Origin: Abditibacterium sp.
Lineage (GTDB): Bacteria > Armatimonadota > Abditibacteriia > Abditibacteriales > Abditibacteriaceae
Assembly: GCA_965199495.1 (NCBI GenBank)
Contig: CBDASK010000003.1
Coordinates: 1,632,001 to 1,696,000, forward strand
Direction: 5' to 3'
DNA: 64,000 nucleotides
A program made the position numbers and the translations under genes. This document shows positions 1-64,000 of the stretch, piece by piece. The stretch's first letter is position 1. Each line of letters begins with the position of its first letter. Below the pieces are notes generated by a model, which worked only from the letters and a program-made list of their open reading frames with translations, was not told where the DNA came from and made no database searches.

Positions 1-103
1 AAAACGACATTCGTTGAAGGTTTATGGAAAGAATTTGGCCTTTTGCCAAAACCTTTTGATTCAAGCAGTTTTACAGAATCGCACGATTCTATAAACTTAA
101 TCC

Positions 104-1105
104 ATGACGCAACTTCGCTTGTTCATCGTCGGCCTTTCGGTCTGTGGCGCCGCATTTCTGGCGCGCCATTCCACATCCGCCGCCCCGACAATTTTGCCGC
201 CCGGTGCATCCAGCGCGCCGATTCGGCTGGCGCAGGCTCCAAGGACAATATTTCCTAAAATTACGGTGCCGCCGCAAGCCACTAACACATCCGTCTCTTA
301 CGCGACGCCGTTTCAACTCGACCTTCACGGCGATAACTACCGATTCGACCATCGTGATTTCAACAGGAGGCCAAACGGGGAATTGCCGTTGACGATACGT
401 TCCGCGCAAGCTCGCTTCATCGAACTTTATGTGAACGTGACGCAGGGAGCGGGCAAAACGCCCGTGCGAGATGTGCCGTTGCGGTGGCGTGCGAGCGGCG
501 GAAAATTTCAAGAAGCGGTTTTTAATTCTTCAAGCGGCAAAAACGCGACGATTAGCGAGGTCAAAAGCAACGCCTACGGATATACGCCCGCGCAGTGGGT
601 GCCAGACAAACAGGGACGTTTTTTGGTTTGGATCGAGGTTTTGCGACCCGATGGCAGCGTTTTTCAAAGCTCGAAGAAAATCGCGGTTGTGGTGCGCGCC
701 GCGCAGTGGAAAACCAAAGTTATGACGGGACAATGGAGCGAAACGCGCGGGCAAACCAACGTTTACCAGCGACCGGTTTATCTGTTCTGGGAACTCGACG
801 ACCCCGGCCAACTCAAGCGCATCGAAGCGGTGCCGGTGGCTGCTTCGGTCGCCTTGCCCGATGGCACGCCCGTCGCCGCCAACGTTTCGTGGTTCGACAA
901 ACAAACGGCGTCATCGTTGGGTTTGCCCAGAGAAGGTCAAAACAATACGTCGTTGCAATCGAACTTGACGCAGTTTGTGCGTTACGAGCCGACGAATGCG
1001 CCCGTCGAAGACCTGAACGCCTTTACCGTGCAGGGCAAGCTGGCTGCGCCGCTCTCGGCTCAGTTGCAGCAGACCATGAACGCCGAAGAAGCCAGTGGAT
1101 TATAA
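104..1105 (+). CDS. Secreted hypothetical protein
   Basis: 333-aa ORF with an N-terminal hydrophobic signal-like segment and host-like codon usage; no recognised domain. Confidence 0.7.
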   Translation: MTQLRLFIVGLSVCGAAFLARHSTSAAPTILPPGASSAPIRLAQAPRTIFPKITVPPQATNTSVSYATPFQLDLHGDNYRFDHRDFNRRPNGELPLTIRSAQARFIELYVNVTQGAGKTPVRDVPLRWRASGGKFQEAVFNSSSGKNATISEVKSNAYGYTPAQWVPDKQGRFLVWIEVLRPDGSVFQSSKKIAVVVRAAQWKTKVMTGQWSETRGQTNVYQRPVYLFWELDDPGQLKRIEAVPVAASVALPDGTPVAANVSWFDKQTASSLGLPREGQNNTSLQSNLTQFVRYEPTNAPVEDLNAFTVQGKLAAPLSAQLQQTMNAEEASGL

Positions 1106-1107
1106 CC

Positions 1108-2232
1108 ATGAAACACGTTTCGAGGCGAATTTTAGGTCGCGAACTTCTGCTGCTGATGTCACCGTTGTTGGCGGTGGGCGCGGTCGCATTTTTCTTCTGG
1201 TGGCGCGCACAAAGCGGCCCGCGCTTGCTGGAAACGCCGACGCCGGTTTCCAAAGTCTGGTTTCTGCCCGACAATCGCATCTTCGCCATCGGCTCGTCTG
1301 CGGTGAAAGGCAACACCAACGTGCCCACGCAACTTTATGTGTGGGACGCGCGTTCGGGCCAACTTTTAATCAGTCGAATGCACGATGTTCAAACCAGAGA
1401 TTCGTCGCTTTCGCCCGACGAAAAATTGTGGGTCTACAGCGTGGCTGCTCCCGCGACGGGCGCCGTCGTCGGCATGGAAGTGCGCAACGTGCGCGATTTT
1501 TCTCTGGTGCTGAAATCTCCCCTCACGCTTTCGTTAATCAACTGGAACGACGAGCGCGAATTGGAAGGTTATAATTCCAAAACCCGAAAATTCGAGCGCT
1601 ACTTCATAGACGAGAAAAATCATCGTTTTAATTACGTGGGATCGAATATGAAAAGCAAAGAGTGGCCGAAATCTTCGCCCGATGGGAAATGGAAAGTCGA
1701 ACGCGAATTTGGCCAAGAACACCGGTTCGATTATGACGATATTCGCTATTCCAACACACAGAATGTCTACTTTTATAAAAGGGAAATGATTTTTCGTCCG
1801 AGCAATCCTCAACTTAAAATTCGCCGAACATCGGGCAATTGGAACGCGACGCGTTGCACGCGCGATAGCCAAACGTTTCTGGGTATTGTCAATCTGCGGC
1901 CCTCCGAAATTAAGCGCGACGACATCGTGCGGTTCGATGCAGCCACCGGCACTTTTTCCAGCGTTCGATTGCAAAGCACCGATTACAACGATTGGTTCGA
2001 TGCGGAGTTTTCATCAGACGGGCGTTTTTTGGTGAGTTCGCGCGAACGGGGCCAAATCTGGGAAGTCTGGGACGCGCGTTCGGGCCAGCTTTTGCGCAGC
2101 GTGGGCAAAGCCGTAGATAAACCCGATTGGCTCGCCGACTATACGCCGCGCCTGTCGCCCGACGGCAAATTTTGGGTTCGCCCCACGCAACGCGGCGTCG
2201 AACTGTGGGACTTGGCGAAATTGGCGAATTGA
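1108..2232 (+). CDS. Membrane-anchored WD40/beta-propeller protein
   Basis: ATG at 1108, just after the upstream stop; one TM segment, then repeated VWDARSGQLL and (F/L)SPDG motifs. Confidence 0.75.
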   Translation: MKHVSRRILGRELLLLMSPLLAVGAVAFFFWWRAQSGPRLLETPTPVSKVWFLPDNRIFAIGSSAVKGNTNVPTQLYVWDARSGQLLISRMHDVQTRDSSLSPDEKLWVYSVAAPATGAVVGMEVRNVRDFSLVLKSPLTLSLINWNDERELEGYNSKTRKFERYFIDEKNHRFNYVGSNMKSKEWPKSSPDGKWKVEREFGQEHRFDYDDIRYSNTQNVYFYKREMIFRPSNPQLKIRRTSGNWNATRCTRDSQTFLGIVNLRPSEIKRDDIVRFDAATGTFSSVRLQSTDYNDWFDAEFSSDGRFLVSSRERGQIWEVWDARSGQLLRSVGKAVDKPDWLADYTPRLSPDGKFWVRPTQRGVELWDLAKLAN

Positions 2233-2240
2233 AACCAAAT

Positions 2241-3737
2241 TTAATTCGCGCGCCGCAGCACACCGAGCGCGAAAATCATCGCGCCGCCGCACAGCGCCAT
2301 CAATAATAGACAAAGTGCCGCTACGTCTGAAGCGATGCCCGCGTGCAAAAAGTTAAAAATCGGAATCGGTAAGGTATCGCCGCCCGGCCCGTGAACCAAA
2401 ACCGTGACCGTGAGTTCGCCCGCGCTCCACGCCCAAACCAAACCCCACGCTCCGGCGATGGCGCCGCGAAGTAGCGGCAACGCGATATGAGCAGCCACGC
2501 GCAACGGCGAGGCGCCCAGATTGGCGGCGGCCCATAACGATTCGGCGGGCAAGCGCGCCGTTGCGCCCCACAGAATTGCGATGGCGAGCGGCAAAAAACG
2601 CGCGCAATCGCCCCAAATTGTCATGCCGTAGGCGCTGTCATAAAGCGCGCCGGTCAATGGGCGATTGAACGCCTCGATTAAAGCCACGCCGATGACGACC
2701 GACGCCCACAAGCCCGGCGCGAGCGTCAAAGCCAAGGCGACATTGCGCACGCGCGAGGGCCAACTGCGCCACGACAGACAGAGCGCCAATGCCAGCGCCG
2801 CGCAAATCGTCGCGGACAATGTAGCGACGATGAGCGTGTTCCACAGCGCGTCGGTATTGGCGCCGAGGGTATCGGCAATGGAGCGCGCGTCTTCTAATTC
2901 GCTCGCGAATCGCCACCCCAAAAAGCCGGGCGAAATCAGAAATAACGGCGCCCAAACGATCAAACTTCGCGAACGCGCCGCGTTGGGTTCGCTGGCGGGC
3001 GCGCTCCACTGTGTGGCGATGCGCAGCGCGGGCCACAAAAAAAAGAGCGCCATCAACGGCACCGGCCACGCCGTCAAAGCCGCGCGCAAATTCGGGTCGC
3101 CCAAAGCGGTTGGGCTGTTGAGTTGGCGATAAATCTCGCTCGAAATCGTCGGATACGACAACAAATCGGGCGCGCCCATTTCCCACAAACAAAGCGCGCC
3201 TACCACGCCTGCGCTCGCCACAATCGCGGGCCAAATGCGACGGCCCAGCACGCCGCTCCACGCTTGAATTGAATTGCATAACGCGCGCGCGGCCTCTTCT
3301 TCTTCGCGCGGCAAAGCGGCCAACGCCGCCGCCGTCGCGAAAGCCACGACCGGGAAATAAACCAACGAAAGCGCGAGCGCGCACGCCCACAACGGGAAGC
3401 GATCCGGCCCGCCGAGGGAGAAAAACGGAGCCGCCGCCAACACCGCCGGAATGCCAAGCGGCAGCGCCGTCAGGGCCGCGAACAAAGCGCGAGGACGGCG
3501 CGGCCCGCGCGCGATGAGAAAACCCAACGGCACGCCGAGCAACGTCGCGGCGCACGCGGTCAAAACGCTTAAAACGAACGACGATGCGGCCAACCGAAAG
3601 ACCAGCGCGTTGAAAACCAGCGCGCGCGCATCGGGCACCCACAGGGCGTGCGCGTAGAGCAAGAGTAGCGGCGCCCACAGAGCGACAATAGCAGCGCCGC
3701 ACAGCGTAAGCGCGAGGCGCGAAGGGCGTCGAATCAC
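2241..3737 (-). CDS. Fe3+/thiamine-type ABC transporter permease (FbpB-like, duplicated TM domain)
   Basis: Highly hydrophobic with two EAA-like loops (EEEAARAL, LWAAANLGAS); start placed at GTG 3737, 7 nt after CATACT. Confidence 0.8.
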   Translation of the reverse strand: MIRRPSRLALTLCGAAIVALWAPLLLLYAHALWVPDARALVFNALVFRLAASSFVLSVLTACAATLLGVPLGFLIARGPRRPRALFAALTALPLGIPAVLAAAPFFSLGGPDRFPLWACALALSLVYFPVVAFATAAALAALPREEEEAARALCNSIQAWSGVLGRRIWPAIVASAGVVGALCLWEMGAPDLLSYPTISSEIYRQLNSPTALGDPNLRAALTAWPVPLMALFFLWPALRIATQWSAPASEPNAARSRSLIVWAPLFLISPGFLGWRFASELEDARSIADTLGANTDALWNTLIVATLSATICAALALALCLSWRSWPSRVRNVALALTLAPGLWASVVIGVALIEAFNRPLTGALYDSAYGMTIWGDCARFLPLAIAILWGATARLPAESLWAAANLGASPLRVAAHIALPLLRGAIAGAWGLVWAWSAGELTVTVLVHGPGGDTLPIPIFNFLHAGIASDVAALCLLLMALCGGAMIFALGVLRRAN

Positions 3738-3787
3738 GCGTTTTAGTATGGCGATTTCGCGCGTGGGTGAAACTCGATTCTGTTTCT

Positions 3788-3972
3788 CAGAAGTTGCGCC
3801 GTTGGCCATTGTTTGTCATTTCGAGCGAAGCCGAGAAATCTTGCGGCCCCGCGCCAGAGGAAGTGATGCATGGGTCTAAATGTGAAAACCGCTCGAATTG
3901 CGCTGCCGCGCGGTCGCAAGATTTCTCGGCTTCGCTCGAAATGACAAACAATGGCCAACGGCGCAACTTCTG
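3788..3972. repeat. Long palindromic element, family B (GTCATT...AATGAC type)
   Basis: About 58-bp perfect arms CAGAAGTTGCGCC...GTCATTTCGAGCGAAGCCGAGAAATCTTGCG and their reverse complement, between divergent genes. Confidence 0.9.
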
Positions 3973-4023
3973 TATTATTTCCCGTCTTCCGTCTCCCAAC
4001 TTCTGTATTCTTATAATCCCAAT

Positions 4024-4824
4024 ATGTCCCGCGAAAACCAACATCAACCGCAAGCTCTGCCCAACTCCGACATCGAGGCGCCCAAATCGCAGGTCAAAGC
4101 CGCCGCGCGCAAAACAGAAGATTTCGGGTTGCTCAACCCCGCTCGCCCGACGGCGTTGCAGCAGGATTTCACCGAATCCGACACCTGGCGCGTGATGCGC
4201 ATTCAGGCCGAGTTCGTCCATTCGTTCGAGACGATGAGCCGCATCGGCCCGGCTATCGCGCTTTTTGGTTCGGCGCGTTTACAGGAAAACACGCCCTACA
4301 ACGACGCCGCCCGCGACGTGGCTGCTCGTTTGGTGCGCAACGGCTGGGCCGTGATGACCGGCGGCGGGCCGGGCATTATGCAGGCGGGCAATCGCGGCGC
4401 GCGCGAGGCCGAACAGCCGGGCGAAAAGATGTCCATCGGATTGAACATCGAACTGCCGTTTGAACAGCATCTCAACCCGTATATTGACGTTGGAATCAAT
4501 TTTCGCTACTTTTTCACGCGCAAAGTCAACTTCGTCAAATACGCGTCGGGCTTCGTCATTTTCCCCGGCGGCTTCGGCACCTTGGACGAGTTTTTCGAGT
4601 CGCTGACTTTGGTGCAAACCCACAAAATTCAAAACTTCCCGATTGTTTTGTTCGGCACCAGTTATTGGGGCGGCTTGCTCGATTGGATTCGCGAAACCTT
4701 GGTTTCGCACGGCACCATCTTGGAATCGGATTTAGATTTGATTCACCTGACTGACGACCCGGCAGAAGTCATCAGCTACATTTTCGAGAATACCCGCAAT
4801 GTGCGCAACCCATCAAGCGAATAA
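4024..4824 (+). CDS. LOG family (TIGR00730-type) nucleotide phosphoribohydrolase
   Basis: FGSAR, TGGGPGIM and PGGFGTLDE motifs; ATG 4024 lies 6 nt after TATAAT. Confidence 0.92.
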   Translation: MSRENQHQPQALPNSDIEAPKSQVKAAARKTEDFGLLNPARPTALQQDFTESDTWRVMRIQAEFVHSFETMSRIGPAIALFGSARLQENTPYNDAARDVAARLVRNGWAVMTGGGPGIMQAGNRGAREAEQPGEKMSIGLNIELPFEQHLNPYIDVGINFRYFFTRKVNFVKYASGFVIFPGGFGTLDEFFESLTLVQTHKIQNFPIVLFGTSYWGGLLDWIRETLVSHGTILESDLDLIHLTDDPAEVISYIFENTRNVRNPSSE

Positions 4825-4861
4825 AGCGAATTTATGCGATGGACTAAGTGTTGTTTCCTAT

Positions 4862-4900
4862 AATCCGTTTAAAGCCACTTCAAGCGGCTTTAAACGGATT
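4862..4900. terminator. Hairpin downstream of the LOG gene (terminator or operator)
   Basis: AATCCGTTTAAAGCC-N9-GGCTTTAAACGGATT. Confidence 0.55.
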
Positions 4901-4936
4901 GAAGCGGGCTGGCGATTGAAGTAAAATCTAATCGCT

Positions 4937-5269
4937 ATGGAAATGCTTTTAACCATTGAACAGGCGGCTTTGCGGTTACAACTACACCGCGACACGGTGA
5001 GAAAACAACTCAAGCGCGGCGAGTTGCGTGGCGTGAAGCGCGGGCGAGTTTGGCGCGTGCCAGAAAGCGCGCTTGGAGAAGCGGCGCCAACGCCAGCCAC
5101 GCCGCCCGTCCCGACGACGCCAGAAGCGAGGGTGGGACAACTGGACGACTTTTTAAAAAGCGTCGAAGTGCTGACGCAACGCATGGAAGCAGCGGGCTTT
5201 AAAGGGGTAAATGGAGCGGAATTAGTGCGCGAAGGACGAGAGGAAAGGGAGCGTCAAATTGGCGAGTAA
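4937..5269 (+). CDS. Excisionase-like HTH protein, putative antitoxin
   Basis: LLTIEQAALRLQLHRDTVRKQLKRGELRGVKRGRVWRV (HTH_17-like); C-terminal ELVREGREER typical of VapB-like antitoxins; overlaps the PIN gene. Confidence 0.8.
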   Translation: MEMLLTIEQAALRLQLHRDTVRKQLKRGELRGVKRGRVWRVPESALGEAAPTPATPPVPTTPEARVGQLDDFLKSVEVLTQRMEAAGFKGVNGAELVREGREERERQIGE

Positions 5270-5783
5270 TCCAAGTTCCGATCAATTAACCGTTGCACTT
5301 GGGAGCGCTACAAGCGTCGTCATGGACGCCAGCTTAGCGATTGACGCCATTGCAGGGGAGACAGCGCGCAGGGCGCGGGCACTCCGTTTTCTCACAATAT
5401 GCAACGCGCACGGCGTGGCTCTGATTGTTCCACCAACTTTTCCCAGCGAAGCCGACACCGCAATTCGCCGGATCATCGCACGCGGACAAATGCCCGCAGC
5501 CGATATGCCGTTAATCTTTGGCATGCTCGATAAGTTGCCGCTCGCTATGGCGCTCGATGCCGCAGAGCTTGAAGCCGTCAGGCAACGCGCGCGGCAAATC
5601 GCGGAAGAGTTGGCACTGACGCCGGTTTACGATTCGACTTACGCCGCCTTGGCCGAGGCTCGCGGATGCGACTTTTGGACGGCGGACGAGAAGTTTGCCA
5701 ATGCCGCAAAACAGTTGCGACGCCAGCCGGATGGAACGATGGCGCCGACACTTTCAAACGTGCGATTTATCGGCGATTTCTAA
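5259..5783 (+). CDS. PIN-domain (VapC-like) toxin
   Basis: VVMDAS ... E ... YDSTYAALAE ... WTADEK acidic PIN motifs. Confidence 0.85.
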   Translation: MASNPSSDQLTVALGSATSVVMDASLAIDAIAGETARRARALRFLTICNAHGVALIVPPTFPSEADTAIRRIIARGQMPAADMPLIFGMLDKLPLAMALDAAELEAVRQRARQIAEELALTPVYDSTYAALAEARGCDFWTADEKFANAAKQLRRQPDGTMAPTLSNVRFIGDF

Positions 5784-5898
5784 ATCCTAATGAGCCGAGA
5801 CATTTATCGCAACAAAACACCACGAGAAAATTGGGCAACACGATACTCGTTCGGCAAACGAAGGGCGATTAAGGTTTGTGTCCCCTGCTCTTGCGTAA

Positions 5899-5987
5899 AT
5901 TTGATTCACCTGACCGACGACTCGGCAGAAGTCATCAGCTACATTTTCGAGAACACCCGCAACGTGCGCAACCCATCGAACGAATGA
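5899..5987 (+). pseudogene. Orphan duplicate of the last ~29 codons of the LOG gene
   Basis: Encodes LIHLTDDSAEVISYIFENTRNVRNPSNE*, versus LIHLTDDPAEVISYIFENTRNVRNPSSE* in the intact gene. Confidence 0.85.
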
Positions 5988-6014
5988 GGTTGCTGAGCGT
6001 GTTGGAAACTTGCG

Positions 6015-6560
6015 ATGAAACCTAATTTTAAAACTTTCGGTTGCTTTTTTCTGCTCGCGATTCTCGCTTTGTCCATCGTGTTATTTTTCACGATGGGCGA
6101 CGAATATCCTAATTACACGCGTCAAAGGCCCGCGTTCAATGACATTGTCGGCACTTGGGTTTTAACGAACGAAACGGTTCAAGAGATGAAGAGGTTGAAC
6201 GTTTATAAGTCAGCCAATACGTCAATAGAAATTAGGAGCGATGGCACATTCAAAGCTACCGATTTGCCCGCTGCCGCTTATTCTCAGAGCGGCTTCGGAT
6301 GGGGTTCTGATGGAGGTGGAGGCAAATTAGCATCTCCATCCGGCAAATGGTCATTGGGCCAAGAGAAATTCCAGCCATTTCATGATGCGGATGAAGAGGA
6401 GATAGAGGTCTGGAACTTATATCTTCCTTTCGATAATTTATCTGGTTACTTGGCACCTCAGGGCTATCCGATTTTGTTAAATCAATCGCCTCCATACATC
6501 ATCCATATTCCCTTTGGAGATGAAGATGCCAGTGAACACATTGACTTTGTAAAGCAGTAA
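6015..6560 (+). CDS. Membrane-anchored hypothetical protein, AT-richer than host
   Basis: 181-aa ORF, N-terminal TM segment, DIVGTW motif of beta-barrel-like extracytoplasmic proteins. Confidence 0.7.
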   Translation: MKPNFKTFGCFFLLAILALSIVLFFTMGDEYPNYTRQRPAFNDIVGTWVLTNETVQEMKRLNVYKSANTSIEIRSDGTFKATDLPAAAYSQSGFGWGSDGGGGKLASPSGKWSLGQEKFQPFHDADEEEIEVWNLYLPFDNLSGYLAPQGYPILLNQSPPYIIHIPFGDEDASEHIDFVKQ

Positions 6561-6564
6561 ATCG

Positions 6565-7575
6565 CTAATTCTCAAACGCCCGCGCCAACGTTTCGACGTT
6601 GCGCGTTACGTCGAATTCGCGTTCGACAACTTGCCGCGCGTTGCAGCCACGGCGCCGCGTTTCGTCAGCATTTTCCCAAACGCGCGTGATGGTTTGCGCC
6701 AATTCGTTCGCGTTATTGGGCGCGCACAGCCAGCCGGTTTGGTCGTTGATCAAATCACTCGCGCTGCCCGCCGTTGTGGTGACGACTGGCAAACCTAACG
6801 CGGCACCTTCGAGTAAAACGTTGGCCAAACCGTCGCGGTCGCCATTCGCGTCAATGCGCGAGGGCAAAACCAGACAATTGGCCCAATCGCGCATCGTTGC
6901 GATGACTTGCGCGTGCGGCAAAGCGCCGCGCGCGATGGACGCGTCGAATTGCGCGCGCATCGGGCCGTCGCCGATGATTTGAACTTGGGCATCTAAAATT
7001 TTGGCGGCTTCGATTAAATCGGGCCAGCCTTTTTTCTGGATCAATCGTCCGACGCCCAACAAACGCATCGGGCCAACTTTCCATTCGCGAAACGGATAAT
7101 TTTCCAGAGGGATTCCGTGCGGCGCGTAAATCACGTTAGCGCCGTATTTTTTCAATTCGGTTTCGCCTGAGCGCGTGCAAACCGTCGCCCATTTGGCCGC
7201 ATTTAGCTTCGAGCCTAAATCGCCGCCGCTTACCCATAAATCGTGGGCGTGCGCGGCGAAACTCCACGGCAAACCGGCTTGATTCGCCACTGCGCGCGCG
7301 ATGTCGGCGACGTGATTGGCCCACGCGGCGTGGACGTGGCTGATGCTGGCGCGCGCGAGTTGCGGCGCCAACTTTTCGCCGGTTGCGCGCCAGAAATAAT
7401 CGGCGCCGCGCAACTTCAAGGCGCGCGGCAAAAGCGGAATGGGTTGCGCGCCTTCGCCCGCGTTGAGCGCCCAGATTTCGATGATTAATCCGCGCGCGCG
7501 CAATGCGTCAATCTCGCGCGCCAGAAAGGTTTCGGTCGTCGAGGGAAAAGTGTCGAACAGATACGCAATTTTCAT
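6565..7575 (-). CDS. Glycosyltransferase family 4 (WcaL-like)
   Basis: FPSTTETF, VGRLIQKKG and DGLANVLLEG motifs. Confidence 0.9.
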   Translation of the reverse strand: MKIAYLFDTFPSTTETFLAREIDALRARGLIIEIWALNAGEGAQPIPLLPRALKLRGADYFWRATGEKLAPQLARASISHVHAAWANHVADIARAVANQAGLPWSFAAHAHDLWVSGGDLGSKLNAAKWATVCTRSGETELKKYGANVIYAPHGIPLENYPFREWKVGPMRLLGVGRLIQKKGWPDLIEAAKILDAQVQIIGDGPMRAQFDASIARGALPHAQVIATMRDWANCLVLPSRIDANGDRDGLANVLLEGAALGLPVVTTTAGSASDLINDQTGWLCAPNNANELAQTITRVWENADETRRRGCNARQVVEREFDVTRNVETLARAFEN

Positions 7576-8708
7576 GCGCTTGGCTCCATTTGGTCGAAGC
7601 GCTCGAAATCAAAGCCGGGATTGTCGAATTCCCAGTAGACATCGAGCGTCGCGCGCGCGGCGCGTTCCCAAGTGAACTCGCGCGCGTATTGGCGGCCCGT
7701 CGCGCCCAGTTTTTGACGCAAATTCTCGTCGCCCAACAAACGCGCGATTGAATCGGCGATGGCGCGCGGGTTGCGCGGCGGCGGACACAACGCGTGCTGC
7801 TCCAAATTTGGCAACGGCACCGCACTCGATGCGACAACAGGCGCGCCGCACGCCAAGGCTTCTAAAACGGGCAAACCGAATCCTTCGCATAATGACGGAA
7901 AACAGAAAACTTCGCACGCGCTTAAAAGCGCGGGCACATCTGCGCGCGGCACGAAACCCAATTGTCGGATGCCGCTTAGCAACGCCTCGGATTGCGGCCA
8001 CGGCGCGATGCCGCCCGCGACGATTAAAGGCAACGCATCGGGCAAAAGTTTTAACGCGCGCAATAAGTTGGGCAAATTTTTCTTCGGCTCGAAGTTGCCC
8101 AGATAAAACAAAAACTGGGGCGGCAAATCGTATTTGGCGCGCACATTCGCGATGGCGTCGGGCGAAACCGGCGCGCTCCATTCGGGCGCGACGCCCAGAG
8201 GAATCACGCGCACATCGGCATGGGGCGCGCGGCGCAAAACGGCCTCGCGCGTGCGCGGCGTGCTGACCAAAACGCGCGCGGCGCGGCGCAAACTCTGCGG
8301 CATAAGGGCGCGATAATGCGCGCGATTGGCGCGGCGGGCGAAGTGCGGCTGATCCAGAGCGATTAAATCTTGAACCGTCAGAATCGTCGGGACGGGGCTG
8401 AGCAACGGCATCACGTAATTCCACGCGTGCAGCAAATCGGCGTTGGTGGCGCGTAATAAGCGCGGCAGTTCGAGCTGTTGCCACGCGATACGCCGCGCCT
8501 TTTGCGCGCTCGTAAACGGCAGACGATGCCACGTCCAACGCGGGCCGTCTTGCCAGTGCGCGGGCGCATCAGCGGGCACGCACACCAAATAATGATTGCG
8601 CCCGTCCAAGGCGCGCAGATGCGCGAAGGTTTCCCACAACGCGGTCTCGATGCCGCCGCGTCTGCCGTCCGGTTGGTGTAACGCCGTCGCGTCGAAAACG
8701 ATTCTCAT
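7572..8708 (-). CDS. Glycosyltransferase family 4
   Basis: GNFEPKKN and EGFGLPVLEALACG motifs; ATGA overlap with the downstream GT. Confidence 0.92.
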   Translation of the reverse strand: MRIVFDATALHQPDGRRGGIETALWETFAHLRALDGRNHYLVCVPADAPAHWQDGPRWTWHRLPFTSAQKARRIAWQQLELPRLLRATNADLLHAWNYVMPLLSPVPTILTVQDLIALDQPHFARRANRAHYRALMPQSLRRAARVLVSTPRTREAVLRRAPHADVRVIPLGVAPEWSAPVSPDAIANVRAKYDLPPQFLFYLGNFEPKKNLPNLLRALKLLPDALPLIVAGGIAPWPQSEALLSGIRQLGFVPRADVPALLSACEVFCFPSLCEGFGLPVLEALACGAPVVASSAVPLPNLEQHALCPPPRNPRAIADSIARLLGDENLRQKLGATGRQYAREFTWERAARATLDVYWEFDNPGFDFERFDQMEPSA

Positions 8709-8722
8709 GGGGAAATGGGCGG

Positions 8723-9030
8723 ATATATTTTAGCCATAAAAACGCAGAATTCACCAAAGGCACAAAAAATCGGGCGAACAGTATTTATTAATGCGGCTTC
8801 ACAGAAGTTTCTGCTCAATTGTAGGGTCACCGGCTTGCCGTGACCGCGAACGTTCCATTGCTTGCAAATCATTGCTTTTGCCAGGAGCATTACGTTTGCG
8901 GTCACGGCAAGCCGGTGACCCTACAATTGAGCAGAAACTTCTGTGAAGCCGCATTAAGGAAAGTTGGACAACCTATTTTTGAATCTTTTGTGCCTTTGGT
9001 GAATTCTGCGTTTTTGTGGCTAAAATATAT
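8723..9030. repeat. Long palindromic element, family A (9-mer unit arms), carrying a nested element
   Basis: ATATATTTTAGCCATAAAAACGCAGAATTCACCAAAGGCACAAAA and its near-perfect reverse complement ending at 9030. Confidence 0.88.
8788..8957. repeat. Nested palindromic element, family C (GTAGGG REP-like core, TTAA ends)
   Basis: 60-bp perfect arms TTAATGCGGC...TGTAGGGTCACCGGCTTGCCGTGACCGC; each arm has an internal small hairpin GGTCAC..GTGACC. Confidence 0.9.
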
Positions 9031-9103
9031 TGAAAAGATGAACAGCTACCTCAAAAAATTTGAGGCGACTTTGGTGCTGAATAGTCTAAGCACTCCCCAA
9101 AGT

Positions 9104-9817
9104 ATGTATCTCATTTTCGATTCTTACGGCACGCTCATGGAAATGGACGATTTCTATGGCCGCTTGCAAAGCGGTTTTAAAAAGCTCGGCGTCGCTTTGC
9201 CGCTCGATGTCGTCAAGCGCGCCGCGCATGTCGAAATGCGACATTATATGAAGGGCGCGCGTTTCGCCAATTGCCTTGAATCGTGGAACAAACTGCGCCG
9301 CGATTGCGCCCAAATTCTGGAAAATGCGATTCGCGAACAGGGTTATAAAATCGAATTGCCCGCCGAAAAAGTGATGGACGTTTTGAGCGAAGCCGTCGTT
9401 TACAAACCGTTTCCAGATATTAAATCGTCGCTGGAAAAATTGCGCGCCAAAGGCATTCGACTGGGCGTTTTATCGAACTGGGATTTCAAGTTGCAAGGCG
9501 CCCTCGAAGATGCGGGCATCGCGCATTTATTCGATTTCGTGTTGCCGAGCGCGCAAGTCGGCCTCGAAAAACCGGCGCGCGAATTTTTCGAGCGCGGTCT
9601 GGCTTTAGCGCGCAAAGTCGTGCCCGATTTAAAAGCGCGCGATTGTTTTTACGTCGGCGATCACTACGAAAAAGACGTTTTGGGCGCGCGCAGTGCCGGA
9701 CTTAGCCCGCTGTGGCTGGTGCGCGACAAACGCGATCTGCCATCGGGCGAAACCCACGAAGCCAAAGACGATGTGCCGCGCTTGCGCTCGCTGCGCGATT
9801 TACTGAAGTTGTTTTAA
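9104..9817 (+). CDS. HAD-superfamily hydrolase
   Basis: FDSYGTL (motif I), LSNWD, EKP and VGDHYEKD motifs; start could alternatively be 9038. Confidence 0.88.
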   Translation: MYLIFDSYGTLMEMDDFYGRLQSGFKKLGVALPLDVVKRAAHVEMRHYMKGARFANCLESWNKLRRDCAQILENAIREQGYKIELPAEKVMDVLSEAVVYKPFPDIKSSLEKLRAKGIRLGVLSNWDFKLQGALEDAGIAHLFDFVLPSAQVGLEKPAREFFERGLALARKVVPDLKARDCFYVGDHYEKDVLGARSAGLSPLWLVRDKRDLPSGETHEAKDDVPRLRSLRDLLKLF

Positions 9818-9826
9818 ATTCAAATT

Positions 9827-9978
9827 GCCACAGAGTTCACAGAGAACGCACAGAGGGACACAGAAAAGAACGAAGAAATCAAAAAGTAGAAGAACCAAAT
9901 TTTATAGTTTTGCCTATATAAATTGATTTCTTCGTTCTTTTCTGTGTCCCTCTGTGCGTTCTCTGTGAACTCTGTGGC
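9827..9978. repeat. Long palindromic element, family A
   Basis: GCCACAGAGTTCACAGAGAACGCACAGAGGGACACAGAAAAGAACGAAGAAATCAA with a perfect complementary arm. Confidence 0.92.
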
Positions 9979-9992
9979 TAAAATAAAATCTC

Positions 9993-11120
9993 ATGTCCGA
10001 CCCCATTCAAGAACCCGAAGCACAATTAGAAGACGATAATTCTGTGGACAAAGACGCGGTTTTGCGCGCGCTCAATCACGTTCAAGACCCCGATTTGGGC
10101 CGCTCCATCGTCGAACTCGGCTTTATCAAACGCTTGCGCTCGTGCGCGGGCACGGTCGCGTTCGACATCGAACTGACGACGCCCGCCTGTCCCGTCAAGG
10201 AACAAATGCAGGCGCAGGCGCACGATTTGGTGATGCAAGTCGAGAACGTGACCGCAGTCAACGTCACCATGACGGCGCAGACGCGGCAGTTGATTGATAT
10301 TCGCGGCGGCATTCCCGGCGTGAAGAACACCATCGCCGTGGCTGCTGGCAAGGGCGGCGTCGGCAAAAGCACGACTTCGGTGAATATCGCCATCGCTTTG
10401 GCTGAAACCGGTGCCAAAGTCGGTTTGCTCGACGCCGATATTTATGGCCCGTCCATCCCGATACTAATGGGCATCGAAGAAGGCGAAATGCCCGATGGCG
10501 AAGAGATTAACGGCGTGCAGCGCATTTATCCACTTGACAGGTTCGGCCTGAAATTGATGTCGGTCGGTTTTTTGACCGAGCGCAACAATCCAATTATCTG
10601 GCGCGGCCCGATGGTTGGCAAAATGCTGACGACGTTTCTCAAAAGCGTGGATTGGGGCGATTTGGATTATCTGATTTTGGATTTGCCGCCGGGCACGGGC
10701 GATATTCAATTAACTCTGGTGCAAAACGCGCCTTTGAGCGGCGCTGTTATCGTGACGACGCCCGAAGCGGTCGCGGGCGAAGACGTGATTCGCGCGGGCA
10801 AAATGTTCGATAAAATCGGCCAAAGCCTAAATATTAAAGTGCCGATTTTAGGCGTCGTCGAAAACATGAGCTGGTTCGAGACGCCCGACGGCGAGCGCCA
10901 TTACATTTTCGGTCAGGGCGGCGGCGAGCGCATCGCCGACGAATTCGAGGTGCCATTGTTGGGGCAAGTGCCGCGCACGCTGGAAATCATGCAAGGCGGC
11001 GATTCGGGTATTCCGATTACGGTTTCGCAGCCAAACTCGCCGATGGCGAAAATTTACGGCGAAATCGCGGGCCAATTGGCCCGCCGCGTGGCAACTTTGG
11101 CTGTTGAGAGTGGCGCATAA
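9993..11120 (+). CDS. mrp: Mrp/ApbC (NBP35) Fe-S cluster carrier ATPase
   Basis: N-terminal FeS-assembly domain (TTPACP), GKGGVGKST, DADIYGPS, WRGPM and DLPPGTGD motifs. Confidence 0.95.
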   Translation: MSDPIQEPEAQLEDDNSVDKDAVLRALNHVQDPDLGRSIVELGFIKRLRSCAGTVAFDIELTTPACPVKEQMQAQAHDLVMQVENVTAVNVTMTAQTRQLIDIRGGIPGVKNTIAVAAGKGGVGKSTTSVNIAIALAETGAKVGLLDADIYGPSIPILMGIEEGEMPDGEEINGVQRIYPLDRFGLKLMSVGFLTERNNPIIWRGPMVGKMLTTFLKSVDWGDLDYLILDLPPGTGDIQLTLVQNAPLSGAVIVTTPEAVAGEDVIRAGKMFDKIGQSLNIKVPILGVVENMSWFETPDGERHYIFGQGGGERIADEFEVPLLGQVPRTLEIMQGGDSGIPITVSQPNSPMAKIYGEIAGQLARRVATLAVESGA

Positions 11121-11136
11121 ATTGTGAATAGAAACC

Positions 11137-11171
11137 AAACGACCCGCGATTTCAAAAATCGCGGGTCGTTT
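11137..11171. terminator. Rho-independent terminator after mrp
   Basis: AAACGACCCGCGATT-loop-AATCGCGGGTCGTTT. Confidence 0.8.
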
Positions 11172-11287
11172 CTAATTCGCTAAATAGGCGGTTTCCTCAA
11201 GACTCCACTCGCGGCACAGAAACGAAGATTGAAATAACGCAAAAGGCTGCGCCGTATCTGGCTCGGCTTCTTCATAATGACTTAAAT

Positions 11288-11328
11288 ACAAGAAGCGCCG
11301 CGATATTGTATATCGCGGCGCTTCTTGT
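11288..11328. terminator. Terminator hairpin after the prepilin-like gene
   Basis: ACAAGAAGCGCCGCGATA-loop-TATCGCGGCGCTTCTTGT. Confidence 0.75.
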
Positions 11329-11342
11329 TATGAGGAGACAAA

Positions 11343-12137
11343 TTAACTTTTGTCGACTCGGATTTGCCAATTCCTGACTTGATCACCAAGAGTAGTGTTG
11401 ACAGTTGTTGCATCAGGTTCATCCTCGACGGTCCAGGCATTGGTTCCCTGAATAGTCGTGATCGGCTTAACGGCCTTGACGTGACCATCGGTATATAGGA
11501 AATTGCAGGTTTGCAAGTGGCCGTTGAACGCGTGATCCGGCACCAATTCGCTATATTCACGCCGGGACTCTCCAACCATAAGCGTTCGCGATGGATCTTG
11601 CAGTTGGGCCAGACTGGCGCCTACACCTTGAGCTGATGGGGTTGTTGCGTTCGTGCCGGTCACACCACCCCAACCATTGATAGCATAAGAGATTGGGAAA
11701 ATTGGAGCGCCGGGAACTGAACCTCCCGCCACCAATTTGGCCGGGTCGCTATCACGACAGTTCGTGCCGCCAGGAACATTGGCGTTTTGAACGTTTGAGT
11801 TGGACGGGCAAGCGAAGAGTTGCGTGCTCTTGACATACGGGTAGATACTACGACGCCACGAATTATATTCTTGTAAGTCCGTACTCGCAGGTGCTCCCCA
11901 TATACGCATCGGGAATCTCTCATCATAGTCTTGCGCGTATTGCATGATACCCAAGCCGATCTGCTTGAGATTGGATTGGCAAGACGCGCGACGCGCGTTT
12001 TCGCGAGCGCGCGCAAAAACAGGGAACAGAATCGCCGCCAGAATGGCGATAATGGCGATAACCACGAGGAGTTCTATCAAAGTAAACGCTTGGCGCTTGT
12101 GGACAGAACCTTTGGGGGAATGAGTGAAATATGACAT
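11343..12137 (-). CDS. Prepilin-type N-terminal cleavage/methylation protein, DUF1559 / H-X9-DG family
   Basis: [43 protein letters not shown] and C-terminal [15 protein letters not shown]. Confidence 0.93.
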
Positions 12138-12322
12138 GAAATTTAAATTTCCTTATACGCCTGCATCGAGTGGCGAATTCCAAAAGTATACCCATCAATG
12201 TTAAATTCTAAACAAGACTGGCCGAACTTTGTAAAATTTTGTCATTCTATTCGCAAATACTCCAATTTGAAGAACAGCTGAAAACCCAAAAAAAACACGA
12301 AACCCAATTCCATGCCAAACAT

Positions 12323-12342
12323 ATAGTTAGGCGGCTTACTAT
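12323..12342. promoter_or_regulatory. Putative MarR operator
   Basis: Imperfect palindrome ATAGTTAGGCGGCTTACTAT (16/20 symmetric) ending 3 nt before the marR ATG. Confidence 0.65.
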
Positions 12343-12345
12343 TCT

Positions 12346-12903
12346 ATGAGAAAACCAACGGCGCCGGGGATGTTGCTTTTACGCGATTTGCCCCGCTACG
12401 AAATGTTGCAGGAAAAAGCAAAGCGCTATCCCGAACTCGACGCGAGCGCGGTGGATGCGACTTTGGTTTTGCTGCGCGTGGCCTCGGATGTGTTCGAGGG
12501 CATGGGCGCGCATCTGGCGCGCCACGACATTTCGCAGGGGCGCTTCATGGTTTTGGTGCTACTCGACCGATACAGCCACGGCGAAGGCATTCTGCCCTCG
12601 GAAATTGCCGAACAACTCGGCGTGACGCGCGCGACGGTGACTGGATTGCTCGATGGGTTGGAAAAATGTCATTTGATTTCGCGGCAAATGCACCCCGAAG
12701 ATAGGCGGGCGTTTTGCATCGAACTCACGCCCAAAGGCCGGAAGTTTTTGGCCGAAATGCTGCCCGAACATTACCGTCGCATCGCCGGTTTAATGGCCCA
12801 TCTCAGCGAAGCCGAACAGCGCCAGTTGGTCAAACTTTTGAGCAAAGTCGCGCACGGGCAAAACGCCCTGCACGACGAAAATTGGCAACCCTGCGAAAAT
12901 TAA
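12346..12903 (+). CDS. MarR family transcriptional regulator (EmrR-like)
   Basis: PSEIAEQLGVTRATVTGLLDGLE ... DRR ... LTPKG motifs; upstream of emrAB-like genes. Confidence 0.92.
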   Translation: MRKPTAPGMLLLRDLPRYEMLQEKAKRYPELDASAVDATLVLLRVASDVFEGMGAHLARHDISQGRFMVLVLLDRYSHGEGILPSEIAEQLGVTRATVTGLLDGLEKCHLISRQMHPEDRRAFCIELTPKGRKFLAEMLPEHYRRIAGLMAHLSEAEQRQLVKLLSKVAHGQNALHDENWQPCEN

Positions 12904-12930
12904 TTTTCTCGATTCAAACTTTAAAATCCC

Positions 12931-14877
12931 ATGAAAACCGTAGACCGTCCCGCTCCGCAAACCAGCGAAGAAGCAGAAAATAAGGCGCCTGACAATCAGG
13001 AGCCAAAGCACGAAGCGCCCGTTACGGCGACTGAGCCGCCTCAAAAAGGCAAATCGTCCAAGGACAAAAAGGCCGACGCCCGCAAGAAAAAATTGGCGTT
13101 GCTCATCGGCATTCCAGTTTTGATCGTCGCCGGAATTATCGGCGTCAACAAATATCGCTGGGGTCAATGGCACGTCTCGACCGACGATGCCTACACCACG
13201 TCGGACGTGGTTCAAATCACGCCGCAGGTCAATGGGCGCATTGAGAAATTACTGGTCACCGATAACCAGACCGTGAAAAAAGGCCAGCTTTTGGCGGTTT
13301 TAGACCCGTCGAGTTATCAGGTCGCGGTCGAAAACGCCAAGGCGAATTTGGCCGTCGCCATCGCGGCCAAAAACGCGGCGCAACGTCAAGTCGAACTGAC
13401 GGGCGCGACCGGAGACGCGCAGGTTTCTCAGGCGCAGGGCGGCATTTCGCAAGCGCAAGGCGGCATCGGTGCGGCGCAGGCGGGCGTGGCTCAGGGCGAC
13501 GCGGGCATTTCGCAAGCGCAAGCCGCCATTGATACGGCGCGCGATAGCGCCCGCGCCGCGCAAACCGGAATTACCAGCGCCCAAGCCGCGCGCGACCGCG
13601 CGATTCAAGCGGCCAAAGCGGCCAAAACGCAAATCGCCTCGGCTCAGGCACGAGCCACCGGCACCGGCGCCGGTGTTAGTCAGGCCAACGCCAATTTGAA
13701 AGCGCAACAGGCGGCGCGGGCGCGCGCCGTCGAAGCGGTCAAAGCCGCGCAGGCCGATGTGAAAACTGCGGGCGCGGGCGTGGCTTCGGCGCGCGCGCAG
13801 ATTGATGTCGCGCAAGCGGGCATTGACACGGCGCAAGCGCAACTCGTGCGTGCCAACAAAGATTTGACGCGCGCGCAGGAACTTTACACCGGCGGCGCCG
13901 CGCCGCGTTCGAGCGTGGACACCGCGCAAGCCGCACAGAAAACCGCCAACGCTCAACTCGACGGCGCCAAAGCGCAGTTGCAGGCGGCGCAGCAAAATTT
14001 GCAACAGGCGCAATCGTTTCAGACCGCCAAAGAAGCCGCCGTCACTTCGGCGCGCGCCGGAGTGAACGCCGCCGATGCGCAGATCGCGGCCTCGCGCGCG
14101 CAGGTCGAAGCGGCGCGCGCTGGAGCCAGTGGCGGCGCGCCCGATGTGGCTAATGCGCGCGCCCAATACGCCGCCGCGCAGGGCGCCGTGAACGAAGCCG
14201 AAGCAAAAATCAGTTCGGAGCGCGCCATGACCAAAGCCGCCAGCGACCAAATCGCCCAAGCGCAGGCGGCGCTGACCAACGCGCAAGCCGCCAAAAACGC
14301 CGCGCAACAACAAGTGGATGTGGCGCGTGGCAAAGCGCAACAGGCGCAGGGCACGTTGCAGCAAGCCAACACGGGCAACCAACAGGTTTCGGTCGCCAAA
14401 GCCAATTTCAAGTCGGCGCAGGCCAAAGTCTCCCAGGCGCAAGCCGCGCTGCAACAGGCACAACTCGACTTGAGCCGTACGCAAATCAAAGCGCCCGTTG
14501 ATGGCACGGTTTCGCGGCGCAACGGCCAAATCGGCCAACAACTCGCGACCGGACAAGCGATTATGGCTCTGGTGCCGCTCAACGATGTGTGGCTCATCGC
14601 CAACTTCAAGGAAACGCAGATGGCTGGCCTCCGCGTCGGCGAGGAAGTGGACATCGAAATTGACGCCTTGCCCAAACACGATTTCAAGGGCCACGTCCAA
14701 TCCTTAGCGGCGGGCACCGGCAGCGTGTTCGCCCTGTTGCCCGCCGAAAACGCGACCGGCAACTTCACCAAAGTCGTGCAACGCGTGCCGGTGAAAATCA
14801 CCTTCGATCCGAATCAGGACGGCTTAGATCAGTTGCGCGCGGGCCTGTCGGCGTTGCCAACCGTGGCAACGAAATAG
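12931..14877 (+). CDS. emrA: HlyD/EmrA family membrane fusion protein with a very long coiled coil
   Basis: STDDAY, VKKGQLL, IKAPVDG, ANFKETQ and ENATGNFTKVVQRVPVKI motifs. Confidence 0.9.
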   Translation: MKTVDRPAPQTSEEAENKAPDNQEPKHEAPVTATEPPQKGKSSKDKKADARKKKLALLIGIPVLIVAGIIGVNKYRWGQWHVSTDDAYTTSDVVQITPQVNGRIEKLLVTDNQTVKKGQLLAVLDPSSYQVAVENAKANLAVAIAAKNAAQRQVELTGATGDAQVSQAQGGISQAQGGIGAAQAGVAQGDAGISQAQAAIDTARDSARAAQTGITSAQAARDRAIQAAKAAKTQIASAQARATGTGAGVSQANANLKAQQAARARAVEAVKAAQADVKTAGAGVASARAQIDVAQAGIDTAQAQLVRANKDLTRAQELYTGGAAPRSSVDTAQAAQKTANAQLDGAKAQLQAAQQNLQQAQSFQTAKEAAVTSARAGVNAADAQIAASRAQVEAARAGASGGAPDVANARAQYAAAQGAVNEAEAKISSERAMTKAASDQIAQAQAALTNAQAAKNAAQQQVDVARGKAQQAQGTLQQANTGNQQVSVAKANFKSAQAKVSQAQAALQQAQLDLSRTQIKAPVDGTVSRRNGQIGQQLATGQAIMALVPLNDVWLIANFKETQMAGLRVGEEVDIEIDALPKHDFKGHVQSLAAGTGSVFALLPAENATGNFTKVVQRVPVKITFDPNQDGLDQLRAGLSALPTVATK

Positions 14878-14906
14878 GTTTAATTATTCGGTCATTGTAA
14901 CGTCCA

Positions 14907-15088
14907 GCCCGCTCCCCAGCCCTCCCCCGTTCCGGGAGAGGGGGCACCTTTCGGGGCGACGGCGAGTATCGAACTTTCTTAATTTTCAATGGACGGCGCC
15001 GTTTTATTACGTCGGAGGCAGTTCTATTTCCAATCGGCGGCTTCTACATGCCCCCTCTCCCGGAACGGGGGAGGGCTGCGGAGGGGGC
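14907..15088. repeat. Palindromic element, family D (CCCTCCCCC...GGGAGAGGG)
   Basis: Arms CAGCCCTCCCCCGTTCCGGGAGAGGGGGCA / TGCCCCCTCTCCCGGAACGGGGGAGGGCTG, between emrA and emrB. Confidence 0.88.
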
Positions 15089-15140
15089 ACCAGTGCCGAA
15101 AACTTCGCTCGCCGACAACCCATTCCCCAACACAAATATC

Positions 15141-16748
15141 ATGGCCACCGCAACTTTATCCAAATCCGGCTCGCCGCGCGCAGCAGCCACGCCGCGTCCC
15201 GACTATCTCAATTATTCGGTTGCCACGCGCTGGATCGTGTTGGCCGCCGTCGTTCTGGGCGCGATTCTCGAAATTCTCGATACCACCATCGTCTCGACAG
15301 CCATCCCGCAAATGCAGGGCAATCTGGGCGCGACTTTGGACGAAATCGGCTGGGTTTCGACGGGTTACATCGTCGCTAACATTATCGTTTTGCCGCTCAC
15401 CGGTTGGTTTTCGTCGAAGTTTGGGCGGCGCCATTATCTGGCAGCTTCGATGGCGTTTTTCACATTCGCTTCGTTCATGTGCGGCAATTCGAGCGGTTTA
15501 TGGGAATTGGTTTTCTGGCGCATCATGCAGGGCGCGGGCGGCGCGGCCTTAATCTCGACGGCACAGGCGACACTTTTATCCATTTTCCCACCCAAACAGC
15601 ACAACATGGTGCAGGGCATTTTCGGATTGGCGATTATGGTTGCGCCGACAACCGGCCCGACGATTGGCGGTTACATCGTTGACCATTATTCGTGGCCGTG
15701 GGCGTTTTTCGTCAATGTTCCGTTGGGAATCCTCGGCGTTTTCTTGGTGATGAATTACCTCAAAGACGACGAAACCGCCAAGCCGCCGGGCAAAGTGGAT
15801 GTTATCGGCATCGCGTTTCTGGCGCTGGGATTGGGCTGTTTCCAGACTTTATTGGAAAAAGGCAATCGCGAAGGCTGGTTCGATTCGAGCCTTATCATCA
15901 CGCTGTTTATCCTCGCTTTCACCGGCCTGGCCTCTTTCATTTACTGGGAACTCAAAACAGACCAACCCGCCGTCAACCTGCGAATTTTGAAAAATCAGGC
16001 GTTTATGGCGGGCTGCGTCTACAATTTTGTTATCGGCACCGGGCTTTATACTTCAGTCTTTATCTTTCCGGTTTTCATGCAGAATTTGGCCGGTTACACA
16101 GCGCAAGAAACCGGAATGCAACTTATTCCGCGCGGTCTGGCGACGGCGATTGTCACTATCGTTTCGATTCGGCTCACCGCCAAAATTCAGCCGAAATATC
16201 TGCTGGCGACCGGTTCAGCGCTGTTCACCATTGGGCAACTCTACTTTCATAACATCACGCCGCAAACCAGCCCCGACCAATTATTGTGGCCGATGATTAT
16301 CACCGGCGCCTCGTTGGGAATGCTCATCGTGCCCTTATCGGTGGCGGCGTTGGGCGCGCTCAAACCGCAGGAAGTGCCCGCAGGAGCCGGCTTGTTCAAC
16401 CTGACGCGCCAGTTGGGCGGCTCGATTGGCATCGCGGTTTCGGCGACTTTGTTGGACAAATGGTCGCAACAAGCGCGCGCGCCGATGGTGGATTTGATCA
16501 ACCCGCTCAACCCGGCGTGGGCCGAGCGACTGGCGACCATGACGCGCACGTTTCAGGCGCAGGGCTTGGACGCCAACACGGCGCATGACCGCGCTTACTT
16601 GATTATGAATCGCATCATTCAAGGCCAAAGCACAACGATTGCCTTCGAGAAAGCCTACTTCGCCCTCGCGATGCTATTTTTGTGCGCGATGCCGCTGTTG
16701 CTATTGTTCAAGAAAGTGAAAGGCGGCGCGCCCGCCGAAATGCACTGA
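15141..16748 (+). CDS. emrB: DHA2 family MFS efflux permease
   Basis: LDTTIVSTAIPQM, WVSTGY, RIMQGAGG and FNLTRQLGGSIG motifs; about 14 TM segments. Confidence 0.93.
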   Translation: MATATLSKSGSPRAAATPRPDYLNYSVATRWIVLAAVVLGAILEILDTTIVSTAIPQMQGNLGATLDEIGWVSTGYIVANIIVLPLTGWFSSKFGRRHYLAASMAFFTFASFMCGNSSGLWELVFWRIMQGAGGAALISTAQATLLSIFPPKQHNMVQGIFGLAIMVAPTTGPTIGGYIVDHYSWPWAFFVNVPLGILGVFLVMNYLKDDETAKPPGKVDVIGIAFLALGLGCFQTLLEKGNREGWFDSSLIITLFILAFTGLASFIYWELKTDQPAVNLRILKNQAFMAGCVYNFVIGTGLYTSVFIFPVFMQNLAGYTAQETGMQLIPRGLATAIVTIVSIRLTAKIQPKYLLATGSALFTIGQLYFHNITPQTSPDQLLWPMIITGASLGMLIVPLSVAALGALKPQEVPAGAGLFNLTRQLGGSIGIAVSATLLDKWSQQARAPMVDLINPLNPAWAERLATMTRTFQAQGLDANTAHDRAYLIMNRIIQGQSTTIAFEKAYFALAMLFLCAMPLLLLFKKVKGGAPAEMH

Positions 16749-16767
16749 GTGCGCATCGCACATCAAG

Positions 16768-16838
16768 AAAGCGGGGCTGGCGCCTCCTTCCAATCGGTTG
16801 CAAGACGAGTGATTGGAAGGAGGCGCCAGCCCCACTTT
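16768..16838. repeat. Palindromic element, family E
   Basis: GGGGCTGGCGCCTCCTTCCAATC-loop-GATTGGAAGGAGGCGCCAGCCCC. Confidence 0.85.
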
Positions 16839-16856
16839 TCTGTTCGTATAGCGAAT

Positions 16857-18647
16857 TCATTCATGTCCCGCCCGGCGTGGCTGCCAGTCGCGCTTGTCTG
16901 GAAGTTGCGCTTCTTCCAGAATTTGCCGCGCTTTGGCGGACGAATAGTTCGGGCCTTTCTTCCACAAAATCACGCGCGGATGATCGTAAACCGACAAAGC
17001 CTCTTCGGCGTTATCGTCGGGAAATTGGAGCGGCCCCAAACTTGGATACGACGTGAATTCGCGTTCTTTGTTAAAGCCCAGTTCGCCGTTCCACAAAGCA
17101 TAATAGAAGCGCGAGGTCATCGGCCATTTGGCGGGCCAGCGCGGGATGTTTTGCCAACTGCGGCCCGACGAGAAAAATATCCAGTCGCTGTCGTTCAAAA
17201 CCCGCAACATCTTCTCGCGTTTATCGAGCGTATCCAAAGCGTAACTATCGAGCAATTGCGAGCGCAAATCGCCGCTCCCCGAAGGAATCCAGCCGAGGGG
17301 CAAACTCTCGTCCCACACCGTTTCATTGGCGACGGCGGTGCCGGGCGCGATGTGCGACACAATCCAGCGCGAAGCCTCCAAACGCGTGTGCGTGCGACCA
17401 TAAATTCCGGTCACAGCCACGCACCACAACGCGCTAAATCCCGCCAACAAAATCGGGCCAAATCGCAAAATGCGCCATTTTTGAACTAACGTTTGCCAAA
17501 AGTAAGCGCCCAATAACGCGATAAACGGCGTCATCGGCAAAAAGTAGCGGGTGAACTTGGAAAACGTCGCGCCCTGCACGCCAAATAAAACCAGACAAAA
17601 CAGCGCGCTCGCCAACAAAATCGGGCCGCGCTGCTCGCCGCGCAAATCGCGTTGGGACGCGCGCACCAAAACCAACGCAATTCCCAGCGCGCCCGAAACG
17701 AGTGTGCCCCAGCCGTAACCCCAAAATCCCAGATTGCACGCCGAGAACAGCCACGGCGTCCGACCGATCCATTGGACATCGAACGGAACGTCCACTTCGC
17801 CGCGCGTAATCGCGCTTTGGGCGGCCAAATCGCCCCAGAATCGCGGTTCGAGCCGCACATCGAAAAACCCGAACTCGCCAGCAAACGCCATCGGCTGAAA
17901 TATCCGAAAACAAATCAGCGCTATTACCGCGCAACCGACGGCGCCCCAAAAGAGTTGGCGTCTGGGATATTTATGCGCGCTCGCAACCAGACAAACTAAC
18001 ATGGGCACGACGATAAAAATCGCCGAGATTTTGCACGCCATCGCCACGCCCAGACAAACGCCGCAAAGCAACGTATCGCGCCCGCGCCCGCTCTGTTGCC
18101 AGCGCGCGGCGGCCCAAAAGCTCGCCAGCATCCAGAAAGCGGCGAAATTATCGACAGTAAAAAAATGGCTTTGCTGCACGCCCAGCGCCGCGAGCGCCAC
18201 CAAAGCCGTCGCGAAGAGCGCCCAAACATTAGCCAAAATGCGGCGCGCCAGCAGAAACGTCAGGCCGACCGTCAAGCTATCGCACAGCGCGGAAAGTCCG
18301 CGTCTGACGATGAAAAGCGAATCAATGCCGAAATGCTGTGCGAGAGCGAAAACCGTTTTGCCCAGCAAAAGCGGCCACTGCCCGTAAACATAATGCGCGC
18401 CCTTGGAGTTGGCCGGATTGAACGGCGAATGCGCCGAATCGAACCACTGCGCCCACGAACTCGGCCAGCCAATGCGGCTGATAATGTCCATCACAAACCG
18501 TTCGTCGGGATGCAACTGCGCGCTCTCGTCCCAGTTCAAACCGTAAAATCGGCAGCCGATGCCCAGCGCAATCAAGCCGACCAAAAACGCCTCGAAAACG
18601 CGCGTGTTCAGAGCGCGCGATTGAGGTTGGGCAGGAGAAGATTTCAT
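16857..18647 (-). CDS. GT-C fold glycosyltransferase (PMT/ArnT-like)
   Basis: LHPDER motif in the first periplasmic loop; many TM segments. Confidence 0.85.
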   Translation of the reverse strand: MKSSPAQPQSRALNTRVFEAFLVGLIALGIGCRFYGLNWDESAQLHPDERFVMDIISRIGWPSSWAQWFDSAHSPFNPANSKGAHYVYGQWPLLLGKTVFALAQHFGIDSLFIVRRGLSALCDSLTVGLTFLLARRILANVWALFATALVALAALGVQQSHFFTVDNFAAFWMLASFWAAARWQQSGRGRDTLLCGVCLGVAMACKISAIFIVVPMLVCLVASAHKYPRRQLFWGAVGCAVIALICFRIFQPMAFAGEFGFFDVRLEPRFWGDLAAQSAITRGEVDVPFDVQWIGRTPWLFSACNLGFWGYGWGTLVSGALGIALVLVRASQRDLRGEQRGPILLASALFCLVLFGVQGATFSKFTRYFLPMTPFIALLGAYFWQTLVQKWRILRFGPILLAGFSALWCVAVTGIYGRTHTRLEASRWIVSHIAPGTAVANETVWDESLPLGWIPSGSGDLRSQLLDSYALDTLDKREKMLRVLNDSDWIFFSSGRSWQNIPRWPAKWPMTSRFYYALWNGELGFNKEREFTSYPSLGPLQFPDDNAEEALSVYDHPRVILWKKGPNYSSAKARQILEEAQLPDKRDWQPRRAGHE

Positions 18648-18714
18648 CGGGAAACGAGTGATTTAATGAGCAATTTTTTTTGAATCCAACTGTTCATTTG
18701 CACGCAATTCTCAT

Positions 18715-18798
18715 TATTCTGCGGGGCTGGCGCATCCTTCCAATCTGCTGAGAGCCTCGAAAATAGAGATTGGAAGGATGCGCCAGCCCCGCAGAATA
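18715..18798. repeat. Palindromic element, family E
   Basis: TATTCTGCGGGGCTGGCGCATCCTTCCAATCT-loop-AGATTGGAAGGATGCGCCAGCCCCGCAGAATA. Confidence 0.88.
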
Positions 18799-18882
18799 GT
18801 CTCGCTTGCTTCACCTGTTGGAACTCAAATTCAAAGTGTGCTTGGCATTCTTAAATTATTAACGGAGCAATTATACCGGAGA

Positions 18883-19602
18883 TTATCGCGCCTCGCCCGC
18901 CGATATTCCCAAAAATTCGCGTGTGGCCCGCGCGCTGTTTTCGTCGGTTCGCAAGCGCATTTTCAACGCTTCCAAATCCGCCGCGTCATCCACATCGTGC
19001 CATTTTGGCAAAACGAAATAATTCAATTTCAACGCCTGCAAACGAGAGATTAATCGCGCGCAAACATCGTCGCGGCCCCAGGCGATGCCGTCGAAGATGG
19101 CGGCGGGCACAGAACACGAGGCGCCGATTAGTACGAAGCCGCCATCAACGCTCGGCGCGACGACGACTTGATTTTCGTCCAGCGCCTCGAACGCGTTGCG
19201 CAACAATTCGAGCGGCAAATCGGGCGCGTCCGAGCCGATAACAATGCAACGCGCGAAACCGCGCGCGCGCATCTCGTTCAACGCGTTGAGCATGCGCGCC
19301 CCCAAATCCTCGCCAGTTTGCGGCAACGCATCGCCGTCCCACAAATCGCGCAATTCGTCGCCCGCATCGGCGGGCGTGAAGCACAGCCACGTTGCGACTT
19401 GGGGCGCAAGCCAGCGCCCCAAATCAAAGCAATCGCGCAACATCGCGCGGTAAAGTTGCAACGCGAAGGGCGCGCCGTGGCTGCTGGCGAGACGCGTCTT
19501 GACTTCGCCGATGCGCGGCGCCCGACAAAAAATAACCAACGCCGCTTTGGCTGAGGTTGCGTCGTTTTGCGGATGAGAAATATCGAAATTTAAACTCGTC
19601 AT
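18883..19602 (-). CDS. DUF2064 / TIGR04282-like glycosyltransferase (CofC-like fold)
   Basis: VKTRLA, QTGEDLGARM, IGSDAP, DGGFVLIG and DVDDAADL motifs. Confidence 0.85.
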   Translation of the reverse strand: MTSLNFDISHPQNDATSAKAALVIFCRAPRIGEVKTRLASSHGAPFALQLYRAMLRDCFDLGRWLAPQVATWLCFTPADAGDELRDLWDGDALPQTGEDLGARMLNALNEMRARGFARCIVIGSDAPDLPLELLRNAFEALDENQVVVAPSVDGGFVLIGASCSVPAAIFDGIAWGRDDVCARLISRLQALKLNYFVLPKWHDVDDAADLEALKMRLRTDENSARATREFLGISAGEAR

Positions 19603-19681
19603 CGCACTTGAGTATCGCTATACTTCCCCAATCACTCGAATCAATGAAACCGAATTAGATTTTGAGAGTCGAGTTTCACCC

Positions 19682-20371
19682 ATGATTAAAACCGTTTCTT
19701 TCGCGCCGCCGCGCGCGGTGCGCACTGCCGCTTCATCCAATAAAAATTCGGGCAAAGGTGCCAATACGAGAGCCGCGAGTTCTGTGGCTCTCGCAAAATC
19801 TTCGCCCGCGAAAGTTCAGTCGCCAACTCAAGTGGCGCCGTCAAAGACGAAAAACCCCGAAAGCGTGACGGCGACTCTCGATTTCGATGCGACACCTGAA
19901 GCGGCTCCAGCGCCCAAAAAACCGCGCGTCTCCAAAATTGCGGCAAATGTCGAATCGAAATCGGTGAAGCGCGACGCGGCGAAAGTTGCGGACGAATTAG
20001 CAGCCACGGCGCCACAGCCACCGGCGAGCCAACCGGTTGCGGCGCCCAAAGCCAAACGTTCGCGCGTGCCCAAAGATTTGGCGGCGCAATATGGCGGCGC
20101 CTCGCAAACCGAAGAAGCGCCGCGCCGCGCTATTGAAACGGTGGCGCCGCGCAAGCGTTTGACGCGCGCCAAAAAAGAGGCGCGTTCGCAATTGTTGCGC
20201 GCCGATGACGAAGTGTTGCAGCGCTTGCAACAGGCCAACGCCATCGAAGCGAAAAAGCCGGAACGGCGTGGGCGTGGCTGGGAGTTCGAGTGCGGTTGCT
20301 GCGGGCGCGTCACGCGTTTTCAGACTCCAGGCGCGATTTGCGAATGCGGCGCCATCGCGGTGCGCGAGTAG
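19682..20371 (+). CDS. Basic low-complexity protein with a C-terminal Cys4 zinc ribbon
   Basis: Lys/Ala/Pro-rich N-terminus; WEFECGCCG...ICECG at the C-terminus; TATACT at 19619. Confidence 0.7.
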   Translation: MIKTVSFAPPRAVRTAASSNKNSGKGANTRAASSVALAKSSPAKVQSPTQVAPSKTKNPESVTATLDFDATPEAAPAPKKPRVSKIAANVESKSVKRDAAKVADELAATAPQPPASQPVAAPKAKRSRVPKDLAAQYGGASQTEEAPRRAIETVAPRKRLTRAKKEARSQLLRADDEVLQRLQQANAIEAKKPERRGRGWEFECGCCGRVTRFQTPGAICECGAIAVRE

Positions 20372-20535
20372 GTTTGCAAGCGAGAAAATTGGCGCTTTTT
20401 ATGAGCAGAATTGGGGAAATGCGCTCAGGCAAGGTAAAATAAAGAACGGGCCGCTGCCAGCGATGGAAAGCGTATGGCGCGGCACGCTTTAGTTGCCGAG
20501 TTGTCAGACATTTCGGCAGTTCCACTTCTAATCTC

Positions 20536-21273
20536 ATGCAATTCATCACTCGTGTGCTGATCGTGCTGGGCGTGTTGGCCAGCTTGGGCTACGGCTCGTA
20601 TGCTTTCGGCAAATATGTCTTGAGCGCTCGTTTGTTCGGGCCGACCAAAAACTCCGCGACGGCCAAAAGCACGCTGCAATCGCCCTCCGACGTGGATGTC
20701 GAAGTTGTGCCCGCGCCGCAACCCAAAGCCACCGACGACGATTCATCGGGCATCGCGCCAACAATCGAGCCACGCCCGACGCCTGAAGAGCGCACCGAAA
20801 CCACGCCTTCGCTCGACAACGGCGACGACAATCGCGGCAGTAGCGCCAACAACAGCAACGACGATACGCCGCGCGCAAAACCCAAACGCCGCAAGCGCCG
20901 CAAACCGCGCGTGCGCTCAACGGATCGTCCCAAGAAACGCGAAACAACGGAGCAAACGGCAACGCAACCCGCGGTTCAAGCTCCGCCCGCGCGCGAGCAA
21001 AACGTGGATCCGCCCGCCAACGATAACAGCGGCGGTGGCAACGATGCGCCGCGTATCCCCATCCCGCGCAATGACGCCCCGCGCGTTGAAACTCCGCGTA
21101 ACGACAATCCGGTGCCTTCGCCCACGCGCCGCGAACGCGAACGGCGCACCGTTCCCAAAGTCGAGCCGCGCACCGAGACCGCACCGCCGCGCCGCCGCGA
21201 ATCTTCGCCCGTGCCCGTCCCCGAAGGCGCGTTGGGCGGACGCAGCGAATCACCCGTTCCCATGCCGGGCTGA
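20536..21273 (+). CDS. Membrane-anchored, Pro/Arg-rich disordered hypothetical protein
   Basis: One N-terminal TM segment, low-complexity body, repeated ESxPVP at the C-terminus. Confidence 0.7.
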   Translation: MQFITRVLIVLGVLASLGYGSYAFGKYVLSARLFGPTKNSATAKSTLQSPSDVDVEVVPAPQPKATDDDSSGIAPTIEPRPTPEERTETTPSLDNGDDNRGSSANNSNDDTPRAKPKRRKRRKPRVRSTDRPKKRETTEQTATQPAVQAPPAREQNVDPPANDNSGGGNDAPRIPIPRNDAPRVETPRNDNPVPSPTRRERERRTVPKVEPRTETAPPRRRESSPVPVPEGALGGRSESPVPMPG

Positions 21274-21288
21274 GAAATAAAGCCAGAC

Positions 21289-21327
21289 AAAAGCAAGCTC
21301 ATCTGCGCAGATGAGCTTGCTTTTTTT
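21289..21327 (+). terminator. Rho-independent terminator
   Basis: AAAAGCAAGCTCATCT-GCGC-AGATGAGCTTGCTTTTTTT. Confidence 0.88.
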
Positions 21328-21362
21328 ATCCTTCAGACTTCCGCCTTTCCTATACTTTCCCC

Positions 21363-23699
21363 ATCGCAACCACAGATTTACTTTCGGGCCTCAACGAGCC
21401 GCAGCAACAAGCCGTCACCCACGAATCCGGGCCACTGCTGATTTTTGCCGGAGCCGGTTCGGGCAAAACGCGCACTCTGACGCATCGCATCGCCTATCTC
21501 ATCGGGCATCACGGCGTTTCGCCGCAACATATTTTGGCGGTGACTTTCACCAACAAAGCCGCCAAAGAGATGCGCGAACGTTTGGAAGTTTTGATCGGCC
21601 CCGTCGCCAAACGAATGTGGCTGGGCACTTTCCACGCGCTGTGCGCGCGCATGTTGCGCGTTCACGGCGAGCGCATCGGCATCAACCCGCGTTTCGCGAT
21701 TTTCGATACCGACGACAGCACGCGTTTAATCAAAGAGATTTTGAAAGATCTGAATCTCGACACCCAGCGTTTTCCGCCCGCGCGCGTTTTGGGCAAAATT
21801 AGCGACGCCAAAAACGCGCTCAAGACGCCCGAAACTGTCGCCGCCGAAGCGGTTCACTCGCACCAAAAGGTTTACGCGCAGCTTTACTCGCATTATCAAG
21901 CCCGCCTGCGCGAGATTTCGGCGCTCGACTTCGACGATTTATTGTCCGAATCGGTGCGTCTGCTTCAGCAAAGCTCGGAATCGCTGGAACATTGGAGCCA
22001 GCGTTTTCGCCACGTTTTGATTGACGAATTTCAAGATGTCAACGAAGCCCAATTTCAGTGGGCGCGTTTGTTGGCGAGTAAACATAATAATATCTGCGTT
22101 GTGGGTGACGATGATCAAAGCATTTACGCGTGGCGCGGCGCGAATGTGCAGATTATTCTCGATTTCGAGAAGCGTTATCCCGATGCCAAAGTGATTCGGT
22201 TGGAGCAAAATTATCGTTCGACGCAGAACATTTTGGACGCGGCTTATGGCGTGATTTCGCATAATTTGGGGCGCGCCGATAAGAAACTTTGGAGCGACCA
22301 GAAGGGCGGTGAAGAGATCGCTTTGCACGGTTCGTATAACGCGGTCGAAGAGGCGAGTTGGGTTGTGCGCCAAATCGAGATTTTGATGCGCGAAGAGCGC
22401 ATTTCGTTCGGCGATTGCGCGATTTTGTGTCGCGTCAACGCGCAGTCGCGGCCCTTCGAGGAAGCGTTTATGCGCTCGCGGATGCCGCTCAAATTGGTCG
22501 GCACGCAGCGATTTTACGAGCGCCGCGAGATTCGCGACGTGATGGCGTATCTCAAATTTCTCTACAATCCCGACGACGGCGTTTCGGCGGCGCGGCTCAT
22601 CAACACGCCGCCGCGCGGCATCGGCGCGGTGACGATTAGCAAATTGCAGGAAATGGCGCGCGCGCGCGAAATTTCGCTGGGCGCGATTTTGTTGGACAAA
22701 GACGCGACCAAAGAATTGACGCCCGCCATCGCGCGCAAAATTACGCCGCTTCGCAACACGCTGGTGCAGATTTTCAATGACGCCAACAAAGCGCAGACTT
22801 TGGCCGATTTGGTCGAGCGCGTTTTGGAGCGCACCGAGTTCATCGAATATCTCGATAATTCCAACGAAAAAGATAACGTGGATCGCGTCGCCAACGTCGA
22901 AGAGTTCGTGCGCGCCGCCGAATCGTTCGATTTAAGATTGGCCGAGGAATTGGACGAAGCGGGCGAAACCGTCGAAGAGTGGGACGAGAAAGACCCGCTG
23001 CGATTGGGCCAATTTCTGAGTGAAACCGCGTTGCAGGGCGGAACCGACAAAGACGCGCAAACCGACGACGCCGTGACGTTTATGACGCTGCACGCCGCCA
23101 AAGGTCTGGAGTTCCCGATTGTGTTTTTGGTCGGCTTAGAGCAGGGCTTGTTGCCGCACGCACGCGCGGTTTTTAGCGACAGCGCGACCGAAGAAGAACT
23201 CGAAGAAGAGCGGCGTTTGATGTATGTCGGATTGACGCGCGCGCGCAAACGCGCGATTTTGACCTTCGCGGCGCAACGCACCATGCACGGGCGCACGGAA
23301 TCCACGATGCCCTCGCAATTCATCGAAGAAATCCCCGCGCATTTGCTGCGCCGTAGCGGCATGGCTGGTGGCGGCTCGCCGATAGTTCAGAATCGTCGCA
23401 CCAGTTGGGGCCGCGATGATTTCAAAAGTTTGCCGCGCCCATCGGAGCCGGTTTCGCCGATTCCCCCGGCGCCAGCAGCCACGTCGGCGGCAACCAAAAG
23501 TTCCAAGCGCAGTTTCGACAAACCGGCGACCTTTAAAGTCGGCGACAAACTGCGGCACAAATCGTATGGCGAAGGTTTAGTCGTCGCGGCGAGCGCGGGC
23601 GGCGGCGTGGGAGAATGGGTCGAAGTCGCGTTTTTGACGGGCGACGCGGGCAAGAAAAAGTTGATCGTGGCGTATGCGAATTTGGAAAAAGTGAGTTGA
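21363..23699 (+). CDS. pcrA: ATP-dependent DNA helicase PcrA/UvrD, probable non-canonical ATC start
   Basis: In-frame LNEPQQQAV and AGAGSGKT lie upstream of the track's 21534 start; DEFQD, GDDDQSIY, QNYRST, HAAKGLEF and EERRLMYVGLTRA motifs; C-terminal Tudor-like domain. Confidence 0.93.
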   Translation: MATTDLLSGLNEPQQQAVTHESGPLLIFAGAGSGKTRTLTHRIAYLIGHHGVSPQHILAVTFTNKAAKEMRERLEVLIGPVAKRMWLGTFHALCARMLRVHGERIGINPRFAIFDTDDSTRLIKEILKDLNLDTQRFPPARVLGKISDAKNALKTPETVAAEAVHSHQKVYAQLYSHYQARLREISALDFDDLLSESVRLLQQSSESLEHWSQRFRHVLIDEFQDVNEAQFQWARLLASKHNNICVVGDDDQSIYAWRGANVQIILDFEKRYPDAKVIRLEQNYRSTQNILDAAYGVISHNLGRADKKLWSDQKGGEEIALHGSYNAVEEASWVVRQIEILMREERISFGDCAILCRVNAQSRPFEEAFMRSRMPLKLVGTQRFYERREIRDVMAYLKFLYNPDDGVSAARLINTPPRGIGAVTISKLQEMARAREISLGAILLDKDATKELTPAIARKITPLRNTLVQIFNDANKAQTLADLVERVLERTEFIEYLDNSNEKDNVDRVANVEEFVRAAESFDLRLAEELDEAGETVEEWDEKDPLRLGQFLSETALQGGTDKDAQTDDAVTFMTLHAAKGLEFPIVFLVGLEQGLLPHARAVFSDSATEEELEEERRLMYVGLTRARKRAILTFAAQRTMHGRTESTMPSQFIEEIPAHLLRRSGMAGGGSPIVQNRRTSWGRDDFKSLPRPSEPVSPIPPAPAATSAATKSSKRSFDKPATFKVGDKLRHKSYGEGLVVAASAGGGVGEWVEVAFLTGDAGKKKLIVAYANLEKVS

Positions 23700-23865
23700 T
23701 ATAGAAAAGCCACCAAGAACGCACCAAGGGCACAAAGAAACCCGAAGAAATTAAAACGGTGAGGAACTATTTTTGATAGTTTTGCTTTTACGAATTAATT
23801 TCTTCGGGTTTCTTTGTGCCCTTGGTGCGTTCTTGGTGTCCTTGGTGGCTTTTCTATATCAACTC
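23693..23865. repeat. Long palindromic element, family A, overlapping both convergent stop codons
   Basis: GAGTTGATATAGAAAAGCCACCAAG...CTTGGTGGCTTTTCTATATCAACTC; the right arm has one extra 9-mer unit. Confidence 0.92.
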
Positions 23866-25071
23866 GCCGTGATTCAACGCGCAAAACGCCTCGACGACGC
23901 GGGGGTCGAAATGCGTGCCCGCACATTTTTTAATTTCGGCTAAGGCGTCTTCAATCGGCCACGCCGCTTTGTAGGGACGCTCGTGCGTCAGAGCATCGAA
24001 CACGTCAATGACGGCGGCGATGCGGCCTTCGAGCGGAATCGCTTTGCCCGCCAGTTGCATCGGATAGCCAGTGCCATCGAACCGTTCGTGGTGGGTGCGC
24101 GCGATGATTTCGGCGCGTTGCATCAGCGGCGAGCGAGAGTGGGAAAGCAAAGCAGCACCCGTCAACGCGTGGGTTTTCATCAGGATGAACTCTTCGTTTG
24201 TGAGTTTGCCGGGTTTAAGCAAAACCGAATCGGGAATCGCGATTTTGCCGATGTCGTGCAGCGTTGCGGCGCGGCCAATCAAATGGGCTTCGTGGGCCGA
24301 TATTCCCAGTTGGAGCGCCAGTTTTTCGGCGCACTGGCCCACGCGTTGGATGTGTTCGCCCGTATCGTCATCGCGAAATTCGGCGGCCTGCGCCAACTTT
24401 TCCAACGCCTCGGTTTGCGATTCCTGCAAATCCAGATTGATGCGCTCTAACTCGCGCGTGCGCTGCCTCACGCGCTCTTCCAACTGCGCGTTGACCGCGC
24501 GCAACTGCTGATCTAACAAGCGCGATTTGATCAGGTTGCGCGCGCGCAAACGCGTTTCCATCATGTCAATCGGCTTGTTGACGAAATCGCTCGCGCCCAG
24601 CGAAAGCGCGCGGCGACACGCGGTGCGCGAGGCATCGGCGGTCAAAACCAGAATCGGAATCGCGTTTTCCGGCCCCCACGCGGCGCGCAAAGTTTCCAGA
24701 ACTTGATAACCGTCCAAATGCGGCATCATCAAATCGAGCATCAATAAATCGGGCGGATTTTCGAGGCACTGCTGCAAACCCAAACGCGAATCGGTCGCGC
24801 TACGAATGTTGCAATAGCCGTCGCCCTGCAAAATTCGCTGCAACAAAACCACGTTGGCCGGTTCGTCGTCCAGCACAAAAATCGTCGCCTCGTGAACGTC
24901 AACGGAGTTTTTGACGCCGGGCGCATAGGCGAGAAGGAAGTTGTTTTGATTCATCATCTTCTCTTTGGCTGCCAACTCAGCGACATCAATTTTAATGCCT
25001 GGCGAGGTGCTGGTTTCGCATGGAAGTGGCGCATCTGCGACGAACATCGCGTTTAAGTCAAAGGTTGTCAT
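23854..25071 (-). CDS. Response regulator with HD-GYP c-di-GMP phosphodiesterase domain (RpfG-like)
   Basis: REC domain (DD...D...K), HDIGK and HHERFDGTGYP motifs; true start may be near 24957. Confidence 0.92.
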   Translation of the reverse strand: MTTFDLNAMFVADAPLPCETSTSPGIKIDVAELAAKEKMMNQNNFLLAYAPGVKNSVDVHEATIFVLDDEPANVVLLQRILQGDGYCNIRSATDSRLGLQQCLENPPDLLMLDLMMPHLDGYQVLETLRAAWGPENAIPILVLTADASRTACRRALSLGASDFVNKPIDMMETRLRARNLIKSRLLDQQLRAVNAQLEERVRQRTRELERINLDLQESQTEALEKLAQAAEFRDDDTGEHIQRVGQCAEKLALQLGISAHEAHLIGRAATLHDIGKIAIPDSVLLKPGKLTNEEFILMKTHALTGAALLSHSRSPLMQRAEIIARTHHERFDGTGYPMQLAGKAIPLEGRIAAVIDVFDALTHERPYKAAWPIEDALAEIKKCAGTHFDPRVVEAFCALNHGELI

Positions 25072-25090
25072 AGCTTAAAAATTTCCTTAG

Positions 25091-27103
25091 TTACTTACCC
25101 TTGTCAATGATTTCGCCTTTTTGTTTTTCAACGGTTGCGAGGCATTGATCTAAGACGTTGAGCAGGTGCGCGATATTGAAGGGTTTAGCCAAATAATCGT
25201 TGGCGCCAGCAGCCAACAAACGTTCGACCTGACCGGGCGTGGCATCGGCGCTGATCATGATCACCGGCACGTTTTTCAAGTTTTCGTCCGCGCGCAGGCG
25301 CCGCAAAACTTCGTCGCCGTTGATGTCGGGCAAATGCAAATCGAGCAAAACCACATCGGGCCGTTGCTGCCGCGCCATCTCGATACCGACTTCGCCCTGA
25401 AACGCAGTCAGCAAACGCACTTCGGGACGATAGGCCAGAATCCCTTCCATCAATTGAACGTTGGGCAAATTGTCCTCGATATAAAGCACGCTCCAACGCG
25501 TAGCCACTGGCGACCTGTCGCCGGTGGCTGCTCCTGCTTGGGCGACATTGAGTTGAGACAATGGCAATTCGGCGAGGGGCAATTCGATCCAAAACGTGCT
25601 GCCCTGCTCGTCCGAACGAAAATCCAACTGTCCGTTCATTGTCTGCGCCAGGCGATGAGAGAGCGCCAGCCCAATGCCGGTGCCTTCGATGCTGCTCGAC
25701 TCGGCGCCCAACCGGTCGAATGCCACCCACAAACGCTCGCGGTTTTCGGGCGCGATGCCCTTTCCGGTGTCGGTCACGCACAGGCGCACCAGTTCCGCAT
25801 GGTCTTGATCCGGCTGTTTCCTCGTTTCGAGCGAGAGCGTCACCGTTCCGTTTTTGCGATTGTATTTAATGGCGTTGGAAAGCAAATTCAACACGATTTG
25901 TTTCACACGGCGGCGGTCGCCCAGCACGGCGAGCGGCGAATCGAAAACGTCGCTTTGGCGCAAACTGATGCCAAATCCTGCGGCCATCGGGCGCACCAAA
26001 TCGAGCGCTTCGTGCGCGACTTCGGCGACGCGAATCGGCTCGACGGACAGAGCCACGGCGCCGGTTTCGATGCGAGAAATATCTAAAACCTCGTTGATCA
26101 GTTCCAGCAGATGACGCCCGGCCTTGAGAATATGCTCGGTACTTTCGCGACTGCCGGGCGATTGTTCTTCGAGTTCCAACAGTTGACCAAACCCCAGAAT
26201 CGCGTTGAGCGGCGTGCGCAGTTCGTGGCTGACGCGGCCCAAAAAGTCCGATTTGGCGCGGTTGGCGGCTTCGGCCTCTTCGCGCGCGCGCGTCAGGGCA
26301 GTCTCGATTTCTTTGCGCGCGGTGATGTCGCGTTGCAGCGAAACCCAGTGCGTATACCAACCGCGCTCGTCAGCGACCGGCACAATCGAAAGCTCGACCC
26401 AGAACGGCACGCCCGCCTTGGTATAATTGAGCATCTCGACCACAATCGGCTTCCAACGCTTAAGCGCCCGGCGAATTTGCTCGCGCGCCGCCGGGTCGGT
26501 GCCTTCGCCCTGCATCATGCGCGGCGTTTGGCCCATCACCTCTTCGAGCGTGTAACCGCTCATCTTGCAATAGGCCTCGTTGGCGTAGAGAATGCGCGGC
26601 CCCGGCAAATCAATCGGCTCGGCTTCGGTAATCAAAATCGCATCGTTGGCATTGACGGCGACCGATTCGAGCAAACGCAATCGCTCGTTCTGCTGGCGAC
26701 GCACGTCAATATTTTGCACCTGAACCAGCAGATAATCGGGCGCGCCGTCCGCGCCGCGCACCAGCGAAACCATGAATTGCGCCCAGAATTTCGCTCCATC
26801 GCACCGCACAAATTCGCGTTCAATGGAAAGCGACTTCTCTTCGCCCTTCAACAAACGTTGGGCGTTTTCAATCGAAATATCGACCTCTTCGGGCGGCAAT
26901 AAATCGCGGTAATTATACTCGGCCAATCGCTCGACTTCTATGCCGCTCATTTCGGCGAATTTGCGATTGATGCGCAAAAATCCTCCGTCCAGACCGACCA
27001 TCGCCTCGCCCAACGACGACTGCTCAAACGCGCCCTCCAAGCGTTCAACCGCCAAACGGCGCACGGCCTCATCGCGCGTCTCATCCATAAAATCATCCTT
27101 CAT
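25091..27103 (-). CDS. PAS-PAS hybrid histidine kinase with receiver domain
   Basis: Two PAS domains, SHELRTPLN, NLLSNAIKYN, DTGKGI, GTGIGL and a C-terminal REC domain; start approximate. Confidence 0.92.
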   Translation of the reverse strand: MKDDFMDETRDEAVRRLAVERLEGAFEQSSLGEAMVGLDGGFLRINRKFAEMSGIEVERLAEYNYRDLLPPEEVDISIENAQRLLKGEEKSLSIEREFVRCDGAKFWAQFMVSLVRGADGAPDYLLVQVQNIDVRRQQNERLRLLESVAVNANDAILITEAEPIDLPGPRILYANEAYCKMSGYTLEEVMGQTPRMMQGEGTDPAAREQIRRALKRWKPIVVEMLNYTKAGVPFWVELSIVPVADERGWYTHWVSLQRDITARKEIETALTRAREEAEAANRAKSDFLGRVSHELRTPLNAILGFGQLLELEEQSPGSRESTEHILKAGRHLLELINEVLDISRIETGAVALSVEPIRVAEVAHEALDLVRPMAAGFGISLRQSDVFDSPLAVLGDRRRVKQIVLNLLSNAIKYNRKNGTVTLSLETRKQPDQDHAELVRLCVTDTGKGIAPENRERLWVAFDRLGAESSSIEGTGIGLALSHRLAQTMNGQLDFRSDEQGSTFWIELPLAELPLSQLNVAQAGAATGDRSPVATRWSVLYIEDNLPNVQLMEGILAYRPEVRLLTAFQGEVGIEMARQQRPDVVLLDLHLPDINGDEVLRRLRADENLKNVPVIMISADATPGQVERLLAAGANDYLAKPFNIAHLLNVLDQCLATVEKQKGEIIDKGK

Positions 27104-27216
27104 ATAAACAACTGCCAAGCAACATAATGGCCTACTTGACACAATCGTTGGAAGAGTGAACAGAATCAGGGTTTCCCCCTGGAAGCGCGCATCTATTTTG
27201 CAGAGAGAGCTTGCTC

Positions 27217-27687
27217 ATGTCCTCAACCCAAGACCGCGAACTCATCGCGCGCGCAATTTTGTGGAAAGACGATGCCCTGCTCGTCAACGCCAATCGCAAC
27301 GCGAAAACCGGCGAAAATTATGTCGCCCTGCCCGGCGGCCACGTCGATCCGGGCGAGCATTGCGTGCAGGCGCTACAACGCGAAATCGAGGAAGAATTGG
27401 CCGCGCAATGCCAAATCGGCGATTTGCAGTTCGTCTGCGAAAGCATTTATCCGGGTCGTCGCAAAAGCGAGTCGCAGCGCCACGAACTGACCCTGATTTT
27501 CGCGGGCGAAATCAGTGGCGAAGGGACGCGCGAAGACGGCACCATATTCAGCCCGGAAGACGATAAAAACTTTCGATGGTTGCCCCGCAGCGAATTGGAA
27601 GCGGCCAATCTTTTGCCCGCCGATGTGAAAGCGTTTTTGCTGGGCCAAGTGAAAGACCGCTATCGTTTTTCCGATTCGCGCGTCTGA
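27217..27687 (+). CDS. NUDIX hydrolase
   Basis: Nudix box GGHVDPGEHCVQALQREIEEE. Confidence 0.88.
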   Translation: MSSTQDRELIARAILWKDDALLVNANRNAKTGENYVALPGGHVDPGEHCVQALQREIEEELAAQCQIGDLQFVCESIYPGRRKSESQRHELTLIFAGEISGEGTREDGTIFSPEDDKNFRWLPRSELEAANLLPADVKAFLLGQVKDRYRFSDSRV

Positions 27688-27716
27688 AACCGCAGCCGTT
27701 TTTCGGTTTCTATTTC

Positions 27717-28394
27717 ATGTCTTCCCTTATCGAAATTGCCGGTCTGACCAAAAATTATCAAGTCGAAAAACGCGTCGTTCACGCCTTGCAGGGCGTTGAT
27801 TTAATTGTCCCATCGGGCCAATTTTTGGCAATTGTCGGACGCAGTGGTTGCGGAAAATCCACCTTATTGAACTTGTTGGGCGGTCTCGATACGCCCAGCG
27901 CAGGTCAACTTCAAGTCGGCGGCGCCGACGTGGCTGCTTTGGACGAACGCGGTTTGACCAATTATCGGCGCGATACCGTCGGCATCGTTTTCCAGTTTTT
28001 CAATTTGATGCCGCTCCTAACGGCGACCGAAAACGCGGCGTTGCCCGCGCTGTTGGCGGGCAAACCAAAAAAGCCGACCTTTGAGCGCGCGCGGATATTG
28101 CTGGAAAAAGTCGGGTTGGGCCACCGCTTAGACCAAGGCGCGAGTTTATTATCGGGTGGCGAAATGCAACGCGTGGCGGTGGCGCGCGCGCTGATTAACG
28201 ATCCGCTACTAATTTTGGCCGACGAGCCGACGGGCAATTTGGATTCGCAATCATCGCAAGCGGTATTGGGCGCTTTGCGCGAACTGACGCGCGACGAAGG
28301 CAAAACCGTGGTGATGGTGACGCACTCGCGCGAGGCCGCCGCCATCGCCGATGTCACGCGCGAAATGCGCGACGGCGTATTCGTCGAAGGTTAG
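27717..28394 (+). CDS. ABC transporter ATP-binding protein (LolD/MacB-like)
   Basis: GRSGCGKST, LSGGEMQR and ADEPTGNLD motifs; no permease adjacent. Confidence 0.92.
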   Translation: MSSLIEIAGLTKNYQVEKRVVHALQGVDLIVPSGQFLAIVGRSGCGKSTLLNLLGGLDTPSAGQLQVGGADVAALDERGLTNYRRDTVGIVFQFFNLMPLLTATENAALPALLAGKPKKPTFERARILLEKVGLGHRLDQGASLLSGGEMQRVAVARALINDPLLILADEPTGNLDSQSSQAVLGALRELTRDEGKTVVMVTHSREAAAIADVTREMRDGVFVEG

Positions 28395-28409
28395 CATTGT
28401 TGCTCAATT

Positions 28410-29948
28410 TCAGTTCATTTCCACATCATCTACGACCATCGAATAAATCGTGTCGGGCGCGGCCTCAATTGTGATTTTCTTGTTCGTAATATCAACTGAT
28501 GAAGTCGCAAAACGTTGGCTGCCGTCGGTATGCGTTTGCGTCAATTGCGCGCTATTTCTCACAGTTTTCAAGTTCGATAAATCGTAAATGATGGGCTGCG
28601 CGTTGCCATAATTAATCGTGATAAACGTCAGTTGTCTCTTTTTGGCATCGTAAGCAACAATGGAATTGTTGTCATCGCTACCGATGATTTTCAGGCCGGG
28701 GCGCAGAAAGCGGGTGAACTGGGCGAACGCGTAAAATTTGGTATAAACCCATTTCGGCTGACCCGATTCGGGATCGGCGGCAGTTTTCCCTTCTTGCCCG
28801 TTGACCAAACCCCACGCGCTCGCCGGTTCGAGGGCTTGCCAGTAAATCCACGCTGTCGGACGAATGAAGTTGATGTCTTCCATAATTGTCTGCCCCAGTT
28901 TCATGCCGCCGCCTTCATTGTCGCCGAACTCGTCGGCCCACAAACGCGTTTGGCCAACGCTATCGCGCAAACGCTGGCGCGCGGCGTTGTCGCGCATCGG
29001 TTCGAGGCCCGAATACGAATGAACGTTGACTTTATCAATTAATGTAACGGCTTTAACGCTTTTGCCCGCGAATTGAACATCGCGGTTTTTGAAAAATTCG
29101 TGGGTTTCGCGCGCTTGCACCACATTATTTTCGTCGCTGGCGCTAATTCCGACTTTTTGCAAACCGTCATTGTCCAGTTCTTCGCGCAAATATGCCAAAA
29201 TATCGGCCTGATCTTCGCGCGAGATATTGGCGCCTTCCTGATTTTTCGGATAATTCCACCAACCGGCGCTCGGCTCGTTGAAAGGCTCGATTGTATCCAC
29301 TTTCACGCCCCAGTTTTTCTGGGCGTGACTCACGACGCTCGCCAAATAATGCGCGAAATCGCGTTTGTTCCAATTTTGCAAGCGCCCGCCCGCCGACGAT
29401 TTCGAGTCCATCATCCACCACATCGGCGCGTTGGAAAAGAACTCGACTTTGTCGGCCCCGCGCGCAATCGCGGCTTGCATCATCGAACGTTGTGCGGCAT
29501 CGCGCGACCACTCCCAACTCGGCGACGCAGGATTTTTATCGGCCCAGTTGATCCAGTACCCGTCAATATCGCGCGCCCACGACAAAATATCGGGCTTGCA
29601 CTCGACGGCGTTTTCAAATTGGTCGTCGCGCCCCCGCCCGCCGCCGCCGACGTTATAACGCAAGATATTGAAATTCAAACCCGGCAATTTCTGGTCGAGA
29701 AACGATATGGTTTTGTCGGTGTAAAACAGATCGGCGTAAAGATTCGCGTAATTTTTGCCACCAACCATATTGGGCCACCACGCGAACGAACAGCCCCAAC
29801 CTTCCCACGTCCCGCGATTCTCGTCGGGATTGATTTTCAGCGTATAACCGGTCGGATTTTTTGGGTTCACGGGCGCGGGCGCGTCCTGAGCGCCACTTAC
29901 GATTGAAGTCGCCGCCAGAGCAGCCACGGCGAGGAGCAGTTTGAACAT
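28410..29948 (-). CDS. Glycoside hydrolase family 30 (endo-beta-1,6-galactanase-like), secreted
   Basis: Signal peptide; WEGWGCSFAWW, RYNVGGG, FSNAPMWWM, PFNEP and WADEFG motifs. Confidence 0.82.
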   Translation of the reverse strand: MFKLLLAVAALAATSIVSGAQDAPAPVNPKNPTGYTLKINPDENRGTWEGWGCSFAWWPNMVGGKNYANLYADLFYTDKTISFLDQKLPGLNFNILRYNVGGGGRGRDDQFENAVECKPDILSWARDIDGYWINWADKNPASPSWEWSRDAAQRSMMQAAIARGADKVEFFSNAPMWWMMDSKSSAGGRLQNWNKRDFAHYLASVVSHAQKNWGVKVDTIEPFNEPSAGWWNYPKNQEGANISREDQADILAYLREELDNDGLQKVGISASDENNVVQARETHEFFKNRDVQFAGKSVKAVTLIDKVNVHSYSGLEPMRDNAARQRLRDSVGQTRLWADEFGDNEGGGMKLGQTIMEDINFIRPTAWIYWQALEPASAWGLVNGQEGKTAADPESGQPKWVYTKFYAFAQFTRFLRPGLKIIGSDDNNSIVAYDAKKRQLTFITINYGNAQPIIYDLSNLKTVRNSAQLTQTHTDGSQRFATSSVDITNKKITIEAAPDTIYSMVVDDVEMN

Positions 29949-29994
29949 GGGAACAGATTGACATTCCCATACATCGGATGTCGCGCTCGACAGA

Positions 29995-30119
29995 CTTTAA
30001 CCACAAAAACCCAAAAACCTCAAAAGGACACAAAAAGAACGAATCACCCGCTAAAAGTTACGCAAGTTAATTCGTTCTTTTTGTGTCCTTTTGAGGTTTT
30101 TGGGTTTTTGTGGTTAAAG
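29995..30119. repeat. Long palindromic element, family A
   Basis: CTTTAACCACAAAAACCCAAAAACCTCAAAAGGACACAAAAAGAACGAAT with a perfect complementary arm. Confidence 0.9.
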
Positions 30120-30151
30120 CGAATTTACACGATTTTGGATTCGGACAATTT

Positions 30152-32656
30152 TCATTTGCCCAACGGCAAATCTACGCGCGCGCTAAAAGCCAGTTCGGCG
30201 TCTTTGCGCTCCATCATGGTTTGGCACAATGTCTGTATGCTCGGCGCGACTTTTCGCGTAAACGTTTGGCCATTGACGGTGAAATTCACCGGTTTGCTGA
30301 AATCAATCAGGCGGCTGTCGAGCAGAACGCTGGCATTTTTTACGTTCGGCGTGGCTGTGACTGTCACTGCGTTATTTTCGCAGGTCGCGTCAATGCGTTT
30401 TTCTTTGGCGGGCGTGTCAGCGTGCAGCCAGTAAAAATCGTGAATGACGCCGTCGGTTTGCAGCCAGTTCAGCGTGCGCGGAACCGGGTTGCGCACTTCG
30501 GGATACATCGGCACGATCATATCGCGGTCGGGCAGATTGCCGTGTTCAAATCCCATTTTCACGCTCACAGTCACCGGATAAATATCGGTGCGGTCGCCGC
30601 GCAACGCGACGATTTCGTCGGCGAATTTTTGGTTGCGCGATAATCGGTCGTAGGCCAAATCTTTCTCGCCGACCCACGCCGTAAAAGGCGTATTCCGTAG
30701 CGTCACGGGTGTGCTTTCGCCGTCGGTCACTGCGCCCGCCGAAGCGTGAATCGCCGCGAAATGATCGGGCATTTTCGGGCCAATCGCATAGGCGCCGTAG
30801 CCGCCGTGCGAGTAACCCATGATGAAAACTTTGTCGCTGTCCACATCGTTCAAGACGACCTGCTGCTCGATCAAATTGGCGATGAGCGGATAAACGTAAT
30901 CGTCATAAAATCCGTTCCAGGTGTCGTTGGGCGCGCGCAACGCCAGATATTTGTAGCCGCCCAATTCGGGATGATCGAAATAATGCTGCGCCATTTCGTG
31001 CCACTGCTGGTCGTTGACTTCTTTGGCGGTGCCGCCGCCGCCGTGCATCGCGATGAAAAGCGGCCAACCGTTTTTCGGGCGCGTGCCGACGGTTTTGATG
31101 ATATATGGACTGAGATACTCGCCTGATGTCACCTGATTTTTGGCAAAATCGGCTTGCAAACTCGCGCTTTGCGTGGTTTTGAAAGCGCTCCAAACCGCCG
31201 CGCGCACGGCGGGTTCATTGGTCTTCAAAGCCTTGTCAAGGGCGCCGGGAAACTTGAAATTGGCGCGCTCGGTTTCGGTCGCGTTGAAGTAGTCGGACGC
31301 CGCTTTGTTGATTTGCGCCGCGAGTTTGGCGGGCAATTGTTTGGTGATGGGCGGCGTAACATAGCGCGGCAAAGTGAATTGCATATCGCGCGTGGCTGCT
31401 GGCGCGACGGGAGCAGCCACGGCGGGCGCGTTCTCGTCTGTGGGCGGCTTGAGTTGCAGTACGACCAACTGCTCCGTCTGGTCTTGCGGCGCGAAAGTGC
31501 TGTTCATCGTTTGGCCGCCGTAATCCACCGTCATGGCATACGTCGCGGCGCGCGGCACATTGAAGGTGAGAAAATTATTGGTGTCGCCGCTTTCGTCAAT
31601 CGTGGTGCCCTCGAAAATTTGCGTCGCGTCGGCGTTGTTGGTCAGCTTGATTTTGGCGGCCACGCGTTTTTTGTCGGGGCCAACCAAACCGATTTGCAAA
31701 CGCGTCAAAGCAGGTTGCGGTTTGGCGTCTTTGGCGTAGCGCGTCGTCACGTTTTGGGCGCTGACCCAATCGAGTTTGTCGTCCCACACAAGCGGGAAAT
31801 GGGTGCCGGTGCGCTTCCAACTCGTCGCGTAAATCGCGTGCAAACCGTCGTCTTTGGCGGCGGCGGCATCGCCCTCGAACCAGCCGTGATCGTAGCCTTT
31901 GTCGTCGGGTTCGGCGGCGCCGATGTAATGCCAATCGCCCTTGTCCCAAACCTCGACCCATGTATGATTGCCGCGCTCGTTGCTCCACATCGGCGTGCCA
32001 ACCACGCGCGCCGGGATGCCCGCCGCGCGACAGGCGTTGACCAACAAAATCGAAAGCCCCGAACACGACGCCAGACCGCTTGCCAAACTCATCGAAACGC
32101 ACTGGTCGGGGCGTTGCCGTTCGGTCGAATATTTGACGCCGACGGCGGGAAATAATTGTTTATTGAGCGCCAGCGCCGCCGCGCCCGGAGTTTGGGCGCC
32201 CGCGACGATGGGTTTGATTTTGGCTTCCAACAACGCGTCGTAATCTTCGCGCTTTTCGTTGAGGCTGGCGTAGGGCAAAACGTCGTTGAAGAAAATTTGC
32301 TGCGGAATCTGAGCTTTCCACGGCGTCGCGTTAAACGTTCGGTAAACGCTCGCGACGTGATCGAGCAGAAATTTTGCGCTGAGCGTTTGCAAATCGGGCG
32401 CGGGCATATTGGAGATTAAAAACTCCATGCCCGCGCGTTGCGCTGGCGGCACCTGCGCTAACGCCAAAGCGATTTGTGCGCGATTGGCGCCCGCCGTAGC
32501 GAGCGCATTGTCCAGATTAATTTTGGGCGTCATGGCGGAAGTCGCGACCTTTGAATTGGCGGGCGCCGCCACGGAAACACGCGCTAAACCGGGGGCAATC
32601 AGGATCAAAGCGGCCAGCGAGAATGGTAAAATTGGACGAGAGAAGGAGAGTTGCAT
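30152..32656 (-). CDS. Secreted transglutaminase-like domain fused to an alpha/beta-hydrolase (esterase-like)
   Basis: SCSGLSILLVNACRAAGIPAR...NHTWVEVW, then MHGGGG and GYSHG nucleophile elbow. Confidence 0.82.
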   Translation of the reverse strand: MQLSFSRPILPFSLAALILIAPGLARVSVAAPANSKVATSAMTPKINLDNALATAGANRAQIALALAQVPPAQRAGMEFLISNMPAPDLQTLSAKFLLDHVASVYRTFNATPWKAQIPQQIFFNDVLPYASLNEKREDYDALLEAKIKPIVAGAQTPGAAALALNKQLFPAVGVKYSTERQRPDQCVSMSLASGLASCSGLSILLVNACRAAGIPARVVGTPMWSNERGNHTWVEVWDKGDWHYIGAAEPDDKGYDHGWFEGDAAAAKDDGLHAIYATSWKRTGTHFPLVWDDKLDWVSAQNVTTRYAKDAKPQPALTRLQIGLVGPDKKRVAAKIKLTNNADATQIFEGTTIDESGDTNNFLTFNVPRAATYAMTVDYGGQTMNSTFAPQDQTEQLVVLQLKPPTDENAPAVAAPVAPAATRDMQFTLPRYVTPPITKQLPAKLAAQINKAASDYFNATETERANFKFPGALDKALKTNEPAVRAAVWSAFKTTQSASLQADFAKNQVTSGEYLSPYIIKTVGTRPKNGWPLFIAMHGGGGTAKEVNDQQWHEMAQHYFDHPELGGYKYLALRAPNDTWNGFYDDYVYPLIANLIEQQVVLNDVDSDKVFIMGYSHGGYGAYAIGPKMPDHFAAIHASAGAVTDGESTPVTLRNTPFTAWVGEKDLAYDRLSRNQKFADEIVALRGDRTDIYPVTVSVKMGFEHGNLPDRDMIVPMYPEVRNPVPRTLNWLQTDGVIHDFYWLHADTPAKEKRIDATCENNAVTVTATPNVKNASVLLDSRLIDFSKPVNFTVNGQTFTRKVAPSIQTLCQTMMERKDAELAFSARVDLPLGK

Positions 32657-32799
32657 GATGTTGAGCGAAACGGATTTAATAGAGTGAAAGTATGCCCGGC
32701 GCGCCCTAATGATGCAGAATTTTATGCAGTTTGTGGACTAAAGTAATCCGACGGATTACAGAGAATAATGGAGTCAACTGCGTAACTCCAAAACTGAGT

Positions 32800-34125
32800 T
32801 TACGCGTGGCTCTTTGAAACCTGATTTACGGGCGCGTGGATTACAGAGGGATGGCCCGATGGCTCGACCGCGAGCAACGCGTTGGCTTCGAGCGGCGCTT
32901 TTTCGACGGGCGTTATTTCCTGAACCGGCTGTTTTTCGCCATCGGAGTCGCCAGTCATCAAAATCTTCAAAATCGGTGGCGCGATGATCGAAGTCAACAA
33001 ACTCATCGCGATAATCAGCGCGTAAACCTCTTTATCGAAAACGCCCTGTTGCAAACCCAACGTCGCCACGATGATACCGACTTCGCCGCGCGGCACCATG
33101 CCGACGCCGACGATAAGCGCGCTCTTTTTGCCCAAGGCGCGCGCGCCAAATCCGCCGCCGATGATTTTGCCAATCGCCGCCATAAACGTGATAAAAACCA
33201 GCGTGCCGATGGCGCCCCACGAAGCGAGTTGGCTCAACTCGATCTGCATGCCGGTGACGACGAAAAAGAACGGCGTGATGAACGCCATAATCACCTGAAT
33301 GCGCTTTTCCAGATGTTCGCGGTGCGGCGTTTCGGCCATCGCCATGCCCGCCAAAAACGAACCGATAATCGGCGCCAACCCGATTTTTGAACCCAACGCC
33401 GCGAACCCCAGACACGCCACGAGGGACAAAATGAGCGGCGAGTGCGGCGAAAGCGGCGCGTCCAAGACCGCCGACCGCTTGCGCATCAGACTGCCGCCGC
33501 CGACCGCGACGATGCCAACAAACAAGAGCGCCGCCACCAGGGAAAACACCAGGTTGCCGACCGAAACGCCGCCCGCGCGGCCCAGCGAACCGACCACGCC
33601 CAGCAACAGCATCGCCAGAATATCGTCAATGACGGCGGCGCCCAAAATCACGCGCGATTCGACGCGGCCCAAAACGCCCAACTCGCTTAAAACCCGCGCC
33701 GTTATGCCCGCGCTCGTGGCGACAAATGCCGCCGCGATAAACAAAGAGCGCGGCGTGTCGTGCCCGGAAAAGTGCGCCCACGCCGCGCCCATGATAAATG
33801 GCACCATCAAACCGATGGTGCCGACTTGAAACGCGCTCGAACCGACTTTGCGCAGGTCTCCCAGTCGCGTTTCCAGACCGACCGAAAACAACAGCAAAAC
33901 CGCGCCGACTTCGCTCAGCATCAGCAACGGCTGCGCGATTTCGTTGGTATAGCCGCCGATAACTGGCGCCACGCTGACCAATCCCAAAACCGAGGGGCCG
34001 ATGATGATGCCCGCCGAGATTTCGCCCACGACCGAGGGCAAGCGGAAACGTTGCGCGATTTCGGCGCCGATTTGCGCCGCCACGAAAGCATACAGCAGCG
34101 CGAATAAAATTCCTGTGTGATCCAT
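32800..34125 (-). CDS. Cation:proton antiporter (CPA2/KefB-like)
   Basis: ATSAGIT, AAVIDDIL and GMVPRGEV motifs. Confidence 0.92.
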   Translation of the reverse strand: MDHTGILFALLYAFVAAQIGAEIAQRFRLPSVVGEISAGIIIGPSVLGLVSVAPVIGGYTNEIAQPLLMLSEVGAVLLLFSVGLETRLGDLRKVGSSAFQVGTIGLMVPFIMGAAWAHFSGHDTPRSLFIAAAFVATSAGITARVLSELGVLGRVESRVILGAAVIDDILAMLLLGVVGSLGRAGGVSVGNLVFSLVAALLFVGIVAVGGGSLMRKRSAVLDAPLSPHSPLILSLVACLGFAALGSKIGLAPIIGSFLAGMAMAETPHREHLEKRIQVIMAFITPFFFVVTGMQIELSQLASWGAIGTLVFITFMAAIGKIIGGGFGARALGKKSALIVGVGMVPRGEVGIIVATLGLQQGVFDKEVYALIIAMSLLTSIIAPPILKILMTGDSDGEKQPVQEITPVEKAPLEANALLAVEPSGHPSVIHAPVNQVSKSHA

Positions 34126-34340
34126 GAAAATTAACCCGGCAACGGAAAAATGCGCGGTTGGCGCGCAAGTTTGCCATATCAACAGCAATAGAGTTGTTTA
34201 TCTTTCGACACGTTGTAATGAGTTGAATAAGCCGCGAAATACTTTGGAAATAAGCGGAAATCTATCGGAAACAATTGCGCTGTTATATTCGTTGATTCGC
34301 TGCGCGCGCCCACTATTGTGGGCATCGTAAACTCTCTTTC

Positions 34341-35561
34341 GTGCTTTCCGATGCGTCACAAAACTTTGCGCGGGCGCGCGCCCAAATCGAGAAGCGCGCG
34401 AAAATAGCGCGCGTTTTGACGCGGCCCGGCGTGGGCGGCGCGGCCAAGCACGTCGCGCTTTTGATGCGCGGATTAGAATCCGATTTCGAGGCGCGCTTGT
34501 ATTGCGGGCCGCCCGCCGCGCGCGAGGGCAATTATTTCGCCCTCCACGATTTGCCGATTACTCCGCACTGGATTGGCAGTCTGCGCCGCGACGCCGCGCC
34601 CGCGCGCGATGGACGCGCATTGCGCGATTTGGTGCGCCATTTTCGCGCGTTTTCCCCGCAGATTTGCGATACGCATTTGTCCAAAGCGGGCGTGCTGGGC
34701 CGCGTGGCTGCTCGCGTGGCGGGCGTGCCGATTCGGATTCATACCTTTCACGTCAACATCTTCGAGGGCTACGATTGGCGCCCGTTCGAGCGCCCGCTTT
34801 ACCTCGGCTTGGAACGTTTCGCCGCACGCGGCAGCGACCGATTGATCTGTTTATCGGAAGAATTATGCGCGCAATTACTGGATTTAGGCATCGGCGAACG
34901 AGGGCAATTTCGCGCGATAACGTTGGGCGTTGATCTGGCGCCATTTCAGGCCAATCAAGCGCAAATCGCTCAAGCGCGCGCCCAAATTCGCGCCGAACTC
35001 CAGCTCGCGCCCGACGCGCCAATCGTCGGCGTCGTCGCGCGGTTGGCACCGGTCAAAAGCATCAAAACCGCGCTCGAATGCGCGGCATTCATTGGCAAAA
35101 CGCGTCCCGATGTGCATTTCGCTTTCGTCGGCGAAGGCCCGTCATACGCGCGTTTGCAAGCGCAAGCGGCGCAATTGGGCGTGACGGATCGCGTTCATTT
35201 TCTGGGACTTCGCCGCGACATCGCGCGCCTCAACTGGAGTTTCGATTGCGTGTTACTGACTTCGCTGCAAGAGGGCACGCCGATTTCGATTATCGAAAGT
35301 CTGGCGGCTTCGCGTCCCGTCGTTGCGACTGATGTCGGCGGCGTCAAACGTTTGGTCGAACATGAAAAAACCGGATTGCTCATTCCGCCGCGAGACAGCC
35401 ACGCCGCCGCGCACGCCGTTTTGCGCGTTTTGAACGAACCGCAAATCGCCGCAGTCTGGAGCCAAAACGGGCGCGAAAGGGTGCAGCGCGAGTGGAGTTT
35501 GGAACACATGTTGGCGCAACATCGCGCTTTATATCGCGAAGTTTTGGAGGAGAAGGGTTAG
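34341..35561 (+). CDS. Glycosyltransferase family 4
   Basis: VARLAPVK and EGTPISIIESLAA motifs; GTG 7 nt after TAAACT. Confidence 0.9.
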   Translation: MLSDASQNFARARAQIEKRAKIARVLTRPGVGGAAKHVALLMRGLESDFEARLYCGPPAAREGNYFALHDLPITPHWIGSLRRDAAPARDGRALRDLVRHFRAFSPQICDTHLSKAGVLGRVAARVAGVPIRIHTFHVNIFEGYDWRPFERPLYLGLERFAARGSDRLICLSEELCAQLLDLGIGERGQFRAITLGVDLAPFQANQAQIAQARAQIRAELQLAPDAPIVGVVARLAPVKSIKTALECAAFIGKTRPDVHFAFVGEGPSYARLQAQAAQLGVTDRVHFLGLRRDIARLNWSFDCVLLTSLQEGTPISIIESLAASRPVVATDVGGVKRLVEHEKTGLLIPPRDSHAAAHAVLRVLNEPQIAAVWSQNGRERVQREWSLEHMLAQHRALYREVLEEKG

Positions 35562-35622
35562 TTTTTGCGGATTAAGGCAGTTGCATTTGTAGGGTCAAAA
35601 CAAGTTTTGACCGCATCACACA

Positions 35623-36912
35623 ATGGCGACAACGCACGAGAAAACAACTTCCATGACAATCATCTTTTGCGCCGACCAATTACAACTCAACGCGCCCGAC
35701 CGCGCTTACGATGCCGAAGTCGAAGCCGCGCAAGCCGCCGGTTTAAATTATGAAATCGTCAATTTCGAGCGACTAACGCGCGACGAAAACGCCGAATTAG
35801 CGACGCGGCGCGTGCGGTCGCGCGAAACGCCCGAACTCGCGATTTATCGCGGTTGGATGTTGCGGCCTCAACATTACGCGGCGCTTTATGACGCGTTGCA
35901 AGCGCGCAATTTATTGTTGATTAACGCGTCCGACGCTTACCAGCATTGTCACTTTTTGCCGGAATCTTACGAAGAAATTAAAGAACATACGCCGCGCTCG
36001 ATTTGGTTGCCGTTATCCGATTGTTTGGACTCGGCGAAAATATCAGCGGCACTACAAACCTTTGGCGACAAACCGGTAATCGTCAAAGATTACGTCAATT
36101 CGCGCAAACACGAATGGGACGAAGCGTGCTTTATTCTCGACGCCTCGGACGGCGTGGCTGCATCGCGCGTCGTGACGCGATTTCTGGAGTTGCAGGGCAA
36201 CGATTTGAGCGGCGGCTTGGTATTTCGCGAGTTCGTCGCACTGAAAACCATCGGCGCGCACGCGCAAAGCGCGATGCCTTTGGCACGCGAGTTTCGATTA
36301 TTTTTCTTGAATGGCCGTCTGCTCCATCAGTCGAATTACTGGACGCAGGGCGATTATCGGGGCGATGCGCCGCCGCTCGCCATGTTTAGGAAAATCGCCC
36401 AAAATGTGCGCAGCCGATTTTTCACGATGGATGTCGCGCAACGAACCAACGGCGATTGGGTTATCGTCGAGCTGGGCGATGGCCAAGTCGCCGGTTTGCC
36501 GGACAAAAGCGAGGCGCCGGAGTTTTATCGTCAGCTCGCGGCGATGCCCAAATTTTATCTTTATTCCAATGGAGAACCGATGGGTTGGTCATCGCTCGAA
36601 ACTGCCGATCCGCCGATGGGATGCGTAACGGGCGTTTTTTATCCGAACCAGAATTACGCGCGCATCCGAGAGATTATTTTCAGAGGTCAGCGCGAATTGG
36701 GGCTTGATGCGACGGAAGCGAGCCGAAAAGCGAAATGGGAAGAGCTTTCCGTGTTAAACCTCACAGTTCGCGCGGAAGATGGCGCCGAATTTCAGCCCCT
36801 CGGCGGCATTTCAGTGGAAGACTACGCGGATGAATTGGAAGATAAAACCGCGCGGGAATTGAACGTTTTTGGTTTGTCGTCCGAAATTTTTCAACGTTAT
36901 TTTGGCAAATAA
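35623..36912 (+). CDS. ATP-grasp domain protein (R2K/DUF4343-like) with an extra C-terminal domain
   Basis: YRGWML, IVKDYVNSRKHEW, EFRLFF and FFTMDVA...IVELGDGQVAGL motifs; extra ~120 aa starting FYLYSNG. Confidence 0.75.
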   Translation: MATTHEKTTSMTIIFCADQLQLNAPDRAYDAEVEAAQAAGLNYEIVNFERLTRDENAELATRRVRSRETPELAIYRGWMLRPQHYAALYDALQARNLLLINASDAYQHCHFLPESYEEIKEHTPRSIWLPLSDCLDSAKISAALQTFGDKPVIVKDYVNSRKHEWDEACFILDASDGVAASRVVTRFLELQGNDLSGGLVFREFVALKTIGAHAQSAMPLAREFRLFFLNGRLLHQSNYWTQGDYRGDAPPLAMFRKIAQNVRSRFFTMDVAQRTNGDWVIVELGDGQVAGLPDKSEAPEFYRQLAAMPKFYLYSNGEPMGWSSLETADPPMGCVTGVFYPNQNYARIREIIFRGQRELGLDATEASRKAKWEELSVLNLTVRAEDGAEFQPLGGISVEDYADELEDKTARELNVFGLSSEIFQRYFGK

Positions 36913-36985
36913 TCGGCGAATTCGCTCTGAACGCAAGATTTCGATGGAAGCGGCGCGAGTTTCATTCTAAGCTCAAAGTCAGACT

Positions 36986-38062
36986 ATGAAAATTCCATTC
37001 GATTCCCCCACTTTCGCCGACGATTCCGCGCGCTGGCAAGCCGTGTTGGCGCGCGACGAACGCGCCGATGGCGCCTTTGTTTATGGCGTGGGTTCGACGC
37101 ATATTTATTGTCGCGCGTCGTGTCCGTCGCGGCGGCCACGGCGCGAGAACGCGCGCTTTTTCGAGACGCCCGAAAATGCAGAACAGGCTGGGTTTCGCGC
37201 GTGCAAACGCTGTCGGCCCGCGAATTTTGCCAACGATCAAATCGCGCGCGCGCGCCGGGCGTGCCGCATCATCGAAGCCAACGAAGGCGCGGCGATTTCG
37301 CTCGAAGAATTGGGAAAACGCGTGGGCACCAGCCCGTTTCATCTGCAACGCAGTTTCAAGCGCGCCATCGGCGTTTCGCCGCGCGAATACGCGCAGTCGC
37401 TGCGGCTGGGGCAACTCAAAGCGGCGTTGCAGCGCGGCGAAACAGTTTTAAACGCTGCGCTGGATGCGGGTTACAATTCAACGGGCAGTTTCTATCAAAA
37501 CGCGACGGCGCAACTGGGCATGACGCCCGCGACTTATGGGCGCGGCGGCAAAAACGCGCGCATCTGGTTTGGCATCGCGACGTGCAAATTGGATTTGATT
37601 TTGGTCGCGAAAACCGCAACTGGCGTTTGCTCGGTCGCGCTTGGCGATGATGAAAGCGCGCTCGAAACGGCGTTGCGCGCCGAATTTTTCGCTGCCACAA
37701 TCGAGCGCGATGACGCGCGATTAAACGAATATCTAAAAGCGGTAATCCAACTTTGTAAAGGTCAGCAACCGCATCAAGCGTTGCCACTCGATGTGCGCGC
37801 GACGGCGTTTCAATGGCGCGTCTGGCGCGAGTTGCGCGCGATTCCTCTCGGCCAAACGCGCACTTACGCCCAGGTCGCGCAATCGTTGGAAATGCCCACG
37901 GCCTCGCGCGCCGTCGCGCGCGCGTGCGCGACTAATTCGGTCGCGTTGGTTGTGCCGTGTCATCGCGTCGTGCGCAGCGACGGCAATTTGGCCGGTTATC
38001 GCTGGGGCATCGAACGCAAAGCGCGCTTATTGGAATTGGAGAAGATGAAGGAAGTTCTTTAA
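36986..38062 (+). CDS. ada: Bifunctional transcriptional activator / O6-methylguanine-DNA methyltransferase Ada
   Basis: Zn site CRASC...CKRC, AraC-type HTH, active-site PCHRV. Confidence 0.95.
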   Translation: MKIPFDSPTFADDSARWQAVLARDERADGAFVYGVGSTHIYCRASCPSRRPRRENARFFETPENAEQAGFRACKRCRPANFANDQIARARRACRIIEANEGAAISLEELGKRVGTSPFHLQRSFKRAIGVSPREYAQSLRLGQLKAALQRGETVLNAALDAGYNSTGSFYQNATAQLGMTPATYGRGGKNARIWFGIATCKLDLILVAKTATGVCSVALGDDESALETALRAEFFAATIERDDARLNEYLKAVIQLCKGQQPHQALPLDVRATAFQWRVWRELRAIPLGQTRTYAQVAQSLEMPTASRAVARACATNSVALVVPCHRVVRSDGNLAGYRWGIERKARLLELEKMKEVL

Positions 38063-38181
38063 TCACAAAGGGCACAAATGGCACAAAAAATTCAAAAATA
38101 AAATATCGAACTTGCTTCATCAAAGCAGTGTTGCTCAAACCTTTTGTGCCCTTTGTGCCCTTTGTGATTTTTGTGGTTAAA
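38058..38181. repeat. Degenerate palindromic element, family A
   Basis: TTTAATCACAAAGGGCACAAATGGCACAAAA ... TTTTGTGCCCTTTGTGCCCTTTGTGATTTTTGTGGTTAAA; overlaps the ada stop codon. Confidence 0.8.
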
Positions 38182-38199
38182 ATCCCCTACCCGATTGCT

Positions 38200-38535
38200 T
38201 CAAATTTGCGGACGCAATGTCGCGCGTTCCAGCGATTCGATTTCGCGTTTGACCGAGGCGTCGAAGAAGAACGGGCCGAGCGGCACAACCGAACTGACGA
38301 CGCCCAAAAAGATGCGCGTCCATTTCCAACGTGAAAGCACGCCGTTGAGAAAAACGAGGCCGACGTAAAGCAGAAAAAGTCCGCCGTGAATCGGGCCAAC
38401 GAGGCGCACGACTTCGGGTTGGTGCGCCAGATATTTGAGTGGCATTCCGACCAAAAGCAACACCAAAAACGAGGTGCCTTCAGCCAAGCCAAACGCATAA
38501 AGCGCGCGCAGAGCGGTTAATCGCGGAGTTTTCAT
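38200..38535 (-). CDS. DUF3817 family membrane protein
   Basis: AEGTSFLVLLLVGMPLKY, GPIHGGLF and VPLGPF motifs. Confidence 0.85.
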   Translation of the reverse strand: MKTPRLTALRALYAFGLAEGTSFLVLLLVGMPLKYLAHQPEVVRLVGPIHGGLFLLYVGLVFLNGVLSRWKWTRIFLGVVSSVVPLGPFFFDASVKREIESLERATLRPQI

Positions 38536-38651
38536 GGGTATAATTGCAGCAGCCACGGCGCCGTGGCTGTTAGCAAGACGCCGGTATAAAATTTGGTTTA
38601 CTCGCGTCTGCTAATGAGCGCAAAACGCCAAAGCGTTAGGCGCGCTTCGCT

Positions 38652-39530
38652 ATGAATACTCACAAAATCTGGCTCGATACCGACATCGGCTCCGACATTG
38701 ACGACGCCCTCGCGCTCGCCTTTTTGCTCAACCGGCCTGACTGCGAACTGCTCGGCATTTCGACCGTTACCGAAATCGAAAATCAACGCGCGAAATTGGC
38801 GTCGGTTTTGTGTCGCATCGCCGATAAAGACGTGCCGATTTATCCGGGCACGCAGCATTCTCTCCTCGTCGAGGCGCCGCAAAAAACGGTGCCACAAGCC
38901 GTCGCTTTGCCGCAATTCACGCATGAAACGCGGTTTGCCGCGCCCGCTTTCGCCGCCATCGCCGCGATGCGCGCGGCGATTTACGCGCATCCCGGCGAAG
39001 TGATGTTGCTGGGCATCGGGCCGATGACGAACCTCGCGCTTTTATTCGCGATTGACCCGCAAATTCCGCGTCTGCTCAAACAATTGGTTTTGATGTGTGG
39101 GCACTTTATGGCGGGCGATAAACACTGCGAATGGAACGCTTTGAACGACCCGCATGCGACTGCGATGGTTTACGCGGCGCCGGTCGCGCGACACGTTTCG
39201 ATTGGATTGGATGTCACATTACAAGTGACGATGAAGCGCGCCGAATTCGAGGAGAAATTGCGCCAATCTCGCTATGGCGCGCCGATTCTCGCGATGGGCG
39301 GCGCGTGGTTTGAACAAAAAGACGAAGTGACTTTTCACGACCCGTTGGCCGCCGCCACGATTTTTGAGCCTGAAATTTGCGAGTATCAACGCGGACAAGT
39401 CGCCATCGAAAGCGCCGATGCGCAAAGTTTCGGCTTTACTGATTGGAAAGCGGGCGCTTCTCAGCCGCATCAAATTGCGACATCGGTTGACGCTGCGCAG
39501 TTTTTCCAACTCTACTTTGCGACCATTTAA
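38652..39530 (+). CDS. Inosine/uridine-preferring nucleoside hydrolase
   Basis: DTDIGSDIDDA, GPMTN, EWNALNDP and HDPLAA motifs. Confidence 0.92.
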   Translation: MNTHKIWLDTDIGSDIDDALALAFLLNRPDCELLGISTVTEIENQRAKLASVLCRIADKDVPIYPGTQHSLLVEAPQKTVPQAVALPQFTHETRFAAPAFAAIAAMRAAIYAHPGEVMLLGIGPMTNLALLFAIDPQIPRLLKQLVLMCGHFMAGDKHCEWNALNDPHATAMVYAAPVARHVSIGLDVTLQVTMKRAEFEEKLRQSRYGAPILAMGGAWFEQKDEVTFHDPLAAATIFEPEICEYQRGQVAIESADAQSFGFTDWKAGASQPHQIATSVDAAQFFQLYFATI

Positions 39531-39537
39531 TTTCACT

Positions 39538-40629
39538 ATGAACACACCCGTTTCCCCGCCCATTCCTTCGGGATTTGCCGCCGTTTTTCTCGATTTTGAA
39601 AATGTTTATTATTTCTTAAAAAACACTTTTTTCGATCCGCCAGAACTCAACGATCATATTTTGGAATTATTGCGCAATCTACGTCAGAAATTAAGCGCCG
39701 ATTATAGTTTAGATAGCATTGTATTAAACGCCTACGCCGATTTTGAACGCTTGGATTCGTCGCCGCAAAGCGCGCTTTATTTGTTGGGCGTGGATACCAA
39801 AAACGTGTTGGGCACCGATCACAAAAACGCCGCCGATATGCGGCTGTGCATTGACGTTTTGGAAGTGCTTTACACGCGCGCCGAAATTTCGACGTTTGTT
39901 TTGGTGGCGGGCGACCGTGATTATATTCCGGTCATCCAACATTTGCGGCGCCAAGCGCGGCGCGTTCTGGGCGTCGGTTTTCGCGAAAGCGTTTCGGGCG
40001 ATTTGTTGCAAAATCTGGGCGAAAATCAATTTTTGGATGCGCGCGAATTGCTCAATCCCGCCACGCTCGAACGCTTGGAAACGCGGCGCCAAGAGCAGCA
40101 AAAATTGCACGACGAACGCGAAAAACGTTTCGCTGACCAAGCCCGCGAAATCGGCGAACGCGTGCGCAATGCGCAAAATCAAGCGGCGCCCGTGGCTGAT
40201 AAAAACAGCGTCAAACCCGTCGCGACAAATCAGCAAAGTTCGGGAGTAAATAAAGTTCAGAACGATTCGTGGTCGGGAGGCTATGAAGAGAAAGCCCTGC
40301 GCGCCGCGCCTCTGCCCGCGCTTCCGCCGCAGTTCGCCGAAGTCTCGCGCATTCACGACAAAAACGCGTTGGATTGCCTTAATATTATTTTGCAGCGCAT
40401 TCATCAGCTCGAACAAAACTATGGCACACGCGAATTGTGGCTCGGCCCGTTTTTGCGCCAACTCACCGACGAAATGCCGATGTTGGCCGAATTCGAGCGC
40501 CGCAATGCGCTCGACGATCTGGCGCGCGCCGGAGCGACTTTGGTCGAAAAACGCGAGGGCGATCCGCATCCATTTTCGGTTTTGCTGGTGAATTATCAGC
40601 ATCCCGACGTGTGGGAGTTGAACCCGTGA
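39538..40629 (+). CDS. NYN domain (LabA/DUF88) protein with a C-terminal winged-helix-like domain
   Basis: FLDFENV, KNAADMRL and VAGDRDY motifs. Confidence 0.85.
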   Translation: MNTPVSPPIPSGFAAVFLDFENVYYFLKNTFFDPPELNDHILELLRNLRQKLSADYSLDSIVLNAYADFERLDSSPQSALYLLGVDTKNVLGTDHKNAADMRLCIDVLEVLYTRAEISTFVLVAGDRDYIPVIQHLRRQARRVLGVGFRESVSGDLLQNLGENQFLDARELLNPATLERLETRRQEQQKLHDEREKRFADQAREIGERVRNAQNQAAPVADKNSVKPVATNQQSSGVNKVQNDSWSGGYEEKALRAAPLPALPPQFAEVSRIHDKNALDCLNIILQRIHQLEQNYGTRELWLGPFLRQLTDEMPMLAEFERRNALDDLARAGATLVEKREGDPHPFSVLLVNYQHPDVWELNP

Positions 40630-40646
40630 ACGAACAGCGTCGCGGC

Positions 40647-41252
40647 TCAGAAACTTCCGCGACGCTGTTCGATTTCCATCGCGTTAATGCTGCCTTCGTG
40701 CAGAATAAAACAAAATCGAACGCGATTGGTTTGCGCTTCTCGCAACCGGTCGCGCATCTTTTGCAAATCTTTCACAACGGCGCTCGCTTCTTCCAGCGCA
40801 GTGAGATTGGCGCGCAAATAGTGAATTAAGGCAGTTGCGATTTCCAAACCTGCTTCTGGTGCGTGCCAAGTCATCGCTTTCCCACTTTGCTCGTCGGTGA
40901 AGCCGAACGAAGTGAACGCCTCGATTCCCAATTGTTCGCAGAGTTGATCGAGGCCAACGCAATTGCGCGAGAGCGGCGCGCTCCAAACCCAACTGCCGGG
41001 CACTTTCGCTTCAAAATAGAGGACGAGTTTAGGTTTGGATATGACGGAAATGCAGAACACCAGCAGCAAATAGAGAAAGAACCCGCCAACCCACGAGGCC
41101 AAACCAATCGGCGCATTGGAATAGATAACGTTGTAAGACAACCAGAAAAAGACGACGCCAACGACGAAAAAGAACGGCAGAAAGCGAGCGATTCCTCGTT
41201 TTAAACCTTGCCAGTAGGCTTGCGGATAACCGCTGTATTTGCCTTTTCGCAT
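40647..41252 (-). CDS. Hypothetical membrane protein
   Basis: Two N-terminal TM segments; TAAAAT 8 nt upstream of the ATG. Confidence 0.65.
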   Translation of the reverse strand: MRKGKYSGYPQAYWQGLKRGIARFLPFFFVVGVVFFWLSYNVIYSNAPIGLASWVGGFFLYLLLVFCISVISKPKLVLYFEAKVPGSWVWSAPLSRNCVGLDQLCEQLGIEAFTSFGFTDEQSGKAMTWHAPEAGLEIATALIHYLRANLTALEEASAVVKDLQKMRDRLREAQTNRVRFCFILHEGSINAMEIEQRRGSF

Positions 41253-41291
41253 AACTACTAATTTTAGTAGGTTTTAGTAATTGTTAGTAGT

Positions 41292-41524
41292 TAACCCCGT
41301 GTGCAAGTTGTTTTTAGCTCCTCGCCTTGTCATTCTGAGCGCGGGCGCCCTCTGGGCAGCAGGAACGAACGCAGTCGAAGAATCCATAATGTTGAACTCG
41401 CGACGAACGTCAAACTCCGTTACAACCTGTGGATTCTTCGACTGCGTTCGTTCCTGCTGCCCAGAGGGCGCCCGCGCTCAGAATGACAAGGCGAGGAGCT
41501 AAAAACAACTTGCACACGGGGTTA
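41292..41524. repeat. Very long palindromic element, family B
   Basis: About 95-bp perfect arms containing TGTCATTCTGAGCG...GTCGAAGAATCC and GGATTCTTCGAC...CTCAGAATGACA. Confidence 0.93.
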
Positions 41525-41546
41525 GTTAGCCGCGCCGATTAAATTT

Positions 41547-42350
41547 TCAGGCGCCGTGGTGCGCGCGCAGCAGCGAAATCATTAAGCCAGAACACTCGTT
41601 TTCTCCGGCGTGATGATAAGCCACGGCCAAGTTGCGCAGCACGCGGGCGACGACATCGCGCGCCGTGGCTGCATCGGACATCTCGGCGGGCGCGGCCTTT
41701 TGCAGCGTGGCGACTTCGCGCGCCGACAACACTCTGCCACCGTTGAACGGATCGAAAACGGTGCGACGACGACTGTCGCGCGCCAGAAAATGACCGGGAA
41801 AATTGCAGCCTTCGATATGTAAGCCGACACGCGCGCCGACCAGCATGAAAATGCACGCCAACGTGATTGGCAAACCGCCGCCGTTTTCCAAAACGTGGGT
41901 CAAATTCGAGTTGAGCGGATTGTAATAATGGTCTGCGCTGGCACCGCGCAGGCCGTTTTGATCGAACAAAAACGTCGCCAGTGCGACCGAATCGGGGCAC
42001 GATTCCAACGTCAAAAACGTGTCTGCCAAATCGTCTAACATTGCGGCGGCACGCGCGGCATCGCTTTCGCCGCGTTGCCAGCGGCCCAGCGCGCGCAGAC
42101 TGCTTTCCAGATAAAGTGCTTCGTCGGTTTCGTCTTGCAATTGCGCCCATTGCGCGCGTAGAGAGGACTCGTCGTGCGCGGAGAAAATCTCGGTTAAAAT
42201 CGCGTGTTGCGCGGGCGAAACCGGCAATTGGTCGGTTTGGATAATCGGCCAAATCTCGGCGCCCAAATCGCGAATTTTGACGGTGACGCGCTCGCGCACA
42301 ACAGGCGACGGGTCGTCGAGCAAGCGCAAAAGAAAAGGGAGATCGGTCAT
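41547..42350 (-). CDS. SirB1 / transglutaminase-like core 2 family protein
   Basis: YYNPLNSNLTHVL, GLPITL, NFPGHFL and DPFNGG motifs. Confidence 0.88.
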   Translation of the reverse strand: MTDLPFLLRLLDDPSPVVRERVTVKIRDLGAEIWPIIQTDQLPVSPAQHAILTEIFSAHDESSLRAQWAQLQDETDEALYLESSLRALGRWQRGESDAARAAAMLDDLADTFLTLESCPDSVALATFLFDQNGLRGASADHYYNPLNSNLTHVLENGGGLPITLACIFMLVGARVGLHIEGCNFPGHFLARDSRRRTVFDPFNGGRVLSAREVATLQKAAPAEMSDAATARDVVARVLRNLAVAYHHAGENECSGLMISLLRAHHGA

Positions 42351-42400
42351 GAGCGACAAAGCAAATCGCGTCAAGTTTAAACGATTTTTGCGACCTGAAT

Positions 42401-44224
42401 TTACACGCGTCCAAGCGTCGCCTGCAAGGTCAGAATAGCGCCGATTAACGTGATAATCGCGGCGCTCGCCAGCGGCAAATAGCGCACGAGCGCGCTATCC
42501 TCGTTCAGCGCGCTGAGGCGCGACATACGATTGCGCGCCGAAACAACCAACAATCCGATGGCGATCAGCGCCGCCGCCAGACCGATGCTAAACGCCACAA
42601 TCAAAATCATGCCATAGCCGATGCGGTGCATTTTGACCGCCGCCAACAAAACCACAATCGCTTCGGGACAGGGCACGATACCGCCCGAAACGCCCAGCGC
42701 CACCAGAGTTTTCGTGGTAATCGGCCCATCGGGCACCGCGTGAGAATGCGCCTTGCCGCCATGCGAATGAACGTGCGCGCCGTGTGAATGTCCATGATCG
42801 TGTGAATGTGGATGTGAATCGTGAACGTGCGCGTGATCATGTTCATCGTGCGAATGAGAATGCGATTCGTGAACGTGCGTATGTTCTTCGTCATCATGCG
42901 CATGAATATGTTCGTCTTCGTCATGCGCGTGAATATGAGAATGCGCGCCATGCGAATGTGGGTGTCCTTCGTTGTCGTGCGCGTGCGCGTGAGTGTGTTC
43001 TTCGTCATGCGAATGCGCGTGTTCCTCATCATCGTGAGTATGAGAATGCGCGCCATGCGAATGCGCGTGTCCTTCGTCGTGAGCATGAGAATGATCATGT
43101 TCGTCATGCGAATGTTCGCCGTGATCGTGCGTGTGACTGTCGTGCGAATGCGCGTGACCGTTTTGCAAACCTTGATAACGCGACATGAACAGCCATAGGC
43201 CGACGCCGAAAATCATCAGGCCGCTCAATGCGCTCAAGACTGGATACAATTTTTCGGCGACAAAGTAGCGAGACGCCAATAAGAGCGCGAAACCCAGCGC
43301 GAAAACGCCGAATGTGTGCGTTATCGTCACGATGAGGCCGAGCGTTACGGCGTGACGTGGCGTTCCGCGCGAACCGACGAGATAGGCCGCGACCATCGTT
43401 TTGCCGTGGCCCGGCGCCAACGCATGAACCGCGCCAAAAGCGAGCGCAATTAATAATCCCCAGATGATAACGGTCGGCGTCAGAGTCTTTTCGGCGATGC
43501 TCTGGGTGAAGCGATTTTGCGGCGTATTGCGGTTGGAATTCCCATCGGGCGCGGGCGTTTGCGCGTTATTCGCTTCGGTTGGCGCGGGCGATGCGCCCTG
43601 CGCGCCCGCCGCGACGACGGAAAAGTGGGCGCTGTCCTGACGCGGCGGCACAACTCCGGCGTCAATCGGGAAAACCGTTAGTCCGCGACTCTGGTCTGTG
43701 GTCGCCGCATCGGAGTTGGCGAGGGCCAGACTTTTATCAGCCACGGCGATAATCTCTTTCCAGCCGGTGCGATCCGCGAAGTTGGAATCACGATAAACAA
43801 CGCTTGTGTTCGCGCCTTCGGCCAGCGGCGTGGCTGTATCGATCTTGACCAATAAAGTCGCCAAATTGCCCGCGCCAAATATCACTTGAAGGTCAGACGC
43901 GCGCGCGTTTAATGCGACTTTTTTGCCGTCAATTTGCAATGACAAATTGCTCAACAACTGCGGCACGACACTTTGCAAATAAGCGTTTTTTTCCGCCACG
44001 CTCACCACATCGTTGCGGTTGGCGTCCAATTTCGCCATTTGGTCAATGGTAGGAATTTCGGCGAAATCGAGAATGTAATGCAACCGCAGTTCGCCCTGTT
44101 GCGCCTCGAAACGCGCGTAATGGTTGATGGAAAAGTTGCCCATCGGATGCGCGTTCGCCGAGCGCATCGGAGCGAATAATGCGGCAACCAAACAAACCGT
44201 AAACCAGAGCCGGAATAATTTCAT
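42401..44224 (-). CDS. Ni/Co transporter (RcnA/HoxN-like) with a periplasmic N-terminal domain and very long His-rich loop
   Basis: Signal peptide then HPMGNFSINHY; HALAPGHGKT and GIVPCPEA motifs; His/Asp/Glu-rich insert. Confidence 0.9.
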   Translation of the reverse strand: MKLFRLWFTVCLVAALFAPMRSANAHPMGNFSINHYARFEAQQGELRLHYILDFAEIPTIDQMAKLDANRNDVVSVAEKNAYLQSVVPQLLSNLSLQIDGKKVALNARASDLQVIFGAGNLATLLVKIDTATPLAEGANTSVVYRDSNFADRTGWKEIIAVADKSLALANSDAATTDQSRGLTVFPIDAGVVPPRQDSAHFSVVAAGAQGASPAPTEANNAQTPAPDGNSNRNTPQNRFTQSIAEKTLTPTVIIWGLLIALAFGAVHALAPGHGKTMVAAYLVGSRGTPRHAVTLGLIVTITHTFGVFALGFALLLASRYFVAEKLYPVLSALSGLMIFGVGLWLFMSRYQGLQNGHAHSHDSHTHDHGEHSHDEHDHSHAHDEGHAHSHGAHSHTHDDEEHAHSHDEEHTHAHAHDNEGHPHSHGAHSHIHAHDEDEHIHAHDDEEHTHVHESHSHSHDEHDHAHVHDSHPHSHDHGHSHGAHVHSHGGKAHSHAVPDGPITTKTLVALGVSGGIVPCPEAIVVLLAAVKMHRIGYGMILIVAFSIGLAAALIAIGLLVVSARNRMSRLSALNEDSALVRYLPLASAAIITLIGAILTLQATLGRV

Positions 44225-44238
44225 AGGAGAGATAAAAT

Positions 44239-45573
44239 CTACTTCGCGCCCAGACGCTTCAAAGCGTCGCGCGCGATTTGCGGTTGCGACGGATCGAATT
44301 GCGGATTAATTTTCAAAGCCAACTCCAAATCACGGCGCGCTTCGTCGTTTTGGTGGAGCGCCGCCGCGATCATTCCGGCGTGAAACCACAGCATCGCATC
44401 GCGCGTATTCCATTTTAACGCGTGCTTCATGTTCGCCGCCGCTTCGTCCAATTGCCCGGCTTTGAACAGCGTCCACGCCAAAGTATCGTAGGCATAAATA
44501 TCCTGACGCACTTTTAGTTCGCCGCGCGCCAGAGCGACGGCTTTTTGCGGTTGCAAATTGTGATCGGCGTAATAAATCGCGCGCTGCCGGTCGTATAATG
44601 CGCCCTGCGCTTCCGATAAATCGCCGATTTTTTCGACGAGAGCAAACTGCGCCGCCGCCTTTTGCGGCTGGCCCAACGCTTTATAATCGTCGCCCAACAG
44701 CGCCAACGCGTCGGGCGTCGGCACAATCGCTGTCGCTTTGTCGCCCCACGCAATCGCCTTCTTCCAATTGTGACGCGCCGCTTCCAAACGGGCCAGCGCC
44801 GCCATCGTGCGATAATCGCGCGGGAAAACTTGCAGCGCGCGCTCATATTCGCGCGCGGCTTCGTCGAGTTGGCCGTTCATAAACAACGCGCGCCCGCGCC
44901 GTTCGTGAAACCACGAGATGCTCTGCACTTCGGCGTCAATGCTCGAATCGGCTTGCGCCGTGGCTTTGGTCAGCAAATCGAGCTGGCTTTTTGTCTCGCC
45001 CTTGAGTTCGCTATAACGCGACATCAACGCGTAAAACGAGGGATCGTCGCCTTCGGGCGGCGACTGTTTGGCGTATTTTTCGGATTGCGCGTAATCGCCC
45101 AATTCGTAAGAAATATCGGCGGCCAAACGGTAGCCACCGGGATTGACTGGCGCCGCGCGCAGGGCGATGTGACGCGCCTCCGTAAAACGATGTTGGTTGA
45201 GCAAGGCGCGCGACAGTTGCAAAAGCGCGCTATCGGTCGGGCGAATTTTGAGCGACGCGCGCGCGGCCTGTTCGGCGCGCGTAATATCGGCGCCGTCGCC
45301 GGTTTCGCGATAACTTTCCAGATACCAGTGCGCCAACTGTGCGCGCGAAATCGCGTCAATCGAATCGAGCTTGGTTTGCGCGGCCCAGAACTTCAGGTTT
45401 TTCTGCACCAACTGCGGATCGTAAGGCGCGCGTAGCGCCGAAGCGTCCGCACCAATATCGCGAGTGTGCGGATAAACCGGTCGTGGCGCGCGCGCCGATT
45501 TGGTTAGCGCCAGAGCGCCCGCGCCAATGGCTCCGACAGCGCAAAAAGAAATCAACCAGCGACGCAAATTCAT
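44239..45573 (-). CDS. Tetratricopeptide repeat protein, membrane-anchored
   Basis: Multiple TPR-like helices; DIYAYDTLAWTL motif. Confidence 0.85.
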   Translation of the reverse strand: MNLRRWLISFCAVGAIGAGALALTKSARAPRPVYPHTRDIGADASALRAPYDPQLVQKNLKFWAAQTKLDSIDAISRAQLAHWYLESYRETGDGADITRAEQAARASLKIRPTDSALLQLSRALLNQHRFTEARHIALRAAPVNPGGYRLAADISYELGDYAQSEKYAKQSPPEGDDPSFYALMSRYSELKGETKSQLDLLTKATAQADSSIDAEVQSISWFHERRGRALFMNGQLDEAAREYERALQVFPRDYRTMAALARLEAARHNWKKAIAWGDKATAIVPTPDALALLGDDYKALGQPQKAAAQFALVEKIGDLSEAQGALYDRQRAIYYADHNLQPQKAVALARGELKVRQDIYAYDTLAWTLFKAGQLDEAAANMKHALKWNTRDAMLWFHAGMIAAALHQNDEARRDLELALKINPQFDPSQPQIARDALKRLGAK

Positions 45574-45686
45574 GGGAAAACAAAGTGTGCGCGAACGCGC
45601 CACAAACTTCACGCGCGAGGCGCAACAAATCACGGCGAGCGACAAGAAACGGAACGACAAACCGCGAGTTTTTCGCGTTTAAATCA

Positions 45687-45729
45687 AAAATAGCGGCGAA
45701 AGTCGTGAGACCTTCGCCGCTACTATTTT
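45687..45729 (-). terminator. Terminator-like hairpin after the DUF4331 genes
   Basis: AAAATAGCGGCGAA-loop-TTCGCCGCTACTATTTT. Confidence 0.65.
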
Positions 45730-45741
45730 CGCAAGCGTCGT

Positions 45742-46332
45742 TCAGTTGGGCGCTTGCAGATAGGGGAAGCTGGCAGAGTATTGGTGTCCGCTCGAATCCA
45801 CGTTGTCGGTCGTCAGAGTCGGAATCTCTTTGCCGTCGTCGGGCGCGAGGCCCAACGCGGGCACCGTATTGCCAAAGACAACGCCCAAGGACGTGTCAAC
45901 GACATCGTCCTGCAATTTGCGACCGCCGAACTTGCCGCCAGTCGCGCCGCCGGTTTCGACGCCCAAATAGGCCGCCGGGCCGGACTGCGACAGATCGGCT
46001 TTCATCACGTCGGGCACCAAAACCGAAGCCACGACATTAGTGATAGCATCCGAGCGGCCCGCCGGGAACTTCATAAAGCCTTTGATGTCAGTGGCCAATT
46101 GGCCGGGGTCATCGGTCGGGTTGTCAATGTTGTTGACGCGATGGCGACGCTCGGCGACAGTCGCCAGAACTTCGTTGACGACGGGACGAGCCAGACGCTC
46201 TTGCTGTTCGTAAAGTGCGGGGGTGTTGGGGCCAGTGGGGATACCGCTGCCATTGCCATTGCCGCCGCCGCAACCCGCCAATCCGACCGCGACGACGCTC
46301 AGAGCGCCGCTTAATTTCCAGATGTGTTTCAT
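45742..46332 (-). CDS. DUF4331-like lipoprotein (resembles the C-terminal half)
   Basis: LAGC lipobox; ERLARPVVNE, GGRKLQDDVVD and FPYL motifs. Confidence 0.78.
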   Translation of the reverse strand: MKHIWKLSGALSVVAVGLAGCGGGNGNGSGIPTGPNTPALYEQQERLARPVVNEVLATVAERRHRVNNIDNPTDDPGQLATDIKGFMKFPAGRSDAITNVVASVLVPDVMKADLSQSGPAAYLGVETGGATGGKFGGRKLQDDVVDTSLGVVFGNTVPALGLAPDDGKEIPTLTTDNVDSSGHQYSASFPYLQAPN

Positions 46333-46356
46333 GATTTTAAGGAAAGAGCGAGGCTC

Positions 46357-47103
46357 TTATTTTTTGAGGGTGCTGGCGGTCTCCCACACGCCGATTTTGC
46401 CGCCGCCCAATTTCGCCTTGGGCACTTCGACGACAATCGCCAACAGGTTCAGGTTGTCAAAGAAATCTTGGGCCTGACCTTTGGGACGGAAAGTCGTGGT
46501 CTGCGGAGTGTTGGCTTCCATGATGGTGTTCTTCTTTTTGGAAGGATCGAGAGCCGACAAACGGTCGGGCAAAATGGCGCCCAACTGGTTCAAATCGAGG
46601 AAGAACGAATCGGCACGCGCTCCGGCGAAAACTTTCATGCCAGCGGTCGGCGTAAACGGCTGGTTAATGGTGCCAGTTATCGAATAGGGCGTCTCGAACT
46701 GTGTGGTCGTGCCGATGCGCGAAGGCTTAGCCGGGCCAGAAATAAAGACTTTCTGGTTGGGGCCAGTGCCCTCGAAGCGCGCCTGAATCACCAAATCTTC
46801 GACGGCGTCGCCGGTCGTGTCAATTTTGAACTGATACAAGACGTCGGGATCGAAAGAGAAGTTGGCGGCCTGGCCCGCTGGAATGAGCGGATGAACGCTC
46901 ATGGCGAGAACCACGTTGTTGGGGTCTTGGCCGGGGAAGATATGCAGATCGGTGAAGTCGATGCCGGGTTTGTTGACCGATTCGACGGTGTCGGCGTGAT
47001 CGGAGCCGATGGCGAACTGCGCGGTGCCCAGCGAGACGGCGGCAACAACGGCCAACGCTCCGGCACCGAGCAGCAATTTGCCGCGTTTAGTGGGGATTTT
47101 CAT
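46357..47103 (-). CDS. DUF4331-like secreted protein (resembles the N-terminal half)
   Basis: Signal peptide then SDHAD; DFTDLHIF, YQFKID and FAGARADSFFLDL motifs. Confidence 0.8.
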   Translation of the reverse strand: MKIPTKRGKLLLGAGALAVVAAVSLGTAQFAIGSDHADTVESVNKPGIDFTDLHIFPGQDPNNVVLAMSVHPLIPAGQAANFSFDPDVLYQFKIDTTGDAVEDLVIQARFEGTGPNQKVFISGPAKPSRIGTTTQFETPYSITGTINQPFTPTAGMKVFAGARADSFFLDLNQLGAILPDRLSALDPSKKKNTIMEANTPQTTTFRPKGQAQDFFDNLNLLAIVVEVPKAKLGGGKIGVWETASTLKK

Positions 47104-47341
47104 GTTTGTCTCTGAAGTGTTCGGACTTTGAATTTAAGCAGCGAACTGGCTAAACCAAAATACGTCCTCAAAATACCTGAGCAATCTCACTCTCAGCAAC
47201 TCTGAACTTTGAGATTCTACTTAAAGACAAGCATAACTAAATTCGTGTCAAGTTGCAACAAAAATATATGAAATTTCTTCACTTGTTACGTTTTAAAAAT
47301 AGGGTAACACGAATGTTTTATTTGAATTTTCAAAATGATAT

Positions 47342-48124
47342 TTAATTTTGGAAAAATGATCCATCCGAGGGCGCGTGCGCACGTTCCCAAGCGCGCTGTT
47401 TGATGTCGCGATTGCGAAACAGGCAAACCAGCAATAATCCGGCGACGGCGCCGCCGACGTGCGCCCAATAAGCCACGCCGCCGCCGTCGCGCGTTTGCAC
47501 CGTGATATTGACGATTTCGCCGACGCCCGAAAACAGTTGCATCGCCATCCAAGCGCCGATGACAAGAAACGCGGGGAGGGCCACAATGCCGAACCAGCCG
47601 ATGAGAACGCGCACGCTTTTGCGCGGATACAAAACCAGATAGCCGCCCAAAACTCCGGCGATGGCGCCGCTCGCGCCCAACGACGGAATGATCAAACTCG
47701 TCCCGCCCGACATTTGCGCCGCGACAACGTGCGCCACGCTCGCCAGAACGCCGCATAAAATGTAGAAAACGGCGTATTTGAAATGGCCCAGCGCGTCTTC
47801 GACGTTGTCGCCGAAAATCCACAGAAATAACATATTGCCGCCCAGATGCGCCCAGCCACCGTGCATAAACATCGCGCTTAAAATCGTGAGATAAATCGGC
47901 GTCGGGCCGGGCGCCTGCGGAATCACGCCGCCGCGCGTTGAGATGTTTTGCACGATGTCGCGCCCGCTTGTAATTTCGGCGGGCACGACCGAGTAACCGT
48001 AGGTAAACGCGTCGTTTGGCAACTGCAACAACACGAAAACCGCGATGTTAAGCGCGATCAAAGCGTAAGTGACATAAGGCGTGATATGGCGGTCGGAGTT
48101 GTCGTCACCGATGGGGAAAAGCAT
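47342..48124 (-). CDS. Rhomboid family intramembrane serine protease
   Basis: HGGWAHLGGNM, GASGAIAG and AYWAHVGG motifs. Confidence 0.93.
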   Translation of the reverse strand: MLFPIGDDNSDRHITPYVTYALIALNIAVFVLLQLPNDAFTYGYSVVPAEITSGRDIVQNISTRGGVIPQAPGPTPIYLTILSAMFMHGGWAHLGGNMLFLWIFGDNVEDALGHFKYAVFYILCGVLASVAHVVAAQMSGGTSLIIPSLGASGAIAGVLGGYLVLYPRKSVRVLIGWFGIVALPAFLVIGAWMAMQLFSGVGEIVNITVQTRDGGGVAYWAHVGGAVAGLLLVCLFRNRDIKQRAWERAHAPSDGSFFQN

Positions 48125-48192
48125 GGTTAGCATAATGAAAACGCGCGCTGAGACAAACTCAGCGCGCGCGATTTAGTAAGTTTGCCACCGTT

Positions 48193-48681
48193 TTATTTGA
48201 CTTTGACGAACGTCATCGCGCCCGCCGCGCCCGGCGTGGCTCCTGCGGGCGGCACCATCGAAAGCGTTTTGTTGTCGGCGCTGATTTGCATCACCATCGG
48301 CTTGCGCGCCTGAGCGTTGGCATTGGGCATTTTGCTCAAATCCACCGTGCCCATTTTGGTCATGTTGAGCGTGACCGTATTGGCCGCTTCGTCTATTTTC
48401 CAGTCGCCACTAAATTCCATCATCATATTCATGGCGAAGGTTTTGTCTTGCTTCAAGTCGAGCGTGACGTTTTCCAACATTTTCTTGGCCATGTCCATGC
48501 CCATCTGTTCTTGAGGCGTTTTGCCCTTGGGCATATTGGCGGCGAACTTGGTGGAATCCATTTTCCACTGGCCGACGAGTTGCGCCTCACGGTTGCCCGC
48601 GCAACCGCTCATCATCGTGACGGCGATAATCGTCAGCAGCAGATAGGCGCGCAGTTGCAGCATTTTTTGAATTTGGAGCAT
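48193..48681 (-). CDS. Hypothetical lipoprotein
   Basis: MSGC lipobox-like site then LVGQW; start may be a few codons downstream. Confidence 0.7.
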   Translation of the reverse strand: MLQIQKMLQLRAYLLLTIIAVTMMSGCAGNREAQLVGQWKMDSTKFAANMPKGKTPQEQMGMDMAKKMLENVTLDLKQDKTFAMNMMMEFSGDWKIDEAANTVTLNMTKMGTVDLSKMPNANAQARKPMVMQISADNKTLSMVPPAGATPGAAGAMTFVKVK

Positions 48682-48864
48682 AGTTTTGTTTATCGTTGAA
48701 GTGCTTCGGAAATAGCAACGAAAGATTGCGCGATAGTGTAGCTGTTATAAATTGTATTGGCGCGCTTCTATTAATCACAGGGAACAAGGGGGTTTTCGGG
48801 TTGACCGCCAATTTTGTGCGGTGTAGAATAGTAGCGCCCCTAAAAATTTGGTCAGTGTTTTCCA

Positions 48865-49440
48865 ATGCAAGGTCGTCCCGAAGAGCCACCCAAAGCTCCG
48901 AAAAGGTTCAATCCTTTTATGGCGCGCACGCGCGCGATGAGTTCGAGCGGCGCTTCGGGCTGGGAATCGTATACCATCGGTTTCACGCTCGTCGGCTGCA
49001 TCGTGGCGGGCGCGGGTTTGGGTTACTTGCTCGATAATCATTTCGGCACGAGTTACTGGTTGCCGATTTTGTTTTTGGTGGGCGTCGTGGCTGGCTTTCG
49101 CGAGATGATGCTGGTTCTCAAACGCGTCAACGAGCAGCAAACCGAAGAGCGTGCGCGCCGGGAAACCGAGCGCCGCGAGCGCGAAGTGACGGTGAAACCG
49201 ACGGACGATCCGACGCCTTCTCAAATGGAAGCGCGCAAACGAATGTTCGAGGTGCCGCCGCCGCCGTTTGAGCAAGCCGCGCAAACGGTGCATCAGCAAA
49301 GCGCGCCCGATGAGCGGGTGGAAGTCGAGAACGTGTTGGAACAGATGCTCGCGCAGGGCGACTTGAGCGAGGAAGATTTGCAAGAATTGGGCTTCGAGAT
49401 CGAAGGAACAAGGGACAAGGAGCAGGGGACAAGGGAGTAG
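48865..49440 (+). CDS. AtpZ/AtpI (ATPase gene1) family protein with an extended C-terminus
   Basis: GAGLGYLLDNHFGT motif; first gene of the atp cluster. Confidence 0.8.
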   Translation: MQGRPEEPPKAPKRFNPFMARTRAMSSSGASGWESYTIGFTLVGCIVAGAGLGYLLDNHFGTSYWLPILFLVGVVAGFREMMLVLKRVNEQQTEERARRETERREREVTVKPTDDPTPSQMEARKRMFEVPPPPFEQAAQTVHQQSAPDERVEVENVLEQMLAQGDLSEEDLQELGFEIEGTRDKEQGTRE

Positions 49441-49502
49441 GTTATTCTAACGAACGGTTGGATTTGCGCCCTCTTGTTCCTTGTTCCCTCGTAAGATAAT
49501 TA

Positions 49503-50009
49503 ATGAAGAACCTCACGATTCCGCCCGCGCCGGTTGATGCGGCGCGGCCACAAAACGCGCCGCGCCGAGCAGCCACGCCGTCCGCTTCGACGCCTGCGTC
49601 GCCGCTTGATGCGGCGTTTATCGCGCGCGTCTATCGGACGATGTTGTGGTTTGGCATCGTTTGCACGTTAATGGCGGCATTCGCGTTCAAAACGGGGCCA
49701 GCCGTTGCCAGTTTCGTGGGCGGATTGGTTTTGGCGGCGGTGTTGTTGCGCGGCCAGGAAGTCGCGGTGCGTTCGATGTTGCAGCCCAAAGAAAAGATGA
49801 TGGGCATGGATGCGCGACTGGCGATGGTGCTGTTATTACCGCTTAAGTTCGTCGCAGTGGTGGCGGTTCTGGTAGCCTTTAACGCGTTGGGTTGGCTGCG
49901 GCCCGCGCCACTCGCGCTCGGATTTTTCGCCGCGAACTTGGTTTTAATCGCCAAATTCGCTGGTTGGATGCTGACGCGATTTAACGCGAACAAAACACAA
50001 TCCAAATGA
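49503..50009 (+). CDS. atpI: ATP synthase subunit I-like membrane protein
   Basis: Four TM segments; directly upstream of and overlapping atpB. Confidence 0.7.
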   Translation: MKNLTIPPAPVDAARPQNAPRRAATPSASTPASPLDAAFIARVYRTMLWFGIVCTLMAAFAFKTGPAVASFVGGLVLAAVLLRGQEVAVRSMLQPKEKMMGMDARLAMVLLLPLKFVAVVAVLVAFNALGWLRPAPLALGFFAANLVLIAKFAGWMLTRFNANKTQSK

Positions 50010-51055
50010 CAACGATGCGATTTTCTTTTGCCAAAATCTGGTTGCCGCTGACTTTGCTGGTGCTGCTCGTCATGGGCGGCGCGGGACGTGGCTACGCGCA
50101 GGACGATCATTCGGTCGCGCCCAGCGTTTCGCACGTTGAGGACGCCGCCGAATCTGCCGCCGGGCACGACGAAGCCGCGCAAGGCGCACAAGGCGAAGAG
50201 CCACGTCCGGTTTTCGAGCCGGAACACGGCACTTGGTTTAACGGTTTGACGCGCACCCTCTTCGGCGTGGCTCCTGCTGCGCCCGGACATCATCCAATCG
50301 TCAAATACGACTTTTTAGTTGTCACCGCATTATTGTGGATTGCGTTAGCGATTGCTTTAACCAGCGTCGCGCGCAAAGCCAAAGTGCGGCCCACAGGCAA
50401 AGCGGCGTCGTTTGGCAATACGGTTGAGGCCGCCGTTGAAGCGTTTCAGGATTACCTGATTGGCGTGATGGGAGAGCCGCTCGGACGCAAATACACCGCG
50501 TTCATTGCGACCTTCTTTTTCACCATTTTGGTTTCTAACTGGCTCGGTTTAATCCCCGGCATGTTGGCGCCGTCCTCGATTCCCGCGATTCCAATCGCGC
50601 TGGCGATTGTCGGCTTCGTGATGGTTCACGTTTTCGCGATTAAAGAAGCCGGATTGAAATCGTGGTTCATGCACTTCGTCGGCGAACCGATTTGGCTGGC
50701 GCCGCTCAACTTCCCGCTTCACATCGTCGGCGAGCTTATTAAGCCGTTGTCGCTGTCGTTGCGTTTGTTGTGTAACGTCTTTGGCGAAGAGCAGGTCGTG
50801 GCGACGTTGACGTTAATGGCGGTCACGCTGTTGCCGATTTGGTTGCCGATTCCCCTTCAGTTCCCAATGCTGATTTTGGGCACGTTCTTCGGATTTTTGC
50901 AGGCGTTGGTTTTCTCGACGTTGCTGGCGATTTACATTTCGATTTTCGCCACGCATCACGAAGATGGTCACGGCCATCCCGAAACCGAACACGCCGTTGA
51001 CAACAACGGCCATCACAAAACTGTCGGGCATCCGGCGGAAATGATGGTTGGTTAA
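50006..51055 (+). CDS. atpB: FoF1 ATP synthase subunit a
   Basis: NWLGLIPG, KPLSLSLRL and LQALVFSTL motifs. Confidence 0.95.
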   Translation: MTTMRFSFAKIWLPLTLLVLLVMGGAGRGYAQDDHSVAPSVSHVEDAAESAAGHDEAAQGAQGEEPRPVFEPEHGTWFNGLTRTLFGVAPAAPGHHPIVKYDFLVVTALLWIALAIALTSVARKAKVRPTGKAASFGNTVEAAVEAFQDYLIGVMGEPLGRKYTAFIATFFFTILVSNWLGLIPGMLAPSSIPAIPIALAIVGFVMVHVFAIKEAGLKSWFMHFVGEPIWLAPLNFPLHIVGELIKPLSLSLRLLCNVFGEEQVVATLTLMAVTLLPIWLPIPLQFPMLILGTFFGFLQALVFSTLLAIYISIFATHHEDGHGHPETEHAVDNNGHHKTVGHPAEMMVG

Positions 51056-51149
51056 GCCAGTTCAGGCTGTGCAAGCAGCCCTTAAATTTTTAACTTCCTT
51101 CGGCCCTGTGCCGGAGTAAGCATTTCTCCATCAGGAGCACACACACACC

Positions 51150-51419
51150 ATGAGTTACTTTGGAATGTTAGCATTAGCCACCGGCCTGGGCCTTCCCATT
51201 GCCGTCGTTGGCGCCGGACTGGGACAGGGTATCGCCGTTTACGGCGCGGTTCAGGGCATGGCCCGCCAACCCGAAGCTGCGGGCACGATTCAGACCGCCA
51301 TGATCATCGGTCTGGCTCTGATCGAGTCGCTGGTTATCTACGCGCTGTTGATGTTCTTCATCTTGCAGACGAAATTGCCCGCCACCGCCGACGTTTTGGC
51401 TAAAATCGCCACTGGCTAA
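51150..51419 (+). CDS. atpE: FoF1 ATP synthase subunit c
   Basis: GAGLGQG, ARQPE and ALIESLVIY motifs. Confidence 0.97.
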
Positions 51420-51502
51420 TCACCGCAATTTTTAAGGGCGACGGGAAAACTAAATTTCCTGTCGCCCCAATTTGAACTTTTCTCTCCCTATCGAGAGCAA
51501 TT

Positions 51503-52084
51503 ATGGGATCACTTTTAGAAACGCTGGGCATCGATCCACGCTTTATTCTCGTCGCCATCGTCGGCTTTATCGCCCTGCTATGGGTCTTGCAGAAGTTCGC
51601 GTTCGGCCCGCTCGTCACCGTTTTGCAGGCGCGCAAAGATAAAATCGTCGGCGACTTGGACGAAGCGCAGCAACGCCGCGACGAAATGGTGGCTTTACAG
51701 CGCGATTACGAAAATCGTCTGGCTTCCATCGAAGACGAAGCGCGCGATAAAATCCAAGCCGCCGTCAAAGAGGCGCAGGCCGCGCGCGACGAAATCATCG
51801 CGCGCGCGCAATCCGACGCGCAGGCGATCATCGTGCGCGGACAGGCCGAAATTGACGCCGAACGCGCCAAATCGCTGACCGAAGCGCGCAACCAAATCGT
51901 AGATTTGGCCACGCTAATGGCGCGCCGCAGTGCGATGGAAAACCTGAGCGCGGCGGGACAATCGAACTTAATTGACGACGCGATTGCGAAATTCGGCAGT
52001 GTCACTTCGACATCGCAAGTTGATATGCAGAAGCAGTCGCAAAACGGGGCGCCGGGTATTAACATCGTGCCCACCAATCAATAA
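51503..52084 (+). CDS. atpF: FoF1 ATP synthase subunit b
   Basis: N-terminal TM, FAFGPL..VL..RK, long charged helix. Confidence 0.93.
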   Translation: MGSLLETLGIDPRFILVAIVGFIALLWVLQKFAFGPLVTVLQARKDKIVGDLDEAQQRRDEMVALQRDYENRLASIEDEARDKIQAAVKEAQAARDEIIARAQSDAQAIIVRGQAEIDAERAKSLTEARNQIVDLATLMARRSAMENLSAAGQSNLIDDAIAKFGSVTSTSQVDMQKQSQNGAPGINIVPTNQ

Positions 52085-52635
52085 TGAACAAAGACGCCAG
52101 CGTGGCGCGCCGCTATGCCGACGCGCTTTTTCAAGTCGCCCGCAAACGCAGCGAGGTTGACGAAGTCGCCACCAATCTGCATGAAGTCGTGCAAGCCGTC
52201 GAAGGCTCGCGCGAATTGATGAGCGCGCTTCATCATCCGCTTTTGACGCAGGAGAAAAAGCAATCTATCGTGCGCGGCGTGTTCGGCGCGAATGTTCACG
52301 CTGATGTGGTGCGCTTTTTGTTTCTGGTCATCGAGAAAGATCGCGCGATTCTGTTACCGCAAATCGTCGAAGAATTCGACCGTTTCGTGGACGCTTATCG
52401 CGGCGAGGCCGACGCCGTGGCTACGTCCGCCGTGCCGCTTTCTGCCGCGCAGATCGCGCAGTTGGAAACGGCGTTGAACGCGAAGTTTGGCGTCAAAGTG
52501 CGACTCAAAACGCGCGTGGACGAAAGCATTTTGGGCGGATTGGTCGTGCGCGTCGGCGACAAGTTGATTGACAGCAGCGTGGCGACGCGACTGCAACAGA
52601 TGAACGAACAACTCAAGCGCGTGAAGGTGACTTGA
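52084..52635 (+). CDS. atpH: F1 ATP synthase subunit delta
   Basis: VARRYADALF and VDESILGGLVVRVGDKLIDSS motifs. Confidence 0.96.
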   Translation: MNKDASVARRYADALFQVARKRSEVDEVATNLHEVVQAVEGSRELMSALHHPLLTQEKKQSIVRGVFGANVHADVVRFLFLVIEKDRAILLPQIVEEFDRFVDAYRGEADAVATSAVPLSAAQIAQLETALNAKFGVKVRLKTRVDESILGGLVVRVGDKLIDSSVATRLQQMNEQLKRVKVT

Positions 52636-52679
52636 GTTTTTGGGTTGAATGAAAAATTGTTAGGTTGAAGAAGTTGCCA

Positions 52680-52874
52680 ACGTTGGCCCCCTCCCCAACC
52701 CTCCCCCGTGCCGGGAGAGGGAGCCACGCCGAAGCCGCCGAAAAGTATCGAGCTATCTTGAAACATCTTGGGCGACGCCGTTCTTTAACCGCAAAGTAAG
52801 TTGCGCGACATAACGGCGCCCGAAAAGTAGCTCCCTCTCCCGGCACGGGGGAGGGTTGGGGAGGGGGCCAACGT
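52680..52874. repeat. Palindromic element, family D
   Basis: 45-bp perfect arms ACGTTGGCCCCCTCCCCAACCCTCCCCCGTGCCGGGAGAGGGAGC, between atpH and atpA. Confidence 0.92.
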
Positions 52875-52949
52875 AGAGGCGCTCTTCAAAAGCAAAAATT
52901 GCGTCGAAGCAAAAAGTAGAAAATCGCGGCCCACAGCCGCACAAACATC

Positions 52950-54509
52950 ATGGCAATTAGACCGGAAGAAATCACCTCTGTTCTCCAGCGCGAGCTGGAA
53001 GGCGGCATGGAAACCGACCTCAAAATGGTTGATGTCGGCACCGTCCTCGAAGTCGGCGACGGCATCGCGCGCGTTTACGGATTGCAGGGCGCCAAATCGG
53101 GCGAGTTGCTCGAATTTCCGCCCTCGCCCGAAACTGGACTCCCGACGATGGGACTCGCGCTCAACCTCGAAGAAGACAACGTCGGCGTCGTTATCGCGGG
53201 CGATTACAACCACATCGAAGAGGGCACGCAGGTCAAAACGACCGGTCGCATCGCCGATGTTCCCGTCGGCGAAGCCCTGCTGGGCCGCGTCGTCAACGCG
53301 TTGGGCGAGCCGATTGACGGCAAAGGCCCGATTGTCACCGACCAACGCGCTCTAATCGAAGTCAAGGCGCCCGGCGTGATGCAGCGCGAGGGCGTCAAAG
53401 AGCCGATGCAGACCGGCATCAAAGCGATTGACGCGATGATTCCCGTCGGACGCGGTCAGCGCGAACTGATTATCGGCGACCGTCAGACCGGTAAAACCAC
53501 AGTCGCCATTGACGCGATTATCAATCAGCGCGATACCGGCGTCAAATGTATTTACGTCGCTATCGGCCAGAAGCAGGGCACTATCGCCGCTTTGGTGGCG
53601 CAGTTGGAAAAAGCGGGCGCTTTGGATTACACCATCGTCGTCGTCGCTTCGGCCAACGATTCGGCGCCGCTGCAATACATCGCGCCGTTCGCCGGAACCG
53701 CGATGGGCGAATACTTCCGCGATAAAGGCGAACACGCGCTCATCGTTTATGATGATTTGAGCAAGCACGCCGTGGCTTATCGCTCGATGTCGCTTTTGCT
53801 GCGCCGTCCGCCGGGCCGCGAGGCGTATCCGGGTGACGTGTTCAATTTGCACTCGCGTTTGCTGGAACGTAGCGCCAAAATGAGCAGCGAATTGGGCGGC
53901 GGTTCTCTGACGGCGTTGCCGATTATCGAAACGCAGGCCAACGACATTTCGGCTTATATTCCGACCAACGTTATTTCGATTACCGACGGCCAAATCTTCT
54001 TGGAAACCGACTTGTTCAACGCGGGCGTGCGTCCAGCCATCAACGCCGGTTTGAGCGTTTCGCGCGTGGGAAGCGCGGCCCAGACTAAAGCGATCAAAAG
54101 CGTGGCGGGTAAGTTGAAACTGGAATTGGCGCAATATCGCAACCTCGCGGCATTCGCACAGTTCGCCTCGGATTTGGACAAGTCCACGCAGATGCAATTG
54201 CAGCGCGGCGAGCGTTTGACCGAACTAATGAAGCAGGTCAACTACAAGCCGTTTTCGGTCACTGACCAAGTCATGTCGATTTACGCGGCGATTAACGGTT
54301 ACATGGACGAGATTCCCGTCGCCGATGTCAACCGCTACGAGACCGAACTTTTGGCGTTCATGCCGGAGCGTTATCCCGATGTCGTCGAAGCGATTCGCAA
54401 CGAAAAGGCGATCTCGAAAGAGATGGAGCCACGTCTCAAAGGCGCGGTCGAAGATTTCACCGCGCAGTTCAAACCGGCGCATCACGACGGCATGGTTCCG
54501 GGCGAATAA
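52950..54509 (+). CDS. atpA: F1 ATP synthase subunit alpha
   Basis: GDRQTGKT and [12 protein letters not shown] motifs. Confidence 0.98.
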
Positions 54510-54514
54510 ACGTA

Positions 54515-54790
54515 ATGCCAAAAGCTCCCGATGTCCCAGAAGGTCTTCATATTGCCGAATTCGGCTTCAAAGTGATGCGATGGGGCACGGGAGATGCGTC
54601 AGCACGGGAGCGCATGAGCGTTCTGACTCGTAGTGAATTAGTCGAAGCGGGTGTGACGATTGAAATAGCCCGTTCGTGGCGCGACTTCTATTTGAGCGAA
54701 GTTGCTCGCGTTTCGAGAAACCCCAGCGCACGCGGGCGCGCTGATTTAATGCAGCGCGCCCTCGAACTTTTGGAGGAAAACAATGACTAA
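54515..54790 (+). CDS. Small helical protein resembling DUF4951 / polymorphic-toxin C-terminal domains
   Basis: FG..VMRWGTG...W.DFY....R...NPSA.GRA.LM pattern recalled from DUF4951-like proteins; atypical codon usage. Confidence 0.5.
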   Translation: MPKAPDVPEGLHIAEFGFKVMRWGTGDASARERMSVLTRSELVEAGVTIEIARSWRDFYLSEVARVSRNPSARGRADLMQRALELLEENND

Positions 54791-55082
54791 TTTTTCAAAG
54801 ATGCGAGTCACCAACGCGCAAGATCACGAGGTTTCGCTCGTCGTGGAACCTTGGGGCGAAATTTACCCAATGGCATCAGGCGAAACGTTCGAGGTTCGCT
54901 TTGAAATCGCCGGTGAGCAATCCAGAGAGTTGCCCGAAATCGTCTGGGAAAGCGAACAAATTCTGATTTATGCTGGCGTTGGCGGCGACATCGCACTTTT
55001 CCGAAATGGCATCAACCTGCGTGAACCGTCGTTTAACGGCGTTATGCAACCAACGACACAACAATTGACTTCGGTTGCATAG
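54783..55082 (+). CDS. Small hypothetical protein, possible immunity partner
   Basis: Overlaps the upstream ORF; GGAGG RBS; VEPWGE motif. Confidence 0.6.
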   Translation: MTNFSKMRVTNAQDHEVSLVVEPWGEIYPMASGETFEVRFEIAGEQSRELPEIVWESEQILIYAGVGGDIALFRNGINLREPSFNGVMQPTTQQLTSVA

Positions 55083-55127
55083 TGTCGTTTGCGACTTCTA
55101 TCTCCTGACTTCCAACTTCTAAAGAAA

Positions 55128-56009
55128 ATGGCTTCACTTCGCGACATCAAACGCAAAATCCGCGTTGTTAAAAATATCGCCCAGATCACGCAGGCGATGA
55201 AAATGGTGGCGGCGGCCAAACTGCGCCGCGTCCAAGACCGCGTGCAAAAGGGCAAACCCTACGCGCAGACGATGGCCGAACTCGTCGGCACTCTCGCGCC
55301 CAGCGTCAAAGATTTTTCGCATCCTTTGCTGGAAGTGCGCGATGTGCAGCGCGTCACCGTCGTAGTTATCGCGGGCGACAAAGGATTGTGCGGCGCTTAT
55401 AACTCGAATATCTTGCGCTTGGGCCAGCGTTTCGTGGACGAAAAGTTCGCGCAATATGGCCGCGAGAATGTGCGTCTGCTCACGGTTGGCAAAAAAGCGG
55501 GCGAATATTTTCGCAAGCGCGGTTACGAGCCAGCGCGTCACTTCGCGGGCATTGGGCCGGACACGGCTTACGAAGAGATTCGCGCGATTTCCAATGAACT
55601 GACGGGCACGTTTAGCAGTGGCGCGACCGACGAAGTTTTCATCTGTTACACCGAATTCGTGACGGCTTTGACGCAGCGCCCCGAAACCATCAAGTTTCTG
55701 CCCATCGAGCCGCCCTCGGCGGGCGTTGAAGAAACGGAATCGGCGGGCACGACCGATTTCATTTTCGAGCCGAAGATTGACGAATTGTTGTCCAAGCTGT
55801 TGCCGCGCTATGTCGAAACGCGGATTTACCAGTTGCTCATGGAAGCCACGGCGTCCGAGTTCGGCGCGCGCATGACGGCGATGAGCAACGCAACCAAGAA
55901 CGCCAACGAACAGATCGACAGCCTGACGCTAATTTATAATCGCACGCGTCAGGCGAATATCACCAAGGAACTGCTTGATATTATCGGCGGCGCGGAAGCG
56001 TTGAATTAG
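55128..56009 (+). CDS. atpG: F1 ATP synthase subunit gamma
   Basis: MASLRDIKRKI, DKGLCGAYN and RQANITKEL motifs. Confidence 0.97.
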   Translation: MASLRDIKRKIRVVKNIAQITQAMKMVAAAKLRRVQDRVQKGKPYAQTMAELVGTLAPSVKDFSHPLLEVRDVQRVTVVVIAGDKGLCGAYNSNILRLGQRFVDEKFAQYGRENVRLLTVGKKAGEYFRKRGYEPARHFAGIGPDTAYEEIRAISNELTGTFSSGATDEVFICYTEFVTALTQRPETIKFLPIEPPSAGVEETESAGTTDFIFEPKIDELLSKLLPRYVETRIYQLLMEATASEFGARMTAMSNATKNANEQIDSLTLIYNRTRQANITKELLDIIGGAEALN

Positions 56010-56021
56010 CGATTCAGAAAA

Positions 56022-56060
56022 CGAAAAGGGCATCAGAAAAATTATCTGATGCCCTTTTCG
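56022..56060 (+). terminator. Terminator closing the atp operon
   Basis: CGAAAAGGGCATCAGA-loop-TCTGATGCCCTTTTCG. Confidence 0.85.
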
Positions 56061-56298
56061 CGTTGGAGACTGGTAAGACTTGGGCAACGCCGTTTGCTTA
56101 CACGCCCAAGAAATGTGCAAAAATTGCTCTCTAATGTGATTTAGGCAAAAATATGAAGGCAACTCAATTATTCATTAAAAAAATGGTGTTTTTTGGAGAT
56201 TTCTAAAAATTGGCAAAGTCCCTGTTCGCTTAAATGAATTCAATTAATTAATGGTAGGCTAACGATAAAACTTCTAAACTGGCACAAAGCGCCGCTAT

Positions 56299-59200
56299 GT
56301 GCCGTATCGGGAGGTAAGCCAAATTAATCTATCCGAAAAACCGTTACAACAAAATTTGGCGCGTCGCACGCGTCAAATCGGCGCGTTGCGTCGTGTTAGC
56401 GAGGCGTTGTTTTCGGGTTACGGCGCCAATTCAATCGCGCAGACACTGGAAGTCGCCGTCGAAATTGTGGACGCGAACGCGGGCGCGATCTTGTTTTATG
56501 AAGCGCCCACCGATGCGCTGATTTTCCGTTGCGCTGTCGGGCCGCGCGCCGACGCGCTCACCGGCACCACGATAGCCGCCGCGCAGGGCGTCGCCGGACA
56601 GGTTTTGCGCACCGCGTTGCCCGAACTGACTCGCCGCGCAGGAGAAGATGAAAACGCGTTGGTTGATCGCTTTCTGGGCGAAGAGCAAAACGCCGAAGAT
56701 GATATAACTCTGTTGACGTTGCCGCTCAAACGCGCATCGGGCGAGGCGCTGGGATTGATGCAATTGCTGTGGGTTGGGCAAAGCGAAATTCCCGGCCAAT
56801 GCGATGTCGAAGTTCTCCAAATTTTGTGCGCGGCGCTTTCGTCGGCGCTGGAAACCGAGCGTTTGAAGCAAGAGGCGCAACGCGCGGAAATCGTCTCGAT
56901 TATCGGCGATATTTCGCATGACATTAAAAATATGCTGACCCCGATTCAGTCGGGCGTGTGGACGTTGGAGCCACTGTTAGACCAGCTTTTTGAGGGATTG
57001 AGCGAAGTTCAGTTGGGTTTGAATGGGCGTGCGGCACAAAATCAGATCACCGAAGTCGCGGAGGCGGTGCGGGGCAATTACAGTTGGATTTTGCAGAACG
57101 TTGACGCTTCGTGCGAGCAACTCATGGCGCGCACGCGCGAAATCGCCGACGCGGTCAAGGGCGAATTGGCAGCGCCCGTGTTCGAAGTCACCGATCTCAA
57201 CGAGGTCGTTTCCCATGTCGCGCGCCCTTTATTTTTGTTGGCCGAGAAAACTAACGTCCAGTTGCATTTGGAGTTAGACCGCGATTTGCCGCACGCCGAA
57301 TTCGACCGCAAACAGCTTTATAACGCGATTTATAATCTGGTCAACAACGCGATTCCCGAAACGCCAGAGGGCGGTAGCGTGACGATTCGCACGCTCGCGC
57401 CCGCACCCGGCGAAGAGACTTTGATGCTCGAAGTCGAGGACACCGGCGGCGGAATGCCCGAAAATGTGCGCGCGCGTTTGTTCACCGACCAAGCGATTTC
57501 GACCAAAGAGGGCGGCACCGGTCTGGGCACGCGCATCGTGGCGGGCGTGGTCAAACGGCATCAGGGACAAATTACGGTTCACAGCGAAAGCGGGCGCGGC
57601 ACGCGCTTTTCGATTCGGTTGCCGTTGCGCCAAATGCCGGTGTTCGATGCAGCCACGGCGGCGTTGCCGGTGCGACTGCACAATTTGCCCGCGCCTTCCA
57701 CGTCGTTCGTCGGGCGCGGGTTGGAGCGCGCGCGGGCGCGCGAACTGTTGCAAAATGGGCGTTTGGTTTCGCTGATCGGCATCGGCGGGACGGGCAAAAC
57801 GCGGTTGGCGTTGCAGGTCGCGGCGGAAGTTTTGCCGCAATTCGAGGGCGGCGTGTGGTTGGTTTCGCTCGCCGCCCTCAACGAGGCACCGCGCGTGGCT
57901 GCTGCCATCGCCGCCGCTCTGGGCGTGAGCGACGCGGCGGGGCGCAACTTGGAAGCGATTTTGTGCGACTTTTTGCGCCCCAAACAATTGCTGTTGGTGC
58001 TGGACAATTTCGAGCAAGTTCTGGAAGCCTCGCCCTTAGTCGCACGCTTACTCGAAGAGTGCGAGAATTTGAAAATTCTCGTCACCAGCCGCGCGCCCCT
58101 CGGCGTGCGCGGCGAACACGAATTGCCCGTCGAGCCTTTGGGGTTGCCCGCGCTGGAACATCTGGCCGCCACGCCCCTGCCCGCGCAACTTCACGCCCTC
58201 GCCGACTGCGAGGCGGTCGCGCTGTTTTGCCAGCGCGCCAGTCAGGTGCGGCCCGACTTCGAGTTGTGCGCCGAAAACGCGCGCGATGTGGCGCGGCTTT
58301 GCACGCGGCTCGACGGTTTGCCTTTGGCGATTGAACTGGCGGCGGCGCGCGTCAAAATGTTGGCGCCGCACGCGATTTTGTCTCATCTGGAAAAGCACCT
58401 GGCGCTACCGGGCAAAGGCCCGCAGGACGCGCCGCGCCGTCACCAGAGTTTGCAGGCCGCGCTCGATTGGAGCACCGATTTGTTGGCGCCCGCCGAGCAA
58501 ATTTTGCTGCGGCGCGCGATGATTTTTGAAGGCGGCTTTGGCGCGGAAGCCGCCCGCGTCGTGGCCGCAACCGACGAGTTAGGGTTGGATGTCTGGCACG
58601 GTTTGGAATTGCTGTGCGAGAAAAGTCTGCTGCGCGCGGCGCCCCAAAGCGACGGCTCGATGTGGTTTTTCGCGCTGCAAACCGTGCGCGATTACGGGCA
58701 GGAAAAGCTGGCCGAAGCGGGCGAACTCGAAACGATGGGAGCGCGACACGCCGCGCATTATTCGGCAGTCGCGCAGGCCGCGCAAAGGCTTTTGACCACA
58801 GAAACCGACGCGCCCACGCCCTTTGATTTGCCGCTCGCGAGCGCGTCGAAGGCGCAGTGGCACGTCTGGCGCGAACGCGAATACGAGAATTTGCGCGCTG
58901 CTCTCGATTGGTTTTTGGAACATGAAAATCAGGGACAGCACGAAGCGTTGCGCATGGCGGTGGCTCTGCGCGACGTGTGGCTTGGCCGATTGTGGACGGA
59001 GCGGCGCGAGGCGTTGCAACGCGCGCTCGCCCAAAGCGCGGACGCGCCCGACGAACTGCGGCTCCAGGCGATGTTATTCGCCGGGGATTTAGCCGTTTTG
59101 CAAAGCGATTTGCCGCGCGCGCAAGAGTTCGGGCAACAGGGTTTGGCTTTGAGCGAAAAATTGGAATCGGGCTGGGCACAGGCGCGCGCGCTGGGAATTT

Positions 59201-59997
59201 TGGCGAATGTGGCGCTGGAAAACGACGATTTCGCGCGGGCGCGCGCGCTGCACGAACAGAGTCTGAATCTGCACCGCGAAGAGGAAAATAACGGCGCGAT
59301 TCCCTGGAGTTTGTTTTTTCTGGGCGAAGTCGCCAGACGCGAAGGCGACCCCGAACGCGCGCGCGATTGTTACGAGCAAAGCCTGACTCACTTCCGCGCA
59401 ATCGAGGACAGAGAAGGCATTGCGACCGCGCTTTATCAATTGAGCCGCGCGATTTATGACGCCCAACAGCCCGCGCCCGCACGCGAAATGTTGGAAGAAA
59501 GTCTGGCGATTTTCAGCGAATTGGCGCATCACAGCGGCATCGCGTGGACGCGCGGTTTTCTGGGACAGATGGCGGCGGACGCGGGCGATTTCGAGCTGGC
59601 GCGCGAGCAAATCGAGCGAAGTCTGGAAATGTGGCGCGCGCTGGGCAGTCGCGCGGAGGTTCACGCGGCCTTGCGCGCGCTGGGCGAAATCGCGCTTCGG
59701 ACGAGCGATTGGAGCGCGATGCGCGAATTATTAGGCGAACTGTTGGACGATTTGTCGGCGCCCGAACACGGCGCGATGGCGCGCGAAATTTTGGACGAAT
59801 TCGCACGTTTGGCGATGGAGCAGGGCGAGGCCGAACACGCCGCCTGTTTATTGGGCGCCGCGTGGGGCGCCCAGCCCGCCGACTCCGCGCTCGCCCGACA
59901 AGTTCGCGGCGCTTTAGATGAAGAAAATTGGCAGCAATTGTTGCAGCGCGGCATCCGAGCCACGCCGACGTTGCGCGGGCGGGAGGAGCGGGAATGA
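56299..59997 (+). CDS. GAF-histidine kinase fused to a STAND (NB-ARC-like) ATPase and TPR repeats
   Basis: SHDIKN H-box, NLVNNAI, DTGGGM and GGTGLG; then NLP...[33 protein letters not shown] and TPRs; start approximate. Confidence 0.88.
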
Positions 59998-60854
59998 AGA
60001 GTTATCGCGTGCGATTTAGGCGAATAAATTCGCAGCCACGATTAAGTGTCGGCCTTCGCCGACACGAACATTTACTTTGTCGGCGAAGGCCGACACTTAA
60101 TCGTGGCTGCGAATTTATTCGCCTAACTCCCGTCCACACCCCAAAAAGCGCGTTCACCCTGATCGAAATTTTGGTCGTCATCGCAATTATCGCCATCCTC
60201 GCGGCGATCCTGTTTCCGGTTTTCGCGCGCGCAAGGGAAAACGCGCGCCGCACGTCGTGCCTGAGCAATCTGCGCCAAATCGGGCTGGGATTGATGCAAT
60301 ACACGCAGGATTATGACGAACAAAATTCGCGCAGTTGGTATGTTTCGTCGGGCGCCTCCAGCGCGAGCGGCAGTTACAAATGGATGGACGCGATTTATCC
60401 CTACGTCAAAAGCGAGCAAATTTTCAATTGTCCCAGCCACACTTTGCCGGTCAACATTGCGCCCAGCACCAGCACTTTCGATAGTTACAAATTCCGCGAC
60501 GGCACGCGCTGGGGCAGTTACGCCGCCAACGTGACTTATTTTGGCGACGGCAATCTCAATCCGTTCCTCTCGCGCAACGTAGCGTCGTGGGAATCGCCTT
60601 CGACGACGGTTTATGTCGTAGACGGCGTCGGGCGCTACGAAATCGCGTGGGAAACCGGCAATCCGCCCATCAGCACGACGAACCCGCGTTATATCAGCGT
60701 CGGCGGTTTCCCGACCGTCTTCGAGCGCCATCTGGAAACCAGCGTGGTTTTGTTTTGCGACGGTCACGCCAAAGCTCAGAAGTTGGAAAAGCTCACCGTT
60801 GTCGGCGAGGATGGTCGCTACGCGCCTTTCACCGTGGGCGCCGATCCCGATTGA
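59994..60854 (+). CDS. Prepilin-type DUF1559 / H-X9-DG protein with a palindrome-extended leader
   Basis: GGAGGAG RBS and ATGA overlap at 59994; [10 protein letters not shown] and [15 protein letters not shown] motifs. Confidence 0.9.
60016..60126. repeat. Palindromic element, family F, inside coding sequence
   Basis: TTAGGCGAATAAATTCGCAGCCACGATTAAGTGTCGGCCTTCGCCGACA-loop-perfect complement; 111 bp. Confidence 0.92.
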
Positions 60855-60889
60855 AAATATAGGATTGAAAGCGACCTAAATCAAAAATC

Positions 60890-61699
60890 ATGCAATCCCA
60901 TTTTGCCCTCGTTTTTCTCGCCCTTATTCTCTGCGCCGCGCGCGCAAACTGTGATGAAATCGCGCCCTTCGTCGGCGATTTCGAGAGCGGCGATTTGTCG
61001 CAGTGGGCGAGTAAAGAAGCCGCGCGCGACGATTCGATTCAAATCGTCACCGACCCGGTGCGAAGCGGAAATTACGCCGCGAAATTCACCGTGCGCGCGG
61101 GCGAGCGCGTGAGCAATGGCAATCGCGCCGAAATTATTCATGATAACGGCGACCGCGCGGGCAGCGAAGTTTGGGTTCGCTGGAGTTTTCTGATTCCCCG
61201 TGATTTCGTGGATGTCGAATGGAAACCGAAATTTTGGCAGTGCATCGGCCAATGGCACGACCAACCTGACGAAAAACTCGGCGAAACGTGGGCTGATTTC
61301 CCCGCGCATTCGCCTTCGATTGCGGTTTATTACACCTCAAAAAACGGCGCGCCAGCGATTGAAATTTGGAGCGGCACTTACGCCAAAGACGAAATTCAAA
61401 AAGTCGTAGCACGCGCGCCCATCGTCAAGGGCCAGTGGCAAGACGTAATGTTTCACATTCGCTGGTCGCAGGGCGACGATGGTTTTGTCGAACCATTTTT
61501 AAACGGCGCGCCTTTGATCGCGCCCGACACAACGGAACATCGCGCGTGCGGGCCGAATATGTGGAATGGCGCGTCGCATTATCTCAAAATCGGGCTTTAT
61601 CGCAATAGCGAAATCCTCGATACCAACAGCGTTTATTTCGATGAAGTTCGCAGTGGCCCAACGCGCGATTCGGTCGCGCCCAGCGAGGCGCGACCATGA
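60890..61699 (+). CDS. Secreted polysaccharide lyase-like (heparin lyase I-type jelly roll) protein
   Basis: DFESG, NRAEI, IGQWH and YLKIGLYR motifs. Confidence 0.78.
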   Translation: MQSHFALVFLALILCAARANCDEIAPFVGDFESGDLSQWASKEAARDDSIQIVTDPVRSGNYAAKFTVRAGERVSNGNRAEIIHDNGDRAGSEVWVRWSFLIPRDFVDVEWKPKFWQCIGQWHDQPDEKLGETWADFPAHSPSIAVYYTSKNGAPAIEIWSGTYAKDEIQKVVARAPIVKGQWQDVMFHIRWSQGDDGFVEPFLNGAPLIAPDTTEHRACGPNMWNGASHYLKIGLYRNSEILDTNSVYFDEVRSGPTRDSVAPSEARP

Positions 61700-62805
61700 A
61701 TCGTCCGGTTAATTTTGGCGTGATCGGCGTCGGCGGCATGGGCGCGGCGCACGCGCATTTCGTCCATGAATTGGAAGAAACGCGTTTAATCGCCGTCGCC
61801 GACTGCGACGTGGCTGCTGCCGGGCGCGTGGCACGCGAGAGAAATTGCCGCGCGTTTACCGACGGCGCCGAATTAATTGATAGCGGCGATATTGACGCGG
61901 TAATAATTGCCACGCCGCACCCGCTTCATGTCGAGCTGACGCGTTATGCCGCCGCGCGCGGCATTCACGTTTTGTGCGAAAAACCGCTCGCCGCGTCGGT
62001 CGCCGATGCCGATTTGATGATTCAAAGTTGCCGCGAAAACGGCGTTTTGCTGGGCACGGTTTTTCAACAACGCACCGAGCCGTTGCGCCGCACCATGAAA
62101 CGTCTGGTCGGCGAATTGGGCGCAATCTATCGCGTTTCGCTGTCGGTCTGTTACTATCGCCCGCAATCCTATTATGATTCGGCAGAGTGGCGCGGCACTT
62201 GGCGCGGCGAGGGCGGCGGCATTTTGATGCAGGCCGCGCACGCCTTAGATCAGTTGGCGTGGCTGGCCGGACTGCCGGAGCGCGTCCAGACGTTGTCGTT
62301 GACGCGTTTACACCAAATCGCAACCGAGAACACCTCCGTTTCAATATTGGATTATGGCGGCGGCAAAGCCGGTTGGTTTTACATTTCGACGGCGGACACG
62401 TTGGAAGACGAGCGCATCGAAATTAGCGGCGAACGCGGCGCGTTGGTGTGGCAGGCGGGTCAGTTGCGCCAGTTGCAATTGCCACAACCGCTTTCGCGGC
62501 ATCTGCACAGCGCGCCCACAATGTTCGAGCCGTTGCGCGGAAATTGGCGCGATGTGGAAATTGACGCGGATTTGCGAAACGAACCGCAAGGCCACCGCGA
62601 AATCGTGCGCGCCTTCGCGCGGGCCGTGCGCCATAACGACGCCAGTTTAATGTTCGCGTCGGGCGAAGATGGTTTGCGTTCGCTCGAATTAGCCAACGCG
62701 ATGATGCTCGCCGGACAATGCAGCCACGCCGTCGAGTTGCCGCTGGATCGCGCGTGTTATCAAGCGATGTTGGACGAATTATGCGCGCGAGAGTTTGATT
62801 TATGA
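61696..62805 (+). CDS. Gfo/Idh/MocA family oxidoreductase
   Basis: GVGGMG, IATPHPLH, CEKPLA and EGGGIL.QAAH.LD motifs. Confidence 0.93.
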   Translation: MNRPVNFGVIGVGGMGAAHAHFVHELEETRLIAVADCDVAAAGRVARERNCRAFTDGAELIDSGDIDAVIIATPHPLHVELTRYAAARGIHVLCEKPLAASVADADLMIQSCRENGVLLGTVFQQRTEPLRRTMKRLVGELGAIYRVSLSVCYYRPQSYYDSAEWRGTWRGEGGGILMQAAHALDQLAWLAGLPERVQTLSLTRLHQIATENTSVSILDYGGGKAGWFYISTADTLEDERIEISGERGALVWQAGQLRQLQLPQPLSRHLHSAPTMFEPLRGNWRDVEIDADLRNEPQGHREIVRAFARAVRHNDASLMFASGEDGLRSLELANAMMLAGQCSHAVELPLDRACYQAMLDELCAREFDL

Positions 62806-62884
62806 TGGCGCGTGTCGGGCAAATATAGCGTTGAAAATTTGCTCGATTTTAAAGGAGGCACTGAAGCGTTGAATTAAGAATATA

Positions 62885-62931
62885 AACACAAAAAGAACGC
62901 GAGGTTTTTGACTTCGCGCTCTTTTTGTGTT
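62885..62931. terminator. Bidirectional terminator-like hairpin
   Basis: AACACAAAAAGAACGCGAGG-loop-CTTCGCGCTCTTTTTGTGTT. Confidence 0.65.
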
Positions 62932-62970
62932 AAATAGAGAAGAGTAATTGTGATTCTAAAGGAGATTTAA

Positions 62971-63210
62971 ATGTTATTGCGCTTTCTCAAAAAGAAGAGC
63001 TTTTCAAACACAACCGGCGATAGTTACGTTTTTGGTTCGATCATGATGAGCTTTTGCATCTTCATGTTTCTGAGCGATTACGTAGACAAAGGAACGGCCA
63101 TTTGTCTCGCTTTGACTTTTGGGGATATTCTATTTACTTTGATTGGCCTTCCATTTTTGCTCATCCGAATTTATCGAGAAAAACGAGAAAAAGAAGCGCG
63201 AAAATTATAG
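62971..63210 (+). CDS. Small AT-rich two-TM hypothetical protein
   Basis: Strong AAGGAG RBS, two hydrophobic segments, basic tail. Confidence 0.65.
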   Translation: MLLRFLKKKSFSNTTGDSYVFGSIMMSFCIFMFLSDYVDKGTAICLALTFGDILFTLIGLPFLLIRIYREKREKEARKL

Positions 63211-64000
63211 TCGTTTTTTCGCCGCTTCGACCGTATTTTGCAGCAGCATCGCGACCGTCATCGGGCCGACGCCGCCGACGCGGGGCGTCATCCATTTGGC
63301 GACGCTCGCGACTTCGTCGTCTACGTCCGAGATAATTTTTTTGCCTTCGCCGCGCGTCAAGCCACCGCCAACGACGGCGGCGCCGGGTTTGATCATATCG
63401 GCTTTGATGAAGTTGGGCGCGCCCGCCGCCGCGACCACAATATCGCCTTGGCGCGTGTAATCGGCCAAGTTTTTCACGCCGGTATGCACGACAGTCACCG
63501 CCGCGTTGCAGCCGGGACGCTTGAGCGCCAATAACAGCGCGAGCGGGCGGCCAATCGTCAGGCCGCGCCCGACGATGACGACGTGGCTGCCTTCGACGGG
63601 CACATCGAATTCGTGCAACAATTCGACGATGCCGTGCGGAGTGCAGGGCAACGCGCCCGGCGCGCCCATGACCAGACGGCCCAAATTCACCGGATGCAAA
63701 CCGTCGGCGTCTTTAGCCGGGTCAATCGCCAACAATGCGGCTTCTTCGTCCAAACCTTTGGGCAGCGGCAACTGAACGATGTAAGCCGAAACTTGCGGAT
63801 CGGCGTTGAACTTTTCGATTTGCGCGATGACTTGCTCCTGCGTGGCATCGGCGGGTAAGAGCGCGTGAATCGAGGCGATGCCCGCTTCTTCGCAGGCTTT
63901 GATTTTGGCGCCGACATAAGTCGCCGAAGCCGGATCGTCGCCGACTAAAATCGTGCCCAGTCCGGGATTAATACCGCGTTGTTTCAGTTCGGTAACTTCG
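63205..64000 (-). CDS. folD: Bifunctional methylenetetrahydrofolate dehydrogenase/cyclohydrolase (5' part outside window)
   Basis: KDADGLHP.NLG, PCTP.GI and TPRVGGVGPMT motifs. Confidence 0.95.
   Translation of the reverse strand, partial: EVTELKQRGINPGLGTILVGDDPASATYVGAKIKACEEAGIASIHALLPADATQEQVIAQIEKFNADPQVSAYIVQLPLPKGLDEEAALLAIDPAKDADGLHPVNLGRLVMGAPGALPCTPHGIVELLHEFDVPVEGSHVVIVGRGLTIGRPLALLLALKRPGCNAAVTVVHTGVKNLADYTRQGDIVVAAAGAPNFIKADMIKPGAAVVGGGLTRGEGKKIISDVDDEVASVAKWMTPRVGGVGPMTVAMLLQNTVEAAKKRL

Follow-up and report, generated by a model that had tools for sequence, protein, structure and literature searches.

A highly iterated word of Abditibacterium as a candidate uptake-sequence-type signal

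What kind of signal is a short word that recurs on both strands of a bacterial chromosome? The question is raised by a 64-kb window of the Abditibacterium source genome (G000:C3:1632001-1696000), in which a preliminary description had counted 26 copies of the 9-mer CGTGGCTGC. A recount returns all 26 coordinates and the 14:12 strand split exactly, and 100 dinucleotide shuffles of the window (mean 0.99, maximum 7) agree with the chance expectation of about one copy. The GC content, put at about 58% by eye, measures 53-59% per 4 kb of window and 55.8% for the whole genome. The 9-mer is a real repeated word but not the true unit, which is longer: a CGV flank stands at 19 of the 26 sites, and the full word is CGVCGTGGCTGY(W), of which the 9-mer is a sub-word.

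The word in the window and along the chromosome

The window copies (1440..63590, both strands) are a sample of a chromosome-wide set. CGVCGTGGCT occurs at 39 sites, 18 on the plus strand (4314..63588; starts 4314, 5411, 10334, 16873, 19473, 27926, 30347, 36150, 38559, 41661, 43826, 44956, 48232, 50263, 52413, 53768, 61806 and 63579) and 21 on the minus strand (2682..62731; low coordinates 2682, 5095, 6645, 12574, 15185, 17749, 20002, 23477, 26051, 29922, 31415, 35397, 38551, 43739, 47471, 49571, 52722, 55844, 57651, 59958 and 62722). Five copies of CGTGGCTGC without the CGV flank are weaker variants (1440..57902: 1440+, 2491-, 31391+, 34703+ and 57894+). Two full sites overlap as an intergenic inverted pair, minus then plus with an offset of 8, at 38549..38568 (C3:1670551), where both orientations are served at a single place. 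Another inverted pair, plus then minus and 22 bp apart, lies within coding sequence at 31391..31424. The copies at 60032 and 60102, which have no CGV flank, are probably outside the dispersed set: the sequence, read directly, places them in the arms of an intergenic, REP-like perfect inverted repeat of 49 bp with a 13-nt loop (60016..60126). An element similar to this inverted repeat is also present in G004, another positive genome.

Along the chromosome, CGVCGTGGCT reaches 2,799 sites in 4.72 Mb (0.59/kb, about one per 1.7 kb). The 9-mer occurs 1,783 times genome-wide against 130 expected from an order-4 Markov model, or 496 from an order-5 model, the latter value being inflated because the word itself feeds the model; in coding DNA it occurs 1,610 times against 89-94 in three within-gene synonymous shuffles. 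For CGVCGTGGCT in coding sequences, 2,555 copies face 127-132 in such shuffles, an excess of about 20-fold that rules out the peptide or codon artefact already judged unlikely, and 44% of the synonymous opportunities for the word (2,555 of 5,780) are occupied. A dicodon-preserving null, conservative since it absorbs the bias made by the word, still leaves an excess of about 4-fold (626-691 expected). The enrichment extends to copies in the sense direction (1,417 against ~67 expected) as well as in the antisense direction (1,138 against ~64); with zero Rfam matches in the window besides, an RNA family is rejected. Perfect copies far outnumber one-mismatch copies, as they do in uptake sequences: there are 690 perfect 12-mers, and single substitutions at nine of the twelve positions leave 0-26 each, positions 3, 11 and 12 being looser.

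The word is denser in coding than in other DNA (0.65/kb vs 0.30/kb), 2,556 of the 2,799 sites (91%) lie wholly inside genes, and weak AT/GC preferences flank it. Reading frames are not used evenly, those of these 2,556 coding sites being strongly biased under a home-made gene model: x-[A/G/D]-V-A (1,202), x-A-T-[A/P/S] (833) and S-H-x (265) prevail over x-W-L (161), R-R-G (55) and x-P-R-R (40). With the same kind of model, GCT and GCA are indeed uncommon (0.10 and 0.06 of Ala codons).

Origin, conservation and spacing of the sites

Word copies were made by point mutation. In motif-free congeners, 182 of 205 sites align without an indel (control windows, 2,684 of 2,860), which rules out an insertion element as their origin. 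Of 46 sites whose residues are unchanged in the sister species G011, 39 keep the word, where neutrality would predict a fraction of ~0.41 (P 9e-10), and identity is 93% within the word vs 85% around it (74 sites); G004 keeps 12 of 31 shared sites, no better than neutral (~0.33). The proteome has shifted as well: alignment of 323 orthologs gives 571 word-encodable tripeptides vs 409, and 197 vs 217 for the reversed controls. Among recently acquired DNA, the plasmid C1 (0 copies vs 14.6 expected), the phage C2 (2 vs 38.3), an integrative element (1 vs 22.2) and two further islands (20 vs 82 and 19 vs 46) are all depleted, island limits being partly drawn from word gaps and island gene roles read by eye; the word serves as a marker of such DNA.

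The 9-mer splits 863:917 between strands genome-wide, no strand skew of the word appears in 48 bins of 100 kb or at any scale, and the cumulative strand walk is flatter than random (range 35 vs 68 in 2,000 permutations). At short range the strands matter. Same-strand copies avoid one another within ~1 kb while opposite-strand copies do not: only 90 of 473 pairs 50-500 bp apart are same-strand (P 5e-44), as are 8 of 36 in G011, and 79 of 83 neighbours less than 60 bp apart are inverted. Spacing more even than random, combined with close inverted pairs, is a property of uptake sequences. A Pasteurellaceae-type USS control gives the same picture at 50-300 bp (12 of 47 same-strand, P 0.001; solo sites, 5 of 31), and five control words, one too rare to judge, exhibit no same-strand repulsion. 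Slippage between long direct repeats is rejected as the source, since the same-strand depletion does not change steadily with the length that two copies have in common: the values are 0.14 and 0.35 where they share at most 8 bp, 0.25 and 0.30 where they share 9-11 bp, and 0.03 and 0.30 from 12 bp upwards. Neither weak sites nor divergence reveal a 5'/3' asymmetry around the sites. Of the 16 intergenic plus/minus hairpins, 14 have a gene end at most 100 bp away, a count that stands without a random control. The same-strand-only rule, which USS obey too, can be checked cheaply in genome sequence for any word that is repeated so often, and it predicts sharply at which step the signal is read.

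Dialects and competence genes in the family

The word CGVCGTGGCTGY is found in 3 of 201 genomes of the phylum, which a tree of ComEA unites in a single clade (support 97/99). Within Abditibacteriaceae, iterated words are patchy (10 of 27 genomes) and come as non-palindromic, palindromic and 24-bp dyad dialects. Seven other family genomes have words of their own, six of which are AGTACT-core palindromes with 2,564-3,346 copies each. In G004 and G017 the majority of copies lie in intergenic dyads, and coding under-representation is seen in G017, the G004 hairpins, and the G066 and G014 samples, not in G000. The G001 word CACAAAAAATGA, counted 128 times in 169 kb, lacks same-strand avoidance and was assigned to no class; candidates in G003, G006, G007, G009 and G010 were set aside as local repeats or weak.

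Of the competence genes that the preliminary description proposed to look for, comEA and comEC are present in G000, as are dprA, a type IV pilus operon, and the genes pilB, pilT, pilC and pilD with prepilins and secretins. Across the 27 family genomes, ComEC matches 27 and ComEA 25, motif-free relatives included, so their presence does not discriminate. ComEA is rejected, its HhH domain showing no difference between genomes with and without a word among the usable proteins (from 20 of 28 loci), and so are the pil-operon minor pilins, with orthologs in both; a 615-aa minor pilin is just 41% identical in G004, which argues against it. The best receptor lead, a weak one, is a strongly basic DUF1559 type IV pilin (G000:C3:2782760-2783359). 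Among the 27 genomes its only ortholog is in G011, none having been found in G004 or the palindrome genomes. Its fold compares with ComP at Z 5.2 (rmsd 3.4, 98 aligned), tied with other pilins, and Foldseek gives no match at E 0.001.

Reading the word: uptake and its rivals

Judged from its genomic traits, CGVCGTGGCTGY is probably, though by no means surely, an uptake-sequence-type signal, driven through natural transformation and read by orientation. DNA would enter the cell via the type IV pilus, ComEA, ComEC and DprA, the genes of which are present, and a sequence-specific factor would prefer word-bearing fragments. Word-creating point mutations would then spread by biased uptake and recombination where the protein tolerates them, a step for which mutational origin, conservation and proteome shift are all observed, and newly acquired DNA would arrive without the word, as is seen. 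The spacing suggests that the factor may read orientation: for an orientation-read word, a second same-strand copy within ~1 kb would add little, while an other-strand copy would count fully. Palindromes and dyads in relatives would cover both strands at one site. The spacing favours a step that is directional or acts on a single strand (one-strand loading, ComEC passage or RecA loading) over orientation-blind binding alone. According to the available text of PMC7811141, a pair of USS less than 100 bp apart brings H. influenzae no gain in outer-membrane uptake, and an uptake step that reads orientation has to be squared with this result. Counting against the uptake reading are the density in genes, opposite to that of DUS and USS, the neutral retention of shared sites in G004, the lack of 5'/3' asymmetry around the sites, and the palindromic dialects, which resemble HIP1 more closely than DUS.

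It is rather unlikely that a methyltransferase or nicking enzyme instead marks one strand and directs mismatch repair or recombination across ~1 kb, each strand needing sites and palindromes serving both. Such marking would predict the observed spacing, and MutS occurs in 5 of 5 genomes tested; nevertheless, an asymmetric site of 10-12 bp is long for methyltransferase-type enzymes, and unmethylated-type USS have the identical spacing pattern. A 269-aa orphan N6/N4 methyltransferase common to three positive genomes does not co-vary with the word and is rejected as cognate enzyme: orthologs (56-88% identity) occur in 21 of 26 others, positive and negative, and none was found in positive G004; a C5 enzyme has no match in positive G014. 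The HIP1-like methylation site of the preliminary description gains no support from the single orphan enzyme tested family-wide, one of ~10 G000 candidates, but keeps a small weight, since six relatives use palindromes. HIP1 itself is likewise substitution-born, conserved and tied to methyltransferases and transformation in the available parts of PMC13756078 and bioRxiv 2024.09.10.611283.

Chi (RecBCD/AddAB) and KOPS (FtsK) are asymmetric, orientation-dependent and poorer in foreign DNA, and in these respects the word is similar; it differs in being much longer and more enriched, its 44% filling of opportunities far exceeding known Chi enrichment, and in lacking strand skew. The argument that absent skew would exclude both is weak on a chromosome with little GC skew and no gene-orientation bias, and with replichores poorly marked it weighs more against KOPS than Chi. 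Chi is disfavoured because RecBCD, AddAB and AdnAB were not found in G000 (95% complete), where PF12705 matches only an island gene and a Dna2-like gene, and a congener AddA query only PcrA (E 3.5e-8). This Dna2-like (Bad-like) enzyme (1,421 aa; G000:C3:4111365-4115630) occupies the place of the congeners' AddAB and is the candidate translocating helicase-nuclease that would read a Chi-like signal at two-ended breaks, a very unlikely reading. A translocating reader would give orientation-dependent spacing, Bad unwinds ~900 bp per run (available text of PMC7430649), and in the genus the word-negative genomes have AddA in 10 of 10 and the Dna2-like enzyme in 0 of 10, the reverse being true in 3 of 3 word-positive ones. 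As the positives form one clade, however, this perfect swap is one event, and it fails outside the genus as a cause: G016 carries the enzyme (45%) yet no word in 140 kb, and the six palindrome genomes have no match. The gene is also split in G011 (one TGA, possibly an assembly error), and USS have the same spacing without Chi.

It is distinctly unlikely that selection, and not transformation, keeps the word as a site bound by a protein that organises the chromosome or translocates along it (nucleoid protein, SMC, helicase loader), or that an orientation-blind drive operates in which close direct copies are purged by an enzyme deleting the DNA between them. Even spacing, sites in genes and lower density in foreign DNA are in line with both, and loss of the DNA between two copies of HIP1 has been documented once (available part of PMC13756078). 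An essential architectural site fits poorly with patchy presence and unrelated words in one family, purging fits poorly with a depletion that does not grow steadily with shared length, and the control words without repulsion speak against either. A start site of another directional transfer, be it a gene transfer agent packaging site or dispersed relaxase/RAYT nick sites, is highly improbable. Directional starts would yield same-strand saturation, and in G004 a longer hairpin arm holding the core is present 1,393 times, alongside 8 Y1_Tnp matches; the arm occurs only 8 times in G000, however, where sites are mostly genic and of indel-free origin, and G017 has dyads without a Y1_Tnp match.

The available part of PMC1626085 describes uptake sequences from two families alone, Pasteurellaceae (USS) and Neisseriaceae (DUS). 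USS (core AAGTGCGGT, Hin and Apl types; available parts of PMC1626085, PMC2817400 and PMC7811141), whose predicted receptor is ComN/PpdA (PMC12616744), share one copy per 1-2 kb without orientation bias, the excess of perfect copies, an origin by point mutation, a bias in reading frame, inflated tripeptide counts, loss from foreign DNA, weak AT/GC flanks and same-strand-only avoidance, which reaches ~0.3-0.5 kb vs ~1 kb here. Unlike USS, the word is denser in genes and has relatives with palindromes. DUS of Neisseriaceae, with eight dialects read by ComP (available parts of PMC3630211 and PMC2397512), are likewise 10-12-mers whose dialects follow the clades, and they too form inverted pairs where genes end and overlapping dyads as in S. 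muelleri; Abditibacteriaceae dialects differ far more and are patchy, terminator pairs are few in G000, and ComP_DUS (PF16732), a profile that matched no control either, has no match. Compared with the sequences in the available parts of PMC3630211 and PMC1626085, the word shares no core with DUS (CTG..A) or USS (ANNNGCGGT), and it belongs to another phylum. The uptake reading is the best supported one, nearly every genomic hallmark of DUS and USS being present. The word is not one of their dialects, given its unrelated sequence and other phylum, and would belong to a separate system that has dialects itself. In cyanobacteria, HIP1 and other HIPs are also substitution-born, conserved, highly iterated and replaced by variant words in related genomes; their g6/g3 words are palindromic, and a transformation link has been proposed (available parts of PMC13756078 and PMC5861425). 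The words of G000 and G011 are asymmetric, that of G000 is also longer and avoids itself at short range vs the tens-of-kb periodicity of HIP1, and six relatives have palindromes.

If true, self-recognition tags like those by which Neisseria and Haemophilus select the DNA they take up would be known from one more family, unrelated to the first two and placed in Armatimonadota/Abditibacteriota. A bolder proposal, possible but doubtful, is that Abditibacteriaceae hold a third independently evolved sequence-specific uptake system whose dialects, from asymmetric 12-mer to perfect palindromes, bridge DUS/USS and HIP1; that its receptor is a recruited DUF1559 pilin, the first role for a huge family of unknown function; and that uptake sequences generally, USS included, are counted strand by strand, revealing that recognition includes a directional or single-strand step for which current uptake models have no place. 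Close relatives that have gained or lost words, or that use palindromic dialects, would allow comparisons of how cells come to recognise their own DNA during exchange, and of whether HIP1 belongs to the same class of phenomena, and the word could make hard-to-handle soil bacteria transformable.

GTAG-type REPs associate with RAYT. The G004 hairpin, which starts with GTAG and contains the core, is similar to them and fits an extragenic hairpin spread by copying. The G000 word does not: unlike REP/RAYT and Ssn/NTS hairpins (NTS are 2% intragenic and clustered, PMC11893778), it is intragenic, single and mutation-born, and G000 has separate REP-like families.

Enrichment and strand-wise spacing of the word

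The 26 copies of a 9-mer placed in the window by the preliminary description are all correctly positioned, 14 on the plus and 12 on the minus strand, and its chance expectation of about one agrees with shuffles of the window (0.99). In the whole assembly of Abditibacterium sp. (G000; 4.81 Mb, three contigs), where the window spans C3:1632001-1696000, the commonest 10-, 11- and 12-mers are CGCCGTGGCT (1,374 copies), CGCCGTGGCTG (1,051) and CGCCGTGGCTGC (690); the consensus of the word is CGVCGTGGCTGY, usually followed by W. One-base variants of the 12-mer number 0-26 copies for changes at 9 of the 12 positions. The flanks are GC-rich at -6 to -1 and +18 to +21, a feature still seen in the non-coding sites. 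The chromosome, C3, carries 2,799 copies of CGVCGTGGCT, which a home-made gene model that covers 83.8% and misses some genes divides into 1,418 sense, 1,138 antisense, 231 non-coding and 12 at edges. In coding DNA 2,555 sites are counted, versus 127-132 in three within-gene synonymous shuffles and 626-691 in two dicodon resamplings. The word occupies 2,555 of the 5,780 places where it could be written without changing the protein.

The spacing of the copies is demonstrably strand-wise. [quoted passage not shown] For opposite-strand pairs it stays at about 1 at all distances, with an excess below 30 bp. No avoidance is seen between copies of control words. Occupancy of the synonymous opportunities climbs from 0.08 to 0.60 as the next same-strand site gets farther, and is flat (0.43-0.50 up to 3 kb) with respect to opposite-strand distance. 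Of the 473 pairs that lie 50-500 bp apart, 90 share a strand, a pattern repeated in the word-bearing relative G011 (8 of 36 pairs at 30-700 bp).

The uptake sequence (USS) of Pasteurellaceae served as a control. Among 72 loci from metagenomes that contain two USS in inverted arrangement (L164-L235), assumed to be Pasteurellaceae from the word and a GC content of 35-46%, 27 were dropped (16 redundant, 8 short, 3 of low density), and the 45 kept amount to 674 kb with 516 AAGTGCGGT sites. Of the 47 pairs spaced 50-300 bp apart, 12 are on the same strand, a count that becomes 5 of 31 once close dyads are removed: same-strand neighbours are avoided within ~300-500 bp, opposite-strand neighbours are not. 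True uptake sequences therefore show the same spacing rule, at shorter range than the G000 word. Older papers on USS spacing may have noted a strand-wise rule. Our literature search did not find one, and relevant spacing data may be contained in the supplements of PMC7811141 and PMC2397512; the uptake model in the portion of PMC7811141 available to us has no orientation term, and two USS within 100 bp bring no gain there.

Origin, upkeep and chromosomal distribution

Comparison of orthologs demonstrates that the word originates by mutation and is conserved. Of 205 word sites in 168 orthologs, 182 align without indel to DNA sampled from motif-free congeners (2,684 of 2,860 control windows), their residues being slightly less conserved than controls (0.53 vs 0.61), and the word itself is present in the congeners at 2 of the 182. 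G011, with 88% amino-acid identity to G000, keeps the word at 46 of 67 sites; where the residues are unchanged, 39 of 46 sites keep it, versus a neutral expectation of 0.41 derived from 74% identity at four-fold sites. In G004, the other word-bearing relative, it is kept at 12 of 31 sites, the neutral level. Word-encodable tripeptides number 571 versus 409 in 323 aligned orthologs, and those of the reversed-word control 197 versus 217. These traits match what the accessible portions of PMC2817400 and PMC1626085 report for USS and for DUS, the uptake sequences of Neisseriaceae.

The near-even split between strands extends to the chromosome: strand skew is absent in 48 bins of 100 kb, and the strand walk is flatter than in 1,997 of 2,000 permutations. 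Absent skew alone does not exclude Chi, because GC skew and gene orientation scarcely mark the G000 replichores; over the whole chromosome GC skew is very weak and gene-orientation bias is absent, owing either to unusual replication or to a shuffled assembly. The word is demonstrably excluded from foreign DNA, the depletion that the preliminary description had proposed to look for: the plasmid-like C1 holds 0 sites versus 14.6 expected and the phage-like C2 holds 2 versus 38.3, both being small contigs classed by eye. The largest gaps coincide with a defence island, an integrative element that follows tRNA-Asn, an integrase-adjacent prophage, polysaccharide clusters and a CRISPR region, where all roles except integrase are our reading of protein starts and island limits are partly set from the gaps. 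Unlike DUS and USS, the word is denser in coding (0.65/kb) than in non-coding DNA (0.30/kb).

Dialects in the family

Of 201 genomes from the phylum, three are rich in CGVCGTGGCTG, namely G000 (2,113), G011 (1,776) and G004 (720), and these form one clade in the ComEA tree; the remaining genomes hold 0-134 copies, near their reversed-control counts. G004, where Y1_Tnp has 8 matches, also has 1,393 copies of ACGTGGCTGGTGTC, chiefly in intergenic hairpins that start with GTAG. About 700 such hairpins (e.g. L005:4754-4800) hold the CGTGGCTG core in both orientations; the hairpin may be a REP into which the signal was incorporated, or else the signal's earlier source.

De novo word counts in 7-185 kb samples from the other 26 family genomes demonstrate that dialects exist: TCGAGTACTCGA in G066, G164 and G209, GAGTACTC in G131, GCAAGTACTTGC in G014, CAAAGTACTTTG in G018 and a dyad of AGTACGGTCGA in G017. 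Over whole genomes, VRAGTACTYB was counted in 31: the six with palindromes have 2,564-3,346 copies and the remaining 25 have 0-364. It serves as signal in genera g3 and g6, and is rare (0-40 copies) in genomes of g1 and g5. In the samples, dialect words lie within and between ORFs (in-ORF 8-62 vs 0-1.3 in shuffles). They also avoid themselves: against expectations obtained by doubling the computed values, G066 has 10 pairs below 300 bp versus 39, G131 2 versus 14 and G014, weakly, 6 versus 10, and the dyads of G017 form 0 pairs below 1 kb versus 11. The word or a dialect is thus carried by 10 of 27 family genomes; none was found in the samples of 16, those of G210, G053 and G005 covering only 9-26 kb. 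The dialects give the impression of being akin through an AG..AC..CG skeleton. A further word, TTCCACAAAAAATGAAG, has 128 copies in 169 kb of G001, often as close inverted pairs (L122-L124, L144-L155), with same-strand avoidance absent.

Readings of the word and the competence machinery

The word is a real, family-wide signal that probably behaves like an uptake sequence. Biased uptake or integration would be the driving force, a receptor would bind the word, one step would read it by orientation with a reach of ~1 kb, and palindromes and dyads could be solutions that serve two strands. A methylation or repair mark is unlikely. The one orphan methyltransferase compared across the family does not co-vary with the word. 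An architectural site, or the purging of close direct copies by deletion, is still less probable, and a signal of another transfer route has the slimmest chance.

A Chi-like signal is improbable too. Within the genus, AddA is found in 10 of 10 congeners lacking the word, and a Dna2-like nuclease-helicase replaces it in the 3 that bear it, the two being mutually exclusive across the 13 genomes; but this association breaks down outside the genus, and neither RecBCD nor AddAB was found in G000. Its enzyme, a nuclease-SF1B helicase of 1,421 aa with a CxxC-x5-C cluster (G000:C3:4111365-4115630; L050:6366-10631, minus strand), is of the kind named Bad in the accessible part of PMC7430649. AddA was found in one genus subclade only, and 17 of 27 genomes of the family (f1) gave no AddA match, so that in most of these bacteria break resection may proceed without AddAB or RecBCD.

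Competence genes, suggested earlier as a check on the uptake reading, are demonstrably present: G000 has ComEA, DprA and an intact three-domain ComEC, secretins, and at C3:861-881 kb pilB, pilT, pilC, pilD, four prepilin-like genes and two large genes. Motif-free relatives carry pilus/Com machinery too. In G012, G211, G005 and the positive G014, the comEC gene is split or interrupted by stops. In the complete, motif-free G012 (G012:C1:1340262-1370491) it is split by ~28 kb and comEA is down to a 62-aa frame, by all appearances a recent loss of competence. A 615-aa minor pilin (G000:C3:868625-870448; L316:7655-9445) is 41% identical in the close relative G004 and up to 60% in other records, which suggests exchange or fast change.

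Among 47 prepilin-motif ORFs of G000, ~2 of them spurious, the outlier is a DUF1559 protein (G000:C3:2782760-2783359) with a net charge of +16 and a pI of 9.9; five close homologs have +8 to +12, and 149 distant ones a median of 0. It gives a confident type IV pilin model (pLDDT 90.5), whose fold matches to PilA4, PilV, EpsG and ComP are tied (Z 5.2-6.2), and among 27 genomes its ortholog is in G011 only. It is a lead, a putative receptor whose range fits a word that is strong and conserved in G000 and G011 and decays in G004, all as one event. In the literature search, the motif strings of the G000 word were not found as whole words, no paper on a DNA uptake sequence in Abditibacter was found, and none of the matches listed (in one case the best 10 of 280) treats this family or a role of DUF1559 in competence.

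G000 has ~42 DUF1559 prepilin genes, two of them in the window (11343-12137, minus strand; 60150-60854, plus strand). A perfect 49-bp inverted repeat (60016-60126) lies directly upstream of the latter, with kin elements in G004. Intergenic repeats of C3 form at least three families of 90-150 copies (e.g. at 25287, 182552, 83237 and 18676), namely GTCATTTCGA..CCGAGAAATC, which resembles Ssn-linked hairpins, REPs started by GTAGAGAC, and CTTCGACTTCGTT.
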